Below, piece by piece: positions 1 through 64,000 of a stretch of 64,000 bases of DNA. Location of the stretch: the NCBI GenBank assembly GCA_964461255.1, contig CAYWTR010000004.1:46395-110394 (forward strand), written 5' to 3'. The notes beneath the pieces were generated by a model that was given only the letters and a program-made list of their open reading frames with translations, had not been told where the DNA came from and did no database searches. The stretch is from an uncultured Fibrobacteraceae bacterium (GTDB lineage: Bacteria; Krumholzibacteriota; Krumholzibacteriia; LZORAL124-64-63). Each line of letters starts with the position of its first letter. The stretch's first letter is position 1. A program made the position numbers and the translations under genes.

Positions 1-1
1 T

Positions 2-301
2 AGGGAATTGCTCAAGGCGCTGCAGCTCAAGCGTGGCGAGGTGAGGCTCAAGACCGGCAGCGACATCCGCGTCAGCAGCATCATCCCGCTCGACGCGCCC
101 ACGATCAGCATGCGCGTCGCCGGCGGCAAGAAGATGCTCTACCTGGGGCTGGCGTCGGTGTTCGCGTTGGCGCTGGGTTTCATATCTGCCATGTTCGTCG
201 AGTCGCAAGATCACCGCATCTATGATCGCCGGCGGGCCGAACACGTGCTCGAAGTGCCCGTGCTGGCGGCCATCTCGCAGAACGAGCCTGAGCGGCGATG
301 A
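2..301 (+). CDS. Polysaccharide chain-length determinant (Wzz/GumC-like) protein, C-terminal fragment truncated at the window edge
   Basis: The frame is open to the window start. The C-terminus has a hydrophobic TM helix (LYLGLASVFALALGFISAMFV) followed by a short basic tail, typical of the C-terminal membrane anchor of PCP/Wzz proteins. Its stop overlaps the next start (ATGA). Confidence 0.45.
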   Translation, partial: RELLKALQLKRGEVRLKTGSDIRVSSIIPLDAPTISMRVAGGKKMLYLGLASVFALALGFISAMFVESQDHRIYDRRRAEHVLEVPVLAAISQNEPERR

Positions 302-1770
302 ACGAACCGCGCACTTACCGGTCGGATGCTGGCCTGGCCGCCGAACTTGTGCCCAGGCTCGTGCGCATCGGGGGCGTCATCCTGCTGGCGGCCCTGGCGG
401 CGCTGTTCGCACACGTCTTGATCTCCCGCACCGGCCTTCAGTCCTTCGCGCTGGCCCTTGGCGGCCTGGTCGGTCTGGCGCTGCTGGCATGGGTGTCCTT
501 TCGCAATTTGACCATTGTGATGCTGGTCTGGCTTGTCGTCTTGGGCGGCGTTCGCAGGCTGCTCATGGTCCACATGCCGGGCCTGCCTGATTTCTCGCTG
601 GATCGGTTGTTTCTGGTCTGGATTATTCTAATCTTCTTCCTTCGCCTTATCCTGGAGCGAAAGAAGCTGGAAGGACCCTTCCTCGCGGATTTACTCATCG
701 TCGCGCACACCCTATACGTGCTTGTGCAGCTCAATGTCATGGATAGTGTTCATTTCCACGCCTGGGTAATTAGCGGCCTCTCTCCACTGTTTGCATACAT
801 CTATGGCAAGAACATCGTGAAGAGCGAAACGGATTTGAATTACCTGTTGGCTTTCATTCTTATAATGACTTGCTACTTCTATGTGCAGTCGATTGCGCAA
901 CAGAACAATTGGACGATCCTGGTTTGGCCCAAGCAAACGCTTGATCCCAATGAGGGGTTCTGGACACCCGGTCGCTCCCGTGGTCCCTTCTTTCATGCGC
1001 CGCTCTTCGGGCAAGTCAGCAGCATGTTCCTGATGGTTTATTTTTTCATGATCACGCGCGCTCGGCAGGTCGGCTGGAAGGTGCTGCTGCTGATATCGCT
1101 GGGCTTAAGCATTCTCGGGCTTTTTTACACGTACACGCGCGGGCCGTGGCTGGCGACGGCGGTCGGTTTGATGGTGCTGGGCCTGCTGCGGCCCAATTAT
1201 CGTCGCATCCTGCTGGCGATGGCGGTCGTCGGCATGATCGGCGGCATCCTGGGCGTGTCGAGGCTCGCAAATCAACAGTTCCTGCAGGAGCGTGTGGAGA
1301 ACACGAACACGGTCGAAAACCGCATGGCATTTCTGGCGACGGCCACCAGAATGGTCAGGGACCATCCCGTATTCGGCGTCGGCTTCTTCCGCTACAACGA
1401 CCACCGCGATCATTACAATCAGACCACGTACTTCCCCTTCTACGGTATGGTGCGCAGGCAGTTTGGCGTGGGAATGCCGATCCATGACATTTATCTGGGC
1501 AGGTTGGCGGAGGAGGGGGCGATCAGCATCGCGTTGATGTTCGGGTTCTACTTCGTGGTGTTCAAGGCGTTCGTGCGACAATGGCGGCGCAATCCCGTGG
1601 GGCCGTGGTTCAACCGCGACACGCTGGCGGTGTTCGCCGCGATGATGGCGTCGTATCTCGTGGGGGGGATGGTCATCGACTACAGGTATTTCGATATGGT
1701 CAACGTGATATTCTTCCTTCTGGCGGGGATCATCTACGGTTATCGTAGCCAGTTCTACACGGCACGCTGA
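298..1770 (+). CDS. O-antigen ligase / Wzy-type polymerase family integral membrane protein
   Basis: 490-aa protein with ~10-12 predicted TM helices and a periplasmic loop, with composition typical of the Wzy_C/O-antigen-ligase fold. The ATG overlaps the upstream stop (ATGA). Operon context: flippase, glycosyltransferase and chain-length determinant. Confidence 0.6.
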   Translation: MNEPRTYRSDAGLAAELVPRLVRIGGVILLAALAALFAHVLISRTGLQSFALALGGLVGLALLAWVSFRNLTIVMLVWLVVLGGVRRLLMVHMPGLPDFSLDRLFLVWIILIFFLRLILERKKLEGPFLADLLIVAHTLYVLVQLNVMDSVHFHAWVISGLSPLFAYIYGKNIVKSETDLNYLLAFILIMTCYFYVQSIAQQNNWTILVWPKQTLDPNEGFWTPGRSRGPFFHAPLFGQVSSMFLMVYFFMITRARQVGWKVLLLISLGLSILGLFYTYTRGPWLATAVGLMVLGLLRPNYRRILLAMAVVGMIGGILGVSRLANQQFLQERVENTNTVENRMAFLATATRMVRDHPVFGVGFFRYNDHRDHYNQTTYFPFYGMVRRQFGVGMPIHDIYLGRLAEEGAISIALMFGFYFVVFKAFVRQWRRNPVGPWFNRDTLAVFAAMMASYLVGGMVIDYRYFDMVNVIFFLLAGIIYGYRSQFYTAR

Positions 1771-1794
1771 CAGCTCCGGCGACGCCCGGCTGGG

Positions 1795-3357
1795 GTGAGG
1801 TGGATGGGCCCGCGCGCGCTTCTGAAGCGATACCTTTTCGAAGGCGATGTGCTGCGGCTGATGGGCCTGACCTTCCTGATCAAACCGGTCGGGCTGGTCA
1901 CGCAGATGCTGGTGGCGCGCTATTTCGGCGCCGGCGAGCAGTATGACGCGTATGCTCTGACGCTGTTCCTGGTGCAGTTCCTGGACAACCTGGTCGGGCA
2001 GAGCTTCAACACGGTTTTCCTGCCGCTGGCGATCCGGCGTCGCGCGACCATGCCGCGGGATTCTTTCCTGCGATTCCAGAATTTCGCCTTGCTGATCTTT
2101 CTCGGCCCCGTCGTGCTATACCTGCTCGTCCTGCTGCTGCGCGGCGAGTGGATCGTGGGCCTGGTGGCGCCGAACCTGCCGGCCGAGACGCGCGCCTACG
2201 TCGACCGCATGATCCCCTGGATGGTCGGGCCGGGCCTGGCGTTGATGACCGTGTCGATGCTCAAGGCCGTGCTGAACCAGAATCGGCGGTTCAGCGTGGC
2301 CGGTTCGATGCCGTTGCTCGGCGGATTGATCATCCTGGGGACGCTGGTCTTGCTGCAAGGGCGCCTGGGCATCTGGGCTCTGCCGGCCGGCTTCGCCGCG
2401 GGCAATCTGGCGCAATTGGTCGTCGTCGTCCTGTTCGCGTTGGGGGCCGGCTGCCTGGCCTTCGTGCGTCCCGCGGCGCCGGCGGGCGGCCTGCGCGAGC
2501 TGTGGTCGCTGGGCTGGGTGTTTCTGCTCAGCCAGCTCGTCATGACCCTGGGCATGGCGGTGGACCGCTATTTCGCCACCGGCCTCGAGGTCGGCAGCGT
2601 CTCGTCTCTGGCCTACTCGACCAGCATCCTGAACATGGGCACGCAGCTCTTCAGCTTCAGCTTGACCATCGTCATGTTCACGCGCATGTCCGAGTTCATC
2701 TCGGCGGGGGACATGTCGGCCTGCAACGCCTACATCCGCGACAACCTGACGCGCCAGTCGCGGCTGGTCGTGCCGCTGAGCCTCGGGCTGGCGCTGGCGG
2801 CGCCGGAGATCGTGCGCGTTCTCTTCCAACGCGGCGCCTTCGGGCCCGAGGACACGCTGCGCACCAGCGGCGTCGTGATGTTCCACCTGCTCGCCCTGCC
2901 CGCGATGGTGACCAACGGTCTGGTGGCGCGGATCTACCATTCGCTCCAGAAGCTCCGCGACCGCATCTGGCTCAACGCCCAGTATGTGGCGACGCTGGTG
3001 CTCTGCAGCTTCCTGCTGGTGGGGCCGTTGCGGGTCAAGGGGCTGGCGGTGGCGGCGGCGATCGCGATCAACCTGCACCTGGCGCTCAGCTTTTACGTGC
3101 TGCATCGCTACCGCGCTGGGCTGCGCGTGGGAGGCCTCGCCGCCATCCTGCTGCGCAACTACCTGCTCGCCGCGGTCGCCTTCAGCGTCTACGTTGTCAG
3201 CGGATTCGCCGGCCTGCTGGCAGGATGGGAGGCGAGGGGAAGCCTCGCGGGCGCCGTGGCGGTCGGCGCGGCGAAGGTCGCTTTCATCGCCGTCGTTTTC
3301 TATGCCGGCTATCTGGCCTGGCGCCGGTATGACCGTCGGAAGGCTGTCTCTGCATGA
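1795..3357 (+). CDS. Polysaccharide/oligosaccharide flippase (MOP superfamily, Wzx/MurJ-like)
   Basis: 520 aa with ~14 TM segments and architecture typical of Wzx/MviN. Sits between the ligase-like gene and the AlkP gene. Its stop overlaps the next ATG. Confidence 0.6.
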   Translation: MRWMGPRALLKRYLFEGDVLRLMGLTFLIKPVGLVTQMLVARYFGAGEQYDAYALTLFLVQFLDNLVGQSFNTVFLPLAIRRRATMPRDSFLRFQNFALLIFLGPVVLYLLVLLLRGEWIVGLVAPNLPAETRAYVDRMIPWMVGPGLALMTVSMLKAVLNQNRRFSVAGSMPLLGGLIILGTLVLLQGRLGIWALPAGFAAGNLAQLVVVVLFALGAGCLAFVRPAAPAGGLRELWSLGWVFLLSQLVMTLGMAVDRYFATGLEVGSVSSLAYSTSILNMGTQLFSFSLTIVMFTRMSEFISAGDMSACNAYIRDNLTRQSRLVVPLSLGLALAAPEIVRVLFQRGAFGPEDTLRTSGVVMFHLLALPAMVTNGLVARIYHSLQKLRDRIWLNAQYVATLVLCSFLLVGPLRVKGLAVAAAIAINLHLALSFYVLHRYRAGLRVGGLAAILLRNYLLAAVAFSVYVVSGFAGLLAGWEARGSLAGAVAVGAAKVAFIAVVFYAGYLAWRRYDRRKAVSA

Positions 3358-5003
3358 CCCGCCGCGTCTTTTTGCTCGGGCTTGATGGGGCGTCGTGGAA
3401 TGTGCTCGATCGCATGATCGCGATCGGGGCGATGCCGAATCTGGGGCGGGTGTGCCGGGAGGGGGTGCGGGCGACGCTGGAGTCGACGGTGCCGGCGATC
3501 ACGCCGTGCGCGTGGAACTCCCTGATGACTGGCTGCAATCCGGGCAAGCACGGCGTGTTCGGATTCATGAAGAAATCGGAGTCCAACTCGTACTTGCCGG
3601 TGCCGGTCAACCGCATGGACACGCTGGCGCCGACCATCTTCGATTACTACGGCGAGGGCGGACCGCTGATCTCGCTGAACCTGCCGATGTCGTATCCGGC
3701 GACGCCGATCAACGGGGCCATGGTCACCTGCATGATGACGCCGCTGCGCAACCCCGGCGACTTCGAACACCCGCGCGGGCTGCTCGCACGCTTCGCGCGC
3801 GCGGGCATCGACTACACCATCGACCCCAAGTTCCGGCTGCGCGAGGGGGCGGAGGAGCGCGAGCTGTTCGAGAACTGGCGGCAGGAGGGGCCGGCATTCG
3901 TGTCGCTGCTGGGCGACATCACGCGCAACCGCATGCGCGCGGCGCGCCTGCTGATGGACGAGGAGCCGTGGGACGCCTTCGTCACCGTCATCGTCGGCAC
4001 CGACCGGCTGCAGCACCTGCACTGGGACCGGCTGCTGCCGCCGGACGGATCGGATCCGGACCCGCTGCTGGCGTCCTACTACCGGCAGGTGGACGATCAC
4101 CTGGGCGAGCTGGCGGGGCGGCTGGGGGCGGGCGAGACGCTGCTGATCGTCTCGGACCACGGCTTCACGCGCCACCACGGCGCCTTCCTCGCCAACGAAT
4201 GGCTGCGGCGGCAGGGGTGGCTGGCCCGGCGCGAGGCGGCGCGCAGTCCGCTCTACCCGCTCAAGCGAGCGCTGGGCGCGGTGGGGCTGACGCGGGCACG
4301 TCTGACCCGGCTGCTGGGGCGCCAGCGGGCCAGCCGGCTGCAGCTCGCCGCGGCGCACGTCGACTGGGCGCGCTCCCACGCCTGGCTGGACAACCCTTTC
4401 GGCCTGCGGCTGAACCGGCGCGGGCGTGAGACGCTGGGGCTGGTGGCGCCGGAGGAGGCGTCGGGGCTGCTGGAGGAGATGGCGGCCCGCCTGCGGGGCG
4501 GCCTGCTCGGGCCCGACGGCGAGCCGCTGCTGTCGGCGGTGCACTTCGGGGCGGATCTGTACTGGGGCGAGGGGCGCGCGCAGGCCTCGGATCTGGTCTT
4601 CACCTTCCGCGACGACCGCAACCACGGCGCCTACGCCGGCGACGTGGGCGGGGAACTGTTCCGCCCCGTGCCCTACAAGACCGGCGATCATCGGATCGAC
4701 GGGGTGTTCGTGGCGTGGGGCGGCGGGGTGCGGGGCGGGGCGGCGCCGCCGGACGGGGCCGCCGAGTGGCGGTTCAAGATCTGGGATGTGCTGCCGACGC
4801 TGCTGCACCTCAACGGGCGGGCGGTGCCCGGGATCTGCGACGGGCGGGTCCTGCGGGAGATCCTGGCGGACGACCGGCCGCCTGCGGTCGACGAGGGGTG
4901 GCACCGTTTCCTGCGCACGCGCCGGGCGGTCGCGTACACCGGCGACCAGGCGGCCGAGATCGCCGAGCGGCTGCGCGATCTGGGCTACCTGTCGGACGAT
5001 TGA
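3354..5003 (+). CDS. Alkaline phosphatase-superfamily protein (type I phosphodiesterase/nucleotide pyrophosphatase-like)
   Basis: N-terminal LGLDGASW and CAWNSLMTG motifs are characteristic of AlkP-core metal-binding enzymes. Start/stop overlap (ATGA) with the flippase. Confidence 0.6.
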   Translation: MTRRVFLLGLDGASWNVLDRMIAIGAMPNLGRVCREGVRATLESTVPAITPCAWNSLMTGCNPGKHGVFGFMKKSESNSYLPVPVNRMDTLAPTIFDYYGEGGPLISLNLPMSYPATPINGAMVTCMMTPLRNPGDFEHPRGLLARFARAGIDYTIDPKFRLREGAEERELFENWRQEGPAFVSLLGDITRNRMRAARLLMDEEPWDAFVTVIVGTDRLQHLHWDRLLPPDGSDPDPLLASYYRQVDDHLGELAGRLGAGETLLIVSDHGFTRHHGAFLANEWLRRQGWLARREAARSPLYPLKRALGAVGLTRARLTRLLGRQRASRLQLAAAHVDWARSHAWLDNPFGLRLNRRGRETLGLVAPEEASGLLEEMAARLRGGLLGPDGEPLLSAVHFGADLYWGEGRAQASDLVFTFRDDRNHGAYAGDVGGELFRPVPYKTGDHRIDGVFVAWGGGVRGGAAPPDGAAEWRFKIWDVLPTLLHLNGRAVPGICDGRVLREILADDRPPAVDEGWHRFLRTRRAVAYTGDQAAEIAERLRDLGYLSDD

Positions 5004-5153
5004 GCGCCGGCGCGCCACGCAGCGGCGCTCAAGCGGCGCCGGGAACTGTCGATCATTCAAGCAGGTAATTGATTTGCCGCCATCAGCGGGCGGGTCTAAG
5101 TTTACGTCGTCGGCGCCGTGTCATCGCCCATGCCTGCGACCGAGCGAGGCGTG

Positions 5154-6881
5154 ATGTACCACGACCACTTCGGCTTGAGGACCGATCCCTTCCCGCTCTA
5201 TCCGAGCCTGAAGTTCGTCTTCATGTCGACCGCCTTCGAGGAGGCCATGGCCCACCTGGCCTACGGCCTGGAGCAGGGCGAGGACATCATCCTGATCACC
5301 GGGCCGATCGGCACGGGCAAGACCCTGGCCATCCACAACCTGCTGTCCAGCATCCCCAAGCTGTTCAAGACCGCCTTCGTCAACGTCACCCAGCTCACGC
5401 AGGTCGAGCTGCTGAAGATGATGGTGTCGGACCTGGGCGTGCCGGTCAGCGGCGCGGCCGACCGGGCCGACCTGCTCGACGTCCTGAAGGCGCAGATCCG
5501 CGAGGCGCAGCGCCAGGGGGCCAAGATCCTGCTCGTGATCGACGAGGCGCAGAACCTGTCGGTCGAGTCGCTGGAGGGGATCCGCCTGCTGGCCAACCTG
5601 AGCCAGCCGGGGCCGCAGGCGCTGCAGATCATCCTGTCGGGCCAGCCGGAGCTGGAACGGCGCATCAAGACGCCCGAGCTGCGCCAGCTGCAGCAGCGCA
5701 TCCGGGTGCACTATCGACTGGTGACGCTCGACCGCAAGGAGGTCGAGGCGTACATCAACCACCGCCTCAAGGTGGCCGGCAACGAGCGCCCCCTGTTCAA
5801 GCCCAAGACGCTGGACCTGATCTACCAGGCCAGCCGGGGCGTGCCGCGCCTGGTCAACATCCTGGCCGCCCGCGCTCTGCTGGGCGCCTACGTCGCCGGC
5901 AAGCCCATGGTCGAGCCCGAGCACGTCGATCTCGAGGACCTGCCGCCGACCGGGCTGGAGGAGCCTGCGGCGCCCGCGCCGGCGGCAGCGCCTGCGGCAG
6001 CGCCGGCGGCAGCGCCGGCGCCGGCACCGGCGCCGGCCTCGGCTCCGGTGAGCGCGCCGAGGGCGGCGGCTGCGGCGTCTGCGCCCGCTCCGGCTGCGCC
6101 CGCGCCCGCCGCGCCCGCGCCCGCGCCTGCGGCGCCCGCCGCCGTCGCGGAAGCGGAGAGCGCCGAGCCGCCGCCGCTGATGGATTACCATGCTTACGCC
6201 CGGCGGCATCGGTCGGGGGCGCGGTCGGGGTTGATCTTCGCCTTTTCGATGATCCTGCTCTTGGTGGCGGTCTTCGCGCTGGTGCTGCTGCTGCCGGGCA
6301 ACTCGCACGACCGGCCGCTGGACGGCCAGCGGCCCGCGGTGGCGGGGCCGTCGCCGCAGGCATCGTCGTCGCCGTTGGCGGGCCAGAGCGATGGCGAGCC
6401 GGCGTTCTGGCCGGACGGCGAAGGGATCTTCGGCGAGACGGCCGGAGACGGGTCGGGTGGCGCAGAGGCGCGCGGCGCGGCGGCGGCGCCGGAGTCGGCC
6501 ACGGCCGCCCCGACAGCCGGGCCGCCGGCGGCCGAGACGGGGGCGCCGACGCGGGCCGCGGCGCAGCGGCCGACATCAACAGTCGGAGCGCCGGCATCAT
6601 CCCGCGGGGCCGAGGCGCCTGCGGGTGGGACGGAGCACTACGCGGTGCACGTGTCGTCGTTCTACCAGACCGAGCGCGCCGAGGCCGAGGCACGGAGGCT
6701 GCAACGGGTGGGCCTGCCCGCGTTCATCCGGTGGGAGACCGTCAACGGGCGCCCGACGCAGCGGGTCTACGCGGGTCCGTACATGGACGCCGAGGCGGCC
6801 CGGTCGGTGGCGCGGCGCATCAAGGAAGACGGTCTGTCGGAGTACTCGATGGTCGTTCGTCTCGCCCATGACTCCTTGTGA
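5154..6881 (+). CDS. ExeA/GspA-like AAA ATPase with Pro/Ala-rich linker, single TM helix and C-terminal SPOR (peptidoglycan-binding) domain
   Basis: MYHDHFGLRTDPF N-terminus and GPIGTGKT Walker A match the ExeA/GspA and PEP-CTERM-associated ATPase family. A (PA)n low-complexity linker precedes a TM helix (GLIFAFSMILLLVAVFALVLLL). The C-terminal YAVHVSSFYQTERAEAEARRLQRVGLPAFIRWETVNGRPTQRVYAGPY segment is a classic SPOR fold signature. An alternative start lies at 5118. Confidence 0.7.
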   Translation: MYHDHFGLRTDPFPLYPSLKFVFMSTAFEEAMAHLAYGLEQGEDIILITGPIGTGKTLAIHNLLSSIPKLFKTAFVNVTQLTQVELLKMMVSDLGVPVSGAADRADLLDVLKAQIREAQRQGAKILLVIDEAQNLSVESLEGIRLLANLSQPGPQALQIILSGQPELERRIKTPELRQLQQRIRVHYRLVTLDRKEVEAYINHRLKVAGNERPLFKPKTLDLIYQASRGVPRLVNILAARALLGAYVAGKPMVEPEHVDLEDLPPTGLEEPAAPAPAAAPAAAPAAAPAPAPAPASAPVSAPRAAAAASAPAPAAPAPAAPAPAPAAPAAVAEAESAEPPPLMDYHAYARRHRSGARSGLIFAFSMILLLVAVFALVLLLPGNSHDRPLDGQRPAVAGPSPQASSSPLAGQSDGEPAFWPDGEGIFGETAGDGSGGAEARGAAAAPESATAAPTAGPPAAETGAPTRAAAQRPTSTVGAPASSRGAEAPAGGTEHYAVHVSSFYQTERAEAEARRLQRVGLPAFIRWETVNGRPTQRVYAGPYMDAEAARSVARRIKEDGLSEYSMVVRLAHDSL

Positions 6882-8067
6882 GATGCTGCGGCCGCATGTC
6901 GCCCAGCTCATCGAGACGATGGCGATGGGAGGGGCGGAGCGGCTGGCCGTGCAGATCGCCAACGCGCGCGCCGAGGCCGGCGACGTGTCCCACCTCTACG
7001 TGCTGACGGCGGCGGGGGTGCTGTCGGAGAGGATCGCGCCCGGGGTGCGGGTGCGCTACCTGGGGCTGGAGCGGGCGCCGATCGGACGGCCGCTGGCGTT
7101 CGGCGCGTCGCTGCTGCGCGGGTATCGGACGCTGGCGCGGCAGGTCGAGCGCGACGGCATCCGGGTGATGCAGACCCACCTGCCGGCCGGCAACTTCTGG
7201 GGGCTGCTGCTGGCGTGGCGGCGCCGCTGCGCGGTGGTGGCGACCATCCACAACAACGAGGAGTTCCGCTACGGGCAGCAGGCGCAGGCGCTGCGGTACC
7301 GCCTGCGGCGGCGCGCCTACCGCGGGCTGCTGGACCGGGCCGCCGCGGTGGTGGCGGTCTCGGAAGAGGTCAAGCAGTCGCTGCTGGAGGAGCTCCGCGT
7401 GCCGGAGGACGACCGCCTGCGGCGCGCACGGGTTGCGGTCGTGCCCAACGGGGTCGAGATTCCCGCGCCGCTGCCGCAGGAGATGCTGGCGCAGGCGCGT
7501 GCGCGCCACGGCATCCTGCCCGACGAGCCGCTGGTGCTGGGCGCGGGGCGGCTGACCGAGCAGAAGAACTTCGCCGCCTTGATCGATGCGGCGGCGCTTC
7601 TGCGCGCGTCCGGGGTGCGGTGCCGCTTCCTGATCGCCGGTGACGGACCGCAGCGCGCCTACCTGACGCGCCGGGCCGCGGATCTGGGCCTGGACGGGCA
7701 GGTGCTGCTGCCGGGCACCGTCACCGATCTGCAGGAGCTGATGCAGGGGGCGGACGTGTTCGCGCTGCCGTCGCTCTGGGAGGGGCTGCCGCTGGTCCTG
7801 CTCGAGGCCATGGCGTGCGGCTTGCCGGTGGCCGGCAGCCGCATCCGCGGCGTGGCCGAGGTGGTCGAGGATGGGGTCAGCGGCCTGCTGTGCGAGCCGG
7901 GCGACGTGCCGTGCCTGGCCGCCGCGCTGCGCTCCCTGCTGGGCGACGCCAGGCTGCGCGCCTCGTGCGGCGCGGCGGGTCTGGAGATCGTCAAGCGCCA
8001 CTACGATTTCGCCCGGGTCGCGCGCGAGCTGGGGGAGATCTATCGGCGCGCCGCGGCGGGGGAGTAG
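6868..8067 (+). CDS. Glycosyltransferase family 4 (GT-B, RfaG-like)
   Basis: C-terminal EX7E-type region (GRLTEQKNF...LPSLWEGLPLVLLEAMACGLPV) is typical of GT4. The start ATG at 6868 overlaps the upstream gene by 14 nt; an alternative start is at 6883. Confidence 0.75.
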   Translation: MTPCEMLRPHVAQLIETMAMGGAERLAVQIANARAEAGDVSHLYVLTAAGVLSERIAPGVRVRYLGLERAPIGRPLAFGASLLRGYRTLARQVERDGIRVMQTHLPAGNFWGLLLAWRRRCAVVATIHNNEEFRYGQQAQALRYRLRRRAYRGLLDRAAAVVAVSEEVKQSLLEELRVPEDDRLRRARVAVVPNGVEIPAPLPQEMLAQARARHGILPDEPLVLGAGRLTEQKNFAALIDAAALLRASGVRCRFLIAGDGPQRAYLTRRAADLGLDGQVLLPGTVTDLQELMQGADVFALPSLWEGLPLVLLEAMACGLPVAGSRIRGVAEVVEDGVSGLLCEPGDVPCLAAALRSLLGDARLRASCGAAGLEIVKRHYDFARVARELGEIYRRAAAGE

Positions 8068-8103
8068 GGGGCTGGGGGGGAAATGGAACGTGTGGGTATG
8101 GGC

Positions 8104-8160
8104 GCGGCAGGTGGCGGGGCGGGTGGGGCGGCGGGTGGGGCGGCGGGTGGGCGCAGGGGC
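8104..8160 (+). repeat. G-rich tandem repeat (GGCGGGTGGGGC)n with G-quadruplex potential
   Basis: At least five consecutive G3-4 tracts separated by 1-4 nt loops (ggcggggcgggtggggcggcgggtggggcggcgggtggg), lying in the intergenic region downstream of GT4. Confidence 0.5.
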
Positions 8161-8224
8161 TGTAGCGAGTGGCCAAATTTTAGCCGATATTCTGTAAACA
8201 ATTAAATAACAATGTCTTATCTCT

Positions 8225-8239
8225 GTTCACCGGGTGAAC
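8225..8239. promoter_or_regulatory. Perfect 15-bp palindrome GTTCACC-G-GGTGAAC upstream of HNH paralogue 1 (candidate operator)
   Basis: Arms GTTCACC/GGTGAAC are exact reverse complements. A related perfect palindrome, TTTTACCCGGGTAAAA, sits at the equivalent position upstream of HNH paralogue 2. Confidence 0.45.
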
Positions 8240-8269
8240 GGGGACGCGATCATTTTTTCATTTTTCCCC

Positions 8270-8298
8270 TTGCGGCCTGATCGAATATTCGCTATATT
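8270..8298 (+). promoter_or_regulatory. Sigma70-type promoter (-35 TTGCGG, 17-bp spacer, -10 TATATT) of HNH paralogue 1
   Basis: Strong -10 and acceptable -35 at the canonical 17-bp spacing, inside an AT-rich island. The 26-nt block containing the -10 (ttcgctatattttcgtct(t)tctccg) is 24/26 identical to the block upstream of paralogue 2. Confidence 0.5.
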
Positions 8299-8350
8299 TT
8301 CGTCTTCTCCGGATCAACACCACCCTTCCTCCCGGTTGGGATCGATCGCG

Positions 8351-9802
8351 ATGGGTTCGATGGCGCAGGTCCAGTGGGGCGGGCAGGCGGCGGAGCGTGC
8401 CGTCGCCGGCGGATCGGAGGGAGCGGTTCGCGGGGGCGTTCCGCCGTTGTCGGCGCTCGATGCTCGGCAGCTGCATGCCCGCATCCTCGCCTCGCTGCGC
8501 GAGCAGCAGCGGGCGGAGCGGCGCTCGGTCATCTGGTTCGCCGAGCTGATGGCGCGGCGTCTGTACCGCGAATTCGGGCACTCCAGCATCCAGCAATACG
8601 CTGCCATCGCCCTGGGCTTCTCGCGCGCGAAGACCTCGTACTTCGTCCACCTGGCCGATGCCTTCGCGCGCCTGCCCGGACTGCGGGCCGAAGTCGCCGC
8701 CGGTCGCCTGGGCTGGACCAAGGCGCGGGCCGTGGCGCGGGTCGCCACTCCCGCCACCGAAGCGCGCTGGCTGGAGATAGCGCGGCGGGTTTCGCGCAAT
8801 GAACTCGAGCGCCGCATCGCCGCGGCGCGGGCCAGAGCGAGGGCGTCCAAGGAAGGGGCGGCGGCGGTCGCGCGGGCCGAGCCGGCGGCGCAGCCGGCGC
8901 CGGCTGTTGCGCCAGCGCAGGCCGCGCAGCCAATGCCAGCCGAGCAGCCCGCGCAGCCAATGCCGGCCTTGCTGCCGCTGGCCGGCATCGCGACGGCGGG
9001 CGGCCCGGGAGCCGAACCGGAAACGCCCATCACGCTGACGCACCGTTGGACGCCCGTGCAGTATGCGCGGTACGAGGCGCTTCTGGAGAGGGTGCGCAAG
9101 GTGGCGGCCGTGCCGCGCGGCGCCACGCGCGAGGAGATCCTGCTGGCGGCGCTCGACGCGTTGGGCAGTGTGCCGTTCGTGACGATGTCGACCGGTGTCG
9201 ACTCGACCGCGGGCGCCGACCCGGGGGCAAGCGATGCCTCTGCCACCGGCACCGCCGCCACCGCCCCGGCCATTGCCCTGGCCGCCGCCCCGGCCGCTGC
9301 CCCTGCCGGCCCCCCGGCCGCCGCCCCCGCCGCCGCGGGCTCGCGCTATCAGATCATCATCTACAAGTGCCGGGAGTGCGACCGGGGCGAGGTGCGCACT
9401 TCGCTGGGGGCGCGGACCCTGTCGCCCGCGCAGATGGCGGCGGTGGAGTGCGACGCGGCGGTGCTCGGGGACGACGGCCGCAACCGGGCTACCGTGCCGC
9501 CGGCGATGCGGCGGGCCGTGCTGGCACGCGACGGGCATCGCTGCCGGGCTCCGGGGTGCGGGCGGACTCGCTTCCTCGAGGTCCACCATCGCCTGCCGCG
9601 CGAGCGGGGCGGGGACAACCGACCGGACAACCTGATAACGCTCTGCTCGGCCTGCCATCGGATCTGGCATGAACTGGCGGCGACGCCAAACCTCGCGCGG
9701 TTGTTCGCGCGAGCGCCGGGTGCGCCGCCGGCGCAGGAGACCGAGCGGTCGCCGGGCCCGGCGACGGCCCTCGACCTTGCGTCAGGTCGGCCGGGGCCGT
9801 AA
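8351..9802 (+). CDS. HNH endonuclease domain protein (DUF222-like N-region plus C-terminal HNH nuclease), paralogue 1
   Basis: C-terminal CRAPGCGRTRFLEVHHRLPRERGGDNRPDNLITLCSACHRIWHE is an HNH motif. The N-region shares a conserved core with the 54772-56247 protein. The start is chosen at the first ATG downstream of the conserved promoter; the ORF is open from 8234. Confidence 0.7.
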   Translation: MGSMAQVQWGGQAAERAVAGGSEGAVRGGVPPLSALDARQLHARILASLREQQRAERRSVIWFAELMARRLYREFGHSSIQQYAAIALGFSRAKTSYFVHLADAFARLPGLRAEVAAGRLGWTKARAVARVATPATEARWLEIARRVSRNELERRIAAARARARASKEGAAAVARAEPAAQPAPAVAPAQAAQPMPAEQPAQPMPALLPLAGIATAGGPGAEPETPITLTHRWTPVQYARYEALLERVRKVAAVPRGATREEILLAALDALGSVPFVTMSTGVDSTAGADPGASDASATGTAATAPAIALAAAPAAAPAGPPAAAPAAAGSRYQIIIYKCRECDRGEVRTSLGARTLSPAQMAAVECDAAVLGDDGRNRATVPPAMRRAVLARDGHRCRAPGCGRTRFLEVHHRLPRERGGDNRPDNLITLCSACHRIWHELAATPNLARLFARAPGAPPAQETERSPGPATALDLASGRPGP

Positions 9803-9830
9803 GCTTTGCACCCCTTCCCGAGGAGAGCGC

Positions 9831-10745
9831 ATGGTCTACCGCATCGCCGCCGTCTCCTATCTCAATGCCTGGCCGTTGGTCGCGGGACTGAGCGGCGGGC
9901 ATGTGCAGCCGCCGGCCGGACGCAAGATCGAACTGCAGCACGAAGTGCCGAGCGTGCTCGCCGAGCTGCTGTTCGCCGGCGAGGCCGACGTCGCCCTGGT
10001 GCCGATCGTCGAGCACTTCCGCGGCATGGGAGCGGGTCTGGTGCCGGGCATCGGCATCGCCTGCCAGGGGCCGGTCGAAAGCGTCAAGCTGTTCACGCGG
10101 GTAACGCCGGCGGCGATCGGGCGCGTGCAGGTCGACAAGGGATCGCGCACCTCGGTGGCGCTTCTGCGGATCCTGCTGGCGGAGATGTTCGACGTGCGGC
10201 CCGATTTCTACGTGGCCGAGCCCAAGGTCGACGAGCTGCTGCGCAACGAGGAGGCGGCGCTGGTCATCGGCGACCGCTGCTTCGAGGCCGAGGCGCGCTT
10301 CCGGCGCGAGGGGGTGCTGGCGCCCGTGGCCGCGGCGGCGCCTTCGACCGGCGCGGTCGTGGCGGCCCATGATCTGGGCGAACTCTGGCATCGCCTGACG
10401 GGTCTGCCCTTCGTTTTCGCGGCCTGGATGCTGGGGCGCGGCTTCGTCCAGGATGCCGGCGCGGAGCAGACCACGGCGCTGGCCGATCTGCTCACCGCCG
10501 CGCGCGACTGGGGGCTGGCGCACCTGGACGAGCTGGCGGAGCGGGCCGCTGCCGAGGGCAGGCCCGGGCCGTCCGGGGATGGCACGGCCGCAAGCATCCG
10601 GCGCTACTTCGCCGAGAACATCCGCTACACGCTTGGCGAGCGGGAACTGGCCGGGGCGCAGCGCTTCCACGAGCTGTGCGTCCGGCACTGCATCTGCCCC
10701 GCCGGCCGGTCGCTGGCGCTGGCGGCCGCGGCCGAGCAGGCCTAA
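9831..10745 (+). CDS. mqnA: Chorismate dehydratase MqnA (futalosine pathway of menaquinone biosynthesis)
   Basis: N-terminal YRIAAVSYLNAWPLV is the hallmark of the MqnA/MqnD periplasmic-binding-like fold, and the SYLN variant is typical of MqnA. 305 aa, adjacent to an Mqn radical SAM enzyme. RBS ggagag upstream. Confidence 0.75.
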   Translation: MVYRIAAVSYLNAWPLVAGLSGGHVQPPAGRKIELQHEVPSVLAELLFAGEADVALVPIVEHFRGMGAGLVPGIGIACQGPVESVKLFTRVTPAAIGRVQVDKGSRTSVALLRILLAEMFDVRPDFYVAEPKVDELLRNEEAALVIGDRCFEAEARFRREGVLAPVAAAAPSTGAVVAAHDLGELWHRLTGLPFVFAAWMLGRGFVQDAGAEQTTALADLLTAARDWGLAHLDELAERAAAEGRPGPSGDGTAASIRRYFAENIRYTLGERELAGAQRFHELCVRHCICPAGRSLALAAAAEQA

Positions 10746-10824
10746 CTTGCCCGCGGTCCTGCGATCGTAACTGGTTTCGCCGTTTCAAGTTGAGGGATGC
10801 CGTGTCGAGCAGGGAGATGGGCGC

Positions 10825-12090
10825 GTGATCGGCCGCGAGCCCGACCTCGCGGGCGCAGGCGACGGATCGGCCGCGCCGGCGACGCCCGCGGCAGCCGCCG
10901 TGCCGGCGGCAGCCGCCGCGCCCGCGGCAGCCGCGACGCCGGCCGAGGCCGCCATCGTCGATCGGGTGCCGCACTCCTCGTCGGCGGAGGCGCTGGCCAT
11001 ACTGGCCGAGGCCGAGCAGGAGGGGAGGCGGCTGACCGGCGGCGAGCTGCTGCTGCTGTTCGAGGAAGCGGCGCTGCCCGATCTGGGACGGGCCGCGCAC
11101 GCCCTGCGCCTGCGGCGCAGCGATCCGCGGCTGGTGACCTATGTCATCGACCGCAACGTCACCTACACCAACCTGTGCTACACGGATTGCCTGTTCTGCG
11201 CCTTCAACCGGCATGACGGCGCGGACGACGCCTACGTGCTCGGCCTCGACGAGATCCTGGCCAAGGTTCGATCGGTGGTAGCGGCGGGGGGCAACCAGAT
11301 CCTGCTGCAGGGCGGTCACCACCCGCGGCTGAAGCTGCCCGACTACGAGGCCATGCTGGCCGCGATCAAGAGCGCGCACCCCGACATCTGGATCCACGGC
11401 TTCTCGCCGTCGGAGATCAAGCACATCGCCAAGCTGTCCCGGGTATCCACGCGCGAGACCCTCAAGCGCTTGCAGGCGGCGGGGCTGGCCTCGATCCCCG
11501 GCGGCGGCGCGGAGATCCTGAGCGACCGCGTGCGCGGGCTGCTCGCGCCGCGCAAGACGACCGCCTTCGAGTGGACCTCGATCATGGAGGAAGCGCACGC
11601 GCTCGGCCTGCGCAGCACGGCGACCATGATGTTCGCGCACGTCGAGACCTTCGTCGAGCGGGTCGAGCACCTGCTGCGACTGCGCGAGAGCCAGGACCGC
11701 ACCGGCGGCTACAACGCGTTCATCTGCTGGACCTATCAACCGCACCACACGCCGCTCAACGACCATCCCGAGCTGGTGGCCCAGGTGCGGGCTCGCGGCT
11801 ATCAGGGAGCGCTCGACTACCTGCGCACCCTGGCGATCGCGCGCATCGCCCTGGATAACTTCCCCAACGTGCAGGCGTCGTGGGTGACGCAGGGCAAGGC
11901 CATCGGCCAGATGACGCTGCACTTCGGCGCCAACGACCTGGGCAGCACGATGATGGAGGAAAGCGTCGTCTCGGCGGCCGGCACCGTCCACTGCCTCAGC
12001 CAGGACGACCTCAACGAGATGGCGCGCGGCGCGGGCTTCGTGCCCGCCGTGCGCGACAACGGCTACCGCGTGCTGCGCGTGCTCGACTGA
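10825..12090 (+). CDS. Radical SAM enzyme of the MqnE/MqnC family (aminofutalosine synthase or cyclic dehypoxanthinyl-futalosine synthase)
   Basis: CYTDCLFCAF CxxxCxxC cluster. The GGNQILLQGGHHP and FICWTYQPHHTPL family signatures and its position adjacent to mqnA support the assignment. Has an Ala-rich N-terminal extension and a GTG start. Confidence 0.75.
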   Translation: MIGREPDLAGAGDGSAAPATPAAAAVPAAAAAPAAAATPAEAAIVDRVPHSSSAEALAILAEAEQEGRRLTGGELLLLFEEAALPDLGRAAHALRLRRSDPRLVTYVIDRNVTYTNLCYTDCLFCAFNRHDGADDAYVLGLDEILAKVRSVVAAGGNQILLQGGHHPRLKLPDYEAMLAAIKSAHPDIWIHGFSPSEIKHIAKLSRVSTRETLKRLQAAGLASIPGGGAEILSDRVRGLLAPRKTTAFEWTSIMEEAHALGLRSTATMMFAHVETFVERVEHLLRLRESQDRTGGYNAFICWTYQPHHTPLNDHPELVAQVRARGYQGALDYLRTLAIARIALDNFPNVQASWVTQGKAIGQMTLHFGANDLGSTMMEESVVSAAGTVHCLSQDDLNEMARGAGFVPAVRDNGYRVLRVLD

Positions 12091-12263
12091 CCGCGCGTGC
12101 AGTCGCCTCACCCCGGTTCGCCACGAATCAGCGTTTTTTTGTCCTACTTGCTTGATTTTTTATCTCATAAGTGTTCCGGAAACCTGTATAATGATTTCAC
12201 AAGCTCAAATTCATGCATCAATGACCTGACAGTCCGCCGTGCGGCGGGGGGAAGGAGATCGCC

Positions 12264-12836
12264 ATGAAGAGGCAATTGTCCAGGGCTGTGCGCCGTTGCG
12301 CCTGCGCGGCGGGGTTGGTGCTGCTCGTCGCCGCCGCGGCGTCCGCCGACCAGGTCGTCATCACGCTCGACGCCAATCCCGGCACGGCCTGCAACACGCC
12401 GTGGCACGAAGCGTCGTGCGAGCTGGTCTTCCTGCCCACCACCACCCAGGACTGCATCGTCGCCGGCCAGCTCGGCTACTGCTACCCCTCGTGGCTGTCG
12501 ATCGGCCTGGGCACGGGGATCGGCGTGACGCCCGCCCGCATGCGCGTCGATTTCAGCGCCATCCAGGGGGTGCGGTCGGTCCAGCTGCAGATCTACGAGG
12601 CGCACGAGCTGGGCTGCACGCGCGCCTTCCTCTACAGCGGCAGCACGCTGGTCGATTCGGCCGGCAGCCAGTACACCGGCAGCAACCACTGGATCGAGCT
12701 GGACGCGGGCTCCCATGACGTGGACCACCTGTTCGTGTCGGGGCACGAGGGCTACTGCTGGGAGATCAGGCTGATCGGCGACACGCTGGTCGACACCGCG
12801 GGCAGCACCTGGGGAGCGCTCAAGGCGCTGTACTAG
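12264..12836 (+). CDS. Secreted Cys-rich hypothetical protein
   Basis: Signal peptide (AAGLVLLVAAAASADQ). Strong RBS (gggggaaggagatcgccATG). AT-rich promoter island upstream containing TATAAT. Balanced, non-repetitive composition. Confidence 0.5.
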   Translation: MKRQLSRAVRRCACAAGLVLLVAAAASADQVVITLDANPGTACNTPWHEASCELVFLPTTTQDCIVAGQLGYCYPSWLSIGLGTGIGVTPARMRVDFSAIQGVRSVQLQIYEAHELGCTRAFLYSGSTLVDSAGSQYTGSNHWIELDAGSHDVDHLFVSGHEGYCWEIRLIGDTLVDTAGSTWGALKALY

Positions 12837-12842
12837 CGGCCG

Positions 12843-14105
12843 CTATTCCAGCTTCAGCCACTCGGTGCCGTAGATCTCGCGGGGGAAGATCTTCGGCGCC
12901 AGGCCGTAGAGGAACTGGCGCAGCTTCAGCGCCAGGTGATTGGCGGCGTGCGCGCCGCAGACGGTGCGCAGGTAGCCCTCCAGGGTGTAGATCTGGACCT
13001 CCACCGGGAAGCGGTACGGCGGCCGGCCGGCGGCGGTGTTGGGGTAGAGGATGCTGACATCTCCCTTGAAGACGCGGTAGCCGCGGCCGGAGTGCACGTT
13101 GAGCTGCGCGCGGTCGCGCGGGTCGGCGATGGTGTCGACGACGTTGCGCCAGCCGACCGGGCGGCCGACGATCTCGTCGAGCAGGCGCAGCAGGTCGTCC
13201 AGGGCGTCGTCGTCGTGGACGATGAACATGGCGCCGATGACGTCGGTGATCTCGCTGGGGTTGTTGATGCCCTTGCGGATCATCTTCGAGACGATCGAGC
13301 CGCTGCTCTGGCGGCGCATGTCGCCCCAGCGCTTGCGTTCGAGCACGCGGTGGCGGCCCTCGACGATCTCGTACGAGACGGCGTCCACCGTGCGCTTGAA
13401 GCGGCAGTTGTAGTACAGGATGTCGAGCGCGATCTTGCCGCGCTCCAGGAAGATCGAGCGGAAGGTCCAGCGCTGCTGCCCCTCGGTCGGGCGCAGGCTG
13501 TAGTTGATGGTGTCGCCGTCGGCGTCGATGCTGTAGCCGATCTCGACCTCGTGCACCTGCCGCGCGTGGCGCCACAGCCCCTTCTGCAGCCGCTCCTCGA
13601 AGTACGCCTTGTGCCGGGGTCCGTCCTGGATGTGGCGCGATTGGTCGATCTCCAGGAACAGGCTGGCCAGGTAGAGCTTGCGTTGCGCCTCGTAGCGCTC
13701 GCGGCGGTCGGTGGCGCCGAAGACCACGTCCAGCAGCGCGCGCAGGTCCTCGCAGGCGGTCACGCCGGGCAGCGGCTGGACGGCGTGCGCGGCGTGCGCG
13801 GGCAGCAGGTTGACCAGCTCGCGCAGGTAGGTGTCGGTCTCGCGCAGGTACTCGGCCATGCGCGCGGCGTCGCGCGCTCCCGCCGGCGGCGTGCCGGCGG
13901 GGTGCAGAAGGCTGGCCAGCGCCTGGCGGTAGGCGTCGTCGTCCTGGCGGATCCGCTCGTAGAAAAGCCGGAAGAAACGCCGCTGGCGCGACGGGCGTTC
14001 GGCCAGCAGCGGATCGAGCAGCGGGTGGGCGGCGTAGTCGACCTGCCAGATGTGATCGCCGGCCGGCTCGCGCAGATGATCGGCCGCCACCCACTGCTCG
14101 AACAT
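12843..14105 (-). CDS. RelA/SpoT-family nucleotidyltransferase ((p)ppGpp-synthetase-like) domain protein with ~270-aa uncharacterised N-terminal region
   Basis: The C-terminal half aligns by eye to the RSH synthetase core: SIVSKMIRKG...ITDVIGAMFIV matches SIYRKM...DLIAIRCV, and PVEVQIYTLEGY...CGAHAANH matches PIEIQIRTxxMH...GVAAHWxYK. There is no HD-hydrolase HD/ED motif. The start lies 25 nt downstream of the PLP enzyme gene. Confidence 0.6.
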   Translation of the reverse strand: MFEQWVAADHLREPAGDHIWQVDYAAHPLLDPLLAERPSRQRRFFRLFYERIRQDDDAYRQALASLLHPAGTPPAGARDAARMAEYLRETDTYLRELVNLLPAHAAHAVQPLPGVTACEDLRALLDVVFGATDRRERYEAQRKLYLASLFLEIDQSRHIQDGPRHKAYFEERLQKGLWRHARQVHEVEIGYSIDADGDTINYSLRPTEGQQRWTFRSIFLERGKIALDILYYNCRFKRTVDAVSYEIVEGRHRVLERKRWGDMRRQSSGSIVSKMIRKGINNPSEITDVIGAMFIVHDDDALDDLLRLLDEIVGRPVGWRNVVDTIADPRDRAQLNVHSGRGYRVFKGDVSILYPNTAAGRPPYRFPVEVQIYTLEGYLRTVCGAHAANHLALKLRQFLYGLAPKIFPREIYGTEWLKLE

Positions 14106-14130
14106 GCCCGCCTCCGGGCGCCGGCGGCCG

Positions 14131-15318
14131 TCAGACCTGCGCCAGCGCCTGCTCCAGGTCGGCCTGCAAGTCGGCCACGTCCTCGCAGCCGACCGCGATG
14201 CGCACCAGGTCGTCGGAGATGCCGATCGCCAGGCGCTCCGCGGGCGCGATGCCGGCGTGCGTCATCGACGCCGGGTGCTCGATGAGGGTCTCGATGCCGC
14301 CCAGGCTGACGGCCAGCGTCGCCAGCTTGACGCTGTTGATCAGCTTCTTGCCCGCGGCCAGCCCCCCCTTGACGCCGAAGGAACAGACGGCGCCGCCGCC
14401 CGCCATCTGCCGGCGCATCAGGTCGTGCTGCGGGTGGCTGGGCAGGCCGGGGTAGCGCACCCACGCCACCTTGGGGTGGCTCTCCAGCCAGGCCGCCAGG
14501 ATCTCGGTGTTGCGCTGCGCCCGCTCCAGGCGCAGGCCCAGCGTCTTGACGCCGCGCAGCACCAGCCAGGCCTGATGCGGGTCCATGGTGCCGCCCACGT
14601 TCTGGTGGACCTTGCGCAGCCGGGCCAGGTGCTCCTCGCGCTTGGCCACGACGATGCCGGCGACCACGTCGGTGTGCCCGTTGATGAACTTGGTCATGCT
14701 GTGCAGCACGATGTCCGCGCCCAGCGCCAGCGGCTGCTGCAGCAGCGGCGTGGCGAAGGTGTTGTCGACCGCCAGCAGCGCGCCGCCGCGGTGCGCGATG
14801 TCGGCGCAGGCCGCCAGGTCGGTCAGCTTGAGCGTGGGGTTGGCCGGCGACTCGACGTAGACCAGCCGCGTCTCGGGCCGCAAGGCCGCCTTCACCTGGT
14901 CCAGGTCGGACGAATCGACGAAGGTCGCGGTGATGCCGAAGCGCGCATACTCCTGCTCCAGGATCAGGCGCGACGGGCCGTACAGCGCCTCGGTGGCGAC
15001 GATGTGCGTCCCCTGCTCCAGCAGCGCCAGATAGACCGTGTTGACGGCCGCCATGCCGGTGGCCGCGCCGAGCGCGCCGCAGCCCCCTTCGAGCACGCTG
15101 ATGCACTCCTCCAGCGCCGCGGTCGTCGGGTTGCCCAGCCGCGTGTACTTGTAGCCGGGATCGCGCCCGCTGAAGCGGGCCGCCCCCTCGTCGGCGTCGC
15201 GGAAGGCGAAAGTGGAGGTCTGGTAGATCGGGGTGCTGACGGCGCCGGTGCGCGGGTCGGTGTGCTGGCCCGCGTGGATGATCCGGCTCTGGGGGCGCAG
15301 GCGCGCTACGTCGGCCAT
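14131..15318 (-). CDS. Cys/Met-metabolism PLP-dependent enzyme (methionine gamma-lyase / cystathionine gamma-synthase family)
   Basis: Family signatures: PIYQTSTF, the SMTKFINGHTDVV lysine-PLP motif, and the GGIETLIEHPASMTH C-terminal region. Start chosen at the ATG with an aaagga RBS. Confidence 0.8.
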   Translation of the reverse strand: MADVARLRPQSRIIHAGQHTDPRTGAVSTPIYQTSTFAFRDADEGAARFSGRDPGYKYTRLGNPTTAALEECISVLEGGCGALGAATGMAAVNTVYLALLEQGTHIVATEALYGPSRLILEQEYARFGITATFVDSSDLDQVKAALRPETRLVYVESPANPTLKLTDLAACADIAHRGGALLAVDNTFATPLLQQPLALGADIVLHSMTKFINGHTDVVAGIVVAKREEHLARLRKVHQNVGGTMDPHQAWLVLRGVKTLGLRLERAQRNTEILAAWLESHPKVAWVRYPGLPSHPQHDLMRRQMAGGGAVCSFGVKGGLAAGKKLINSVKLATLAVSLGGIETLIEHPASMTHAGIAPAERLAIGISDDLVRIAVGCEDVADLQADLEQALAQV

Positions 15319-15412
15319 GACATGTCCTTTCAGGGGCGATGCGGCTTGAGGGGCGATGATCGCCTCCCTATAATAGACCGCCGCTGACGGTGCGCCAAAT
15401 CCGGAGGTTCCC

Positions 15413-18400
15413 ATGGCTAAACTATGCATTCGCGCCGTGCTGGCCGTGCTGGCTGCGCTCGCCGCGCCGGCCGCGCCGGCCGCGCCCGCCGCCGCCCCCC
15501 TGGGCGATTGGGCCTACCTGCCCGCCGCCGATATCGGCGCGGCCGCGTTCAAGCGGGCGCATCCGACCTGGGACGGGCGCGGCGTGGTTATCGCCATCCT
15601 CGACACCGGGGTCGACGCCTTCGCGCCGGGGCTCGAGCGCACCACGACGGGGCAGACCAAGCTGCTCGAGGCGCTGGACCTGACGCCGCAGGGGGACTGG
15701 GAGACCGTCGAGGCGGAGATCGACTCGACCGAGGCTCCCGCCACGCCCGCGGCGCCGCTGTACCGGCACCCCGACGGTCATCGGCTGCGCGGGGCCGAAC
15801 GGCTGGCGGTGCCGCCGAGGCTGCGCCCGGTCTACATCACCCGCATCTGCGAGGCGGCGTTCATCAACAGCAACGGCCTGCACGATCTGAACGACGACGG
15901 CGACACCGACGACACCTTCGGCGTGCTGGTCTATCAGGCCGAGCGCGCCGAGGTCGAGGCGGCGCTGGGGGGCGGGCGCGGCTACGAGCTGCTGGCCGGG
16001 CTGTCGGAGCAGGCGCGGCGCACGGTGGCGCGCGAGCGCGAGAGCGCCCGCGTCTGGCTCGTGGCCGTCGACCGCGACGGCGACGGCCGGCTGGACGACG
16101 AGCGGCCGCTGCGCGATTACCGCGTCGACCACGATCTGTTCCGCCTGACCGCGCCCGACGCGCCCGAGGCCCGCACCCTGATGGCCTGGAGCGTCAACGT
16201 TGTCGAGCAGCCCGACCGTCTGGGCCGCCCGCGGGCGCCGAAGCTGTCGCTGCACTTCGACGACGGCGCGCACGGTTCGCACTGCGCCGGCATCGCCGCC
16301 GGCCACCGCGTCGGCGGGCAGGAGGGGCTGGACGGCGTGGCGCCCGGGGCGTGGCTCATCTCCCTGAAGCTTGGCGACAACACGCTGTCGGGCGGCGCCA
16401 CGCGCACCGAGTCGATGAAGCAGGCCGCCGAGCGCGCCGCCGCCTTCGCCGAGGATTACGGCGTGCCGGTGGTCGTGAACATGAGCTACGGCGTCGCCTC
16501 GGTGCAGGAGGGCGACGACGCCATGGGGCGGTTCCTGGACGAGCTGCTGGCGAAGAACCCCCGGCTGTTCTTCTGCACCTCAGCCGGCAACGAGGGGCCC
16601 GGCGTCTCGACCGTGGGGCTGCCGGCCACGGCGTCCAGCGTCATCGCCTCGGGCGCCTACCTTTCGCCGGCGGTCGGGGCCGACCTGTACAACGCCCGCC
16701 TGAGCGGGCCGACCCTGTTCGCCTTCTCCAGCCGCGGCGGCGACGCGCCCAAGCCCGACGTCGTCGCGCCCGGCGCCGCCCTGTCGACGGTGCCGGGATG
16801 GAACGACGGCACCGCGCGCTTCAACGGCACCTCGATGGCGTCGCCCACCACCGCCGGCGGCGTCGCCTGCCTGCTCAGCGCGGCGCAGCAGGAAGGTCTG
16901 CAGGTCCATTGGGGCATGGTCAAACGCGCCCTGATCGCCGGCGGCCGCGAGCTGCCGGGGCTGCTGCGCTGCGAGCAGGGTGGCGGGCTGGTCGATCTGG
17001 AGCGCAGCTGGGAGCTGCTGCGCCAGCTCGCCCGCAGCCGCTCCGCGCGGCAGGTGCTCGACTGGCGCGTCGAGACCGCCGCGCCGCATCAGGACGACGG
17101 CCTGGCCGGCGCCGCCTACTGGCGCACGCCGGGCGGCGTGCCGCTGGCGCCCGAGGTCGTCACCTTCAGGGTGACGCCGGTCTTCCACCCCGATCTGACC
17201 CCGGACGAGCGCGACGGGTTCTTCCGCTCCTTCACGCTGAGGGCCGAGGCGGACTGGCTGGCGCCGCTGGCGCGCCAGCGCTACGTGCGCGGCAAGGCCC
17301 CCATGGAGATCGACGTGCAGTACCGCGGCGCCGCCCTGGCGCGGCCCGGGGTGCACTCGGCGCGCGTGATCGCCGCGCTCGACGGCGGCGACCTGTCCGG
17401 CGCGGCCGCCCAGGAGTTCGCGCTCTGGAACACGATCGTCGTCGCGGATCCCTTCGGCCCCGAGGTCGGCCACAGCCGCGTCTACGAGGGGCGGGCCCTC
17501 GCGCCCTCCACCGTGCGGCGCCACCTGGTGGCGGCGCCGGCCGGCGCGACCGCGATGCGCGTCCGGCTGGAGGTCAGCGACCGCATCGGCGCCGGCGCCG
17601 GCGCCCGCGTCACCTCGGAGATCGTGGATCCCGACGGCTTCGTGCGCGGCGGCTTCCCCGGCTACGCCAGCGTCAAGGGATCGCCCGTGATCGACCAGGT
17701 CGTGCTGCCGCCCGATCTCAAGCCCGGCATCTGGGAGATCTGCGCCATCAGCCCCATCGGCGCCATGGATCCCTCGCCCTACCGGCTGGCGGTCTCGTTC
17801 GACGGCTACGAGGCGTCGCCCGCCGTGATCACAACGCTGCCCCGCGGCGCTCCGGGCAAGCCGGCCGAGACCGAACTGACCGTCACCCGCGCCTTCGACG
17901 GCGTCTTCAAGGGTGCCATCGAGGCCCGCCTGGCCGGCTTCAGGCGCGAGCGGCCCATCACCATCGAGGAAGAGGACGTCTGGACGCACAGCTTCACGCT
18001 CGATCGCGCCACCCCGTCCGTCGAGTTCCGCCTGCGCATGGACAAGGCCACCGCCAACCTGCTCACCGACTGCGCCGTCAACGTCGTCGACGACACGGGC
18101 AAGCGCGTGCGGTCCGGCGCCTTCGACGGCGTCGAGGCCGAGATGGCCTTCGCGCTGCCGGCCGGCCTCGACAAGGCGGGGTACAAGCTGGAGGTGGTCG
18201 CGGGCTTCGCCCTGCGGCAGGACATGGAGACGTGGGGCTTCACGCTCGACGAACGGTACCTGCTGGCCGCGCCGGTCGCCGGCGCGGTCGAGCGGGCGGC
18301 CGGCAAGGGCGGACCCGCCGCCACGCACCTCCACGCCGGCGTGCCGGTCAGGCTGAAGGTGTCGTTCGCCGATGTCTGGCCCGTGGCGCCCGACGGCCTG

Positions 18401-18502
18401 GCGCCGTTCGGCCATGTCCGTTTCCGCGATCAGAACACCTCCGACAAGGCGCCCGGCGATCGCGAAGGACGGGTGGTGCTGGAGGTGCCGATCAGGTTGT
18501 AG
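15413..18502 (+). CDS. Secreted S8 (subtilisin-like) serine peptidase, large multi-domain
   Basis: Signal peptide. Catalytic triad motifs: Asp (VVIAILDTGVD), His (HGSHCAGIAAG) and Ser (GTSMASPTTAGG). 1029 aa with C-terminal beta-rich extension. Confidence 0.8.
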   Translation: MAKLCIRAVLAVLAALAAPAAPAAPAAAPLGDWAYLPAADIGAAAFKRAHPTWDGRGVVIAILDTGVDAFAPGLERTTTGQTKLLEALDLTPQGDWETVEAEIDSTEAPATPAAPLYRHPDGHRLRGAERLAVPPRLRPVYITRICEAAFINSNGLHDLNDDGDTDDTFGVLVYQAERAEVEAALGGGRGYELLAGLSEQARRTVARERESARVWLVAVDRDGDGRLDDERPLRDYRVDHDLFRLTAPDAPEARTLMAWSVNVVEQPDRLGRPRAPKLSLHFDDGAHGSHCAGIAAGHRVGGQEGLDGVAPGAWLISLKLGDNTLSGGATRTESMKQAAERAAAFAEDYGVPVVVNMSYGVASVQEGDDAMGRFLDELLAKNPRLFFCTSAGNEGPGVSTVGLPATASSVIASGAYLSPAVGADLYNARLSGPTLFAFSSRGGDAPKPDVVAPGAALSTVPGWNDGTARFNGTSMASPTTAGGVACLLSAAQQEGLQVHWGMVKRALIAGGRELPGLLRCEQGGGLVDLERSWELLRQLARSRSARQVLDWRVETAAPHQDDGLAGAAYWRTPGGVPLAPEVVTFRVTPVFHPDLTPDERDGFFRSFTLRAEADWLAPLARQRYVRGKAPMEIDVQYRGAALARPGVHSARVIAALDGGDLSGAAAQEFALWNTIVVADPFGPEVGHSRVYEGRALAPSTVRRHLVAAPAGATAMRVRLEVSDRIGAGAGARVTSEIVDPDGFVRGGFPGYASVKGSPVIDQVVLPPDLKPGIWEICAISPIGAMDPSPYRLAVSFDGYEASPAVITTLPRGAPGKPAETELTVTRAFDGVFKGAIEARLAGFRRERPITIEEEDVWTHSFTLDRATPSVEFRLRMDKATANLLTDCAVNVVDDTGKRVRSGAFDGVEAEMAFALPAGLDKAGYKLEVVAGFALRQDMETWGFTLDERYLLAAPVAGAVERAAGKGGPAATHLHAGVPVRLKVSFADVWPVAPDGLAPFGHVRFRDQNTSDKAPGDREGRVVLEVPIRL

Positions 18503-19817
18503 ACGGCGGCGCGGCCGGCGGTCCGGCCGGCGGTGCTGCCGGCGCCGCCGGCCACGCTTTGCCCTCCGCCGCCGCGGCGAGGATGCCGGCCAGCCGCGCC
18601 ATGTGCGCTGGGCGCGCCCACAGCCGCTCGGCCTTCGCGCGGGCGAGGCGGCCGGCCGCCGGGTCGGCCGCCATCGCCGCCGCGCGGCGCAGGCCCGCGA
18701 GCAGGGCCTCCGGGTCGCGAGCGGGGAACAGCACGCCGTCGCGCCCGTCGTCGATCAGCTCGGGCAGCCCGCCGATCGCAGAGGCCGCCACCGGCCGCCC
18801 CGCCGCCAGCGATTCCAGCGCCGCCAGCGGGGCGTTCTCGTAGCACTCGGACGGGATCACCGTGAAATGCGCGCGGGCGACCGCCGCGCGCAGCGCCTCG
18901 CCGTCCAGCGCGCCGAGCAGCTCCGCGCGCCGCAGCCCCAGCGCGGCGGCGCGGCGGCGCAGCTCTCCGGCCAGCGGACCGTCGCCGGCGATCAGCAGGC
19001 GGGGTGGCGCCGTCTCGGCAGCCTCCCAGCGCGCCTGCGCCTCGAGCAGCGCGAGCAGCCCCTTCTCGGCCGACAGCCGCCCGAAATAGAGATAGGCAGG
19101 CTCCCCTGCGCCGGCGGGTTGCGGCCGCCACGCTTGCAGGTCGACGAAGTTCGGCAGATGCTCCAGCAGCGCCCGCGGCCAGCCCCAGGCGGCGTGCTTC
19201 TCGACGTAGAAGCGGCTGGGGCAGAGGAAGCGGGCCACGGCGCGCCGGTAGAGCCGCCTGTGGTGCTGGTGCGCCGTCTCGAGCGCGGCCAGCAGCGAGG
19301 CGGCGCGCGAATCCTTGACGCAGCGGCCCAGCACGGCCTGGTGGAAGCGCCCGCCACGGCACCGCTCGCACACCTGCCCCTGCCGCAGCATGTGGATGGC
19401 GGGACAGAGCAGCCGCAGGTCGTGCAGCGTCATGACCGCGGGCACGCGGTGGCGGCGCAGCACCGCCAGCACCGAAGGGCTGAGGTGATGGTAGAGATTG
19501 TGCAGATGCGCCACGTCGGGCCGCGCCCGCCGCAGCAGCGCGTCGAGCCGCCGCGCCGCTTCGCGGTTCCACAGCAGCGCCAGCGCGTCCGCCGGAGCCC
19601 GCGCGGACCAGCGCGGGCGGCTGTAGTCGCGCGCGGCGGGGAAATACTCGGACCACGGGGTGGGCGACGCGTCGGCGTCGGCGATGGCGAACGGCACCAC
19701 CCGCCATCCGGCCGCCTCCAGGTCGGCGGCCTCCTGCAGCACGTAGCGCCCCACCCCGCCGGCCGGGCCGCGGTCGTGGAAGAACTTGTTGACCAGCAAC
19801 AAGGTGCGCCCGGCCAT
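18492..19817 (-). CDS. Glycosyltransferase family 4
   Basis: GT4 C-terminal motifs (FGRLSAEKGLLALLEA...IPSECYENAPLAALESLAAGRPV). Start at MAGRTLLLVNKFF with an aaggag RBS. Convergent 11-nt overlap with the S8 gene. Confidence 0.75.
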   Translation of the reverse strand: MAGRTLLLVNKFFHDRGPAGGVGRYVLQEAADLEAAGWRVVPFAIADADASPTPWSEYFPAARDYSRPRWSARAPADALALLWNREAARRLDALLRRARPDVAHLHNLYHHLSPSVLAVLRRHRVPAVMTLHDLRLLCPAIHMLRQGQVCERCRGGRFHQAVLGRCVKDSRAASLLAALETAHQHHRRLYRRAVARFLCPSRFYVEKHAAWGWPRALLEHLPNFVDLQAWRPQPAGAGEPAYLYFGRLSAEKGLLALLEAQARWEAAETAPPRLLIAGDGPLAGELRRRAAALGLRRAELLGALDGEALRAAVARAHFTVIPSECYENAPLAALESLAAGRPVAASAIGGLPELIDDGRDGVLFPARDPEALLAGLRRAAAMAADPAAGRLARAKAERLWARPAHMARLAGILAAAAEGKAWPAAPAAPPAGPPAAPPSTT

Positions 19818-19963
19818 GACATCTCCTTTGACGACAAGGCTTTTGCATGATAGCGGGGCCCCGCGCGCCCGGCCACAGGATTCTGCTAATTCGCCTAACC
19901 CCTTGTGACGATAGATTAAGGCGCTCAATCGGCCTGGGGGTCGGCAACCCGGGAAGGGGCGGT

Positions 19964-22216
19964 GTGACCTCTCACTGGACCCGCTTCAGCTTCCGCATCA
20001 AGCACCAGCTCTACCTCAGGATCCTGCCTGTGGTGGCGGTCTCCGTGCTGGCGGTCGGGGCGTTCAGCGGACGGCTGCTGACCAGCCGCGCGGCGCGCAC
20101 CTACGTCGAGCAGGAGTCGCAGGCGCACGACGCCGCGCTGGAGAGCGCGCTGGCGAACCTGGGCGTGCGCGCGCTGGCGGCCGAGGTGCGCAAGAAAGGC
20201 GACCTGAGCCGGCAGATGGCCACGGCCGCGCCCGGCCAACGGGGGGCGCTGGCGGCGCGCTTCCTCGATTCGTTCGCGCAGACCGACGGCGTGCGGGGCG
20301 CCGCCTTCGTGGAGATGCCGGGCGCCCGCCTGCTGGCCCAGCTGGAAGAGGGCATGGACACGCCGGCGAATCACGCGGCGCTGGCGGCCTGGGCCGGGAG
20401 CGCGTGGAGCGGCTACGCGAGCGCCGACTGGGTCGATCGCCTGGCGCGCAGCGGCTGGGAGGGCGGGCCGCGGCTGTCGCCGGCGGATGACGCGCGCGCG
20501 CTGTGGATCTTCGACCCGCTGGCGCTGCGGGCCGCGGACGACACGACGCGGCTGGAGATGGTGCTGCCGGTCGCGCTGCACGAGGACGATCTGTGGCGGA
20601 CCCCGCGCGGCGCCGCGACGGCCCATCCCGCCGGCACGAGCATGCACGTCGTGCTGCTGCTCGACGTGAACGCGCTGTTGGCCGACTGGCTGCGCGAGCC
20701 GGGACGCCGTTTCGCGGCCGACGCGCGCGGCCGGCTGCTGGCCGCCAACATCGACACGCTGCCCGCCGGGCTGGCGATGACCGAGCCCGGCCGGCGCGTT
20801 TTCCCCGGCGTCGACGGTCCCGCGCTGGGGCGGTTCCTGGCGCAGCCGGCGGCGGCGGACGCGGCGCACGCCTCGCTGGGCTCGCGCCTGAACCCGCACG
20901 TCTTCGTGGCGGCCCGGCGGCCGGAGCTGCCGCTGGTCCTGGTCTCGAGCCTCGAGCTGTCCGAGGTCAACGGCGGTCTGGTGCTGTACGCCTCGATCAT
21001 CGCCCTGATGGTGGCGATCGCCCTGCTGGGATCCATTCTTGCCATCACGACGGTCGGCGAGAAGCTGTCGAACCGGCTGCGCGCCATGGCGCACAACATG
21101 GAGGAGGTCGCCAAGGGCGACTTCTCGCGCCGCATGGGGCTGGGCGCCGAGGACGAGGTGGGGCGGCTGATCAGCTATTTCAACCAGATGACCGCCGACC
21201 TGCAGGAAGCCAACCGCCAGCTCAGCGACAAGACGCAGAACCTGCGCCTGGCCCTGGACAAGATGAAACGCCTGGATCGGGCCAAGGACGACTTCCTGTC
21301 GCTGGTGTCGCACGAGGTGCGCACGCCGCTGACCGCGATCATCGGCGGCATCGACTTCCTGCGCGTGACCATGCCGCCGGCGGGATCCGCCGAGCGGCGG
21401 GTCATCGAGCAGTGCGGCATGCTCGACATCATCGAGATCGTCGAGAGCAGCGGGCGCCGCCTCAGCGAATTCATGAACGATGCCATCCTGATGGCGTCGC
21501 TGCAGTCGTCCGACATCCACGCGCAACTCAAGCCGGCGCCGTTGCGGGACATGTGCGAGATGGCGCTCAGCGCGCAGCAGGAGGCGGTGCGCGCCAAGCG
21601 CCTGGCCGTTAGCAACGAGCTGCCTGAAGACGCCGACTGGTGCGTCCTTTGCGACCGCGATCTGCTGGGCCTGGCGCTGTCGAAGCTGCTCTGCAACGCC
21701 GTGCAGCACAACGTTCCCGACGGCCGGGTGCGCGTGGCGCTGGTCGACGAGATCCCGGGCCTTGGCCCGGTGGCCGACGTCGTCGACGAACGCTCCCGGC
21801 GCGAGTTTCTGGACCAGCCCGCCCTGGACCGCTGGCGCGACGCCGGCGTCGCCTGGCGCGGCGTGCTGATCTACAACACCGGCCCGGTCATCCCGCTGGA
21901 CCGCCGCGAGGCCTTGTTCCAGAAGTTCGAGCTGGTCGGCCGCATCGAGCACCACCAGAAGGGTTCGGGGCTGAGCCTGCCGATTGTCCAGGCGATCCTG
22001 GAGAACCACGGCGGCAAGATCCACGTCGAGAGCAGCCGCGAGGCGGGCAACTGCTTCTATCTGATCATCCCGTCCGTGCCTGCGCCGCGGGCGCCGAAAG
22101 CGCTGGCGATGCCGGCGGAATGGTCGCCGCCGCAAGAGTGGGTGCGGATGGAGGAGGAGGAAACGGCGTCAGCCGCCCTGCTCGCCGGCGCCGGGCGGCC
22201 GGGCTCCGGGCAATAG
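19964..22216 (+). CDS. Sensor histidine kinase (TM sensor region, HAMP, HisKA, HATPase_c)
   Basis: HisKA H-box LSLVSHEVRTPLTAIIG and G-boxes (GSGLSLPIVQAILENHGG). HAMP-like linker after the TM segment. A GTG start with a gggaagggg RBS is preferred over the ATG at 19847. Confidence 0.75.
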   Translation: MTSHWTRFSFRIKHQLYLRILPVVAVSVLAVGAFSGRLLTSRAARTYVEQESQAHDAALESALANLGVRALAAEVRKKGDLSRQMATAAPGQRGALAARFLDSFAQTDGVRGAAFVEMPGARLLAQLEEGMDTPANHAALAAWAGSAWSGYASADWVDRLARSGWEGGPRLSPADDARALWIFDPLALRAADDTTRLEMVLPVALHEDDLWRTPRGAATAHPAGTSMHVVLLLDVNALLADWLREPGRRFAADARGRLLAANIDTLPAGLAMTEPGRRVFPGVDGPALGRFLAQPAAADAAHASLGSRLNPHVFVAARRPELPLVLVSSLELSEVNGGLVLYASIIALMVAIALLGSILAITTVGEKLSNRLRAMAHNMEEVAKGDFSRRMGLGAEDEVGRLISYFNQMTADLQEANRQLSDKTQNLRLALDKMKRLDRAKDDFLSLVSHEVRTPLTAIIGGIDFLRVTMPPAGSAERRVIEQCGMLDIIEIVESSGRRLSEFMNDAILMASLQSSDIHAQLKPAPLRDMCEMALSAQQEAVRAKRLAVSNELPEDADWCVLCDRDLLGLALSKLLCNAVQHNVPDGRVRVALVDEIPGLGPVADVVDERSRREFLDQPALDRWRDAGVAWRGVLIYNTGPVIPLDRREALFQKFELVGRIEHHQKGSGLSLPIVQAILENHGGKIHVESSREAGNCFYLIIPSVPAPRAPKALAMPAEWSPPQEWVRMEEEETASAALLAGAGRPGSGQ

Positions 22217-22957
22217 CAGGGGAAGCGTCTGGTCCGCGCTGCCGGCGATGAACAGGTGCGCGTCGCGGGTGACGCCGCCCGGCTGGAGATTGAACTCCAG
22301 CACCCGCGCCCCGGAGGCCCGCGCCAGCCCGGCCAGGCCCGCCGCCGGATACACCGCCCCCGCCGTCCCGATCACCAGGAAGAGGTCGCACCCGCGCGCC
22401 GCCGCCGACGCCGCCTCGAGCACGCCGGGGTCGATGCCCTCGCCGAACCACACCACGGCCGGCCGCAGCAGACCACCGCAATCCGGACACCGCGGCGGCA
22501 GCGGCGGCGGCAACGGCGCGCGCCGCTCCTCCCGCTCCCGCCCGCAGCCGAGGCAGCGCACGCGCCACAACGAACCGTGGAACTCGATCACCTCGCGGCT
22601 GCCCGCCCGCGCGTGCAGGCCGTCGACGTTCTGGGTCACCACCGTCATCCGCCCGACCAGCTCCTGCAGCGCCGCCAGGGCCAGGTGCGCCGCGTTCGGG
22701 GCGGCCGCCGCCACCAGCTCCCGCCGCCAGTCGTACCAGCGCCACACCAGCTCCGGGTCGGCGTGGAACGCCTCGGGCGTCGCCAGCTCCTCCGGCCGGT
22801 AGTTGTTCCACAGGCTGTCCGCCGCGCCGCGGAAGGTCGGAATGCCGCTGGCCGCCGAGATGCCCGCCCCCGTCAGCGCCGCCACCGTGCTGGCCGTGCC
22901 CAGCCCCGCGCGCACGCGCGCCAGCTCCGCCAGCGTTTCCTCGTCGAGTCGATGCAT
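22169..22957 (-). CDS. cobB: NAD-dependent protein deacylase, Sir2/sirtuin family
   Basis: GAGISAASGIPTFRG Rossmann motif, VVTQNVDGLH, and Zn-ribbon CxxC...CxxC (CLGCGRE...CPDCGG). Its 3' end overlaps the HK gene convergently by 48 nt. Confidence 0.8.
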   Translation of the reverse strand: MHRLDEETLAELARVRAGLGTASTVAALTGAGISAASGIPTFRGAADSLWNNYRPEELATPEAFHADPELVWRWYDWRRELVAAAAPNAAHLALAALQELVGRMTVVTQNVDGLHARAGSREVIEFHGSLWRVRCLGCGREREERRAPLPPPLPPRCPDCGGLLRPAVVWFGEGIDPGVLEAASAAARGCDLFLVIGTAGAVYPAAGLAGLARASGARVLEFNLQPGGVTRDAHLFIAGSADQTLPLLLPGARPPGAGEQGG

Positions 22958-23052
22958 CGCCGCCCTCCTGCGCTGGACGTCTCCGCCCCATCGAGCCCGC
23001 CGATCGCGTGTGCGATGCCAGCCCGCCGTTGCGCCGCGACGTTCCCTGCCTG

Positions 23053-24096
23053 ATGATGGCTGGCATGCACGCCTGGGTCAACATGTGCCGGCGGCGGCGC
23101 AGGCTGCGGCCGGCGATCGCCGGGGCGCGCGCGTTGGCGCTGGCCGCGGCGATCACGGCGGCGGTGTCCATGGCCGCGGCGCCCGCGCCGGCGGCGTCCG
23201 CGCCGGCGGCGCCCGCGCCGGCGGCAACCGCTTCCGGGTCTGCCGATGCGCCCATCGCCCCGGGGCCGCCCGAGGTCCATTTCCGCCTCGAGGCCGGCGG
23301 GCCGGGCCGCGCCGCCGCCGAGCGCTGCCGCGCCGCGCTGCTGGCCCGGGGCGCCCACGTGGCGGCGGCGACGCTGCCGCTCGCCGCCGCTCCCGCGCCC
23401 ATCGTCTGCCTGCTGCTCGACAGCGCCGGCTTCCAGGCGCGCTTCGGCGCCGCCATCCCGGATTGGGGGGTCGGCGTCGCGCTGCCGGGGGGGCGTCTGA
23501 TCGCCCTGGACGTCGAGCGCCAGAGCGGCGTGCCGCGGCCGCTCGAGGAGGTCTTCCTGCACGAGCTGGCGCACGCGCTGCTGGAGCAGGGGCTGCGCGG
23601 CGCCAGCGCTCCGGCGTGGTTCCACGAAGGCGTGGCGCAGATATCGGCGGGGCAGTGGAGGCTGCGCGACACCATGGCGCTGGTGCTCACCGGCACCGTG
23701 CCGCCGCTGTGGCGGCTGGAAGGACGGTTCCCCGCCAACGCCGACTGGGCGGCGCAGGCCTATCGCACCAGCCTGCTCGCGGTCGAGACGCTGCGCCGGC
23801 GCCATGGCGGCGACGTCGTGCCGCGCATCGTCGAGGCGGTGGCCGCGACCGGCGATTTCGAGGCGGGCTTCGCCGCCGCCACGGGGGAGTCGGTCGACGA
23901 TTTCGCCCAGGCCTTCGCCGACGGCATCCACAGCCGGCTGGGCTGGTTGTTCATGCTCACGAACTGGCCCGTGCTTTTCGCCCTGCTCGCCATGCTCTTT
24001 CTGGCCGGGGCGGCGGCGCGCTTCGTGCGCAACCGGCGCCGTCTCGCGCGTTGGACCGAGGAGGAAGAAGAAGACGGCGGTGGCGGCCGCGGGTGA
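23053..24096 (+). CDS. Membrane-anchored zinc metallopeptidase (HExxH...E gluzincin, peptidase-MA-like)
   Basis: FLHELAHALL...WFHEGVAQ motif. N-terminal signal/anchor and a C-terminal TM helix followed by an RRR/EEEE tail. Confidence 0.5.
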   Translation: MMAGMHAWVNMCRRRRRLRPAIAGARALALAAAITAAVSMAAAPAPAASAPAAPAPAATASGSADAPIAPGPPEVHFRLEAGGPGRAAAERCRAALLARGAHVAAATLPLAAAPAPIVCLLLDSAGFQARFGAAIPDWGVGVALPGGRLIALDVERQSGVPRPLEEVFLHELAHALLEQGLRGASAPAWFHEGVAQISAGQWRLRDTMALVLTGTVPPLWRLEGRFPANADWAAQAYRTSLLAVETLRRRHGGDVVPRIVEAVAATGDFEAGFAAATGESVDDFAQAFADGIHSRLGWLFMLTNWPVLFALLAMLFLAGAAARFVRNRRRLARWTEEEEEDGGGGRG

Positions 24097-24130
24097 GGCC
24101 GCGCCCGCTCAGCGCCCGCTCAGCGCGCGC

Positions 24131-25018
24131 TCAGCGCCCGCGCCCGGCCAGCCGACGCAGCCGCGCCAGATCCTCCGCCCAGGCCGGATCGCCGCCGGGC
24201 ACCTCCAGGATTCCCAGAGCCTGCGCCAGCCGGCGGTCGCGCAGGATGTGCCGGAAGGGCGCATCGCCCAGCTCGCCCTGGCCGATGCGCTCGTGGCGGT
24301 CGACCCGGCTGCCCTGCCCCTTCTTGGAATCGTTCAGGTGCAGGACGCGGATGCGGTCGAGCCCGACCGTCGCATCGAAGGCCGCCGCGGTGGCGCGCCA
24401 CTGGGCGGAGGTCGCCAGCGCGTAGCCGGCGGCGAAGGCGTGGCAGGTGTCGAAGCAGGCGGCCAGGCGATCAGGGTGGCGAGAGGCGGCGATGATGTCG
24501 CGCAGATGCTCGAAGCGGTAGCCGAGGCTGGTGCCCTGCCCGGCCGTGATCTCGAGGCAGAGGGTCACGCCGGCCGCGCCCGCGGCGGCGGCCTCCTCCA
24601 GGCAGCGGTCCAGGTGGCGGGCCACGGCCGCCAGGCCGGCCGTCTCGCCCGCGCCCAGATGGCTGCCGGGGTGCAGCACCAGATATGGGATGCCCAGGCG
24701 GGCGCAGCGCTCGATCTCGTCGCGGAACGCGGCGAGCGAGCGCCGCAGCACCACCGCGTCGGTCGCCGCCAGGTTGATCAGGTAGGAGTCGTGGCTGCAG
24801 ACATGGCCGGCGTCGAGGCCGTGCTCGGCCAGCGCGGCCTGCCAGCGCGCCGCCGTCTCGTCATCCAGCGGCTTGCTCTGCCACTGGTTCTGGTTCTTGG
24901 TGAAGATCTGGAAGGCGCGTGCCGGCAGCGCCGCGGCCCGGCCCGGGGCCATGAACACCCCGCCGGCCGTCGAGACGTGGGCGCCGAGCAGGTCGCGCGG
25001 CGGCCGCGGCGCGGTCAC
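24131..25018 (-). CDS. nfo: Endonuclease IV (AP endonuclease family 2)
   Basis: LGAHVSTAGG, FQIFTKNQ, VLHPGS, CFDTCHAFAAGY and HLNDSK motifs are diagnostic of Nfo. Confidence 0.8.
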   Translation of the reverse strand: MTAPRPPRDLLGAHVSTAGGVFMAPGRAAALPARAFQIFTKNQNQWQSKPLDDETAARWQAALAEHGLDAGHVCSHDSYLINLAATDAVVLRRSLAAFRDEIERCARLGIPYLVLHPGSHLGAGETAGLAAVARHLDRCLEEAAAAGAAGVTLCLEITAGQGTSLGYRFEHLRDIIAASRHPDRLAACFDTCHAFAAGYALATSAQWRATAAAFDATVGLDRIRVLHLNDSKKGQGSRVDRHERIGQGELGDAPFRHILRDRRLAQALGILEVPGGDPAWAEDLARLRRLAGRGR

Positions 25019-25431
25019 GGCGCAGCGGGCGCGGGCGGGCGCGCCGGCGCCCCGGCCTCCGGCGATCCGCTCGCCAGCTCCCCGTGCGCGGCGGTGCAGA
25101 CGACCTTGACCGGCCGGCCGTCCACGTAGGTGACCAGGTAGTCGGGACCGGCGCCGCTGCCGAGCGGGCAGCGGCCGAGCCGGCGCGAGACGATGCCGGC
25201 CTGCTGCAGAGCGTCGACGCCGATGCTCTGCTGGCCCGGGCCGGCGCTGAAGAAGGCGGCTTCGCGCAGGATGGTCCGCATGTTCGAGGCGCAGATCACG
25301 GCGGCCGAGGCGTCGGCCGACGCGTGCAGATTGGCCCGCCCGATCAGGTAGAACCCGAAAACCAGAACGATGATCAAGATGGCTTCGCGCCAGCGGCGGC
25401 GGGCGCCGCGCGGCGCCTTGCGCGATTGCAT
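25015..25431 (-). CDS. Small single-pass membrane protein, hypothetical
   Basis: Basic N-terminus followed by a TM helix (ILIIVLVFGFYLIGRA). Stop overlaps the nfo start. The longer annotated ORF upstream is GC-rich junk. Confidence 0.4.
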   Translation of the reverse strand: MQSRKAPRGARRRWREAILIIVLVFGFYLIGRANLHASADASAAVICASNMRTILREAAFFSAGPGQQSIGVDALQQAGIVSRRLGRCPLGSGAGPDYLVTYVDGRPVKVVCTAAHGELASGSPEAGAPARPPAPAAP

Positions 25432-25546
25432 CCTGCAGCGCCTCCTGTCAGCGATGATCGACCCGCGGCCCGCAGGCGTCAACCATGAGGAGCGATGCGG
25501 CGCGGCCGGCCGCGGCGGCACCCCGCCGGGGGCTGCATTCCCCTCC

Positions 25547-25562
25547 TGGCACCCTAGTTGCA
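25547..25562 (+). promoter_or_regulatory. Sigma-54 (-24/-12) promoter, exact consensus TGGCAC-N5-TTGCA
   Basis: tggcaccctagttgca lies 27 nt upstream of the ATG of the 25589 gene, with spacing identical to the RpoN consensus. Confidence 0.5.
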
Positions 25563-25588
25563 GCCGCCCCGCGCGGGAGGTGCCATCC

Positions 25589-26203
25589 ATGCGTTCGACA
25601 GCCGCCGTGCTCTCCTTGATCGCGATCGTGTTGCCGCTCGGGGCCCTGGCCCAGCCGGTGCAGGTCACCTTCCACTGGAGCCCGCCCCGGACGGGGGCCG
25701 AGGTCGACCACTACAACATCTACCAGATCCTCGACGGCGGGCTGCCGTCGCTGGTGGCCACCAACCCGGACACGATCCACACCCTGATGGTGCAGCGTGG
25801 AGTGGCGACGCAGCTGGCGGTCAGCGGCGTCTCGCGCCTGGGGCAGGAGGGCCTGCTGAGCGAGCTTTCCGACGTGGTCTTCTTCGACCTGCAACAGAGC
25901 GGCGGCCAGTTGCCCGTCGCGCCGCTGCTGCGCCCCAACTACCCGAATCCCTTCAATCCCGAGACGACCATCGTCTACGGCATACCCAGCTCCGCCGCCG
26001 GCGAGGCGCGGGTGGCGCTGGACATCTTCGACATGCGCGGCCACCGCGTGCGGCGCCTGCCAGCGGCCAACACGGCCGGCTGGCATCAGGTCCGCTGGGA
26101 CGGCACCGACGAAACGGGCACGGCCCGCTCGTCCGGGCAGTACCTGGTGCGCCTCAGCTGCGGCGACGACGTCAGCACCTGGAAAATGACGATGGTCAAG
26201 TAA
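25589..26203 (+). CDS. Secreted protein with N-terminal beta-sandwich (FN3-like) domain and C-terminal T9SS-type (Por/FlgD-Ig-like) sorting domain
   Basis: Signal peptide. The C-terminus (NYPNPFNPETTIVYGIP...GQYLVRLSCGD) matches the T9SS CTD signature. RBS gggagg. Confidence 0.6.
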   Translation: MRSTAAVLSLIAIVLPLGALAQPVQVTFHWSPPRTGAEVDHYNIYQILDGGLPSLVATNPDTIHTLMVQRGVATQLAVSGVSRLGQEGLLSELSDVVFFDLQQSGGQLPVAPLLRPNYPNPFNPETTIVYGIPSSAAGEARVALDIFDMRGHRVRRLPAANTAGWHQVRWDGTDETGTARSSGQYLVRLSCGDDVSTWKMTMVK

Positions 26204-26256
26204 GCGCCTCCGCGCATCGCCCGCCCGCCCGTCCGCCCGCCCGGGAGCCGGCAAAG

Positions 26257-26284
26257 CCGGCAAAGCGGGCTTTTCATTTGCCGG
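26257..26284 (+). terminator. Candidate stem-loop terminator (8-bp stem CCGGCAAA/TTTGCCGG) downstream of the 25589 gene
   Basis: Inverted repeat with a U-rich loop region (gcgggcttttca). No trailing T-tract, so the call is weak. Confidence 0.3.
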
Positions 26285-26390
26285 ACGCTTGATTATCATT
26301 GACGTCGTCCCCGGACCGCCAGCCATCGCCTCCGTGCCCGCTCCCGCGGGACGGGGCGGCTTTTTGTGCATCTTCGCCGAGGTGTTGACG

Positions 26391-28613
26391 ATGCAGGACG
26401 CGCCTGCCGACCGGCATGGGCCGAGCCTGGCCAAGCTTCGCCGCCTGGCCAACGCGCAGAAGTTCGACGAGCTGGAAACCGCCTGGGTCGAGGCGATCGG
26501 CGAGGGGGTGGTCGATCCCGGCGCCCTGCTGCCGATCGCCGGGCAGGTCGACCGGCTCGGCGAGCCGGACAAGGCGGTCGCCCTGCTGTGGTTCCTGCTG
26601 CACAACCTGGAGGAAAAGGAAGGGCCGGCAGCCGCGCTGCGGGCCGCGCGCCGGGCCGCCTCGGAGCTGCCGAACGCGGCCGCCCTGCGCGACGAGCTGA
26701 TGCGGCTCTACGACGCCGTGCACCCGGAGTACGCCGAGCTGCATGATCTGGTGGATAGCACCTTCGCCTCGCAGCTGTCCCTGCCGGACGCCGTGGCCAC
26801 CGTCGACCGCTATCTGGCGCTGCAGCCGGGGGCCTTCCTGCGCTCCGCATCGCACCTCGAACCTGGCGTCGTCGAAAGCGTCAACTCGCGCACCGGAGTC
26901 GTGGTCGCCCGTTTCGGCCAGCGCCACCACGATTTCCAGCGCGACCAGATGCTGCAGCTGACGGTGCTGCCGCCCGATCATTTCCGCGCCCTGATGCTCT
27001 ACGAGCCCGATCGGCTGCGCGCCCTGGCGACCGGGCAGCCGGTGGAATTCGTCTGCAGCGCCCTGAGCGGCGCCCGCGGCCAAACCCTGGCCTACCGCGA
27101 GCTGAAGGCGCAGATCGCCGGCCTGCTGGGTGACGGCGCCTGGGCCGGCTGGTGGGCGTCCGCGCGCGCGGCCCTGCGCCGCGACCCGCGCCTGGAGGTG
27201 TCGGCGGGCAGCCAGCCGACCTTCCGGCTGCTGGCCCAGGCGCGCACCTACGAGGAGCGCCTGCGCGACGAGTTCGCCGCGCTGCCCGAACCGCTGGCGA
27301 AGCTCGGGCTGGTTCTGGATTACCTGGAAGAAACCGACGGCAAGAGCGAGGCCGACCCCGACCTGCTGGCCCATTTCGGCCATGCCGCCGCCCGGCTGGC
27401 CGTGGCGGCGCTGCCGGCCGAGCCCGCGATCGCGCTGGCGGGTCTGGCCGCCCACGCGGCGATCGCTGCCCGCGGCGTGGCGGTGCCGCGCCCGGCCGGC
27501 AACGCGGCCGTCCAGGTCGTGAGCAAGCTGGGGGATCCGAGCCAGCTCCCGCGCCAGCTCGACGACGGACTGCTGCGGCTGGCGCTGGACTACCTGCGCG
27601 CCGAGCTGCCGGACGCCTGGCCATCGCTCTGGGGCGCCATCCTGCCGCGGGTCGGCCGCCGGCTGTGCGAGCAAATGGCGCGCGAGCTGGTCGAGGCCGG
27701 CCAGACCGCCGCGCTGGAGGCGGCGCTGGCGGAGGTGGTCGCCAGACCGACGGCCGCGCCCGACGCCCTCTGCTGGCTGTGGCGCGCCCGCCGCGGCGGC
27801 AAGCTGGCGCCGGTGCTCGGCGGCATGGCCTCGCTTTCCGGCCTGGAGGTCCTGTCCGCCCTGCTGAATCTGGCCGACGCCACCGGCAAGCTGTGCTCCG
27901 TCTCCGACGAGGACCGGCACCACAAGGTGCTGGCGCAGGTGCAGCAGGCGCTGGCGGGACAGGGCGGTTTGCCGGCGCGGGAGATCATCGCCGCCGCCAC
28001 GCCGTCCGCGGCGCGCCGCCTCAAGGAGCTGATCGAGGACAACAGCGGCCTGCCGGCCGCCACCCGCGGCGAGCTGCTGGGCTACGTGCGCGCCGGGCAT
28101 CCCGCCCTGCTGGTCGACCGCAGCAAGCCGTGGCAGGAGGATGTCATCTACACGACCGCCGCGGGGTTGGAGCAGCGCCGGTCGGAGTTTGAGCGCCTGG
28201 TCAAGCAGGAGCTGCCGGCCGTCGCCAAGCAGATCGGCGAGGCCGCGTCCCACGGCGACCTGAGCGAGAACTCCGAATACACCGCCGCGCTCGAGCGGCG
28301 CGACCAGATCACCAGCCGCGCCGCCGCGATCGAGGGCGAGCTGGCGCGCGCCCGCATGATCTCGCCCGACATGGCGGCCAGCGGCTACGTGAACGTCGGC
28401 ACACGCATCCGGGCCCGCATGCTGCCGGAAGGGCGCGAGGAAGACTACACCTTCCTGGGCCCCTGGGACGCCAACCCCGAGGAGCACATCCTGACCTACA
28501 ACGCGCCGCTGGCCCTGGCCTTCATGGGCCGCAAGCCGGGCGAGACGGTCGTCTACGGCGAGCCGCCGGAAGAGCGGCGCTGGGAGCTGCTGTCGGTCGA
28601 GCCGGCCATCTAG
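26391..28613 (+). CDS. Large protein (741 aa): ~580-aa alpha-helical N-terminal region fused to a C-terminal GreA/GreB transcript-cleavage-factor domain
   Basis: The C-terminus (EFERLVKQELPAVAKQIGEAASHGDLSENSEYTAALERRDQITSRAAAIEGELARARMI...) is a canonical GreA coiled-coil with acidic tip (DLSENSEY), plus the FKBP-like domain. The start is at MQDAPADRHG; the ORF is open from 26289. Confidence 0.65.
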   Translation: MQDAPADRHGPSLAKLRRLANAQKFDELETAWVEAIGEGVVDPGALLPIAGQVDRLGEPDKAVALLWFLLHNLEEKEGPAAALRAARRAASELPNAAALRDELMRLYDAVHPEYAELHDLVDSTFASQLSLPDAVATVDRYLALQPGAFLRSASHLEPGVVESVNSRTGVVVARFGQRHHDFQRDQMLQLTVLPPDHFRALMLYEPDRLRALATGQPVEFVCSALSGARGQTLAYRELKAQIAGLLGDGAWAGWWASARAALRRDPRLEVSAGSQPTFRLLAQARTYEERLRDEFAALPEPLAKLGLVLDYLEETDGKSEADPDLLAHFGHAAARLAVAALPAEPAIALAGLAAHAAIAARGVAVPRPAGNAAVQVVSKLGDPSQLPRQLDDGLLRLALDYLRAELPDAWPSLWGAILPRVGRRLCEQMARELVEAGQTAALEAALAEVVARPTAAPDALCWLWRARRGGKLAPVLGGMASLSGLEVLSALLNLADATGKLCSVSDEDRHHKVLAQVQQALAGQGGLPAREIIAAATPSAARRLKELIEDNSGLPAATRGELLGYVRAGHPALLVDRSKPWQEDVIYTTAAGLEQRRSEFERLVKQELPAVAKQIGEAASHGDLSENSEYTAALERRDQITSRAAAIEGELARARMISPDMAASGYVNVGTRIRARMLPEGREEDYTFLGPWDANPEEHILTYNAPLALAFMGRKPGETVVYGEPPEERRWELLSVEPAI

Positions 28614-28637
28614 CCGGACGGCAGCCGTCGCGACCGC

Positions 28638-29408
28638 TCACACGCCGCGGGGATGGCTGGCGTGCACCGCCGCCTGGTCGGCCGGCATGATCAGCAGCTG
28701 GCTGATGTTCACGTGCGGCGGCCGCGTCGCGCACCAGACGACGGCCTCGGCCACATCCTCCGGCCGCAGGGGCGGAAAACTCCGGTACACCTTGTCCGCC
28801 CGCTCCTGGTCGCCGTGGAAGCGCACCAGGCTGAATTCGGTCTGCACCATGCCCGGGTCGACGGTGGAAACGCGCACGCGCGTGCCCAGCAGGTCCAGGC
28901 GCAGACCCTGCGTGATCGCGTCCAGGGCGTGTTTGGTGGCGCAGTAGACGCTGCCGCCGGCATAGACCTGGTGGCCGGCGATCGACCCGATATTGATGAC
29001 GTGCCCCCGGTCGCGCGCGACCATGCCGGGCAGCACCGCCTGGGTGACCCAGAGCACGCCCTTGACGTTCGTGTCGATCATCTCCTCGTGATCCGACGGC
29101 AGCGCCTGGTGCAGCTTGTCCAGCCCGCGCGACAGCCCCGCGTTGTTGACCAGGATGTCGACCTCGGCCCACGCGGGCGGCAGGCCGCCCAGCGCGGCGT
29201 TGACCGCATCGCGGTCGCGCACGTCCAGCGCGAGCGGCAGGCAGTCGGCGCCGCGCTCTTCGGCCAGTTCGCGTCGCAGCTCGGCCAGGCGGTCGCCGCG
29301 GCGCGCGGCGACGATCAGGCGGCACCCCTGCCGCGCGAAGGCCAGCGCGACGGCGCGGCCGATGCCGGCGCTGGCGCCGGTGACCAGGACGATGCGGTTG
29401 GAAAGCAT
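28638..29408 (-). CDS. Short-chain dehydrogenase/reductase (SDR) family oxidoreductase
   Basis: TGASAGIGRA cofactor motif, NNAG, and the S...YxxxK catalytic pattern (YCATKHAL). Confidence 0.8.
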   Translation of the reverse strand: MLSNRIVLVTGASAGIGRAVALAFARQGCRLIVAARRGDRLAELRRELAEERGADCLPLALDVRDRDAVNAALGGLPPAWAEVDILVNNAGLSRGLDKLHQALPSDHEEMIDTNVKGVLWVTQAVLPGMVARDRGHVINIGSIAGHQVYAGGSVYCATKHALDAITQGLRLDLLGTRVRVSTVDPGMVQTEFSLVRFHGDQERADKVYRSFPPLRPEDVAEAVVWCATRPPHVNISQLLIMPADQAAVHASHPRGV

Positions 29409-29465
29409 GACGGCAGTCTCTCCTCGGATTGGGGTGCCAAGCCATTGCCGGTCAGGGGCGCGCTC

Positions 29466-30911
29466 TCACCCCTTGAGCACTCCCAGCGGGGCCAGGCGGA
29501 CGACCTTGTCCGCCAGGCCTGCCCGGGCCACGGCCTCGACCACCTGCGAGACGTCCTTGTAGGCCTCGGGCATCTCCTCGGCGATGGTGCCGCGGCTGGC
29601 TGCCATCACCACCACACCGCGCCGGCGCATCTCGTCGCCCAGCTTGCGGCCGCGGGCGGCCCTCTGGGCGGCGGCGCGGCTGAGCACGCGGCCGGCGCCG
29701 TGGCAGGCCGAGCCGAAGGTCTCGCGCATCGCCCCCTCGCGGCCGGCCAGCACGTACGAGCAGCGGCCCATGTCGCCCGGGATCAGCACCGGCTGCCCGA
29801 CGGCGCGGTAGCGTTCGGGCAGCTCGGGGTGCCCGGGGCCGAAGGCGCGCGTGGCCCCCTTGCGGTGCACGCAGAAACGGCGCGGGCGCGTTTCGCCCGG
29901 CGCGACGTGCTGCTCCCACTTGGCGATGTTGTGCGCGACCTCGTAGACCGTGGTCAGACCGGCGGCGGCGGCCGGTCCCAGCACCTCGGCGAAGGCGTCG
30001 CGCACGCGCGCGGCGATGAGCTGCCGGTTGGCGAAGGCGAAGTTGACGGCCGCGGCCATCGCCGCCAGGTAATCGCGGCCCTCGCGGCTGGTCAACGGCG
30101 CGCAGCAGAGCTGGCGGTCGGGCAGGTGGATGCCGTGGCGCCGGCTGGCCTCGATCATCACGCGCAGGTGGTCGTCGCACACCTGGTGGCCGAAGCCGCG
30201 GCTGCCGGAATGGATCATCACCGTGACGCGGCCCTGCTCCAGGCCCATGGCGGCGGCGCCGTCGGCATCGCACACCTGGTCGACGGCCCCGATCTCCACG
30301 AAGTGGTTGCCCGAGCCGAGCGTGCCGAGCTGGTCGCGGCCCCGCTCGCGGGCGCGCGCGCTCGGCAGATCCGGATCCGCGCCGGGCAGCCGGCCGCCTT
30401 CCTCGATGTGCTCCAGATCCGCAGGCGTGCCGTAGCCGCGCCTCGCAGCCCAGCCGGCCCCCTCGACCAGCACGCGGCTCAGGTCGCCGTCGCTCAGCCG
30501 CAGCGGTCCGCCTGCGCCCACGCCGCTGGGCACGTGCCGCAGCAGCGCCTCGACCAGCGGCTCGATTTGCGGCTCGATCTCGCCGCGGGTCAGGTCGGAG
30601 CGCAGCAGGCGCACGCCGCAGTTGATGTCGTAGCCGACGCCGCCCGGGGAGATGACACCCTCCTCGGCGTCGAAGGCGGCCACGCCGCCGATCGGGAAAC
30701 CGTACCCCCAGTGGATGTCCGGCATCGCCAGCGAGTAGCCGACGATGCCGGGCAGGTGGGCCACGTTGGCCACCTGCTCGACGGCGTTGTCGCGCAGCAG
30801 GCCGGGCAGCATGTCGGCGGTGGCGTAGATCCGCCCCGGCACGCGCATGCCGCCGCGCGGGGCGATCTCCCAGACCGCCTCGCCGGCCTGTCGCAGCCGT
30901 TCGCGTTCCAC
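29466..30911 (-). CDS. rtcB: RNA-splicing ligase RtcB (3'-phosphate/5'-OH RNA ligase)
   Basis: Diagnostic RtcB metal and GTP motifs: GYDINCGVRLL, GSGNHFVEI, HSGSRGFGHQ, HNIAKWEQH, HGAGR. Confidence 0.85.
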   Translation of the reverse strand: MERERLRQAGEAVWEIAPRGGMRVPGRIYATADMLPGLLRDNAVEQVANVAHLPGIVGYSLAMPDIHWGYGFPIGGVAAFDAEEGVISPGGVGYDINCGVRLLRSDLTRGEIEPQIEPLVEALLRHVPSGVGAGGPLRLSDGDLSRVLVEGAGWAARRGYGTPADLEHIEEGGRLPGADPDLPSARARERGRDQLGTLGSGNHFVEIGAVDQVCDADGAAAMGLEQGRVTVMIHSGSRGFGHQVCDDHLRVMIEASRRHGIHLPDRQLCCAPLTSREGRDYLAAMAAAVNFAFANRQLIAARVRDAFAEVLGPAAAAGLTTVYEVAHNIAKWEQHVAPGETRPRRFCVHRKGATRAFGPGHPELPERYRAVGQPVLIPGDMGRCSYVLAGREGAMRETFGSACHGAGRVLSRAAAQRAARGRKLGDEMRRRGVVVMAASRGTIAEEMPEAYKDVSQVVEAVARAGLADKVVRLAPLGVLKG

Positions 30912-31014
30912 GACGCCCCTTCCTTTGCGCCCGGTCCGGCTGCCCCGGCGGCCGGGCGAGCCACGCGCCGCCGCGCGGCCCCCGGCGAGGCCGCCGGCGA
31001 GGCCGCCGGCGCGG

Positions 31015-31602
31015 CTAGAGGTCGAAGATCACGCGCGCCCGCCAGCGGCCGCCGCCGGTCGCGCCCGCCTCGGCCTGATGGAACGTGACGGCCTTGATCT
31101 CGCGCCCCGCGGCGTGCCGCGCCGGGTCGATCGGCTCGCCCTCGGCGCGGCCGCGCAGGCGGCAGGCAGCGGGCGCGACGCTCAGCTCGTCCACGGCGAA
31201 GCGTCCGTACACCTCGCGCCGCAGCGCGCCCAGCGCGTTGATCTCGGCCAGCCAGTTGACCAGCAGCTCGACCAGGTCGTGACCGGCCGTCTCCACCGTG
31301 CGCGTCACGACGGGCCGGATCTCACCCTCGGGCCACGCCAGCCGCATCATCTGCTGCGCGCAGGCGGTCAGCAGCCGCGGCAGCGAAGGGGCCGTGACGA
31401 TGAAACCGGCGTCGGCCGTGTGCTCGATCGGTTCGACCGCGATGTCGTCGCCGCTGCCGCGGGCGTTGCTGCAGCCGGCATCGCCGCCGTCGTCGCTGCC
31501 GCCGCCTTCGCCGCTGCCGCCGCCGCCGTCGCCGCGCGGATCGGCGCCGGCCGGAACGCCGGCGCCGTCCAGACCGCCCGCCGCCGGCTCGGGCGGCGTC
31601 AC
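31015..31602 (-). CDS. Archease (RtcB activator) with Gly/Asp-rich N-terminal low-complexity extension
   Basis: IEHTADAGF motif and conserved archease C-terminal region (EIKAVTFHQAE). Putative GTG start overlaps the stop of the upstream S9 peptidase (GTGA). The start is uncertain because no ATG is present. Confidence 0.6.
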   Translation of the reverse strand: MTPPEPAAGGLDGAGVPAGADPRGDGGGGSGEGGGSDDGGDAGCSNARGSGDDIAVEPIEHTADAGFIVTAPSLPRLLTACAQQMMRLAWPEGEIRPVVTRTVETAGHDLVELLVNWLAEINALGALRREVYGRFAVDELSVAPAACRLRGRAEGEPIDPARHAAGREIKAVTFHQAEAGATGGGRWRARVIFDL

Positions 31603-33725
31603 CGAGTCCAGCGCTGCAACCAGCCGAGCACCTCCTCGTGCCACTGGATCGAGTTGTGGGGCTTGAGCACCCAGTGGTTCTCGTCGGGGAACACCAGCAG
31701 TCGCGCCGGCACCCCCTGGCGGCGCAGCGCCGTGAAGGTGGACAGCCCCTGGGTGTAGACGACGCGGTAGTCCTTGACCCCGTGCACGACCAGGGTTGGG
31801 ACCGACCAGCCGGCCACGTGCTCGATCGGGTTGTGCTTGGTGTAGCCGGCGGGATTTTCCCAGGGGGTGCCGCCGCGTTCCCACTCGGGGAACCAGAGCT
31901 CTTCGGTGTCGAAGTAGGCCATGCGCTCGTCCAGATTGCCGTCGTGGCAGACCAGCGCCTTGAACCTCTTGCCGAACGGCTGGCCGTGCAGCCAGTTGAT
32001 CATGTAGCCGCCGTAGCTGGCGCCGGCGGCGACCACCCGCTCGCCGTCCAGCCAGGGATAGCGGGCCAGCGCCGCGTCGAGCCCCTTTTCCAGATCCTCC
32101 AGCGGCCGGTCGCCCCAGTGGCCGTTGATCGCGTCGGTGAACTCCTGGCCGTACCCGGTCGAGCCGTGGAAGTCGATCATCAGCGCGGCGAAGCCGGCCC
32201 CGACGTAGGTCTGCGGGTTCCAGCGGTAGTGCCAGTCGTTGCCGAAGCTTCCCTGCGGGCCGCCATGGATGAGGAAGGCGACCGGATACTTGCGCGCGGC
32301 GTCGAAATCGAGCGGCTTGACCAGGTAGGCGTGCACGACGGCGTCGTTCCAGCCGCGGAAGGTGAACTGCTCCGGCTGGCCCAGCTTGACCTGCGCCAGC
32401 TTCTCCGCGTTGAGCGCCGTCACGCGGCGCAGGCTCTTGCCGTCGCGCCCGATCGTCAGCAGCTCGTTGGGCGAAATCAGGGTGTTCTGGGCCAGCAGCA
32501 GCCCGTTCTTGACCAGCTGCAGCGAGCCGTTGCTGCCGTCGCGCAGCACCTCGCGCACGCCTCCGGTGCGGACATCCACGGCATAGACGCTGTGTTGCCC
32601 CAGGTTGTCGGCGGCGCAGAAGATGGTGCGGCCGTCCTCGGACCATAGCAGCCCGGAGGGCGAGCGGTCCCACGACTCGGTCAGCACGCGCGCGGCGCCG
32701 CCGGGCCAGTCCATCAACACGATGCGCGTGCGGTCGGCCTCGTAGCCGGGGCGCGCCATCGCCAGATAGGCCAGGATGCGGCCGTCCGGCGAGAACGATG
32801 GCTCGTTGTCCCAGGCGCGATTGTCCACGGTCAGGCGCCGCGGCGGCGCCGAGCCGTCCAGCGGCACCGCCCACAGGTCGACGTCGGTGCTCCAGGCCGG
32901 CTCGCTGCCCGGCAGCACCTTGGCCGCGAAGACCAGGGTGCGGCCGTCGCGGCTGACCGCCAGCTCCTCACCGCCGCCGAAGGGCCTGGTCGGGGCGTCG
33001 GCGTCCAGGTCGGGCATCAGGTCGCGCGTCTGGTCGTCGGAGCCGGCCAGCGGCCGCACGAAGATGTGCGAGCGCTTGCCGTCCTCCCAGGCGTCCCAGT
33101 GCCGGAAGAGAAGCTCGTCGTAGGCCAGACCGCTGCGCTTGCGCGCGGCCAGCTCCTGATCGCGCGCCACGGTCTGGGCGATGGTGGCGCCGGGGTAGAC
33201 CTCGAGCGCCAGCAGCATGGCCCCCGCCTGCGGCGCCAGCTCGAGGACGCCGACGTCCAGCGGCAGATCGGTCACCTGCACCGCCTCGCCGCCGGCGGGA
33301 TCGATCCTCCACACCTGCGCCGAACCCGAACGCGCGGACAGGAAGCAGAGCGTGCCGTCCGGCAGCCAGCGGGGATTCCAGTCGTTCTCCGGATGGCTGG
33401 TCAAGCGGCGCAGGCCGCTGCCATCGACGTTGACCAGCCAGATGTCGGTGCGGCCGCGGTTGGCGTCCAGGTCGGTCTGGCGCACGGTGAAGGCGGCGCG
33501 CTGCCCGCCGGGCGCCACCTGAGGTTCGCTGATCCGGTCCATCGCGACCAGATCGTGCACCGTGAAGGGATGCGGCGCCTCGGCCGCCGCGGCACGGTCC
33601 GCCGGCATGGCGGCGGCGGCCAGGATCAAGAAGCCGGCGACGGCGAGGCCGGCGGTGAGGAACGCCGCGGCGCGCGCGGCGGCGGTGGATGTGGGCTGCG
33701 ATGCCTGCGGGAAGGGTTGGCGCAC
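31599..33725 (-). CDS. S9 family serine peptidase (prolyl oligopeptidase/acylaminoacyl-peptidase-like) with N-terminal beta-propeller, secreted
   Basis: Propeller repeats (PxWSPDG-like: NEPSFSPDGRILAY). Catalytic GASYGGYM serine and HGxxD...H at the C-terminus. Signal peptide. GTG start with a ggagg RBS. The long upstream extension of the ORF is artefactual. Confidence 0.75.
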   Translation of the reverse strand: MRQPFPQASQPTSTAAARAAAFLTAGLAVAGFLILAAAAMPADRAAAAEAPHPFTVHDLVAMDRISEPQVAPGGQRAAFTVRQTDLDANRGRTDIWLVNVDGSGLRRLTSHPENDWNPRWLPDGTLCFLSARSGSAQVWRIDPAGGEAVQVTDLPLDVGVLELAPQAGAMLLALEVYPGATIAQTVARDQELAARKRSGLAYDELLFRHWDAWEDGKRSHIFVRPLAGSDDQTRDLMPDLDADAPTRPFGGGEELAVSRDGRTLVFAAKVLPGSEPAWSTDVDLWAVPLDGSAPPRRLTVDNRAWDNEPSFSPDGRILAYLAMARPGYEADRTRIVLMDWPGGAARVLTESWDRSPSGLLWSEDGRTIFCAADNLGQHSVYAVDVRTGGVREVLRDGSNGSLQLVKNGLLLAQNTLISPNELLTIGRDGKSLRRVTALNAEKLAQVKLGQPEQFTFRGWNDAVVHAYLVKPLDFDAARKYPVAFLIHGGPQGSFGNDWHYRWNPQTYVGAGFAALMIDFHGSTGYGQEFTDAINGHWGDRPLEDLEKGLDAALARYPWLDGERVVAAGASYGGYMINWLHGQPFGKRFKALVCHDGNLDERMAYFDTEELWFPEWERGGTPWENPAGYTKHNPIEHVAGWSVPTLVVHGVKDYRVVYTQGLSTFTALRRQGVPARLLVFPDENHWVLKPHNSIQWHEEVLGWLQRWTR

Positions 33726-33968
33726 GGGAAGGACCTCCGGGATTGAGATCGGGCTCGAGGATCGCGCGGGCGCGCGACGCGTTGAGTGCGACCTCAGTAT
33801 AATAGGCGCGCGGCTGCTCATGTGCGATGCCGGTGTTGCGATTCCCTGTTCATTTCGGGTATTATCACGCAACCGCCAAGCGTCCACCCACGCCGTCGCC
33901 CCGAGCGGACAGGCCCCGGGCACTGCCGCCCGGCGGCCGCTTTGGCTTGTCCAAATGGAGGTGCGGCC

Positions 33969-36900
33969 ATGCGCACGCGCCGCCCTGACTTGTTGTCGCC
34001 GGCCAACGTCGGTCGTGTCTGCCTGCTGCTGCTGGCCCTGCCGCTGCTCGCGCCGGCCGCCGCCGGCGTCGAGCCGGGCCAGGACATCCTCGGCATCTAC
34101 TTCGACACCGCCGCCGGCGGCGACGCCGTCGCCACCACGGAGGCGCCCCAGCTGGTCACCGGGTATCTCATCCTGCGCAACGCCAGCGCCGTCGCGGGCG
34201 TGTCGGGTTGGGAGTGCGCCGTCGAACTCCAGGGCGAGGGCGTTCTGACCATGGGTTGGGAGCTGGCGGCGGGATACAACTTCGCCGACCCGCCCAGCTT
34301 CCTCGTCGGGATCGGCACCTTCGACCGCCTGCCGTGGGCGCCGGCGATCGTGCTGGCAACCGGCAGCTTCCTCGTGACATCGCCCGCCGGACATGGCCGT
34401 TTCTATCTGCATCCCCACGATCCGCCCTCGCTGCCGGACACGCCGGCGCCGATCTACGCGGCGGGCAACGACGAGACCGATCTGCGGCCGCTGGGATGGC
34501 CGCGCGGGGACCGGGCGCTGCCGGTGGCGGCCATCAACCCGGCGCTGGGCGGGCCGTATTGCACGGCGACGCCGTCGCGGCTCGATTTCGGCACCGTGGT
34601 GCTGGGTCAGACGGCCACGGCCGGCTTCCTCGTCGGCAACGCCGGCGGCGGCGTCGTCGCCGGCAGCGTCGGCGCGCCGAGCAACGACGCCTTCACCGTG
34701 ATCGCGGGCGGCGGGCCCTACGAACTGGCCAGCGGGCAGTCGCACGAGGTGCTGGTCAGCTTCCAGCCGCAGGCCGATGGCGAATTCGCCGCGGCGTTGG
34801 ACGCTTGCCTGCCGGTCCTGCTGCAAGGACGGGGAGCGCTGGAGGCGCCGTGCCGCCTGGAGCCGGCGGCGATCGATTTCGGCGAGGTCACCGCGTATTC
34901 GAGCACCTATGCCAATTTCACGATCACCAACGCGTCCGCCTTCCCGTTCTCAGGGTTTGTCGCCAGCCTCTGTTCGGAGATCGAGGTGTTGGCCGGCGGG
35001 GGGAGCTACACCCTCGTTCCGGGCCAGCAGCGGCCCGTAACGCTGCTGCTGCGTCCCGTCACGGTCGGCCCGTTCAGCTGCGAGATCGCGGTGGGGGGGG
35101 AGTGTTCGACCCTGCCCTGCCAGGCCGTCGTTGTCGAGGCGCCGCCCGCCTGTCTGGTCAGCCCGGCCGCCCTGGATTTCGGCAGGGTTGCGGTGGGCGG
35201 GCATGCGGACAGGCAGTTCTCGTTCTGGAACTCGGGCGGCGGCCTGCTGGAAGGCGAGGTCGCGGCCGATTGCGAACACTTCGCGATCCTGTCCGGCGCC
35301 GGACCCTTCAGCCTGGCGCACGGCCACACGCGCGATGTCGTAGTGCGCTACGCGCCGCAGACCCACGACGCGCACACCTGCGCCGTCACCTTCGGCGAGT
35401 CCGGCTGCGGCCCCGTGATCTGCAGCGGCGTCGCCCCGCTGTGCAGCGTGACGCCCGACACGCTCGATTTCGGGATCGTGGACAGGTACACCTCCGCCGA
35501 CCTCGCGTTCACGATCGCCAATCCCGGCGGCGCGCCCATCAGCGGCGAGGTGGCCGAATCGTGCGCCCGCTTCTCCCTGGTGGCGGGCGGCGGCGCCTTC
35601 ACGCTGGCGCCGGGCGAGCAGCGCATCGTGGTCGTGCGGTTCCTGGCGGAGGTGGCGGGCACGTTCACCTGCGTCGTCACGACGGGGACCGACTGCGCCG
35701 ACGTCTTCTGCCGCGCCGTCGCGGTGGAGCCGCCGCCGCTTTGCGCGATCAGCCCGCCGGCGCTGGAGTTCGGCGTGGTCAACGTGGGCGCCAGCGTCGA
35801 ACGGTCCTTCACGATCACCAACACCGGCGGCGGACTGCTGCAGGGGGCCGTGTCCAGCCCCTGCCCCGAGTTCGCCGTGATCCAGGGCGGAGGCGGGTAC
35901 GCGCTGGCGCACAACAGCTCGCGCATCGTCAGGGTTCGCTTCACGCCGGCCCAGGACGGGCCCCGCAGCTGCGAGATCGCCACCGGAGGCGCCTGCGCCG
36001 TGGTGCCCTGCTCCGGCACCGGCGTCGGCCCCTTCTGTGCGATCACGCCCGCTTCGCTGGATTTCGGGCAGGTGCGCGTGGGCGCCTCCCGCGAACTCAC
36101 CTTCGTCGTCAGGAACGTCGGCGGCGGCTGGCTCGACGGGCAGCCGAGCGCGGACTGCGCCGCCTATGCCATCGTCGCCGGCGGCGAACCGTTCCATCTG
36201 GGGCCGGGACAGACGCGCCTGGTGACCGTCCGTTTCGCGCCCCAGACCACCGGCGAGCACGTCTGCGATGTCAGCCCCGGCGCGGACTGCGCGCCGGTCC
36301 ATTGCACGGGGACGGGCGCGGATCCGCCGCCCGGCTGCTGGCTCGAGCCCGCCCAGCTCGATTTCGGCGCGCTGCAACCGGGCCCCGGCCAGACGCGCGA
36401 TCTGGTCTTCACCATCAACAACGGCGGACCGGACATGGTCAGCGGCGACGTGCAGGCCGCCTGCGAGCACTTCGCGCTGATCGCGGGCGCCGGTCCCTTC
36501 ACGCTGGCGCCGGGCGAGGTCCGCCCGGTCACGGTGCGCTACGCGCCCTCCGCGTACGGGCAGCATGCCTGCGCGGTGCAGATCGGCACCGATTGCGGCC
36601 AGATCCTCTGCACGGGTTCGTTCGGGCCCGCCACCTCCGAGGATGTGCTGGGCGTCTATTTCGACACCGCCGGCCAGAACAACCACATCTGGACGACGCA
36701 GCCGTTCGAGCCGGTGCGCGCCTACCTGATCCTCAAGAACGCGTCGCAGCCGTCCGGCGTCGGGGGCTGGGAGTGCTGCGTCGAGATGGTAGGACCCTCG
36801 ACTGGCATGTCCTGGACGGTCGCGGGCGGCGGCACGAACTTCCTGCAGGCGCCCTGCTTCGCGGTCGGCTACGGCGTCGTCCCGCCGCCGTGGTCGCCGG

Positions 36901-37703
36901 CGATCGTGCTGGCCTGGGTCGACTTCGTGCAGCCGGCGCCCTGGGACGCGACGCTGTTCTTCCTGCATCCGACGCCGATTCCCTCGCTGCCCGGGCAGAT
37001 GGTCTACGCGGCCGCCCACGACCCCTTCCTGCTGGTGCCGATGCAGTGGTCGTCGGGCGGGGAGATCTTCCCGGTGGCCTTCGTCAACGACAACGGCATG
37101 GTGCCGCTGGCCGCGCCCGCTCCCGAGGCGCAGGTGGCCGGCCGCCTGGTCACGCTGTCCTGGACGTGCGACGACCCGTCCGTCGAGGGGTTCCATGTCT
37201 ACCGCCGCCACGCGGCGGGAGGCGGTGGCGATGGCGGCGGCGGCGAGGCGGCGCGGTTGACGGCACAGCCGCTGCCTCGTCTGGCGGCGCGCTGCCTCTA
37301 CAACGACGACGTCGGCGCGTTGCCCGCCGCCGCCGTGCTGCGCTATCACTACACGCTGCTGCGCGGCGGACAGGAGGTCGCGCGCAGCCCGGAGACTGCG
37401 GTGGCTCTGGGAGGGGGCGTGCCGGCGGCGTTCGCCCTGCACCCGCCGCGCCCCAACCCCTTCAATCCCTTCGTGACGGTCGCCTTCGACGTGCCGCACC
37501 CTTGCCGGGCGCGGCTCGAGGTCTACGACGCCGCCGGCCGTCGTCTGCGCGTCCTGGCCGAAGGCGATCTGGACGCCGGCCGCCACGAGCGCCTTTGGGA
37601 CGGCCGCGACGCCGCCGGCCGCGCGGTTTCCAGCGGCACGTACTACTGCCGCCTGTCCGCCGCCGGCTTCGCGACGCTGCGGACGATGACGCTCTTGAAG
37701 TAG
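33969..37703 (+). CDS. Giant Cys-rich cell-surface protein: duplicated novel N-domain, 7 tandem ~95-aa Ig-like (ASH/choice-of-anchor-D-like) repeats, and C-terminal T9SS-type sorting domain
   Basis: Signal peptide. Repeats have the pattern C..SP..LDFG.V.VG....F.I.N.GGG.L.G.V...C..FA...G.G.F.L..G..R.V.V.F.P...G...C.V..G..C....C.G.G, with four conserved Cys each. The N-domain DILGIYFDTA...GWECAVE is repeated at residue ~890 (DVLGVYFDTAG...GWECCVE). The C-terminus (PRPNPFNPFVTVAFDV...GTYYCRL) is a T9SS CTD. RBS ggagg. Confidence 0.7.
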   Translation: MRTRRPDLLSPANVGRVCLLLLALPLLAPAAAGVEPGQDILGIYFDTAAGGDAVATTEAPQLVTGYLILRNASAVAGVSGWECAVELQGEGVLTMGWELAAGYNFADPPSFLVGIGTFDRLPWAPAIVLATGSFLVTSPAGHGRFYLHPHDPPSLPDTPAPIYAAGNDETDLRPLGWPRGDRALPVAAINPALGGPYCTATPSRLDFGTVVLGQTATAGFLVGNAGGGVVAGSVGAPSNDAFTVIAGGGPYELASGQSHEVLVSFQPQADGEFAAALDACLPVLLQGRGALEAPCRLEPAAIDFGEVTAYSSTYANFTITNASAFPFSGFVASLCSEIEVLAGGGSYTLVPGQQRPVTLLLRPVTVGPFSCEIAVGGECSTLPCQAVVVEAPPACLVSPAALDFGRVAVGGHADRQFSFWNSGGGLLEGEVAADCEHFAILSGAGPFSLAHGHTRDVVVRYAPQTHDAHTCAVTFGESGCGPVICSGVAPLCSVTPDTLDFGIVDRYTSADLAFTIANPGGAPISGEVAESCARFSLVAGGGAFTLAPGEQRIVVVRFLAEVAGTFTCVVTTGTDCADVFCRAVAVEPPPLCAISPPALEFGVVNVGASVERSFTITNTGGGLLQGAVSSPCPEFAVIQGGGGYALAHNSSRIVRVRFTPAQDGPRSCEIATGGACAVVPCSGTGVGPFCAITPASLDFGQVRVGASRELTFVVRNVGGGWLDGQPSADCAAYAIVAGGEPFHLGPGQTRLVTVRFAPQTTGEHVCDVSPGADCAPVHCTGTGADPPPGCWLEPAQLDFGALQPGPGQTRDLVFTINNGGPDMVSGDVQAACEHFALIAGAGPFTLAPGEVRPVTVRYAPSAYGQHACAVQIGTDCGQILCTGSFGPATSEDVLGVYFDTAGQNNHIWTTQPFEPVRAYLILKNASQPSGVGGWECCVEMVGPSTGMSWTVAGGGTNFLQAPCFAVGYGVVPPPWSPAIVLAWVDFVQPAPWDATLFFLHPTPIPSLPGQMVYAAAHDPFLLVPMQWSSGGEIFPVAFVNDNGMVPLAAPAPEAQVAGRLVTLSWTCDDPSVEGFHVYRRHAAGGGGDGGGGEAARLTAQPLPRLAARCLYNDDVGALPAAAVLRYHYTLLRGGQEVARSPETAVALGGGVPAAFALHPPRPNPFNPFVTVAFDVPHPCRARLEVYDAAGRRLRVLAEGDLDAGRHERLWDGRDAAGRAVSSGTYYCRLSAAGFATLRTMTLLK

Positions 37704-37751
37704 CGCGGGGGCGGGATGGCTGCCATCGCCCGCCGGTAAGGAGCGGAGAGA

Positions 37752-38336
37752 ATGCAATCGAGAACCCGGAAGCACGGCCTGCCGATCGCGGCGGGGCTGC
37801 TGATCCTTCTCGGCATCGCCGGGGCCTTTGCCCTCGAACTGGACCTGCCGTGGGACCCCGGGATTTGCGTGGGATGGAGCGATGTCATAGTGGAAGGCAC
37901 GCTCGACAATCTATGGGACACGGCGCCCAGGGAGATGCCGGAACTCGATAACTTCCGCTTCCGTGGCCAGGCTGGCGTCGTGACGGTCGCGCGGGTGGTC
38001 TACGACAAGACCGGCCGTGGCCTGGCGCGCGGCGACACCCTCTCCTTCTTTCACAGGACAGCAAGCGAGAGCGAGCCGCAGGGCGACATCGGCTTGCACA
38101 TCAGCGACAAGCCCAGGCCCATCGACGTTCAGGTTGGTGCGACAGGCTACTTCGCATTCAAAGCTGACACGTCCCGCCTCCGACCGGCATGGACGTTCTT
38201 CATCGGCGAGGAGCGCGCGAAGGAGGTGGACGCGTTTCTGGCCAGCCTGCAGGCGGACTCCGCGGCGACGGTGGGCGCGCTTCTGCAGCGTCATCATCCG
38301 TTCGGCGGGTTCACGTTTCTACCGATCGGCCGGTGA
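37752..38336 (+). CDS. Secreted hypothetical protein
   Basis: N-terminal signal anchor (LPIAAGLLILLGIAGAFA), good RBS (aaggagcggagagaATG), non-repetitive composition. Confidence 0.45.
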   Translation: MQSRTRKHGLPIAAGLLILLGIAGAFALELDLPWDPGICVGWSDVIVEGTLDNLWDTAPREMPELDNFRFRGQAGVVTVARVVYDKTGRGLARGDTLSFFHRTASESEPQGDIGLHISDKPRPIDVQVGATGYFAFKADTSRLRPAWTFFIGEERAKEVDAFLASLQADSAATVGALLQRHHPFGGFTFLPIGR

Positions 38337-38527
38337 GCGGGCACCGGCCGAACGCGACGCGCTTCGCGACCGAGCAACACTGCTTGCCGCCGGCGCTGAC
38401 ATCTCGATATTTCCTGGCATGACACAGGCGGCGTCCCGGCCTGACAGATTGGCTGTCTGGTCGTCGAGAAGAGACGGGCGTGCTTTCTATATTATTTTAT
38501 TGCAAAGTTTTAATGGCGCAATCCCCC

Positions 38528-38543
38528 TGGCCTGCCCCTTGCA
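38528..38543 (+). promoter_or_regulatory. Sigma-54-like -24/-12 promoter (TGGCCT-N5-TTGCA) upstream of the Hsp20 triple cluster
   Basis: The GG and GC elements are at consensus spacing, inside an AT-rich island ~70 nt upstream of the first hsp20 ATG. Confidence 0.35.
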
Positions 38544-38615
38544 AAACCGCCCCGCGTCGGCGCTGAGCGCGCCATCATTCGAGCGATGACAAAACCAGCA
38601 GAGGAGGTCACGGCC

Positions 38616-39059
38616 ATGTGGATGTCACCGTGGCTTGCTCCCGGCGGGGGCCGGGACGTGTGGGACGAGTTCGATCAGCTGCGGGCGGGGGTGGATCGGC
38701 TGCTGCGCAACCACTGGACCGAGGGCGAGGCGCCGGCCGGCAGCGCGATGAACGTCTGGAGCGGCGACGAGGACATCGTCGTCACCATGCTGGCGCCCGG
38801 GCTGGGTCCGGAGCAGATCGAGATCGCCGTCGAAGGGCAGGAGCTGATCATCGGCGCCCGGCCGGCCAAGGAGCCTCAGGAAGAGCGCCGCTGGCTGCTG
38901 CGCGAACGCCGCAGGCCGCGTTTCGCCCGCCGGCTGCGCCTGCCGTACCAGGTCGACACCGGCAAGATCGAGGCGACGGTGCGCAACGGCGTGCTGCGGG
39001 TTGTCGCCCCGCGCGCCGAAGAGGACAAGCCGCGCCGCATCAAGGTGCAGGGCGCCTGA
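38616..39059 (+). CDS. Small heat shock protein, Hsp20/alpha-crystallin family (1 of 3)
   Basis: Alpha-crystallin domain (IEIAVEGQELIIGAR...GVLRVVAPR). RBS gaggagg. Confidence 0.8.
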   Translation: MWMSPWLAPGGGRDVWDEFDQLRAGVDRLLRNHWTEGEAPAGSAMNVWSGDEDIVVTMLAPGLGPEQIEIAVEGQELIIGARPAKEPQEERRWLLRERRRPRFARRLRLPYQVDTGKIEATVRNGVLRVVAPRAEEDKPRRIKVQGA

Positions 39060-39092
39060 GGCCGCTGGTGGCTGGGTAAGGAGGACGAAGCG

Positions 39093-39479
39093 ATGAACCA
39101 CGAATTGCAGACGCGGACGGCCGGCGGCGGCGAGCCCGTGAGGAGCTGGCCGCAGATCGAGCCGCGGGTCGACGCCTGGCGCGACGCGCAGGGTGTCGTG
39201 ATGGAAGTCGAGCTGCCCGGCGTGGGCAAGGACTCGATTGAGATCCAGGTCGAGCGAGACATCCTGACCATCGTGGGGCACGGCGCCGAGTTCGACAACG
39301 GCGACCGACAGCTGACGCACCAGGAGTACCGCATCGGCGACTATCGCCGCGAATTCACCCTGCCCGACGATGTCGACCGCGATCGGGTCGAGGCGGCGAT
39401 CGAGCAGGGGGTGCTGCGCATCCGCCTGCCGCTGGCCGAGCAGGCCAGGCCGAGGCGGATCGATATCAAGACCACCTGA
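39093..39479 (+). CDS. Small heat shock protein, Hsp20 family (2 of 3)
   Basis: Alpha-crystallin domain (IEIQVERDILTIVGHG...GVLRIRLP). RBS aaggagg. Confidence 0.8.
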   Translation: MNHELQTRTAGGGEPVRSWPQIEPRVDAWRDAQGVVMEVELPGVGKDSIEIQVERDILTIVGHGAEFDNGDRQLTHQEYRIGDYRREFTLPDDVDRDRVEAAIEQGVLRIRLPLAEQARPRRIDIKTT

Positions 39480-39525
39480 GAGATACCGTTCGGCGCGTCA
39501 ACGCGCGCGCGAAAGGAGGTTCGCG

Positions 39526-40029
39526 ATGAGCATGCGAGAACTGGTTCCCTGGAGCTGGGGCAGGCGGGAGGCGAGCCTCGCGCCGGCCGCCGGCCACGAC
39601 CCTTTCCTGGCGCTGCAGCGCCAGATCGACGACCTGTTCAACGGCTTCGCGCGGTCGGTCGGCTGGCCGGGCGCCGGCACGGCCGAGCGGGCGGCGCTGC
39701 TGCCCAGCGTCGACCTGGTGGACGACGGCGACAAGCTGGTGCTGACCGCCGAGTTGCCCGGCATGAGCGAGAAGGAAATCGAGCTGACGCTGCGCGAGGG
39801 GGCGCTGGTCATCCAGGGCGAGAAGCGGGAGGAGCGCGAGGTCAAGGACAAGGACGTCTACCGCCTGGAACGCAGCTATGGTAAGGTGCACCGCGCCGTG
39901 CCGCTGCCGTGCGCGGTGAAGGAGGACGCCATCAAGGCCTCCTTCAAGCACGGCATCCTGACCGTGAAACTGCCTAAGCAGGAAGGCGCGGCGGACCGCA
40001 GCCGCCGGATTCCGGTCGCCGCCGGCTGA
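39526..40029 (+). CDS. Small heat shock protein, Hsp20 family (3 of 3)
   Basis: Alpha-crystallin domain (LVLTAELPGMSEKEIELTLREGALVIQGE...GILTVKLPK). RBS aaaggagg. The longer ORF from 39370 overlaps gene 2. Confidence 0.8.
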   Translation: MSMRELVPWSWGRREASLAPAAGHDPFLALQRQIDDLFNGFARSVGWPGAGTAERAALLPSVDLVDDGDKLVLTAELPGMSEKEIELTLREGALVIQGEKREEREVKDKDVYRLERSYGKVHRAVPLPCAVKEDAIKASFKHGILTVKLPKQEGAADRSRRIPVAAG

Positions 40030-40078
40030 GCCGCGCGGGATTCGGCTGGTGCGCGCGTCGCCGGCAGTGGACCGTGCC

Positions 40079-40115
40079 GAGGGGCGGGCATGGCGCCCGC
40101 CCCGCCGCCTTTTTC
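40079..40115 (+). terminator. Rho-independent terminator (9-bp GC stem GGGGCGGGC/GCCCGCCCC, 5-nt loop, TTTTT tail) after the hsp20 cluster
   Basis: Perfect inverted repeat followed within 6 nt by a T5 run. Confidence 0.5.
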
Positions 40116-41127
40116 GCAGCCGCTCGAGCGCGCCGCGCGAGAGGAGGAGCGGTTGCCATCGCACGCGTCATGTCGCCTCCTGATTCCCGCGCTGTTGGCC
40201 GAGGCGGGCGATCTGCGCCTGCTCGAGGCGACGCTGGCGGGCGTGCCGGAGGCGCTGCCGGCGACGCTGCATCCGGCGGTGCAGACCACCGGCGCGTTCT
40301 CGCCTCCTCCGGATGATCTGGGCGAGCGTCTGGCCGCGGCGGGCGGCGCCGCCCGCACGCAGCCGCTGTTGCTTGGCGGACCGCGCGGCAAGTGGGGGGC
40401 GTTGCGCGAGGCGTTCGCGCGCGTGGCGCCGGTCCCGTGGTGCGCCGTGGCCGACGGGGACGACGCCTACGACACCGCCGTGCTGGTCGAGCTGCTGGCG
40501 CGCGCCCGGCGCCGGGGCGGCGACCTCTACCAGGGCCAGCGCGAGCAGATCCTGCTCGATCCCTCCGATCTGGGGCGGCGTCGCGCCCTGCTCGAGCCGG
40601 TGGTCAACGAGTGGCTGCGGCTGCGCCTGGCCGCGCGCGGGGTGGCGCTGTCTCCCGCGCTCTGGGACCTGCAGAGCGGTTTGCTGCTCGTGCGCTTCGA
40701 ATTGCTGGCGCGGTTCTTCGCCTTGCCGCGGATGGACCAGCCGTGGCAGGAGGGGCCGCCGGCCGCGGCCGCGGCGGAGGGCGCGGCCGTGCTGGAGGCC
40801 GGCGCCGGCGCCGCCGATCACGTTGCGCCCGGCGGGCGCGGCGGCGGTCTGCCCTGGGGATCTTACGGCGGCGAGCTGCACCTGCACGCCTTCGCCGCCG
40901 GCCTGGGGGCGGCCGTCGAGCCGCATCCGGTGCGCGAGCGTTTCGGCCGCGTTTCCGGGCAGACGCCGGCGGGGATCGGCCGGCAGCTGGCGGCCTCGGC
41001 GCTGCTGGGCCTGCCCGCGCCGGGCGAGCTGGAGCGCGCGGCGTCGGCCGCCGCGCGCGGGCGCGGGTGGTCGGCGGACGTGGTCGCGGCGGCGCTGGCG
41101 GCCGCCCGCGAGGCTCTCGGCGCGTGA
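40090..41127 (+). CDS. Hypothetical protein (possible DxD-motif nucleotide-sugar transferase-like fold); gene boundaries doubtful
   Basis: ORF of 345 aa with a WCAVADGDDAYD (DxD-like) motif. However, the annotated ATG lies inside the loop of the upstream terminator hairpin, and the protein is Ala/Arg/Gly-biased. Confidence 0.3.
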   Translation: MAPAPPPFSQPLERAAREEERLPSHASCRLLIPALLAEAGDLRLLEATLAGVPEALPATLHPAVQTTGAFSPPPDDLGERLAAAGGAARTQPLLLGGPRGKWGALREAFARVAPVPWCAVADGDDAYDTAVLVELLARARRRGGDLYQGQREQILLDPSDLGRRRALLEPVVNEWLRLRLAARGVALSPALWDLQSGLLLVRFELLARFFALPRMDQPWQEGPPAAAAAEGAAVLEAGAGAADHVAPGGRGGGLPWGSYGGELHLHAFAAGLGAAVEPHPVRERFGRVSGQTPAGIGRQLAASALLGLPAPGELERAASAAARGRGWSADVVAAALAAAREALGA

Positions 41128-41290
41128 GGCGCGGCGGCGGTTGACGCCGCCATGACGCGGGGCCCCCTGGTCAAACCGCCGCCGATCCGCTAGAATACCA
41201 GCATCAGCCGCCCAGCCCGCTGGACGCGGCGTCCCTTTTCGTTCGCCCCTGAGCGCGCGCTTGGACCCTCATCCCAGGAGGCGACACGCC

Positions 41291-42661
41291 ATGGATCCGC
41301 GCAAATACCTGGCCATCCTGCTGGCCCTCGCGCTCGGCGTCGGCCTGACGCTGGGCGGGTGCTCCGAATCGACCCGACCGGCCGGCGACGGCACCGCCGG
41401 CAAGGGAGCCGCCCTGGTCGAGGGCACGCTCGATCCCGGCGGCCAGACGTTCCTGCTGCAGGCGCTGGATGATCCGCCGCCCGGCATGGGCCCCATTCCC
41501 GTTCGCCTGATCGGCAGCAACCTCGACGTCGATCCCGTCGCCGAGACCGTTTCGCTGGACGTGGCCATCCGCAACGTGGGCCCGCGGCCTCTCTACGCGC
41601 CGGCGATGGTCTACGTGGCGCGTCTGATGCCGCCGGAAGTGACCGTGACCAACGCCGACGTCGTCCTCGACGGGCCGCCGCCGGCGGCCGTCGTGCCGGG
41701 CGATCCCGGGCCCGTCTACGGTTTCAATTACAGCCAGCTCCTGGGCGATGACGACATCCTCAGCCCGGACGAGACGTCGGCGTCGCGGACCTGGATCTTC
41801 CACGTGCCGGGGTTGACCAGCTTCTCGTTCGCGGCGCGCGCCGAGTTCGGCCTGGTGCCCGATCTGCCGCGCATCGCCGGTCGCTGCTTCGTCGATCTCA
41901 ACCGCGACGGCCAGCCGCAGCCCCATGAGCCCCCCTTCCGCTTCGGAGTCATCGCCGCCGCAGGGCCGGGCGGTTTCCAGGTGACCGCCCACCCCGATCC
42001 CCTGGGCCGCTATCTGATCCCGGTGACCGAAGCCGGTCTCTACACGCTGCGATTCGTGCCGGGTCCTCACCTTCCGCCCCCGCCGCCGACGGGATCCGCG
42101 GCCGGCGGCTCCACCGGCGATGTTCCCGCCGACGCGGACGATGATCCGGACGACGGTTGGGCCGATCGCCTGGTCTTCACCACGCCCAATCCCTTGCAGG
42201 TGATGCTGCCGCCCGGTCCGGACGGCTCGCCGGCCAGCTTCCTCGGCGCGCACTTCGGCGTCTGGTGGCCGCGGGAGGACGGCCATCCGCCCATCGTCCT
42301 GTCCAACCTGCCCCCCGACTCTCTGCAGGGCGATTTCTACCGCTTCCTGGGCGGGCGGGTGACCGGCGACATCCTGCGGCTGCGCGTCGGCTTCAGCGGC
42401 TGCAGTCCCGACCATCCCTTCACGCTCTATGCCGCCGGGCCGGTCATGGAATCGTATCCGCCGCAGGTGTTCGTGGTGCTCGAACACGACGACCGGGGCG
42501 AGCTGTGCGACGCCTACTGGGAGCGCGAGCTTTCCTTCGATCTGCGGCCGCTGCGCCGCTGGATGCAATGGCCCGGGCCGATCGTGCTGGTGCTGCTCGA
42601 TCATGGGGGAGATGCGCACCGCTTCATCTACGGTCCGTGGCCGCCGCCGGATCGGCCCTGA
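41291..42661 (+). CDS. Lipoprotein, hypothetical
   Basis: Signal peptide with lipobox (LTLGGCSES). aggagg RBS. Sigma70-like promoter (TGGTCA-N17-TAGAAT) upstream. Confidence 0.55.
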   Translation: MDPRKYLAILLALALGVGLTLGGCSESTRPAGDGTAGKGAALVEGTLDPGGQTFLLQALDDPPPGMGPIPVRLIGSNLDVDPVAETVSLDVAIRNVGPRPLYAPAMVYVARLMPPEVTVTNADVVLDGPPPAAVVPGDPGPVYGFNYSQLLGDDDILSPDETSASRTWIFHVPGLTSFSFAARAEFGLVPDLPRIAGRCFVDLNRDGQPQPHEPPFRFGVIAAAGPGGFQVTAHPDPLGRYLIPVTEAGLYTLRFVPGPHLPPPPPTGSAAGGSTGDVPADADDDPDDGWADRLVFTTPNPLQVMLPPGPDGSPASFLGAHFGVWWPREDGHPPIVLSNLPPDSLQGDFYRFLGGRVTGDILRLRVGFSGCSPDHPFTLYAAGPVMESYPPQVFVVLEHDDRGELCDAYWERELSFDLRPLRRWMQWPGPIVLVLLDHGGDAHRFIYGPWPPPDRP

Positions 42662-42745
42662 GCGGACCGTCCTGAGCGGCAGCACGCGCGTCGGCTTGCG
42701 GCGACACGCGTCGGCGCGCCGCGGCGCGCACGCAGGAAACACGAC

Positions 42746-42773
42746 GGCCGGGCGCCGAGGGCGGCGCCCGGCC
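42746..42773. terminator. Bidirectional stem-loop terminator (11-bp perfect GC stem GGCCGGGCGCC/GGCGCCCGGCC, 6-nt loop) between convergent genes
   Basis: Perfect inverted repeat located between the stops of the 41291(+) and 42799(-) genes. No U-tract, which is common in high-GC genomes. Confidence 0.35.
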
Positions 42774-42798
42774 GCTGCCATGAGCCACGCTGGCTTCG

Positions 42799-43380
42799 CT
42801 ACCGGTACAGCTGCTTGATGGCGCCCAGGGTCTGCCGCTCGCCAGGCACCGGCGACTCGATCGTCAGGACGTTGTTGTCCTCGAAGAACTCGATCACGGA
42901 CTCGCCGAAATCCACGATGGCCTGCAGCAGGCTCACGCCCGCCAGGTAGACGTTGGGGAAGACGACCGACCACTGGTGCGCGCAGAAGCACGCCACAGGG
43001 ACGCCGGGAGCGGCCAGCGCGCACTGGCCCGGCACCATCATGCCGTTGATCAGCCAGAGATCGCAGCCCGGGTCGTCGACGCAGGCCGGGCCCATGCCCT
43101 GCCAGTTCGGATAGTAGGTGCACCCTGGAGCGGTGTAGATGCTGTAGTCGATCCAGATCTGATCGTGCAGCACTCCGTCGAGGATCAGCGTGACGTCGGT
43201 CGTGTTGGCGGACAACGGACCATGCGCCCGCAGGTCGACCACGACGACGACGTTGGCCAGGCCGCCCCCGGCCGGATTGATCTCCACCGTGGTGACCGCG
43301 AGATCGATGTTCGCGGCGGCCGGCGCGGCGAGCGTGGACAGGACCAGGGTCAGGAGCGCGGCTGTGAGCAGTTGTTTCAT
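42799..43380 (-). CDS. Secreted hypothetical protein
   Basis: Signal peptide (MKQLLTAALLTLVLSTLAAPAAA). ggaggagg RBS. Cys-containing, non-repetitive. Confidence 0.5.
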   Translation of the reverse strand: MKQLLTAALLTLVLSTLAAPAAANIDLAVTTVEINPAGGGLANVVVVVDLRAHGPLSANTTDVTLILDGVLHDQIWIDYSIYTAPGCTYYPNWQGMGPACVDDPGCDLWLINGMMVPGQCALAAPGVPVACFCAHQWSVVFPNVYLAGVSLLQAIVDFGESVIEFFEDNNVLTIESPVPGERQTLGAIKQLYR

Positions 43381-43733
43381 GACCATCCTCCTCCTCAGGA
43401 TGGGCCGGGTGACCGGCCTGGCGATGACCCGTTCCCTCGGCCCCCCCGCCGTAGGGAACAGGCGAAAGCGAATACGTCAGGCGCTGCCGCAGGCCAGAAC
43501 GGCGGTCGACGAGACCGAAGCCGCAAGGCGGCGCCCGATGGGTGCGCCGGAACACGAGCTGAGAGGCAGGATTGGCAGACGCCAGGGCCCGGCGCGCGAG
43601 AATGATAACACGATTGCATTTGCAACGGGGGAAAAAGCGCGGCGGTGAGCATGCGCGCGGCGGCATCGAGGACGATCACGCCGGTGGCGACGCGCAGGTT
43701 GCGGTTGACATGCGGCGCCGTGCAGTCAAGATC

Positions 43734-43797
43734 GGCACGGCCCGGGCGGCACGGCCCGGGCGGCACGGCCCGGGCGGGCGGCCCGGGCGGGCGGCGG
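43734..43797 (+). repeat. Tandem direct repeat (CGGCACGGCCCGGGCGG)x~3.5 in the intergenic region
   Basis: Visible direct repetition: cggcacggcccgggcgg cacggcccgggcgg cacggcccgggcggg cggcccgggcggg. Confidence 0.5.
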
Positions 43798-43847
43798 CAC
43801 CGGCGGCGCCCGTTGGCCCGACGCCATGGCAAGGAGGTCGAAGCCCG

Positions 43848-44855
43848 ATGCTGGACCCCATCCCTCCGGCTCCCGCGGCGCCCGCAGCCTCGCGCCGCGC
43901 CGCTTTGCTGGGACCGATGCGGCTGCCGTTCCTGCTGTTGGCGCCGGTTTGCGCCGCGGTGGGAACGGCGACCGCGGCGGTGGCGGCGCGCGCCGCGCGC
44001 GCGACGGGCGCGGCCGGCGCGGCCGGCACGGCCGGCGCGGCGGGCTCCGCGTCCGCCGGCCCGCCGCTCGACCCCTGGCACGTGCTGCTGGTCATGGTGG
44101 GGGCCGTCGCCGCCCACATCGCCGTCAACGCGCTCAACGAGTACGACGACTTCCGCAGCGGGCTGGACCTGCGTACCCGGCGCACGCCGTTCAGCGGCGG
44201 CAGCGGCACCTTGCCCCAGCAGCCGCAGCGGGCGCGCTGGGCCCTGGCCACCGGGCTGACCGGCATGGCCGTGGCGGCGGTGATCGGCCTCTACTTCTGG
44301 CGTCTGCGCGGCGCCGGTCTGCTGCTCGTCGGCGTGCCGGGGCTGGCCTTGACCGCCGCCTACACGCCGCTGCTGACGCGCTCGCCGCTGCTCTGTCTGG
44401 TCGCGCCCGGGCTCGGCTTCGGAACCTGTATGGTGCTGGGCGCACACTTCGCGCTGTCCGGCGTCTACACCGCCGCCGCGCTGGTCGCCTCGTGCGTGCC
44501 GTTCTTCCTGGTCAGCGGGCTGCTGCTGCTCAACCAGTTCCCCGACCTGGAGGCCGATCGCGCCGTGGGCCGCCGCCATCTGATCATCGTGCACGGACTG
44601 CGCGCCGGCGTGGCGGCCTACGGCGTGCTGCTGGCCGGCGCGTTCGCGGCCGTCGTCGCGGGCGCGGCGACGGGCCTTCTGCCTCGCCTGTCCTTGTCGG
44701 CGCTGGCGACCCTGCCCCTGGCCGCCGCCGCCTGGCGCGGGGCCCGGCGCCACGCGGCCTCGCCGGGCGACCTGATCCCGGCGCTGGGCCAGAACGTGGT
44801 GGTCGTGCTCCTGACCCCGCTGCTCCTGGCGGCGGGCATTATGCTGGGACGCTGA
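43848..44855 (+). CDS. UbiA-superfamily prenyltransferase (MenA-like polyprenyltransferase)
   Basis: Eight to nine TM helices. NEYDDFRSGLD Asp-rich motif (NxxxDxxxD) is typical of UbiA/MenA. aaggagg RBS. Confidence 0.7.
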   Translation: MLDPIPPAPAAPAASRRAALLGPMRLPFLLLAPVCAAVGTATAAVAARAARATGAAGAAGTAGAAGSASAGPPLDPWHVLLVMVGAVAAHIAVNALNEYDDFRSGLDLRTRRTPFSGGSGTLPQQPQRARWALATGLTGMAVAAVIGLYFWRLRGAGLLLVGVPGLALTAAYTPLLTRSPLLCLVAPGLGFGTCMVLGAHFALSGVYTAAALVASCVPFFLVSGLLLLNQFPDLEADRAVGRRHLIIVHGLRAGVAAYGVLLAGAFAAVVAGAATGLLPRLSLSALATLPLAAAAWRGARRHAASPGDLIPALGQNVVVVLLTPLLLAAGIMLGR

Positions 44856-44994
44856 ACGGATGCGGCCGCCGCCGCCGGCGGCCTCTTCCCGGAGGCGCGG
44901 GCCCGCGCCGATCCAACCTGACCAGCGGTTTCAAATGCCATTCAACCGTTCGCTGCCGCGGCCGATAAGCCTTGCAGCCAGGAGGGTATCCATG

Positions 44995-46947
44995 CCCACA
45001 ACCGAGGTCATGCCGCCGCGGTCGACGGCCGGCTCCGCCGGCGATATCGAAAAGCTGCTGCTGGACGAGAAGCTGGTGTCCGAAGTGCAGCTCGACCGGG
45101 CCCGGCGAATCGCCGCGAAGATGCAGCACCCCAAGCCGTTGGGCGAGATCCTGGTCGAGTTGGGCCAGCTGGCCCGGTCCGAGCACGATCGCATCCTCCA
45201 GCTCCATCGCGCCTCCCTGGACATCGCGGGCATCCTGCACGACTGCGGCGCGCTGTCGGCCGAAGGGTTGGCGGTGTACCGGCGCCTCAAGCATGAGCAG
45301 CGCCACCGCACCGATCGCAGCCTGCTGCTGGACGAGGAGCTGGTGACCGAGGAGCAGTACCTGCGGGCGCTCGGCATCAAGAAGGGCATACCGTACGTCG
45401 AGCCCGAGATCGCCCTGGTCGACGACGAGCTGCTGGCCCGTGCCACATTCAAGTACCTGATCAGCAACAAGGTGCTGCCGGTGCGCGTGGTCGAGGGGAT
45501 GGCCAACGTCATCATGGCCGATCCTCTCAACCTGGTCCTGATCCAGGAACTCGAACGCCTGTTCCAGATGCGGGTCCGCGTGAGCTGCTGCAGCAGCGCG
45601 CGGCTGGCCGAGGCGCTGCGCACCCTGGAGCACCTCAAGGAGAAGGGCGGAAACGTCAGCAGCGCCGCCGCGGCCATCCAGTACCGCGAGATCGAAGATC
45701 TGCCCGCGGGCGAGGATCCGGGGCAGGAGGCGATCCAGATCGTCGACTACCTCATCTGCCGCGCGCTGGAAATGGGGGCCAGCGACTTGCACATCGAGCC
45801 CAAGGCGCGCAAGGTCGGCGTGCGGGTGCGGGTGGACGGGGCCCTGCAGCCGCTGACGGAGCTGCCGGTGGAGCTGGCGCCGCGCATCACCTCGCGCGTG
45901 AAGATCCTGTGCGGTGCCGACATCGCCGAGCGTCGCCTGCACCAGGACGGCCGCATCTTCGTCCGCGTCGACGGCCGCGAGGTGGATCTGCGCGTCTCGA
46001 CCTACGTCTCCATGTTCGGCGAGACGCTGGTGCTGCGGCTGCTCGATCGCAACCGCGGCCTGGTGGCGCTGGACCGCCTCGGCTTCGAGCCGAAGGTGCT
46101 GTCCATCCTGCAGGACGTCGTGCTGCGCGCCTCCAGCGGGCTGGTGCTGGTGACCGGTCCCACGGGCAGCGGCAAGACCACGACGCTGTACTCGTTCATC
46201 GACTCCGTGCTCGCCCCCGATCTGAAGGTTATCACCTGCGAGGATCCCGTCGAGTACGTGCTGGACGATGTCATCCAGTGCACGGTGAACGAGAAGAGCG
46301 GTCCGACCTTCGCCGATTCGCTGCGCGCGATCCTGCGCCAGGATCCGGACATCATCGTGGTGGGCGAGGTGCGCGATCAGAAGAGCGCCAACCTCGCGAT
46401 CGAGGCGGCCCTGACCGGGCACAAGGTCTTCTCGACCTTCCACACCGAGGATGCGGTGAGCGCCGTCATCCGGCTGCTGGAGATGGGGGTCGAGCCGTTC
46501 CTCGTCTCCACGACGCTTTCCTGCGTGGTGGCGCAGCGGCTGATGCGGCGCACCTGCGAGCATTGCCGGCGGCCGGTCGAGATCTCGCGCAAGGACCTGC
46601 GCTTCCTGGGATTGGGACGGCGCGACCTGGGCGGTCTGCAGGTGCTGGAGGGAGCGGGCTGTCCGAAGTGCGGTCACACCGGCTACAAGGGGCGCCTGGG
46701 GGTGCACGAGGCGCTGCTGCCGGACGACGACTTCCGCGACGCCATCCTGCGCCGCGCTCCCGCCAAGGAGCTGCGCGCCCTGGCCAAGGCTCTGCCGACG
46801 TTCTTGACCTTGCAGGAAGACGGTCTGCTCAAGGTGGCGGCCGGTTTGACGTCGCCGGGGGAGGTCGCCGACAACGTGCCCCGGGATATCGGCGTGCGCC
46901 CGCTGCCGGCGCTGCGCGAGATCGCCTCGATGCGCAGCCTCCTGTAA
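44995..46947 (+). CDS. GspE/PilB-family secretion ATPase with two N-terminal MshEN-like (GSPII_E_N) domains
   Basis: Walker A GPTGSGKTTT, Asp box, Walker B and His box. C-terminal tetracysteine CEHCRR...CPKCGHTGYKGR. Two N-terminal RLGxxL-type segments (PLGEILVELGQL; YLRALGIKKGI). ggaggg RBS. Confidence 0.8.
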   Translation, partial: PTTEVMPPRSTAGSAGDIEKLLLDEKLVSEVQLDRARRIAAKMQHPKPLGEILVELGQLARSEHDRILQLHRASLDIAGILHDCGALSAEGLAVYRRLKHEQRHRTDRSLLLDEELVTEEQYLRALGIKKGIPYVEPEIALVDDELLARATFKYLISNKVLPVRVVEGMANVIMADPLNLVLIQELERLFQMRVRVSCCSSARLAEALRTLEHLKEKGGNVSSAAAAIQYREIEDLPAGEDPGQEAIQIVDYLICRALEMGASDLHIEPKARKVGVRVRVDGALQPLTELPVELAPRITSRVKILCGADIAERRLHQDGRIFVRVDGREVDLRVSTYVSMFGETLVLRLLDRNRGLVALDRLGFEPKVLSILQDVVLRASSGLVLVTGPTGSGKTTTLYSFIDSVLAPDLKVITCEDPVEYVLDDVIQCTVNEKSGPTFADSLRAILRQDPDIIVVGEVRDQKSANLAIEAALTGHKVFSTFHTEDAVSAVIRLLEMGVEPFLVSTTLSCVVAQRLMRRTCEHCRRPVEISRKDLRFLGLGRRDLGGLQVLEGAGCPKCGHTGYKGRLGVHEALLPDDDFRDAILRRAPAKELRALAKALPTFLTLQEDGLLKVAAGLTSPGEVADNVPRDIGVRPLPALREIASMRSLL

Positions 46948-46971
46948 CGCAACCAGAGGGGAAGCGAGGGA

Positions 46972-47838
46972 TTGGTCATGACCGGCACCGACAACTTGAC
47001 CGCGACGCCGCTGACAGCCCAGATCCAGGCGATCCTGGACGACGGCGAGGTGATCCTGCCTCCCTTCCCGCGGATCGGCGAGCGCCTGCTGGCCCTGTTG
47101 CGCGATCCGGAAGACGCCGATGTGGCGGCGGTCGCCGATCTGGCGAACAGCGATCCGGCGATCGCGGCCGCGCTGCTCAAGATGGCCAATTCGGCCGCCT
47201 TCGGCGGTCTGAGCCCCATCAAGGATCTGCGGCAGGCGATACCGCGCCTTGGCATGCGGCGCGTCAGCTCCCTGATCACCACGCTGGTGATGAAGGGACA
47301 CTTCAGCGCGACCTCGCGGCGCGGCAGGCGCCTGCAGGAAGCGCTGTGGGATCACGCGGTGGCGACGGCGTTGGCGGCGCGCCGGCTGGCCGACGCCGGC
47401 GGGGGCGATCCCGAAGAGTCCTATCTCGCGGGCTTGCTTCACGATGTCGGCAAGCTGCTCGTCCTGAAGGCCGTCGACCACCTGGAGAGCCGCGAGCCGG
47501 GGCTGGAGCTGACCCCCGAGGTGGAGCAGGAGCTGCTGGCGGTCCTCCATCCCCAGGTCGGGCATCACGTCCTGCGGCAGTGGCGGCTGCCCGAGCCGAT
47601 CTGCCAGGCGGCGCTGCGCCATCATGCCGAGGAGTTGGCTCCCGAGGAGGAGCTGCCCGCGCGCGTCCAGGCCGCCACCGCCCTGGCGCGCAAGCTCACC
47701 GGCGCTCAGCCGGATCCCCGCGCCGTTGCGCTGGACGAGCTCCCGGGCGTCCAGCGGTTGAACATGACCGACATGGAGCTGGCCTGCCTGTTCGTCGACC
47801 TCGAGGACGAGCTGGTCAAGATCCGCCAGCTCCTGTAG
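46972..47838 (+). CDS. HDOD domain protein (signalling-associated HD-related domain)
   Basis: LPPFPRIGERLL...HDVGKLLVLK...HH pattern is characteristic of HDOD. Starts 24 nt after the GspE-like stop. Confidence 0.7.
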   Translation: MVMTGTDNLTATPLTAQIQAILDDGEVILPPFPRIGERLLALLRDPEDADVAAVADLANSDPAIAAALLKMANSAAFGGLSPIKDLRQAIPRLGMRRVSSLITTLVMKGHFSATSRRGRRLQEALWDHAVATALAARRLADAGGGDPEESYLAGLLHDVGKLLVLKAVDHLESREPGLELTPEVEQELLAVLHPQVGHHVLRQWRLPEPICQAALRHHAEELAPEEELPARVQAATALARKLTGAQPDPRAVALDELPGVQRLNMTDMELACLFVDLEDELVKIRQLL

Positions 47839-47924
47839 AGCGAGCGCGGCGGCGGCGGCGATCCCGCCGTTGCCGCGCCTGTCCGCTGCGGTGCCACCGC
47901 TTCGAGCCTACCGCTGCTCCCGGG

Positions 47925-50900
47925 TCATTTCGCCAACAGGACGCTCAGCAGCGCCGAGCCCCCCGCCGCGTCGCGCAGACGGATCAGGTAGACGCCGCTG
48001 GGCGCCGGCCGGCCGCCGGCGTCGTGCCCGTCCCAGGTCACCGCGCCGGCGTTGGCGGCGACCGGCTCGTCGAGCAGCCGGCGGATCAGCCGTCCGCGCA
48101 CATCGTGGACATCGATGCGCAAGGGGCCGGCGCCTCCGGTGCGCCAGTCGATGCGCGTCTGCGGATTGAAGGGATTCGGATGCGCCGCCAGCGCCGGGCC
48201 CGACCTGGCCGGCGGCCCGTCGGCCGCTCCACCGAGCTGGCCGTCGGACCCGACCGCGGTGACGACGTCGCCGGTGTCGAAGGCGATGTCATCGACCCAG
48301 AAGCCGGCGCCGGTCACGCCCGCGTCCGAACCGAAGACCAGTCGGAAGCGCAGGGCCGGCCCTCGCCACGGCGACAGATCGAACACCGCGCCGCGCCACT
48401 CGCCCGTCGCGCCGGACCAGCCGGCGCCGTTGCCCAGGCCGCCCAGGATCTGGTCGCTGTAACCGGTCAGCGGTGTGACCACGGTCCAATCGCCGCCGCT
48501 CTGGACCTGCAGCTGGACGCCGTCGAAGCCCGGTTCGGTGGCGCTCCAGAAGTGGAAGCTCAGATGCAGCCGCGGCGCGGCGCTGAAATCGTAGGCGGGG
48601 CTGGTCAGCTCGCCGTGCTGGTCGTCCAGGTAGTCGCCTTCCATGCCGACGCCCCAGCAGCGCAGCCCGCTGAAAGCGGCCGCCGGCCCGGCGCCGCCGG
48701 ACGGCACGCCGTGGCTCCAGACGGCCGGATCCGAGGATGTGAACCCACCCTCGCCCGCCTCGAAGGTTTCGGCGGCCGCCGGCAGCTCCTGGAAGATCAT
48801 AGGCTGGAGGTCCGGGGGCGAAACGGCGGTCACCTGGCGCACGTCGGCGCCGAAGCCCGGCTTGCCGTCGAAGCGCAGCGTGTAGGTTAGGCCCGCGGGG
48901 GCTCCGGCCAGGGAGAAGTCGCCGCCGGCGCCGCTGGCGGCCGATGCCAGCGGCGTGCCCAGGGGCGCTATCCTCACGCCGCCCAGGCCCGAACCGGCCG
49001 TGTCGTACACGCGGCCGGCCAGCGTCACGGTCGGCAGCGGCGTCAGGACGACGTCGCGGACGGTTGTCGCGCCGCCGCTTATCGCCACCGCTTCCGTCAC
49101 CGAGCCATAGAAGAAGGACGAGAACGCCAGCTGGTAGGCGCCGGGCAGCAGCGCGAAGCCGTAGCCGCCGGCATCGCCGGTCAGGTCGAACGCGCCGGTT
49201 TCCGACACCTCGACGCGCACGTCGCTCAGCGGCTGCAGCGTGCCGGCATCGCGCACGACCCCGGCCACCTGCCCGATGCCCCCGGCGGCCAGGTCCCAGG
49301 CGGCCACCAGATCAGGGCGCGGTCCGATCAGCACCGTGCCGGTGTGGGGGGTGCCCGTCTGGAGCAGGATGTCGCGCGCCAGCCGCGCGTCGAGCGGGAA
49401 GCCGTACGCCGTCTTGACCATCCCCTGCAAGGCCGCCACGGCGCCGACGACGATCGGCGAGGCGCTGGAGGTGCCGTTGAAGGCGTTGGTGTACCACTCG
49501 GTCTCCGGCAGCGGGTCGCCTTGCAGCGCGCCGTAGCCGGTGGTGGTGACGTTGAACCCCCAGCCGTGCAGGTCGACGCGCGTGCCGTTGTTGGTGAACC
49601 AGGCGGCGCCCAGCGACGCACCATTGCTGGCGCCGCACATGATGGCCCCCGAATCGCGCACCTGGCGGTCGAACAGGCCCTGGTAGATGGGATCGTCGAG
49701 GTTCTGCTGGCCGTTGCCGGCGGCCTCGCAGACGATCACGCCCGCCGCCGTCGCGTGCACCATGGCGTCGAAGTTGTCCTGCCAGAATTCCATCGGCACG
49801 TACCCGTACTGCCCGCTGCCGTTGGCGTTGGGGCCCGGCGCGTGCAGCTCGATCAGGATGATGTCGCCCGGCGCCAGCGCCGCGGCCGCGTTGCTGATGG
49901 CATCGGCCACCGACTGGTCGCCTATCGACGAGCCTCCGAATCCGACCTGCGGCGCGATGCCGCGCACGCCCAGCGCGTTGCCCGCCTCGCCGCGCACCAC
50001 GCCCATGACCGCGGTGCCATGGTTGCGCCAGCCCAGGTTGTTGATCGGCGCTCCCAACTCCACGTACGGCAGAGCCAAGTCTTCATGGCTCCAGAGCCAG
50101 GCTCCCTCGACATCGATCACGTTGACGCCCGCCCCCAGCGCGCCGGGCTGGGCGGCCATGGCCAGCGCCCCGACGCCGGTCGGCGCCGGCTCGAGATAGC
50201 CTTGCAGCGAGCTGTAGTCGGGAGTGGAGGAAGCGGGGGCGGCGTCGCCTCCGGGGGCAGCCGCGCCGCGGGCGGCGCCGCCGCGGACAGCTTCGCCGCG
50301 GACAGCTTCGCCCGGAACGTCGCCGGTGAAGGCGTCGAAGCCCAGCATCGCCGGCACGGCCACCGGTTCCAGGAAAGCGTATTCGACCAGCGGATCGGCG
50401 AGCAGCCTCTTGACGATCGCCAGCAGCGACGCGCGGTCGCCGCGGACCGACGGCGACGGCGTCAGCTGCGCCCAGGTGTTCAGGTCGGGCAGGCGGCCGC
50501 CAGTGCGCGCCTCCGCCGCGCGGCGCGCAGCGTCCAGCGCGCCGGCGTCGCGAGAGAAACGGCGGGCGATGACCGCGCCGGGCGCGGCCTGGGCCAGCAG
50601 CAGCTGGATCCGCGCCGGCTCTCCCTTCCCGGGCGAGCGCGACCTGACCCCATCGTCGCCGATGATCACCCCGGCGGCCTCGACGAACTTGACGACGATG
50701 CGCCCCGTCGGCGCCGGCGTCTGCATCTCCAGCAGCACGCTGGGCGGAAGCGCTGCGCCTCCCGCTGCGGCCGCCCGCGCCTGCCCGGCGGCGGCAACGA
50801 CCACAACCAGAAGGGTCAGCAAGAGCGTGGCCAGGCCGGCGCCCCGCCGGCGCCAAGGCGACATGAGGACGAAGTGCCCAGGCCCACGGCGGCGCGGCCG

Positions 50901-50981
50901 CGCGCCGGGCACCGCCAGCTTGCAGCGCGCCCCCGACGGGCGCGGATCGTGTGAACGTGCGGGGGAGGCTAGGGTGGTCAT
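47925..50981 (-). CDS. Secreted S8 (subtilisin-like) serine peptidase with C-terminal T9SS-type sorting domain
   Basis: His (GHGTAVMGVV) and Ser (GTSSASPIVVGAVAAL) motifs. The C-terminus (HPNPFNPQTRIDW...GVYLIRL) is a T9SS CTD. aaggag RBS at the 50981 start. Confidence 0.75.
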   Translation of the reverse strand: MTTLASPARSHDPRPSGARCKLAVPGARPRRRGPGHFVLMSPWRRRGAGLATLLLTLLVVVVAAAGQARAAAAGGAALPPSVLLEMQTPAPTGRIVVKFVEAAGVIIGDDGVRSRSPGKGEPARIQLLLAQAAPGAVIARRFSRDAGALDAARRAAEARTGGRLPDLNTWAQLTPSPSVRGDRASLLAIVKRLLADPLVEYAFLEPVAVPAMLGFDAFTGDVPGEAVRGEAVRGGAARGAAAPGGDAAPASSTPDYSSLQGYLEPAPTGVGALAMAAQPGALGAGVNVIDVEGAWLWSHEDLALPYVELGAPINNLGWRNHGTAVMGVVRGEAGNALGVRGIAPQVGFGGSSIGDQSVADAISNAAAALAPGDIILIELHAPGPNANGSGQYGYVPMEFWQDNFDAMVHATAAGVIVCEAAGNGQQNLDDPIYQGLFDRQVRDSGAIMCGASNGASLGAAWFTNNGTRVDLHGWGFNVTTTGYGALQGDPLPETEWYTNAFNGTSSASPIVVGAVAALQGMVKTAYGFPLDARLARDILLQTGTPHTGTVLIGPRPDLVAAWDLAAGGIGQVAGVVRDAGTLQPLSDVRVEVSETGAFDLTGDAGGYGFALLPGAYQLAFSSFFYGSVTEAVAISGGATTVRDVVLTPLPTVTLAGRVYDTAGSGLGGVRIAPLGTPLASAASGAGGDFSLAGAPAGLTYTLRFDGKPGFGADVRQVTAVSPPDLQPMIFQELPAAAETFEAGEGGFTSSDPAVWSHGVPSGGAGPAAAFSGLRCWGVGMEGDYLDDQHGELTSPAYDFSAAPRLHLSFHFWSATEPGFDGVQLQVQSGGDWTVVTPLTGYSDQILGGLGNGAGWSGATGEWRGAVFDLSPWRGPALRFRLVFGSDAGVTGAGFWVDDIAFDTGDVVTAVGSDGQLGGAADGPPARSGPALAAHPNPFNPQTRIDWRTGGAGPLRIDVHDVRGRLIRRLLDEPVAANAGAVTWDGHDAGGRPAPSGVYLIRLRDAAGGSALLSVLLAK

Positions 50982-51259
50982 TCAGCGGCTCCTTGCATTC
51001 ATCACGGCATTGATCATGCCATCCTTCACGACCCGGCCGCGTGCCCGCCAATGTCCTGGCGGCCAGCGATCGGGGGCCGGCGACCGGAGACCGGCTCGCT
51101 GCGGCCGGCTCGCTGCGGCCGACGCGCTCCGGATTGCGGGGTGCGCCGCCAGGCCTGGTCTGCTATTAATTCTAAGGCCTAATATCGGTGCGATGCCGGC
51201 TTTCTTCACCTGGGCCGGGCCATCGGCCGGTCGGCGGAATCGGTGCCGGGAGGGTCCGC

Positions 51260-52099
51260 ATGAAACGGATGCGCGGGATCAAGATCGGAATGTCCATGTC
51301 GATGCTGGCTCTTACCGTGATGGGGGCGGCCGCCGCGGCGGTGACCACAACGCCCGGAACTCCGGGAGAGCCCGTGCTCGAGAGCCCCACGCAACTGCTC
51401 GCGGCGACCGCCGCTGACCCGCCCGCGGCCCCGCCCGCGGCCCCAACGGCCGCGGCTGTCGCGCCGCCGTCGGCCGCGCCTGCCTCGCCGGCAGCGCCGG
51501 CCGCGCCAGCCGCGCCCGCCTCGCCGGCTCCTCCGGACGCGTCGCCTGCGGCCGCGCCCGCCTCGCCGGCTCCGCCGGACGGGGCGCTGTACGCCGTGCA
51601 CGAATCCGAGCGAGGCCCCGTGCTGCTCGGCGAGGTTGTGCGCGCCGACCTCATCAGGCATTTCCCGGGCTGGGCCGACACCGCGTCCGCCTATGTTCCC
51701 GATCTGGAGGCCGTGGCGGTGTTGGCGGCCGTCGACCGCGACGTCACGGTCACCTGCGTGCTCGGCACCTGGTGCTCTGATTCGCGCCGCGAGGTGCCGC
51801 GCTTCTGGAAGGTGCTCGATCTGGCGGCCAATCCCCGGCTGAGCCTGCGCATGCTCGCCGTTGGCCGTCGCGACGACGATGCGGCCCAGGCGCGTCTGGT
51901 CCAGCTGGGATTCGACGCCGACATCCGCGGCCAGTATGGGGTCGAGTATGTGCCGACCTTCATCTTCAGCGAGACCGGCGATGGATCCGAACTCGGACGC
52001 ATCATCGAAAGCCCCGCTGCGACGCTCGAGCGCGACGCCGCCGCGATTCTCTTGGTGCCCGCCGCGCCGGATCACGCGCCGGCGCAGGGCTGGCGCTAG
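51260..52099 (+). CDS. Secreted thioredoxin-fold protein with Pro/Ala-rich linker, hypothetical
   Basis: Signal peptide and PA-rich low-complexity region. The C-terminal region with a WC motif (VTCVLGTWCSDSRRE) suggests a thioredoxin-like fold. The assignment is tentative. Confidence 0.4.
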   Translation: MKRMRGIKIGMSMSMLALTVMGAAAAAVTTTPGTPGEPVLESPTQLLAATAADPPAAPPAAPTAAAVAPPSAAPASPAAPAAPAAPASPAPPDASPAAAPASPAPPDGALYAVHESERGPVLLGEVVRADLIRHFPGWADTASAYVPDLEAVAVLAAVDRDVTVTCVLGTWCSDSRREVPRFWKVLDLAANPRLSLRMLAVGRRDDDAAQARLVQLGFDADIRGQYGVEYVPTFIFSETGDGSELGRIIESPAATLERDAAAILLVPAAPDHAPAQGWR

Positions 52100-52159
52100 C
52101 CGCCCGAGACGGTTCGCCCGGCGATGACATCCGCACGCCTGAAGCCCGAAAGGACGATC

Positions 52160-53947
52160 ATGGAAACACGCGCGAAGCTCTCGGCGCTGAGGGCGCTGAT
52201 GAAGAAGGATGGACTGGACGCCTGCTACGTGCCGAGCACCGACCCGCATCAGAGCGAGTACGTGCCGCCCCTGTGGCAGCGCCGCGCCTGGCTGAGCGGT
52301 TTCACCGGTTCGGCCGGCGACCTGGTTGTGACACGGCGCAAGGCGGGGCTCTGGACCGACTCGCGCTACTTCCTGCAGGCCGAGGCGCAGCTGGCTGGCT
52401 CGGGCATCGAGTTGATGAAGCTGGGCGTGCCAGGCACTCCGGCGTTGACCTCGTGGGTGGCGCGGCAGCTGGGCGCGGGCGGCGTCTTCGGCGTGGACGC
52501 CCGGCTGCTGTCGCTGGCCGAGGCGGACGCCCTGGCCGGGGCCCTGGGCGAGGCCGGCGTCGAGGTTCGCTACCTCGACCGCAACCTGGTCGACGCCATC
52601 TGGCGCGACCGGCCCGCGCCGCGCACCGATCCGATCCGGCCGCACAGCAGGCTGTTCGCCGGCGAGACGACGGCGCACAAGCTGCAGCGGCTGCGGCTGG
52701 CGATGAAGGAGCTGGGCGCCCGTGCGCACGTGCTGGCGGCCCTGGACGCCATCGCCTGGCTGCTGAACATCCGCGGGCGCGACGTAGACTTCAATCCGGT
52801 TGTGATCGCCTACGCCATCGTCACCGAGCGCGACGCGGCGCTGTACGTCGATCCCCGCAAAGTCGGCGCGGCGGCCTTGAAGGCGCTGGCCGGCGAGGTC
52901 AAGGTCTTCGACTACGACGCCTTCGGGGCGGCGCTGCGCGAGCTCGGCCGGCGCAAGTTGCCGGTGCTGCTCGACCCCCAGACCACCAATCGCTGGGTGG
53001 CGGACCGCCTGGGCCGCGCGCCGATCGTGCGCGCCGCCTCGCCGGTGGCGGCGTTCAAGGCGGCCAAGAACCGCGTGCAGATGAAGGGCTTCGTCGATTG
53101 CCACGTCCGCGACGGCGTCGCGATGGTGAAGTTCCTGAAATGGCTGCAGGCGGCCGTGCCCAAGGGAGGCGTGACCGAGCTGTCCGCCGCCGAGCGCCTG
53201 GCGGAGCTGCGCGCCGAGGGCGCCCACTATCAAGGCCCCAGCTTCAACACCATCAGCGCTTACGGCGCCCACGGGGCCATCGTGCACTATGCCGCAGACG
53301 CGCGCAGCAACGCCAAGCTGCGCCCGCGTGGCCTCTATCTGATCGACTCGGGCGGTCTCTACCTGGACGGCACCACGGACATCACCCGCACCGTCGCCCT
53401 CGGACCGCCGACCGCCAGGCAGAAGGAGGCATTCACGAGGGTGCTGCAGGGCAACATCAACCTCAGCCGCACCCCGTTCCCCGCCGGCACGTCAGGCCAA
53501 AGGCTGGAGATGTTCGCGCGCCAGCCCCTGTTCCTGGCGGGCATGAACTACGGCCACGGCACCGGCCACGGCGTGGGTCACTACCTCAGCGTTCACGAAG
53601 GACCGATGGGCCTGACGCCCAAGGACGTGCGCAACGTTCCGCTGCAGCCGGGCAACCTGCTGTCGATCGAACCGGGCTACTACAGGGCGGGCGCTTACGG
53701 CATCCGCATCGAGAACCTCGGTTTCGTGATCCGCGACGACAAGCTCAGCGGCCCCGACGGCGACTGGTACCGCTGGCTCATCATCACGATGTGCCCGATC
53801 GAGCGGCGGCTGATCGACCGCCGGCTGCTGTCGCAGGATGAGCGCGACTGGCTCAACGCCTATCATCTGCGCGTTCTGCGCACGCTGGCGCCGCACCTGG
53901 ACGCCGCGCACCGCGCCTGGCTGGCCGCCGCCACGCGCCCGCTCTGA
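52160..53947 (+). CDS. pepP: Xaa-Pro aminopeptidase (M24B, aminopeptidase P)
   Basis: Creatinase-like N-domains plus M24 pita-bread domain with HGTGHGVGHYLSVHEGP and metal-ligand spacing. aaagga RBS. Confidence 0.8.
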   Translation: METRAKLSALRALMKKDGLDACYVPSTDPHQSEYVPPLWQRRAWLSGFTGSAGDLVVTRRKAGLWTDSRYFLQAEAQLAGSGIELMKLGVPGTPALTSWVARQLGAGGVFGVDARLLSLAEADALAGALGEAGVEVRYLDRNLVDAIWRDRPAPRTDPIRPHSRLFAGETTAHKLQRLRLAMKELGARAHVLAALDAIAWLLNIRGRDVDFNPVVIAYAIVTERDAALYVDPRKVGAAALKALAGEVKVFDYDAFGAALRELGRRKLPVLLDPQTTNRWVADRLGRAPIVRAASPVAAFKAAKNRVQMKGFVDCHVRDGVAMVKFLKWLQAAVPKGGVTELSAAERLAELRAEGAHYQGPSFNTISAYGAHGAIVHYAADARSNAKLRPRGLYLIDSGGLYLDGTTDITRTVALGPPTARQKEAFTRVLQGNINLSRTPFPAGTSGQRLEMFARQPLFLAGMNYGHGTGHGVGHYLSVHEGPMGLTPKDVRNVPLQPGNLLSIEPGYYRAGAYGIRIENLGFVIRDDKLSGPDGDWYRWLIITMCPIERRLIDRRLLSQDERDWLNAYHLRVLRTLAPHLDAAHRAWLAAATRPL

Positions 53948-53952
53948 CGGCG

Positions 53953-54864
53953 ATGATCAGTTCGCACCTGGGCGAGGTCTTCGCGGTCGCCACCTCCTTG
54001 ACCTGGGCCTGGGGATCGATGCTGTTCACGGCCGCCGGCCGCCGCGCCGGCGCGGCGGCCGTGAACTTCGCCCGCCTGCCGCTCGCGGTTCTGCTGCTGG
54101 GCCTGACGCACCTGGCGCTGCACGGACGCCTCTGGCCCGCCGAGGCGCACGGCGCTCCGCATCTCTGGTTGATCGCCAGCGGGGTCGTCGGCCTGACGGT
54201 GGGCGACTCGTTCCTGTTCCACGCCTTCGCAACCGTCGGCCCCCGCCGCGCGATGCTGATGTACTCGACCGCGCCGCTCTTCACCGCGGTGACGGCCTGG
54301 TTTCTGCTGGGCGAGCATCTGGGGCCGGCCGCCCTGGCCGGCATGGGGCTGATCCTGGCCGGTGTCGGGTTGGCCAACGCGCGCCGCGACCCGGGCGGCG
54401 GGCCCTTCCGCGACCTGCCGCGCGCGCTGTACCGTCGCGGCATGGTCGCTGGTCTGCTCGGCGGCGCCTGTCAGGGCGTGGGGGCCACCTTCGCCAAGCT
54501 GGGCATGGTCGCCATGGCGCCGCTGCCGGCCACGTTGGTGAGGATGACCTGGGCGGCGGCGGCCATGACGGCCGCCGCGCTGCTGAGCGCGCGCGCCGCC
54601 GGCCTGGTCCGCCGGTTCCAGGCAGACCGCCGCGCGCTGGCGGCACTGCTCGGCGCCGTCGTGCTTGGCCCTTACCTGGGCGTCTGGATGTCGCTCGCCG
54701 CCTTCCGGCACGCCGACACCGGCGTCGCCATGGCCCTGATCGGCACCGTGCCGATCACGGTCCTGCTTCCTTCATGGATCGTCTATCGCGACCGTCCCTC
54801 CTCCGCGAGCCTGCTGGGCGCCCTGGTCGCGGTGGCGGGGGGCGCCGTGCTCTTTCTGCGCTGA
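53953..54864 (+). CDS. EamA/DMT-superfamily transporter
   Basis: Ten TM helices with two EamA repeats. Composition and length (303 aa) are typical. Confidence 0.7.
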   Translation: MISSHLGEVFAVATSLTWAWGSMLFTAAGRRAGAAAVNFARLPLAVLLLGLTHLALHGRLWPAEAHGAPHLWLIASGVVGLTVGDSFLFHAFATVGPRRAMLMYSTAPLFTAVTAWFLLGEHLGPAALAGMGLILAGVGLANARRDPGGGPFRDLPRALYRRGMVAGLLGGACQGVGATFAKLGMVAMAPLPATLVRMTWAAAAMTAAALLSARAAGLVRRFQADRRALAALLGAVVLGPYLGVWMSLAAFRHADTGVAMALIGTVPITVLLPSWIVYRDRPSSASLLGALVAVAGGAVLFLR

Positions 54865-56247
54865 CCTCGGCTGGCCCGGCGTGCGGCGAACGTCCCCGGC
54901 GCTCACGCCGGCATGGTGCTCCGGCCGGGCGGTGGCTGCGGGCCAGGCATGCTCGTTCTCGTGGCGGAATCGATGGCAGGAAGAGCAGAGCGTGATCAGG
55001 TTGTCCAGATCGTTACCGCCTCCCAGTGCGCGCGGCCGCAGATGATGCACCTCGAGAAACCGCGTGTGCGCACAGCCCGGAGCCCGGCAGCGGTAGCCAT
55101 CTCTCGCCAGGACGCGCCGTCGCACTGCCGGAGGGATGACCTGGCGTCGTTGTCCGGCGCGATTCTCCCGCACCGCGTCGCACTCGACCGCCGCCGCCGT
55201 CGCGCCGGCCAGCGCACGCGGTCCCAACGTGGTCGCGACGGCAGAGCCGCCGCAGCGGTCGCACCTCTGCACGACGATCTGGTAGGGTGCCCGGCCGGCA
55301 TGACGGCGGGCGCGGCCGGTATCATCGTCGCCGCCCGCGCGCCGCTCTCCGCCGCCGAGCACGCCGTCATCGTCGTCGTCGCCGCCCGCGCGCCGCTCTC
55401 CGCCGCCGAGCACGCCGTCGTCGTCGTCATCCGCCCGGCTGTCGCGTGGCGGCGCGGCAGCCGATAGAGCCTCGAGCGCCGCCAGGATCAGTTCTTCGCG
55501 GCCATGTCCGGGCGGCACCAGTCTGGCGCGTCGCACCTGCTCGACCAGGGCCTCGTAGCGCGCGCGCTGCAACGGCGAAAACTGCAAGTGGACGCCGCAC
55601 ACGGTCTCGCCGGCGGGCGGTGCGGCCATGGCGGCATCGCTTGCCGGCAGGGGAAGCTGCGGCGCGGCCAGCTCTGCCGCACGGGTCAGCTTGCCGCTGC
55701 GGCGCCGCGCCGGGCCGCGAATTGCCGCGATTCGCCGCTCCAGCTCGGCGCGGCTGGTGTTTTGGGCCGCATGCAGCCAGCTCTCTTGCGTGTCCGGTGT
55801 GGCGACCTTGACCAGCTCGCGCGCCTTGGTCCAGGACAAGCCTCCTGCGGCGACGGCGTGCCGCAGACGCGGCAGACGGGCCAGTGCGGCGGCCAACCTG
55901 AGATACTGCGAGGTCCGCGCAGGCGAGAAGCCGAGCGCTGAGGCCGCGTACTGGTGGATGGTGGCGTGACCCAGCTCGCGGTAGAGCCGGCGGCGGCTGA
56001 TCTCGTCGAACCACAAGACGGAACAGCGTTCGGCCTGGCGCATGGCGCCGAGAGCGCACATCAGCGCGCGGTGAGCCTCCTGAGCGGAGCATCCCTTCCT
56101 GAACGCCGGCGGCGTGCTGTTCCGGTTCCCCCCGTCGGCAGGACCGATTTCCCGGGCCCGGGCGGCTGCGGTCTTGGCTGGCATTGAGGTGAACACCTCC
56201 ATGGGCCACGCACGGTGGCCGGCCGAAGTTTGGAGCCAGCGTTTCAT
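54772..56247 (-). CDS. HNH endonuclease domain protein (DUF222-like N-region plus C-terminal HNH), paralogue 2, inverted relative to paralogue 1
   Basis: HNH motif CRAPGCAHTRFLEVHHLRPRALGGGNDLDNLITLCSSCHRFRHE. Conserved blocks shared with the 8351 gene (LYRELGH...IHQYAA.ALGFS.A.TS.Y..LA.A.ARLP.LR..VAAG.L.WTKAR...VATP; YQI..Q.C..C; AVECDA). The start is among three in-frame ATGs (56247, 56202, 56184). Confidence 0.65.
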   Translation of the reverse strand: MKRWLQTSAGHRAWPMEVFTSMPAKTAAARAREIGPADGGNRNSTPPAFRKGCSAQEAHRALMCALGAMRQAERCSVLWFDEISRRRLYRELGHATIHQYAASALGFSPARTSQYLRLAAALARLPRLRHAVAAGGLSWTKARELVKVATPDTQESWLHAAQNTSRAELERRIAAIRGPARRRSGKLTRAAELAAPQLPLPASDAAMAAPPAGETVCGVHLQFSPLQRARYEALVEQVRRARLVPPGHGREELILAALEALSAAAPPRDSRADDDDDGVLGGGERRAGGDDDDDGVLGGGERRAGGDDDTGRARRHAGRAPYQIVVQRCDRCGGSAVATTLGPRALAGATAAAVECDAVRENRAGQRRQVIPPAVRRRVLARDGYRCRAPGCAHTRFLEVHHLRPRALGGGNDLDNLITLCSSCHRFRHENEHAWPAATARPEHHAGVSAGDVRRTPGQPRSAQKEHGAPRHRDQGAQQARGGGTVAIDDP

Positions 56248-56268
56248 TGCGTAGCGGAGAAAGACGAA

Positions 56269-56297
56269 AATATAGCGAAAATTAAAGGCCGGCGCAA
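56269..56297 (-). promoter_or_regulatory. Sigma70-type promoter (-35 TTGCGC, 17-bp spacer, -10 TATATT) of HNH paralogue 2
   Basis: Same architecture and nearly the same sequence as the promoter at 8270-8298; the 26-nt block containing the -10 (ttcgctatattttcgtct(t)tctccg) is 24/26 identical. Confidence 0.5.
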
Positions 56298-56321
56298 GTG
56301 GAAATCTGTTCTTCCCTGCAT

Positions 56322-56337
56322 TTTTACCCGGGTAAAA
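56322..56337. promoter_or_regulatory. Perfect 16-bp palindrome TTTTACCCGGGTAAAA upstream of HNH paralogue 2 (candidate operator)
   Basis: Exact self-complementarity. Shares the ACC(C)GGGT core with the palindrome at 8225-8239. Confidence 0.45.
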
Positions 56338-56597
56338 CTATAAGTCGTTTATTATTAAGTATTTAAATGTTTCTAGCAACACGCCAGCCATGGCTGGTCA
56401 GCCGGTCGTCGCGCCCACGAGACAACTCCGCACCATTCCGCCCTTCCCGGAACGTTCCACAGAGCCGATCCCCACCTTGCCCTCGCCGCGCCCGCCGCCC
56501 GTCGCCCGGCCCGTCGCCTAGCCCGCCGCCCGCCGCCTGCCGCCCCCCCCGGCGCCCATGGGCCGGCCGGCCGCCCTCGGGACGGCCCGAAGGCCGC

Positions 56598-57263
56598 CTA
56601 TCCTCCTTCAGCCGGAGCGCGGTAGATCTTCACCTGCCTGTAGAGCTTGATCCGCAGGCGGCCGCCCCTGATGTCGGTCTGCAGGCGCGCAAGGCAGCCG
56701 AGCAGATCCGACATCTGTTCCTCGATCATGGCCAGCCGCGACCTCGCCGCCTGGATTGCGTCACCGTCTGCCACGCCGCCGTCATGCGACGCCAGCGCCT
56801 CTCTGGCATGGTGGGCCTTGAGCGCCAGAACTGTCAGGCGGTCGACGATGCTGCCGGGCGATTCCGAGTGCAGCGGCGCTGTCTCGTCCATCATCCCGGA
56901 GGAAGCGAGCGAATCGCGGATCAGCGTGTCGAACGTCTCCACAGCGGCGACCCGCCGCGCGTTGGAGGCGTCGATCGAGCGCTTCGTGGCTGCCAGCGTG
57001 GCGTCGTCGGCGCCCGGATCGCGGCTGCGGTCCTCTTCGTGCCACTGGAACGTGTTGATGAGCTGGATGCGCTCCACCAGGCCGGCCCATCCGGCATGGC
57101 GCGGGGTCAAGAGCCGTTCCGCCGCTTCCCAATCGCCGCAGGCCGCCTCGTGCCGATGCCAGCGATCGATGACCTCTTGCAGGATCGCCGCCAGCAGCGG
57201 CCCTTCCGGCCACCCGCCCGGCGTGGAAACATCTTCGAAGGATTGCGACATGCCCTCAACCAT
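56598..57263 (-). CDS. DUF4254-family protein
   Basis: FQWHEEDRSRDP, KRSIDASNARR, IVDRLTVLALKAHH and a C-terminal KLYRQVKIYR match the conserved blocks of DUF4254 as remembered. Only the C-terminal 221 codons of the 369-aa ORF have non-biased composition. Confidence 0.5.
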   Translation of the reverse strand: MVEGMSQSFEDVSTPGGWPEGPLLAAILQEVIDRWHRHEAACGDWEAAERLLTPRHAGWAGLVERIQLINTFQWHEEDRSRDPGADDATLAATKRSIDASNARRVAAVETFDTLIRDSLASSGMMDETAPLHSESPGSIVDRLTVLALKAHHAREALASHDGGVADGDAIQAARSRLAMIEEQMSDLLGCLARLQTDIRGGRLRIKLYRQVKIYRAPAEGG

Positions 57264-57290
57264 CTCCAGCCGAACCCCTGCCCTGGGCTG

Positions 57291-57343
57291 CAGCATGCGG
57301 TCCGCAGCATGCGGCCCGCAGCATAGCGGGCCGCAGCAACGGT
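57291..57343 (+). repeat. Tandem direct repeat (GCAGCATGCGGNCC)x~4
   Basis: gcagcatgcggtcc gcagcatgcggccc gcagcatagcgggcc gcagcaacgg. Confidence 0.5.
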
Positions 57344-57685
57344 CGCCCGCAGTCCCCATCCGCCAATCGCAGCCCCGATCGGTCGCCCTCAATCCCTGAC
57401 GACCGCCCACAGCGCCCGATGGCCCACCACGCCGGCGTCCTATGCCGTCGCGGCAGCTTACGCCACGCCCCGAGCGGCGGCAAGCCATGGCCGCCGTCGT
57501 AGCCGCCGCCGTAGCCGCCGCCCTGGCCTGCGCTCGTGGCGGCCCAGGCCACGCGGGACTTTGGCGTGCGGGCGGCATATATTGTCGGCATGCGCGAATC
57601 CTGTGCCCTGATCTTCCGCTCGCGTCGCCGCAGATCGCCCGTGCGCGAGGCTTCCCACAAGGTGCGGCCGGCGGCGTCCGCGCGC

Positions 57686-59185
57686 ATGTCCCCCGGCGCG
57701 AGCACAACAGGCGACGTCATCGCCGACCGCCCTGGCGGTACTGTCCGTCCAGTCCGGTACCTTCGCCGCGTCCGCCCCGCCGTTCGCATCCGCTCCGTCC
57801 GCCCCGTCCGCCGCGTCCTCCCTGATCGCCCCGTCCTCACCGCCCTGCGCTCCCTCATCGCCGCCATCGGCCTCCTGCTCCTGGCGCCGTTGCCCTGCGC
57901 GCACGCGGCACCACCGGTCGCGCTGCACGCCGCGGTCGGCGACACGCTCGATGCCCGCGAAGCAGCACGGTTCGGCCTCTTCCTCGATGTCGCCGGATTC
58001 CAGCGCGCCGTGTTCGCGCCCGCTCCGTGGGGAGGCTTCCTGGCTCGCATCTGGGCGGACGACATGCTGGACGGGTGGCGCGAGCGCAATGTCCCCTCCG
58101 CGGACTGGCATGCCTGGCGGCAGCGCGTCGAAGCGATCCTCGAAGGGAAGATGCCACCGCCCGCGCCCGGTCCGGCCCCCGCGCCCATGATGGCAACGCC
58201 ACCGCCTCCGCCGGCCGGGGCGCCTCTGGACATTCTGGCGCAGACAGCAGCGCGTGTCGCCTCATCGGACAGCGCCCGGCCGCCGCTCGAGCCGCCGCTC
58301 GATCAGCCACCCGTCGAAGCGCCGCCCGTCGATCCGCCGCCCGTCGAAGCGCCACCCGCCGAGCCGCCGCTCGAGCCGCCACCGCTCGATCAGCCACCCG
58401 TCGAAGCGCCGCCCGTCGAAACGCCACCCGCCGAACCGACGCCCGCCGATCCGCCGCCGGCGGTCTCCACCCGGCCCGCCGGCCGCCCGTTGGTCTGGCC
58501 GGAAGCGCCCCTGCCGCCCCGGCTGGCGAGGCAACCCGCGCCGGCCGGGGCGGAGGGCGACACATCGGCCGGTGCGCATCGCACGGCTGCTGCCGTGCCG
58601 TATCCGCCTCTGCCGGGGCGATGGCTCTTCGGCCTGGGGGCGGGCTACCGGCACGTGCTGACCGAGTACGGCGACTTCTTCACGGACATGGGCATGTTCG
58701 AGTTGAGCGTCCAGCGGCCGGTCTCGACGCGCCTGACGCCCTATTTCGCCTTCCAAATCGGCTTCGGTGACATCGCCAACGACTTCGAGGCGGTCACCGC
58801 GGACGGTCACAGCGCTGTCTACGCGCTCGAATCGGGAGTGCTCCTGAGGGCGCCGTCGGGGATGCGCAGCGCGCTGTACGGCGGCCTGGCGGGGGGATAC
58901 TACATGCGCTCCTTGCGCTGGGGCGGCGAGGCCATCCCTATCTATTACGATTACCCGGGATACGGCACCATCGTGTACGAACTGAAGAATTGGGGTTGGG
59001 CGGCCAAGCTCGGCTGGCAGCGCCAGCTGCGCACGGACGGGGGCAAGCCGCGGCTGGTCGACATCCAGCTCAGATACGAGGTTTATGGCGACAACGAGCT
59101 GTATTTCGATCAGGAGAGGATGTTCTACGCCTCGGGGCGCGATCGCTGGATCGCCCTTTCTATAACCTTGCTCTCCGGCCTATGA
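57686..59185 (+). CDS. Secreted protein with Pro-rich tandem repeats (PPVEAPPV/PPAEPPLEPPP) and C-terminal beta-rich (possibly outer-membrane barrel) domain
   Basis: Signal-like hydrophobic segment (LIAAIGLLLLAPLPCAHA). ~70-nt DNA repeat unit encodes the Pro-rich repeats. The C-terminal 170 aa have alternating aromatic/hydrophobic residues. The start is uncertain. Confidence 0.4.
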   Translation: MSPGASTTGDVIADRPGGTVRPVRYLRRVRPAVRIRSVRPVRRVLPDRPVLTALRSLIAAIGLLLLAPLPCAHAAPPVALHAAVGDTLDAREAARFGLFLDVAGFQRAVFAPAPWGGFLARIWADDMLDGWRERNVPSADWHAWRQRVEAILEGKMPPPAPGPAPAPMMATPPPPPAGAPLDILAQTAARVASSDSARPPLEPPLDQPPVEAPPVDPPPVEAPPAEPPLEPPPLDQPPVEAPPVETPPAEPTPADPPPAVSTRPAGRPLVWPEAPLPPRLARQPAPAGAEGDTSAGAHRTAAAVPYPPLPGRWLFGLGAGYRHVLTEYGDFFTDMGMFELSVQRPVSTRLTPYFAFQIGFGDIANDFEAVTADGHSAVYALESGVLLRAPSGMRSALYGGLAGGYYMRSLRWGGEAIPIYYDYPGYGTIVYELKNWGWAAKLGWQRQLRTDGGKPRLVDIQLRYEVYGDNELYFDQERMFYASGRDRWIALSITLLSGL

Positions 59186-59254
59186 TGCGGCGCACGGGGT
59201 CCGCGGATGCCGTGGCCCGGCGTCGTTCGCCCTTTCCGTGAGGGGTGTGCCCGC

Positions 59255-59950
59255 ATGCCGATGCCCCTTGACGATCGCTCCGACGGCGAGGTCGTTTTCC
59301 TGCAGGCGCACCTGGGCGGCGATCGCAATTTCAGCTATCTGCTCGGTGACAGGAGCTCGGGGGAGGGGGCGGCGGTCGATCCCGGTTTCGCGCCGCAGCG
59401 GCTGGCCGGCCTGGCGGTCGAGCACGGTCTGACGTTGCGGCACATCCTGCTGACGCACGGCCATCCGGATCATTCCGGCGGCGCGTCCGAGCTGGCGCGG
59501 CTGACCGGCGCCGTGATGCATGCCGGCCAGGCGGCGCGCGTGCCGGGCGCCATGCCGATCGAGGAAGGGCATGTCTTCTTTCTCGGCGACCGCCGCGTGC
59601 TTTGCTTCATCACGCCTGGGCACGCCCCCGGGCATGTTTGTTTCCTGTTCGAGGGCAAGCTGCTGACGGGCGATCTCCTTTTCTGCGGGAAGGTCGGCGG
59701 CACCGGCATGCACTTTCCCGGTTCCTCGGCGCGGCAGCAGTGGGATTCCCTGCGCCGCCTCATGACGCTGCCCGGCGAAACGCTGGTCTTCCCTGGACAC
59801 GACTACTACGGTGGAGAGGGGAGCCGACCGCACTCGACCATCGGCTGGGAGCGCGAGCACAACCCGTTTCTGCTCAGCCCCGATTTCGAGTCCTTCTGCG
59901 CCCTCAAGGACAACTGGGCGCAGTACAAGAAGGAGCATGGCATCCGGTGA
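59255..59950 (+). CDS. MBL-fold metallo-hydrolase (glyoxalase II/GloB-like)
   Basis: THGHPDHSGG (HxHxDH) motif plus downstream His/Asp ligands (GHAPGH, GD). Confidence 0.75.
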   Translation: MPMPLDDRSDGEVVFLQAHLGGDRNFSYLLGDRSSGEGAAVDPGFAPQRLAGLAVEHGLTLRHILLTHGHPDHSGGASELARLTGAVMHAGQAARVPGAMPIEEGHVFFLGDRRVLCFITPGHAPGHVCFLFEGKLLTGDLLFCGKVGGTGMHFPGSSARQQWDSLRRLMTLPGETLVFPGHDYYGGEGSRPHSTIGWEREHNPFLLSPDFESFCALKDNWAQYKKEHGIR

Positions 59951-60075
59951 TCTTCCGCCGCAGGCAGAGCAAGCCCGGCCCGCCGGCTCCGTCCAGGCCG
60001 CTCGCGCCGGAGGGTCGAACAGCGCCGGTTGGCCGCACCTCGCGGCGCGAGGACACCGCGCCGGAGGACCGCAGC

Positions 60076-63009
60076 GTGCCGGCGGTCTCTTCCCGGCGCG
60101 GCCTCGGCGGGCCCGTGCAGGCCGCGTCGGCGCAGACGCGTCAGGCCCCGCGCCGGCAGCGTCAGACATCGCCGCTGAATCAGCCGGCATGGCGCCTCGG
60201 CCTCGCCGTCGCCGCCGGCTGCGCGCTGGCCTGCCTGCTCCACCAGATCGCGGGGCCCGGACGCGCGACGGCTGTCTGGTTTGCCCTGGCGCCGGCCGCG
60301 TTCGCCTGGGTCTCCGCGATCCGCCTGCTTCTGCTCGACACGCGCTGGCGCCGTTTCTGGATCATCTGGCTCATGGCGGGCCTGGCCTTGATCCCCGCCA
60401 CCGGCGGCAGCGACGGCGGCTGGGGCGGGGCGGCGGCCTTCTCCGTGGTCTTCTTGCTGCTGCGACGCTACAAGCCTTACCGGCATCTGACGTCGGCGCG
60501 CCGCGCCAAACTGTTCGCGCTCGGTCTGGTCGCGCTCGCCTGCCTCGGCATCGGCTGGGAGATCGCCGCGGCGGGCGCCCCCGGGGCCGCGCCGAGGTTG
60601 GCCTCCGGTCTGCTGCGCTATCTCCTGCTTTCCCTCCAGCTGTTCTGGGTCGTATCCGCCTGGCATCTGATCTTCGGCATGCGGCTGCACTTCATGCGCC
60701 TCAAGCCGAAGCTGGCCACGAGCGCCGTGTTCCTGGCGCTCCTGCCCCTGTTGCTGATCGTGCTGCTGTGGATCGTGGTCCTGTTCAGCGCCCTGGGCGC
60801 CAGCCGCGCCAACAGCGCGCGCGTGATCCTGTCGGACTGGGCCGAGCTGGCGGCGCGGGACGAGACCGCGGCTCGCGTGATCTTCGCCGCCGGCTTCCGC
60901 GCGACAGCCGCCGGCGCCGCGGCGACGGGCATGACCGCCGGGGCCACCGAGGCGGAGGTCCCACAGTGGTGGCCGCGCTTGGCCGCCGCTCTCGAGGCAG
61001 CCGGCGGCGGAGCTGCCCCTGCGGCCGGCGGTGGAGCTGCCCCTGGGTCCGGCGATCCTCCCCGTCCCGCGGATGACGCCATCGCCGCCGCGGCGGGCGC
61101 CGCCGCCGCCGACACACCGAGCGCCCGCGCCGCGTCGGCCGCCCGCTCCCTCTGGGCCCCCGTCGACACGGTCGGCTTTTTCGCCGCCGCCGATCAACTT
61201 TGGGTGCTCGCGCTGCGGGGGATCGGCACGCCGGCCTGGTCGGTCTCGGGATTCCGGGTGGACCAGCGCGCGCTCGACCATCTGGCCGGCATCGTGCGGG
61301 CCCAGGTGCGCATCTACAACGATCTCGAAAGCGATAACCGGCCGGACGGCGGCGACGCCGGCGGCGCGAGCGCCAACACCGCCGGCGCCGCGCGCGCCGA
61401 TACCGCCGGCGGCGCCGGCGCAGGCGTCCCTCGCGCCAGACGCGAAGGCGTCGTGACATTCACGATAGGGGGTTCCTCCCCCGCGGGCGGCGCCGAGAGC
61501 GGCCGCTCCGATCGCCCGGCTCTGCGCCTGCGCAGCACGCCGCCGCCGCAGGCGGGCGAACAGGGCGCTTCTTCTGAGAGCTTCTGGTCGCGGCAGCTTG
61601 GCTTCGGCGCCGCGCTCCTGAATGTGATTGCCCTGACGCCGCAGGGTTTGACGCGCGACCAGGCCCTGCTGCATCTGCTGGTCAGCCCCGAGGGGCTGAC
61701 ACGCGAGTTCCGCGGCCGGGAGAACGAATTCAACCGCGGCCTGGTCATCGCCCTGGCGGTGCTGGCAGGACTTCTGCTGGTGATCGAGGCGTTCGCCGTC
61801 TTCCTGGGCGTGCGCATCGTCGGGGGCATCACCTCGGCGGTCAAGACCCTGCACCTGGGAACCACGCGGCTGGCGCGGGGAGATCTCGACACCCGCATCG
61901 AGGTGCCCAACGAGGACGAGTTCGGCGACCTGGCCGACTCGTTCAACGAGATGACCGAGGCGGTCAAGCGCGGCCGCGACGAGGCCATCGCCCGCGAACA
62001 GCTCGAGCGCGAACTGCGCACGGCGCGGGAAATCCAGGAAGCGCTGCTGCCGCACCGCATGCCCGAGATGCCAGGCTTCGAGATCAGCGGCACCAGCGTG
62101 CCCAGCCTGCAGGTCGGCGGCGACTATTTCGACTTCCTGGACCTGGGACAGGAGCGGCTGGGCATCGCCATCGGCGACGTTTCGGGCAAGGGCATCCCGG
62201 CCGCGCTGCTGATGGCCAACCTGCAGGCCTGTCTGCAGGGGCAGGTGATCCACCCCAGCGGCGTGGCCGAGATCGTGGCGCGCATCAACGATCTGCTGGT
62301 CCGCTCGACCGACGCCAGCCGGTTCGCCTCCTTCTTCTATGGCGTGCTCGACCGCGGCACCGGCACGTTCACCTTCACGAACGCCGGCCACAACCCTCCC
62401 GTCCTGCTGCGCGCCAGCGGCGGCGCGCATCGGCTGGAAGCGGGCGGTCTGCTGCTGGGGCTTCTGCCGGGGCAGGTCTACGCGCAGGAAACCGTGTCGC
62501 TGGGGCCGGGAGATGTCATCGTGCTCTACACCGACGGCATCACCGAGGCGATCGGGCCGGAGGTGCAAGGCGAGGGGGCGGCCGAGGGCGCGGCGGCGGC
62601 GGATCCCCTTGCCGCCGGGCCGGCAGCCGCGGGAGCCGGGCGGGCCGCCGGCGCCGCCGTCGGGAACCAGGTCGAGCCGGACGAGGAAGACGACGAAGAC
62701 GAAGAGGATGAGGACGAAGGCGCCGGCGCCAATTTTTTCGGCGAGCAGCGCCTGCTGGCGACGGTGCAGGCATGCGGAGGCCTGAGCGCGGTCGAGATCC
62801 AGGCCGCCGTCCTGCAGGCGGTGGCCAGGCACACCGCGGGCATTCCCCAGTCGGACGACATCACGCTGGTCGTGATCAAGCGGCTTTCGTCCGCGCAGAC
62901 CACGCAAGCGAGGGCGCTGCCGGCCGCCGTGCCGCAGGACCATCTCGCCGCCGATCCCGCCGCAGGGCAGCCCCCCCCCGCGGTCGATCCCGGGGCGCTT
63001 TCCTCCTGA
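60076..63009 (+). CDS. Membrane sensor serine/threonine phosphatase: N-terminal 6-TM region, extracytoplasmic/linker region, HAMP domain, PP2C (SpoIIE/RsbU-type) phosphatase domain
   Basis: HAMP (VFLGVRIVGGITSAVKTLHLGTTRLARGDLDTRI...FNEMTEAV). PP2C motifs GDYFDF, GDVSGKG, FTFTNAGHNPP, LYTDGITEA, DDITLVV. An acidic DE-rich insertion sits inside the PP2C domain. GTG start at 60076 or 60115. Confidence 0.7.
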   Translation: MPAVSSRRGLGGPVQAASAQTRQAPRRQRQTSPLNQPAWRLGLAVAAGCALACLLHQIAGPGRATAVWFALAPAAFAWVSAIRLLLLDTRWRRFWIIWLMAGLALIPATGGSDGGWGGAAAFSVVFLLLRRYKPYRHLTSARRAKLFALGLVALACLGIGWEIAAAGAPGAAPRLASGLLRYLLLSLQLFWVVSAWHLIFGMRLHFMRLKPKLATSAVFLALLPLLLIVLLWIVVLFSALGASRANSARVILSDWAELAARDETAARVIFAAGFRATAAGAAATGMTAGATEAEVPQWWPRLAAALEAAGGGAAPAAGGGAAPGSGDPPRPADDAIAAAAGAAAADTPSARAASAARSLWAPVDTVGFFAAADQLWVLALRGIGTPAWSVSGFRVDQRALDHLAGIVRAQVRIYNDLESDNRPDGGDAGGASANTAGAARADTAGGAGAGVPRARREGVVTFTIGGSSPAGGAESGRSDRPALRLRSTPPPQAGEQGASSESFWSRQLGFGAALLNVIALTPQGLTRDQALLHLLVSPEGLTREFRGRENEFNRGLVIALAVLAGLLLVIEAFAVFLGVRIVGGITSAVKTLHLGTTRLARGDLDTRIEVPNEDEFGDLADSFNEMTEAVKRGRDEAIAREQLERELRTAREIQEALLPHRMPEMPGFEISGTSVPSLQVGGDYFDFLDLGQERLGIAIGDVSGKGIPAALLMANLQACLQGQVIHPSGVAEIVARINDLLVRSTDASRFASFFYGVLDRGTGTFTFTNAGHNPPVLLRASGGAHRLEAGGLLLGLLPGQVYAQETVSLGPGDVIVLYTDGITEAIGPEVQGEGAAEGAAAADPLAAGPAAAGAGRAAGAAVGNQVEPDEEDDEDEEDEDEGAGANFFGEQRLLATVQACGGLSAVEIQAAVLQAVARHTAGIPQSDDITLVVIKRLSSAQTTQARALPAAVPQDHLAADPAAGQPPPAVDPGALSS

Positions 63010-63458
63010 AACAGGAGAACAGCGGACCGGAAGCGCGACAGGGCAAGGGTGGCCCGCGCCGGCAGGATCCAACGATTAATTATATAAGAAATTATATTAC
63101 AACAACTTGCAATATCGATAACCGGACCGAATAAACCCTATAAAATCACTTGTCTTTATTCTGGCAATGAGGGACAATTTTAGTGTCGATTATCAGACCG
63201 GTCATCGCCGGTGGCGCATGCGGTGCGGGCGGGGTTTCCGCATCGACCCAGCGGCGATGAGCAGCCAGCGGAACCAGGAAGGGCCGCAGCGGCGGCCGGA
63301 CCTTTCAACCGATCGCATCAGGAGCATTCGTCCGGAGGCCGCAGGCGCGGCAGCTCGAGATGCAGGCGCCGCCGCCCAGGGGCGGCGCCGCACCGTCGAG
63401 GGCTTGCACGACGGTCCTCCTCGTCCCTGACCACGAACTCGTATGGAGGAGATCTCTC

Positions 63459-64000
63459 ATGCGCCCGAAGAATCTCATTGCGATGGTCCTTCTGCTCTGC
63501 TGCGCGACGGCCGCGGCCGCCTTCGCGCAGGAGACCGTGGATGCCCGGCAGGGGCGCGACGCCGCGTCCGCTCGCGGCGAAGCGGCCCCGGCGCGCGACG
63601 GCGCCGCCGCCGGCGAGGTCGGCCAGGCGGCCGATCCCGCCGCCGGCGTGCCCGATCTGCCCGAGAACCAGGCCGAGATCGAGGCCCTGCGCAAGGGCGA
63701 GCTGAAGTCGGCGCAGCCGGCAGACCAGCGCGCCAGCGGTCGGACGATCACCGCCGAGGTCGCGGCGGCCCGCCGCGCCGCCTACGACCAGGTGCTGGCC
63801 GAGCAGGACGCCAAGATCGAGGCGCTGCGCGTTCGCCTCGAGGCCGCCGGCGGGACGCCCGCGGCGCTGGATCTGCAGCGCGAGATCGAGCGGGAGAAGA
63901 TGCAGACCGAGCGGCGCCTGCTCGAGCTGCAGGCCGGGATCGCCCGGGGCGAGGGCCGCGCGGATCTGGCCGCGCTGATCGAGGCGGCCATCGCCGAGCT
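63459..64000 (+). CDS. Secreted coiled-coil hypothetical protein, 3'-truncated at the window end
   Basis: ggagga RBS. Signal peptide (MRPKNLIAMVLLLCCATAAAAFAQE). Heptad-like E/A/R/L-rich sequence continues to the edge. AT-rich promoter island upstream. Confidence 0.5.
   Translation, partial: MRPKNLIAMVLLLCCATAAAAFAQETVDARQGRDAASARGEAAPARDGAAAGEVGQAADPAAGVPDLPENQAEIEALRKGELKSAQPADQRASGRTITAEVAAARRAAYDQVLAEQDAKIEALRVRLEAAGGTPAALDLQREIEREKMQTERRLLELQAGIARGEGRADLAALIEAAIAE

Follow-up and report, generated by a model that had tools for sequence, protein, structure and literature searches.

The closest described counterparts of the genes considered here are the mycobacterial 13E12 (DUF222-HNH) genes (Actinobacteria). 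These lie on the chromosome in several copies, measure about 1.2-1.4 kb and encode a helical N-terminal domain and an HNH nuclease. In M. tuberculosis most of them are LexA-bound and damage-inducible, and mycobacterial 13E12 genes also have a LexA-independent RecA_NDp promoter (PMC3381160). The 13E12 loci of this species are gene-conversion hotspots with clustered sequence changes that fit conversion (PMC13061034), and highly similar 13E12 genes recombine, driving large inversions (PMC13157036). With respect to damage control, imuA/imuB/dnaE2 form the evolutionary core of LexA regulons and are the most conserved LexA target across phyla (PMC4951493, PMC3381160); LexA boxes of the direct-repeat type exist (PMC4951493). 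With respect to DNA recognition, the relevant systems are ParB, Noc and KorB, whose sites are parS (TGTTTCAC-GTGAAACA), the NBS (TATTTCCC-GGGAAATA; NBS and parS consensus from PMC7383237) and the KorB operator. Published ParB-HNH fusions use the CTPase fold and not the HTH domain (PMC12704722).

The window (the whole 64,000-nt stretch of DNA that was analysed) contains two copies, A and B, of a gene family that corresponds structurally, in FCB-group candidate phyla, to the mycobacterial 13E12 genes (Table 1). Both reading frames are intact and lie at the coordinates originally given. Their products, 44% identical in amino-acid sequence, can be aligned from end to end, and the C, H and N columns of the HNH and zinc motifs are invariant. 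A and B are anciently diverged members of a multi-copy family. A total of 402 relatives were confirmed by tblastn in GTDB genomes, and among the best 80 of these there are at least 5-9 loci per MAG, the family being multi-copy in Krumholzibacteriota, Eisenbacteria and related MAGs. Paralogues within a genome are 82-90% identical over a unit of about 1.2-1.4 kb that begins shortly before the promoter and ends with the ORF, and the N- and C-terminal halves show congruent identities, so that module swapping is not visible. None of 72,556 plasmids searched carries the family, and among 2.9 million viral contigs it is all but missing, with a single match that is weak and partial.

The analogy with REP13E12 elements was apt, given the copy number in relatives and the DUF222 matches of some members. 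As to the designation of A and B themselves as DUF222-type, precomputed PF02720 matches exist in at least eight full-length homologues at 39-41% identity, whereas neither window protein matches at E<=0.01. A and B are also far too diverged to recombine, a phage attachment role is not visible here, and the 13E12 literature found describes neither a ParB-like fold nor parS-like intragenic or upstream palindromes. HNH (PF01844) is the only family that Pfam assigns to both proteins (E 2e-9 and 3e-10). This is the sole part with sequence-level matches (HfmIscB, 2.7e-13; McrA, 5e-10), and its scores against McrA, IscB and group II intron-type nucleases all fall far under the family cut-offs. A and B share with these nucleases a catalytic HNH with a CxxC...CxxC zinc site, but are without a RuvC domain, a guide-RNA region or a methyl-cytosine reader domain; an Rfam search returned nothing. 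The start codon of B is probably the ATG at 56184 and not 56247. A Shine-Dalgarno sequence precedes this ATG, and the 453-aa gene-caller product in relatives, which equals the 470-aa protein minus a 17-aa repeat unit, agrees with this start.

The N-terminal domain of both proteins is, by predicted fold, an HTH DNA-binding domain of the ParB type. AF2 models it at pLDDT >90 in A and in B, and Foldseek retrieves the Noc DBD-NBS complex 6y93 (TMt 0.71) and ParB (probability 0.99-1.0), but with weak E-values (0.02-0.3). Pfam HTH_ParB gives a weak match for B (E=0.0044), and no PDB sequence-level match covers the domain. In an alignment judged by eye, the motif LGFS..KT..F.RLA...LP.L...V..G.LGWTKAR parallels the HTH/GHAR region of ParB. 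The N-terminal CTPase (ParB/Srx) domain of ParB, Noc and KorB is absent: there is no Pfam ParBc match and the AF2 models begin at the HTH-domain helices. A ParA partner is not in view, and the C-terminus, a dimerisation domain in ParB, Noc and KorB, is here a zinc ribbon plus HNH nuclease. The first reading of the sequence had missed this N-terminal domain; it had also missed the palindromes inside the genes of relatives and the connection with DNA-damage genes.

Table 1. Features of the two HNH loci (positions counted from the first letter of the window).
Feature	Position	Strand	Remarks
Palindrome A, GTTCAC-CGG-GTGAAC	8225-8239		parS-like arms; 30 nt upstream of -35; candidate N-domain binding site
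Predicted promoter A	8270-8298	+	-35 TTGCGG (8270-8275), 17-nt spacer, -10 TATATT (8293-8298)
19-nt block A	8288-8306	+	TTCGC (8288-8292), TATATT, TTCGT (8299-8303); candidate SOS-type operator straddling -10
Leader element A	8328-8341	+	CCTCCC (8328-8333) complementary to weak SD GGGA (8338-8341), before ATG 8351; fold
HNH paralogue A	8351-9802	+	483 aa; Pfam, alignment, AF2/Foldseek; helical middle domain and disordered linkers besides the domains below
A, predicted ParB/Noc/KorB-like DNA-binding domain	8441-8878	+	aa ~31-176; AF2/Foldseek
A, internal inverted repeat GTCGAC-CGGT-GTCGAC	9187-9202		linker; encodes S-T-G-V-D-S
A, Zn-ribbon + HNH	9347-9685	+	aa ~333-445
HNH paralogue B	54772-56184	-	architecture as in A; 470 aa from ATG 56184, 491 aa if from 56247
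B, tandem repeat, 51-nt x2	55325-55428	-	linker
B, SD within hairpin GAGGT-GTTC-ACCTC	56186-56200	-	SD GGAGG (56200-56196); then probable start ATG 56184
19-nt block B	56261-56279	-	TTCGC (56279-56275), TATATT, TTCGT (56268-56264); candidate operator
Predicted promoter B	56269-56297	-	-35 TTGCGC (56297-56292), 17-nt spacer, -10 TATATT (56274-56269)
Palindrome B, TTTTACCC/GGGTAAAA	56322-56337		24 nt upstream of -35; 0.01 expected by chance

When the two loci are aligned at the nucleotide level, the longest identical run is an exact 19-mer, TTCGCTATATTTTCGTCTT, of which the window holds no further copy even allowing 3 mismatches (chance expectation 0). Within this non-coding block TTCGC-N6-TTCGY forms a direct repeat of 11-bp period, and the block shows higher conservation than the coding DNA, as originally noted; the latter is about 70% identical where domains are conserved, and its longest common run is 17 nt. 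For a longer 26-nt block the count is 22-23 of 26 ungapped (22 of 23 over the core) and not the 24 of 26 originally given. The pattern TTGCGS-N17-TATATT does occur at both promoters, and at these two window sites only. Both cassettes lie in the AT-rich islands described for them (GC 0.35-0.39 versus 0.716); four further islands at other intergenic or low-GC places indicate that AT-richness is not special per se. A strict sigma-70 scan called neither promoter because TTGCGG agrees with TTGACA at only 3 of 6 positions, and the assignment thus relies on family-wide conservation of the hexamers at 17-nt spacing, TTGnnn-17-TAtaTT being found in the same position at about 65 of 71 homologue loci. 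The leader element CCTCCC is likewise present in 54 of 71 family leaders, versus 2.3% of control windows. The repeat occurs in two registers relative to the -10 across the family, within the spacer or straddling the -10, which shows its conservation to be independent of the hexamers. Across 817 kb of loci chosen without regard to the motif, 22 of the 29 occurrences of TTCGY-N6-TTCGY are directly upstream of HNH genes.

An independent metagenome scan with TTGCG-N11-13-TTCGCTATATTTTCG returned 37 loci where about 5 were expected by chance. Downstream of the motif, 13 loci encode a RecA-like ImuA, then a 510-aa ORF, then DnaE2, while 12 have an HNH homologue, one has dnaE2 and two have dinB; two more are truncated by the contig end but possess the HNH-family leader, one (L111) has a possible distant homologue and six are unclassified. 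The imuA and dinB loci are from other metagenomes and were chosen by an exact 15-mer, so that their motif is common by construction and only the gene enrichment is independent. All 13 imuA promoters have a second, inverted copy of the repeat over the start codon, and five have a third phased repeat. Because the block precedes the SOS core genes imuA-imuB-dnaE2, dnaE2 and dinB, it is most likely an SOS-type operator and not, as was considered possible at the outset, ordinary sigma-70 consensus. The proposed shared regulation is supported in the form of a specific control cassette, an operator-like direct repeat upstream of both genes and of SOS core genes elsewhere.

The common block is thus probably a DNA-damage operator, with LexA as the candidate binding protein. 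The alphaproteobacterial LexA box, GTTC-N7-GTTC, is similarly a short (tetramer, here pentamer) repeat with an 11-bp period that overlaps the core promoter, although it reads GTTC where the repeat here reads TTCGC, and the lineage differs too. Control by DNA damage, which in M. tuberculosis 13E12 involves LexA binding (PMC3381160), may hold for this family too, to judge from the block; the 13E12 operator is a GAAC-N4-GTTC box and not a direct repeat.

Each gene is preceded by a perfect palindrome, as originally reported, GTTCACCGGGTGAAC for A and TTTTACCCGGGTAAAA for B, each unique in the window. Six of the 8 positions in the half-site of palindrome B agree with the half-site TATTTCCC bound by Noc, and a near-identical copy of palindrome A, GTTCACCCWGGTGAAC, is found both upstream of and within homologue L010. 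Relatives contain a palindrome of 14-26 nt at a constant position in the disordered linker, where at least 10 matched arm pairs are present in 19 of 80 loci versus 19 of 799 control windows. The cores are CAC-GTG or CCC-GGG, like parS and NBS respectively. At 11 of 66 loci a strict test finds the locus's own palindrome again ahead of the promoter, versus 1.05% of cross-locus pairs, and a looser shared-12-mer test adds about 6 loci. Upstream and internal palindromes are unlike in some subfamilies, such as the TTTACACGTGTAAA group, and arrays downstream of genes occur (e.g. L041). The window copies are without a matching intragenic palindrome: B has a decayed TGCCGGCCGGGCA, and the internal repeat of A, only loosely related to palindrome A and located within a cluster of strain differences, is a weak counterpart. 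Judged from their sequence distribution, the palindromes are a family-wide feature and not chance, and they are candidate binding sites for the nuclease's own ParB-like domain.

A covarying residue is in keeping with this. In the motif SS[R/S]RELE the variable position is Arg in 35 of 35 CCCGGG-core loci and Ser, Asn or Cys in 24 of 24 CACGTG-core loci. This association (59 of 59) persists among close paralogues of one genome, but phylogeny confounds it, and the switch may have arisen independently only 2-3 times. Both A and B combine Arg with CC(C)GGG cores. The covariation recalls ParB and Noc, between which a Gly-to-Arg switch governs recognition of the same base pair, although the residue here is in a later helix and not at the G201-equivalent position.

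Taken together, these features suggest a damage-controlled family of ParB-like HNH proteins with an SOS-type operator and self-bound palindromes, a combined reading that we consider reasonably probable. Each gene encodes a predicted DNA-binding domain of ParB/KorB type along with a disordered linker, a zinc ribbon and the HNH nuclease, and would be transcribed from a sigma-70-type promoter whose -10 lies between the two halves of the operator. A repressor on the 19-nt block, most plausibly the lineage's LexA, would occlude the -10; DNA damage would lift this repression, and both paralogues would then be expressed along with the imuA-imuB-dnaE2 mutagenesis cassette. The upstream parS/NBS-like palindrome would probably be bound by a dimer of the gene's own N-domain, as KorB and ParB bind operator and centromere, which would provide paralogue-specific autoregulation or mark the site of nuclease action. 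Pairing of the leader CCUCCC with the Shine-Dalgarno sequence could add translational damping. A stronger version is possible but rather doubtful: once SOS is induced, the ParB-like domain would dock on the palindromes that label its own gene and promoter, and on a few sites elsewhere, and the tethered HNH domain would nick or cut close by, seeding conversion and rearrangement. If true, such a self-addressed nuclease family would constitute a programmed, stress-triggered recombination hotspot among paralogues and would offer a reason for the conversion and inversion hotspots at mycobacterial 13E12 loci.

The inverted orientation of the two cassettes led to the proposal that they bracket some 46 kb as a mobile module or an inversion-prone segment, and the inversions between 13E12 genes in M. 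tuberculosis (PMC13157036) make homologous recombination across 8.3-56.3 kb conceivable. The interval, however, is ordinary chromosomal DNA with housekeeping genes, its bracketing has no visible meaning, and the window contains no integrase, transposase or other mobile-element or recombinase gene. Related contigs run collinear through both junctions, that of A (L001/L002) and that of B (L083/L084), and show one orientation only, the DNA upstream of A remaining joined to A and that upstream of B to B in four related contigs. Combined with an identical run of only 19 nt and about 70% identity elsewhere, this leaves inversion, homing and transposition unsupported, and invertibility is scarcely credible. 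An invertible segment between inverted repeats is not supported, nor is a homing endonuclease gene or insertion sequence: no occupied/empty polymorphism was seen among the four related contigs, carriage on mobile DNA is limited to the one weak partial viral match, the window has no mobile-element gene, and terminal repeats or target duplications were not noticed. It is very unlikely that the palindromes go unbound by the HNH protein and instead serve a selfish element, homing-type or REP/RAYT-like, as sites of recombination or cleavage from which it would spread by cutting, or else serve another factor as operators. The lineage-specific expansions with their sharply bounded unit, the palindromes on both sides of the promoter-plus-N-domain module, the additional copies or arrays outside genes (L041, L018, L010) and the clustering of strain differences and repeat indels in linkers would all fit such an element, but the gene occupies the same site in all four related contigs, its halves are congruent in identity, the plasmids searched do not carry it, the viral contigs show one weak partial match, and dispersed palindromes are few in the ~12 kb flanks per locus.

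Two further alternatives concern the 19-nt block. That the operator is real but bound by a non-LexA regulator, of the OmpR/PhoB type or a PafBC/DdrO-like damage regulator, still within a stress regulon, is unlikely. OmpR/PhoB-type regulators do bind 11-bp-phased direct repeats, a LexA-independent promoter exists in the mycobacterial genes, and the 1.13 Mb of loci examined contain no lexA or recA gene and hence no lexA promoter; against this stand the conservation of imuA-imuB-dnaE2 as a LexA target and the geometry of the LexA box, which a close strain approaches with GTTC-GCTATAT-TTTC. We regard as quite unlikely that the block is simply an efficient sigma-70 promoter, inherited or homogenised by gene conversion, without a dedicated repressor. 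Such a promoter would account for hexamers that resemble others of the same genome, but not for a repeat that holds its 11-bp phase in two registers, its inverted copy over the imuA start codon in 13 of 13 loci, or its presence upstream of unrelated DNA-damage genes. Conversion itself is hinted at, and as in 13E12 (PMC13061034) sequence changes are clustered in a manner compatible with it. A 99.75%-identical strain has 31 differences to the window, of which 4 are within the A promoter block, indicating that the block is not invariant (the changed positions vary across the family too); at 3 of these 4 positions the state of A matches B, although at 8277-8284, inside any simple conversion tract, B is unlike A. 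Cassette B, for its part, agrees with the cassette of relative L083 at all 387 nt of 55958-56344, with upstream DNA that is about 3% different.

Two HNH genes, paralogues A and B, were predicted to stand behind the same promoter-palindrome cassette, and this arrangement is genuine and more structured than first described. Their products align over the full length at 44% identity (coding DNA ~70% identical). The alignment resolves into a conserved N-terminal stretch, a short helical region in the middle, the zinc ribbon with HNH domain, at 60% identity, and unalignable linkers of low complexity. Pfam recognises only HNH in A and B, plus a weak HTH_ParB match in B; several homologues reach DUF222, but A and B themselves have no DUF222 match. 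As modelled by AlphaFold, a compact homologue and protein A consist of a helical N-domain (pLDDT >90), disordered linkers, the zinc ribbon and the HNH domain. A profile search of PDB sequences matched the HNH domain alone. NCBIfam and PADLOC also match this domain alone, far below their cut-offs, and therefore neither product is a named defence protein. The longest B reading frame starts just 22 nt past the -10, while the inner ATG has a proper Shine-Dalgarno (SD) sequence and fits the 453-aa product of related contigs after allowing for a 17-aa repeat difference.

Features of the window and of the two HNH loci
Feature	Position	Strand	Detail
Low-GC stretch	531-1140		GC down to 39%; within Wzy_C (O-antigen polymerase-like) gene
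G-rich tract, A	8068-8160	+	e.g. (TGGGGCGGCGGG)n
Palindrome A	8225-8239		GTTCACCGGGTGAAC
Differences from L002 at A	8276-9239		18, including 4 in promoter block, 4 at 8955-8960, 10 at 9170-9239
Shared 19-mer, A	8288-8306	+	TTCGCTATATTTTCGTCTT
HNH paralogue A	8351-9802	+	
AT-rich island	38391-38600		precedes Hsp20 genes
Three consecutive Hsp20 genes	38586-40029	+	
HNH paralogue B	54772-56184	-	probable start ATG 56184; longest frame from ATG 56247
Tandem repeat in B	55325-55428		51-nt unit; 2 copies, 1 in L083
Patch in B N-domain	55762-55793		8 changes; TPDTQESWLH, TPATQQRWLR in L083
SD of B	56200-56196	-	GGAGG
Shared 19-mer, B	56261-56279	-	TTCGCTATATTTTCGTCTT
Palindrome B	56322-56337		TTTTACCCGGGTAAAA
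Second promoter-like site	56351-56379	-	TTGCTA-17-AATAAT
G-rich tract, B	56480-56545	-	e.g. (TGGGGCGGCGGG)n

The upstream regions of A and B align across ~130 nt, and the longest identical run between the two loci is an exact 19-mer that has no further copy in the 64-kb window, even at three mismatches. TTGCGS-N17-TATATT is equally confined to the A and B promoters within the window, and each palindrome is unique there. Both cassettes are indeed AT-rich, but four other AT-rich islands lie at intergenic or low-GC places in the window, and AT-richness is therefore generic. Read from its sequence, the cassette combines four predicted elements, namely a palindrome like parS or NBS, a promoter of sigma-70 type, a direct-repeat operator of SOS type and a leader with an anti-SD stretch. 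Together they serve a 13E12-type HNH nuclease that is ParB-like; we infer the binder of each site and the nuclease target. Upstream of palindrome B is a second promoter-like site and, were it a distal promoter, the palindrome would fall between distal and proximal promoters. G-rich sense-strand tracts lie just 5' of both AT-rich blocks, and similar G-runs are found 5' of many homologue loci and imuA promoters; these tracts could form G-quadruplexes.

The alignment of homologue upstream regions reveals a near-universal TTGnnn-17-TAtaTT promoter, to which those of Krumholzibacteriia and the window add the direct repeat TTCGC-N6-TTCGY. This repeat either fills the spacer (CTTGCGA TTTCGCCAAATTTTCGC TATAAT) or straddles the -10 (TTCGC TATATT TTCGT), the latter register being that of A and B. 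Within 817 kb of loci fetched on protein similarity alone it occurs 29 times, 22 of them directly 5' of an HNH gene. Scanning a metagenome collection for TTGCG-N11-13-TTCGCTATATTTTCG, with ~5 matches expected by chance, returned 37 loci, 12 with an HNH homologue downstream, two more cut at the contig end with the same leader as HNH loci, and one (L111) with a possible distant HNH homologue. Another 13 encode a RecA-like ImuA, then a 510-aa ORF and a DnaE2-type polymerase; dnaE2 alone is found in one, DinB-family genes in two, and six are unclassified. All 13 imuA promoters have a second motif copy inverted over the start codon, joined in five of them by a third phased repeat. In evolutionary terms, lexA and the imuA-imuB-dnaE2 genes are taken to form the core of the LexA regulon. 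Direct-repeat LexA boxes, GTTC-N7-GTTC, are known and have the same 11-bp period (PMC4951493), and in M. tuberculosis LexA binds most 13E12 genes, which are LexA-controlled and induced by DNA damage (PMC3381160). From its sequence context, an SOS-type operator that overlaps the -10 is the most likely identity of the shared block; the collected DNA (1.13 Mb) contains no lexA or recA gene.

The 13 imuA-imuB-dnaE2 loci (L086, L088, L098-L101, L106, L107, L109, L113, L114, L117 and L119) come from one lineage and have a highly conserved promoter, in which a GGTTGGGGTAGGCACGAACGACG...GATCTTATCG block precedes two to three phased TTCGC repeats and the inverted start-codon copy. In one subfamily of HNH loci (L092, L094, L095, L102, L104, L116, L118, L122 and L019) an element CTGTATACAGTGTGC (TACTGTAATCTATACAGTT in L019), resembling the E. 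coli-type CTGT...ACAG SOS box, is conserved ~30 nt 5' of the -35; in other subfamilies this place is taken by TAACT-N14-16-AGTTA inverted repeats.

Nearly all homologues contain a palindrome of 14-26 nt, perfect or nearly so, at a fixed place in the disordered linker immediately ahead of the zinc ribbon, with a core of CAC|GTG or of CCC|GGG / CCCC|GGGG. The same cores occur in parS and in the Noc-binding site (PMC7383237). A test of 12-mer sharing between upstream region and ORF had a background of 7.9% and was replaced by a palindrome-centred one; in its strict form, the locus-specific palindrome is repeated upstream of the promoter in 11 of 66 loci (1.05% of cross-locus pairs), and a looser test of shared 12-mers adds ~6 loci, roughly a quarter in total. 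The residue at the variable position of SS[R/S]RELE follows the core, being Arg in 35/35 CCCGGG-core loci and Ser, Asn or Cys in 24/24 CACGTG-core loci, even in same-genome paralogues otherwise ~86% identical in this domain. ParB and Noc tell this base pair apart through a Gly-to-Arg change at a different residue. A and B have Arg here and CC(C)GGG-core upstream palindromes; unlike many relatives, they have no matching intragenic copy. The palindromes were rejected as terminators, with no terminator-like sites called and no adjoining T-runs.

Palindrome arrays are found downstream of a few homologues. Locus L041 has, at 7250-7640 and 3' of an Eisenbacteria homologue, four copies of a ~90-nt unit ending in the palindrome CCGAGTACCCGGGTACACCGCCGC. 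This palindrome also lies 5' of the gene and at a distance of 6.2 kb, and the layout resembles a centromere-like or iteron-like array. A search around the stray palindromes of L018, L010 and L041 found no second HNH gene. A third class, GTTGCGCC|GGCGCAAC, lies upstream of and inside HNH genes with the SOS-like block (L092-L122; e.g. L104, -153 and +550) and extends the paired-site pattern to the core GCC|GGC.

In the leader, CCTCCC is present in 54 of 71 family members (controls 2.3%), and 51 of the 71 have a strong SD able to pair with it. The A leader keeps CCTCCC/GGGA, and in B the SD lies within a small hairpin. Rfam gave no match over the whole window, and the leader therefore belongs to no known RNA family.

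Almost all homologues, at 35-45% identity, belong to uncultured bacteria that are labelled Krumholzibacteriota, Eisenbacteria, 'uncultured Fibrobacteraceae' or just 'bacterium', with up to nine loci from a single MAG among the best 80 relatives; the GTDB collection, which does not hold the source genome, gave best matches of 42-43%. Within-genome copies are 82-90% identical in DNA over a shared unit of ~1.2-1.4 kb, from just 5' of the promoter to the stop codon or slightly short of it. The family is absent from 72,556 plasmids and, but for one weak partial match, from 2.9 million viral contigs. The proposed analogy with mycobacterial 13E12/REP13E12 genes was well founded, both families being multi-copy and some homologues here reaching DUF222. 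The mycobacterial genes are repetitive and of the DUF222-HNH kind, and in M. tuberculosis they are located at gene-conversion and inversion hotspots. DUF222-HNH (13E12) genes are abundant, yet without known function, and this locus with its relatives offers a testable four-part anatomy: a ParB/KorB-type reader domain, candidate parS/NBS-like sites both within and ahead of the gene, a nuclease and a damage-type operator. For the little-known candidate phyla Krumholzibacteriota, Eisenbacteria and their relatives it also provides TTCGC-N6-TTCGC as a candidate SOS operator. The site/residue pairs of the family form a natural series in which the evolution of ParB-type specificity can be studied.

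The original prediction further suggested a mobile, selfish or homing module, or an inversion-prone segment bracketed by A and B. Related contigs are collinear with the window over the A junction (L001 and L002, 99.3-99.75% identity) and the B junction (L083 and L084), and therefore neither inversion nor presence/absence polymorphism was found; homing and transposition are thus unsupported. Close strains are also present in the Logan runs SRR34539591, SRR34539588 and SRR29497162. No integrase, transposase or phage gene lies between A and B. The interval holds ordinary chromosomal genes: menaquinone (futalosine) genes, subtilase, glycosyltransferases, histidine kinase, Sir2, GreA, RtcB, three Hsp20, UbiA, a type II/IV secretion ATPase, peptidases and an EamA transporter. 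That A and B enclose ~46 kb appears to be incidental.

Strain differences are concentrated in the HNH loci themselves. Of 31 differences from L002 over 12.6 kb, 18 fall at A, the coding ones nearly all non-synonymous, and B differs from L083 by a patch in the N-domain and by a tandem-repeat copy. Cassette B (387 nt) is unchanged relative to a relative with ~3% divergent upstream DNA. Gene conversion has been reported at 13E12 loci (PMC13061034), and judged from sequence the patches resemble the outcome of micro gene conversion or of diversifying change; no donor was identified for those at A or B. Positions 8277-8284, inside the tract, differ between A and B, which makes simple B-to-A conversion of the promoter block untenable. 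Module shuffling at the intragenic palindrome was also rejected, as the N- and C-half identities agree (r=0.70) and in no pair are they 0.25 or more apart.

Elsewhere in the window, the three consecutive Hsp20 genes are preceded by an AT-rich island. The low GC content of part of the Wzy_C gene, in a genome of 72% GC, suggests that the polysaccharide genes were horizontally acquired.

Follow-up and report, generated by a model that had tools for sequence, protein, structure and literature searches.

A RelA/SpoT synthetase-like protein with a conserved helical N-terminal module, encoded next to a Cys/Met-metabolism PLP enzyme in Krumholzibacteriota

RelA/SpoT-type (RSH) enzymes were long regarded as makers of (p)ppGpp, and their fold has since been found to make (pp)pApp and to pyrophosphorylate tRNA as well. 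A 64,000-nucleotide stretch of DNA (referred to here as the window) from Krumholzibacteriota, a candidate phylum represented mostly by metagenome-assembled genomes (MAGs), encodes a 420-aa protein that, according to a first-pass annotation, joins an RSH synthetase-like C-terminal half to a novel N-terminal domain and shares an operon with a methionine gamma-lyase-like enzyme. The locus raises the question of what such a protein would make: an alarmone, a product of the neighbouring pathway, a toxic modification, or nothing at all.

Both open reading frames (ORFs) were present as annotated, on the minus strand: the RelA/SpoT-like gene at positions 12843 to 14105 (stop codon included) and, upstream and in the same orientation, the gene for a 395-aa PLP enzyme of Cys/Met metabolism at 14131 to 15318. 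The 25-nucleotide spacer (14106 to 14130, minus strand) was also as noted before; the junction reads TGA, 25 nucleotides with a GGAGG Shine-Dalgarno sequence ~6 nucleotides 5' of the next start codon, and ATG, and no terminator-like site was found between the two genes. The start of the 420-aa gene is backed by this GGAGG and by the conserved residues M1 and W5. For the PLP gene, an alternative, longer ORF (432 aa) extends to position 15429; gene callers on identical contigs choose the 395-aa start, and both an AAAGGA ribosome-binding site and a promoter-like site fit the start at 15318. The latter site (TTGGCG-17-TATTAT; 15370 to 15398, minus strand), called by consensus match only, is a likely candidate for the operon promoter. 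Searches for riboswitches and other RNAs near the window operon and in Eisenbacteria-like loci, including their leader, yielded nothing above chance, and the alifold structure of the Eisenbacteria-like leader was without covariation support. Among 402 homologues of the 420-aa protein, the best 120 share 50 to 72% identity with it and are all full length; exact copies are additionally found on 12 contigs, and the frame is real rather than a high-GC artefact. The gene content of homologous loci was established by tblastn with the window's proteins, combined with called-gene tables. At this GC content, antisense ORFs occur in the homologous loci and mislead greedy longest-ORF calling.

The C-terminal ~175 residues represent a divergent RelA/SpoT synthetase-type fold (a SYNTH-type nucleotidyltransferase; residues 241 to 420, 12843 to 13385, minus strand). 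In a Foldseek search against the PDB, the top 36 matches were RelQ, RelP, Rel or SpoT synthetases (among them 6fgj, 6ex0, 5ded, 5xnx, 8acu and 7qpr), with Pol beta next; the best match had an E value of 8e-4, and probabilities reached 1.0 at a TM-score of 0.4 relative to the target. Alignment of the family with RelQ by hhalign (E 6.8e-5, probability 63%) brought four motifs into register and moved the start of the core to near residue 245, and not 270 as first proposed. In the suggested HMM search, PF04607 matched 21 of 37 family members (best E 3.5e-5, with none of those shown above threshold), and it matched residues 264 to 376 of the 420-aa protein at 18.9 bits (E 0.0019), below the gathering threshold of 27 bits. 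Taken together, the structural matches, the motif register and the sub-threshold Pfam matches uphold the claim of an RSH synthetase-type C-terminal half. By sequence, neither the 420-aa protein alone nor its family profile had a meaningful match in the PDB, and when RelQ served as the tblastn query for the window and all loci, neither a canonical RSH nor the 420-aa family was detected. An IMPDH match (E 0.37) in the PDB sequence search was judged to be a chance hit.

Residue conservation was counted over 37 family members, with RelQ equivalents assigned through hhalign; the roles of the catalytic residues have been published for RelP, RelQ and FaRel2 (PMC5794853, PMC11782079). The motifs quoted at first pass (SIVSKMIRK, DVIGAMFIV, VEVQIYT and HAANH, the last at 12936 to 12950) were found where expected, all on the minus strand. 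In the triphosphate-binding helix SIVSKMIRK (13272 to 13298), S270, K274, R277 and K278 correspond to RelQ S52, K56, R59 and K60, and the first three, forming the S-x3-K-x2-R pattern, are invariant (37/37). The same holds for D288 and G291 (RelQ D72 and G75) on the catalytic Asp strand DVIGAMFIV (13218 to 13244) and for E369 and Q371 (RelQ E139 and Q141) on the second catalytic strand VEVQIYT (12984 to 13004). D288 and E369 occupy the positions of the Mg2+-coordinating Asp and Glu (PMC5794853), while the FaRel2 equivalents of Q371 and G291 contact the donor adenine (PMC11782079). In the G-loop equivalent SGRGYRVFKGD (13059 to 13091, minus strand), position 343, which matches the acceptor-stacking aromatic RelQ Y116, is Y in 23 members and F in the other 14. 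Judged by these columns, the catalytic core of the RSH-like half is intact.

The surroundings of the donor adenine are a different matter. An adenine-sandwiching arginine pair is known from RelP (R78/R112) and FaRel2 (R64/R95) (PMC5794853, PMC11782079), and no such pair was found in the 420-aa family. As the first-pass annotation had recognised, an Arg-to-Met substitution has taken place, with M293 (M in 35/37) lying opposite the adenine-stacking R77 of RelQ in the hhalign alignment. Additionally, Y373 replaces RelQ R143 (Y in 23, F in 8 and H in 6 members), and an invariant K347 stands in place of H120. The equivalents of RelQ R46 and K48 are not conserved; the position matching R46 is R in 15, S in 12, Q in 7, T in 2 and H in 1 member in the hhalign register, or R264 (R in 28, K in 5) in an ungapped register, and both equivalents fall within residues 238 to 268, where model confidence is low. 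With one stacking Arg lost (M293), and with the R46 and K48 equivalents unconserved and placed in this low-confidence segment, it is uncertain whether ATP would be bound in the canonical way. Finally, a family-specific insertion before the phosphate-binding helix, visible as a gap against RelQ in hhalign (residues 256 to 269, ERKRWGDMRRQSSG; 13299 to 13340, minus strand), contains the invariant residues E256, R259, W260 and G269.

The loss of both adenine-stacking arginines and of the K48 equivalent, along with sub-threshold Pfam scores and a large, conserved noncatalytic module, might point to a pseudoenzyme, that is, a sensor of a nucleotide or alarmone by which the PLP enzyme, or a different partner, would be modulated. 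However, the Mg2+ ligands, Q371 and S270/K274/R277 have stayed invariant over ~50% divergence, a pattern typical of an active enzyme, and we deem a purely sensory role improbable.

Instead, the reading that we prefer, with a probability of roughly 0.45, is that of a housekeeping, Mg2+-dependent pyrophosphokinase whose product would be an alarmone-like nucleotide and which may be linked to methionine metabolism. An NTP donor, probably ATP, would be held on the conserved S-K-R helix, with Mg2+ coordinated by D288 and E369, and a purine nucleotide, stacked on the Y/F343 loop, would accept the donor's beta,gamma-pyrophosphate at its ribose 3'-OH, giving the alarmone-like product; residues 1 to 240 may then act as a regulatory or substrate-presenting domain. 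The remodelled donor pocket, with its methionine, aromatic residue and R259/W260 insertion, suggests that donor or product may differ from those of classical (p)ppGpp synthesis. NUDIX fusions among the relatives (described below) count towards nucleotide chemistry in the superfamily.

Taken further, the same remodelling (R77 to M, R143 to Y/F/H and the R259/W260 insertion) and the replacement of the acceptor-loop H120 by K347 would fit a protein that keeps the fold and its pyrophosphoryl- or nucleotidyl-transfer chemistry while using a non-classical substrate tied to the neighbouring pathway, and that would thereby yield a metabolite or messenger of a new kind and not (p)ppGpp or (p)ppApp. The acceptor might in that case be a sulfur metabolite with an adenosine moiety (SAM, SAH or MTA) or another small molecule, and the donor might be something other than ATP. 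The tight operon with a Cys/Met PLP enzyme, the presence of metK and a PLP gene upstream in a second clade, and variation at the R77 position across the superfamily speak for such a substrate, whereas the invariant Q371 and G291 and the triphosphate helix favour ATP, the acceptor-stacking aromatic is kept, as it is in nucleotide-acting RSHs, and several lineages are without the PLP linkage. On balance, we regard a non-classical substrate as conceivable but doubtful.

The N-terminal ~240 residues comprise two parts. An all-helical domain (residues 1 to 180; 13566 to 14105, minus strand), delimited by an AF2 model and conserved columns, has a pLDDT of about 85 to 95 over residues 30 to 150 and contains the invariant residues R40, Y59, Y93, R122, E139, R142, K143, G162, H165 and W178. 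Between this domain and the RSH core lies a four-stranded beta module, assigned by secondary structure (residues 181 to 240; 13386 to 13565, minus strand), with W213, F215, D228, Y231, R235 and K237 as invariants. No Pfam family matched the N-terminal ~240 residues, and the structure prediction called for at first pass, once made (residues 1 to 240, pLDDT 78), had no significant fold match in the PDB (best Foldseek E 0.045, probability 0.21, TM 0.15). A similarity of the beta module to NFAT (E 0.06) was weak and judged to be due to chance. The reported absence of an HD hydrolase domain was confirmed, with no HD, TGS or ACT Pfam matches in the 420-aa protein, no HD residue pair and no matching fold; a possible HD-like metal site was rejected on the grounds that neither H158 nor D161 is conserved and the HD pair is absent. 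The N-terminal domain can be called novel, as it had been, in the sense that it matches nothing in Pfam or the PDB, but other members of a wider, uncharacterised superfamily share it.

Within that superfamily, a sister group of 460- to 500-aa proteins (e.g., P0177, P0181 and P0184) shows full-length homology to the 420-aa family, with 383 columns aligned (hhalign probability 99.6%, E 2e-24), and shares the helical N-domain and RSH-like core; its members score up to 25.9 bits on PF04607. Unlike the 420-aa family, the sister group has kept the canonical DxxGxR, has VEVQxQD on the second strand, and has its G-loop separated from the E-x-Q strand by a large insertion. Relatives of ~735 aa fuse the module to NUDIX (four representatives: P0212, P0233, P0256 and P0264), with a weak PRTase match in one representative. 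In the loci examined, neither sister nor fusion group was linked to a PLP enzyme. The RSH-like half is also matched weakly by TIGR04552 and TIGR04562 (23/37 and 14/37 members, respectively; best E 1.6e-4), families known from Myxococcales and Bdellovibrio, at scores of ~14 to 35 bits that lie far under the cutoffs of 125 and 140; the 420-aa protein itself reaches 13.6 bits on TIGR04562 and falls outside both families. A literature search on TIGR04552, the stringent response of Krumholzibacteriota and RSH-NUDIX-PRTase fusions found no characterisation. Across the superfamily, the R77-equivalent position is occupied by R, K, T, E, M or L, a variability that suggests diversified specificity. A bolder generalisation would be that the family and the wider superfamily, including the NUDIX/PRTase fusions and TIGR04552-like proteins, make a nucleotide or metabolite pyrophosphate other than (p)ppGpp or (p)ppApp, which in Krumholzibacteriota would be a new second messenger or a modified cofactor coupled to methionine/SAM metabolism. 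While we think this rather unlikely, the donor pocket, with its methionine and aromatic replacements, would, if it were true, define a new RSH specificity class.

As for the partner, its assignment to the Cys/Met-metabolism PLP enzymes stands (PF01053, 495 bits, E 1e-148; PLP-lysine motif SMTKFINGH). By sequence, it is closest to methionine gamma-lyase, but the name given at first pass is not secure; the best NCBIfam match, TIGR01328, scores 463.2 bits against an equivalog cutoff of 549.7, all NCBIfam equivalog cutoffs were missed, and the active-site motif is YGPSR (Y-G-G-T in the Eisenbacteria-like partner). The partner enzyme is 67 to 79% conserved, with its catalytic lysine intact. In 66 Krumholzibacteriota loci, a median of 30 nucleotides (range, -4 to 116) separates the PLP stop codon from the start of the RSH-like gene, and the two genes are predicted to form a tight operon across this phylum. 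In one Eisenbacteria-like clade, a metK-PLP pair lies upstream of the RSH-like gene, which there appears to have a promoter of its own, located after a terminator; the proposed pairing does not extend to other divergent lineages, which have no PLP neighbour. Since synteny across Krumholzibacteriota extends to the entire neighbourhood (S8 peptidase, GT4, histidine kinase), the adjacency could partly reflect inherited gene order. Under the preferred pyrophosphokinase reading, co-transcription, and sometimes translational coupling, with the PLP enzyme would take place in Krumholzibacteriota, which suggests that the output of the RSH-like protein is linked to the metabolism of methionine or sulfur amino acids.

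The first-pass annotation had also entertained a toxSAS-like pyrophosphokinase. Such a toxin would act by tRNA CCA pyrophosphorylation or by making (pp)pApp and be restrained by its N-domain or by the upstream protein. CapRel is a fused toxin-antitoxin, and here, too, the extra domain could be autoinhibitory; moreover, the RSH synthetase fold comes without a hydrolase domain. The genes form a conserved, sometimes overlapping bicistron, and a conserved bicistronic locus is a feature used for flagging toxSAS (PMC7229694). However, the search for a small antitoxin ORF in homologous loci came up empty: the sole conserved partner is the 395-aa PLP enzyme, the PLP gene and MqnC flank the RSH-like gene at distances of ~30 to 60 nucleotides, and in many loci neither side could accommodate a small ORF. 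A 190-aa ORF downstream of the RSH-like gene is strain specific. Scanning of viral contigs revealed no relatives of the 420-aa protein, and it was not matched in PADLOC or PHROG searches. Each of the three domains has a net acidic to neutral character, which a protein that binds tRNA would not be expected to show.

The phyletic pattern argues in the same direction. Members were found in 130 species genomes from two related candidate phyla, and only in Krumholzibacteriota and Eisenbacteria MAGs, and the divergence of the RSH-like protein tracks that of its housekeeping neighbours (Spearman rho 0.58 to 0.72); the family appears to be inherited vertically, phylum-wide. It is a real, strongly conserved and as yet unnamed bacterial family. 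Given vertical inheritance, the absence from viral and defence sets and the lack of a small partner ORF, a toxSAS role is very unlikely, and the protein is probably a housekeeping signalling enzyme and not a toxin.

In summary, the 420-aa family stretches the RSH fold, with the clamp arginines gone and the residues for metal-dependent phosphoryl transfer retained, and pairs the RSH-like core with a conserved module without structural precedent. If active, the protein would open a tractable route into the stringent-type signalling of Krumholzibacteriota and Eisenbacteria as well as into a larger, uncharacterised superfamily. A new product would mean an extra messenger or metabolite; should the product simply be (p)ppGpp, the family would represent a new SAS-like subfamily whose regulatory domain is unusual.

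Among known systems, the toxSAS enzymes (FaRel2, CapRel and PhRel2) resemble the 420-aa protein in that accessory regions accompany an RSH fold of the SYNTH-only kind. Those D, G, E and Q residues through which FaRel2 touches the donor nucleotide or Mg2+ are kept, and the adenine-stacking R95 is Met. Unlike toxSAS, the family has no antitoxin gene, its context is not mobile, phage or defence related, and its domains are acidic to neutral. Rel, RelA and SpoT, the long RSHs, similarly place a helical N-domain of ~150 to 180 aa before SYNTH, and Rel N-terminal-domain structures were among the Foldseek matches; unlike them, the 420-aa protein has no HD motif and no TGS/ACT, inserts a beta module between helical domain and SYNTH core, and stops right after that core. 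The best structural matches to the core are RelQ/SAS1 and RelP/SAS2 (PDB 5DED, 5DEC, 6FGJ and 6EWZ), a relationship to which BLAST is blind and which PF04607 detects below threshold. Shared with these are the S-x3-K-x2-R-K helix, the D-x2-G strand, the G-Y loop and the E-x-Q strand, including Mg2+ ligands and phosphate contacts. In contrast to RelQ and RelP, the family has Met for RelQ R77/RelP R112, an aromatic residue for the Arg of EIQIRT and Lys for H120, and, compared to RelQ, an insertion of 13 aa ahead of the phosphate helix. That its architecture resembles neither long RSHs nor standard SASs, as first claimed, is borne out by its domain content: where SASs consist of SYNTH only, in ~200 to 250 aa, this family comprises 420 aa and adds a 240-aa N-terminal module to the synthetase core.

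The gene under study, a 420-aa ORF on the minus strand (12843-14105), encodes a divergent RelA/SpoT-like (RSH-like) protein, and the motifs quoted for it in the first-pass annotation all translate exactly on that strand: SIVSKMIRK (13272-13298), DVIGAMFIV (13218-13244), VEVQIYT (12984-13004) and HAANH (12936-12950). The GC content of the window is high (about 72%); a GC artefact was ruled out as the origin of this frame by 12 contigs carrying the exact protein and by 402 homologues, the best 120 of which are full length, share 50-72% identity and are without exception annotated as "hypothetical." Just upstream on the same strand lies the gene for a Cys/Met-metabolism PLP enzyme (PF01053). Its longest ORF spans 14131-15429 (-); public gene calls on identical contigs give a 395-aa form starting at 15318, which fits both an AAAGGA ribosome-binding site and a promoter-like site (15398-15370, -). 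That site is located in a divergent control region of ~95 nt (15319-15412), shared with the gene for a secreted S8 peptidase of 1029 aa (15413-18502, +) and also containing a plus-strand promoter-like site (15346-15374). The 25-nt distance annotated between the PLP and RSH-like genes was confirmed: the junction consists of TGA, 25 nt (CGGCCGCCGGCGCCCGGAGGCGGGC) and ATG, with GGAGG ~6 nt 5' of the ATG, and no terminator-like site was found between the two genes. On the other side, a 190-aa ORF (12264-12836, +), convergent with the RSH-like gene, has a signal-peptide-like N terminus, ends in TWGALKALY and had no match in Pfam, NCBIfam, PADLOC or PHROG. Two futalosine-pathway menaquinone genes, encoding an MqnD-like protein (PF02621; 9831-10745, +) and MqnC (TIGR03699, above cutoff; 10825-12090, +), are likewise downstream and convergent, at a distance that varies among related genomes. 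The gene at 8234-9802 (+), for which gene callers give a 483-aa product, encodes an HNH-domain protein whose central part is a long low-complexity stretch rich in Ala and Pro.

AlphaFold2, run on 37 aligned sequences, modeled the protein (pLDDT 77, pTM 0.72) as a helical domain (residues ~40-176) and a module of four beta strands (181-236), followed after a linker of low confidence (238-268) by an alpha/beta core (270-412). The top 36 Foldseek matches in the PDB are all RSH synthetases, among them S. aureus RelP/SAS2, B. subtilis RelQ/SAS1 and RelP, Rel N-terminal domains and SpoT, with modest E values (8e-4) and probabilities of about 1.0; DNA polymerase beta and TdT come next. Alignment of the family with RelQ by hhalign, from which the residue register was taken (RelQ sequence checked against PDB 5DED), placed all four synthetase motifs in register (E 6.8e-5, 63% probability). 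Matches to PF04607 (RelA_SpoT) recur in 21 of the 37 aligned members (best E 3.5e-5), but the window protein itself, with 18.9 bits over residues 264-376, stays under the cutoff of 27; TIGR04562 and TIGR04552 gave weak recurrent matches (23/37 and 14/37 members). The case for RSH homology is strengthened by a sister group of unnamed 460- to 500-aa proteins, since these form a stepping stone between the family and RelQ: they are homologous to the family across 383 columns (hhalign, 99.6%, E 2e-24), align with the phosphate-helix and Asp-strand motif of RelQ (E 1.8e-4), keep the canonical DxxGxR and reach 25.9 bits with PF04607. The C-terminal half was thus rightly annotated as RSH-synthetase-like.

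Two arginines of RelP, R78 and R112, clamp the donor adenine; K80, S84, K88 and R91 hold the triphosphate, D107 and E174 coordinate Mg2+, and the G-loop Tyr, Y151, equivalent to RelQ Y116, binds the acceptor base (PMC5794853). FaRel2 uses R64, K66, S70, K74 and R77; D90, G93 and R95; E145 and Q147; and Y128 (PMC11782079), and RelQ has identical motif spacing (R46, K48, S52, K56, R59; D72, G75, R77; E139, Q141; Y116). Within our family, S270, K274, R277, D288, G291, E369 and Q371 are invariant (37/37), and the G-loop aromatic is Tyr in 23 and Phe in 14 members. While these catalytic residues are retained, several RelQ positions have changed: R77 is replaced by Met in 35/37 members, in line with the Met noted earlier at the Arg of the DxxxxR motif, R143 (of E-I-Q-I-R-T) by Tyr, Phe or His, and H120 by an invariant Lys, and the R46/K48 strand is unconserved and followed by a 13-residue insertion with invariant R259 and W260. 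The residues that handle metal and phosphate in pyrophosphoryl transfer are therefore intact, and the donor-base pocket is rebuilt. A pseudoenzyme, a minor reading that the altered positions favor and the invariant residues oppose, seems to us quite improbable. The same chemistry on another substrate, where the donor would be something other than ATP or the acceptor would be an adenosine-sulfur metabolite, is our main rival reading; the rebuilt pocket leaves room for it, and we regard it as unlikely but worth keeping in mind. The residue equivalent to R77 varies across the wider superfamily (R, K, T, E, M or L), which suggests diversified specificity.

Residues 1-240 match the core in conservation (mean column identity, 60%), with R40, Y59, Y93, R122, E139, R142, K143, H165, W178, W213, R235 and K237 invariant. 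This region contains no HD signature, in agreement with the annotated lack of a hydrolase domain. The designation "novel N-terminal domain" holds insofar as there was no Pfam or NCBIfam match and no significant PDB fold match for a separate model (pLDDT 78; best E 0.045, probability 0.21), but the module is not unique: as an exhaustive profile search and hhalign showed, both the sister group and 700- to 900-aa proteins have it ahead of their RSH-like core. It is part of an older two-domain module rather than exclusive to this family. Four distant relatives of ~735 aa (P0212, P0233, P0256 and P0264; e.g., L095, 6001-8220) carry a C-terminal NUDIX domain after the helical-plus-RSH-like module, one of them (P0256) with a weak phosphoribosyltransferase match; no description of this architecture was found in the literature searched. 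As a Rosetta-stone hint, these fusions would have the superfamily act on nucleotides, with synthesis paired with a pyrophosphohydrolase. At another locus (L094, 4778-7446), the sister-group gene P0177 is divergent from one for a DRG-type GTPase (MMR_HSR1_Xtn plus TGS), with Cas4-like PDDEXK and Toprim genes nearby; this archaeal-looking context suggests that the superfamily extends outside bacteria.

In nearly all Krumholzibacteriota loci with enough upstream sequence (L057 being the exception), the PLP gene lies directly upstream on the same strand. The short gap from its stop to the RSH-like start (median 30 nt, range -4 to 116, 66 loci) indicates that the two genes form a tight operon, with translational coupling in some cases. 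The adjacency is partly inherited gene order, because S8 peptidase, GT4 and histidine-kinase genes on the PLP side are also syntenic, the S8-PLP-RSH-like block being phylum-wide. Beyond Krumholzibacteriota, the order in one Eisenbacteria-like clade is metK, a PLP enzyme of another subtype (YGGTH versus YGPSR, 50% identity), a gap of 215-336 nt and then the RSH-like gene. These gaps (L076, 7675-7983; L077, 7346-7683; L078, 7689-7983; L083, 7773-7989; L088, 5752-6001) contain a GC hairpin with a T-run, a conserved GGGTATAAT box (TATAAT) and a conserved leader of ~110 nt that had no Rfam match and whose alifold structure, from four sequences only, lacked covariation support. Given the T-run hairpin and the TATAAT box, the RSH-like gene probably has its own promoter there. 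Other divergent lineages have no PLP neighbor, with STAS, ROK, NTP-transferase and amidohydrolase genes among those nearby. The proposed pairing is therefore conserved across Krumholzibacteriota but not beyond it as a rule, and the link to Cys/Met metabolism is well supported in that phylum, suggested in the second clade and not universal. As for the partner, annotated as methionine-gamma-lyase (MGL) family, MGL is its best NCBIfam match and the PLP-lysine motif is kept, but it falls under every equivalog cutoff (463 versus 549.7 bits for MGL); it is best described as an MGL-type PLP enzyme of the Cys/Met family rather than as a proven MGL. True MGLs generally have Y-G-C-T where the Krumholzibacteriota enzymes have L-Y-G-P-S-R (residues ~112-117) and the Eisenbacteria-like partner L-Y-G-G-T-H, so the substrate may be other than methionine.

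The family is small, with only 241 representatives (50% clustering, E<1e-3) among 1.8 billion proteins. Relatives are encoded in 130 stretches of one-genome-per-species GTDB contigs, of which 80 loci, all from MAGs, were kept; many are labeled Krumholzibacteriota (some "uncultured Fibrobacteraceae"), others Candidatus Eisenbacteria (~41% identity), and many are unclassified. RSH-like divergence correlates with that of neighboring genes (Spearman 0.58-0.72), consistent with vertical descent at a rate that is ordinary for housekeeping genes. On two contigs of Microflora Danica MAGs (L004, 6807-9254; L082, 7234-9266), tblastn matches to both genes are broken, most likely by frameshift or assembly errors rather than pseudogenization. 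Toxic SASs (toxSASs), an option raised in the first-pass annotation, typically share a conserved locus of two or three cistrons with the gene for their cognate antitoxin, and their distribution is scattered and often phage-linked (PMC7229694). Neither hallmark was seen here: the only partner gene that is conserved encodes a full-size enzyme, the 190-aa ORF is confined to identical-strain contigs (L001-L003) and absent from other Krumholzibacteriota loci, and many loci have flanks without room for a small ORF. Additionally, viral contigs encoded no relative, PADLOC and PHROGs were silent, all three domains are net acidic to neutral, and the sister- and fusion-group contexts are housekeeping as well. 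We thus give a toxSAS reading very little weight, and its cis-autoinhibited variant is unlikely.

As the most likely reading, with a probability of roughly 0.45, we propose that the protein is a Mg2+-dependent RSH-type pyrophosphokinase that would make an alarmone-like nucleotide, that its N-terminal module would control or target it and that, in Krumholzibacteriota, it would be co-expressed with a methionine-lyase-type enzyme. The fold, the conserved motifs, the operon layout, the taxonomic distribution and the domain fusions are results of this analysis, whereas the reaction, its substrates, the part played by the N-terminal module and the physiological coupling are inferred. No paper describing the family was found in the literature searched. 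Given the diversity already known among SAS subfamilies, the family is not in itself surprising; nevertheless, it offers a solid lead that can be tested, both to RSH specialists and to the study of a phylum known chiefly from MAGs. In summary, the protein looks like a working RSH synthetase yet falls outside all named families: it is under the PF04607 threshold and far under the cutoffs of TIGR04552/TIGR04562, itself an uncharacterized family; compared with SASs, it has an extra 240-aa module and has lost the adenine clamp; unlike long RSHs, it has no HD, TGS or ACT domain; and unlike toxSASs, its gene has neither an antitoxin nor a mobile or defense context.
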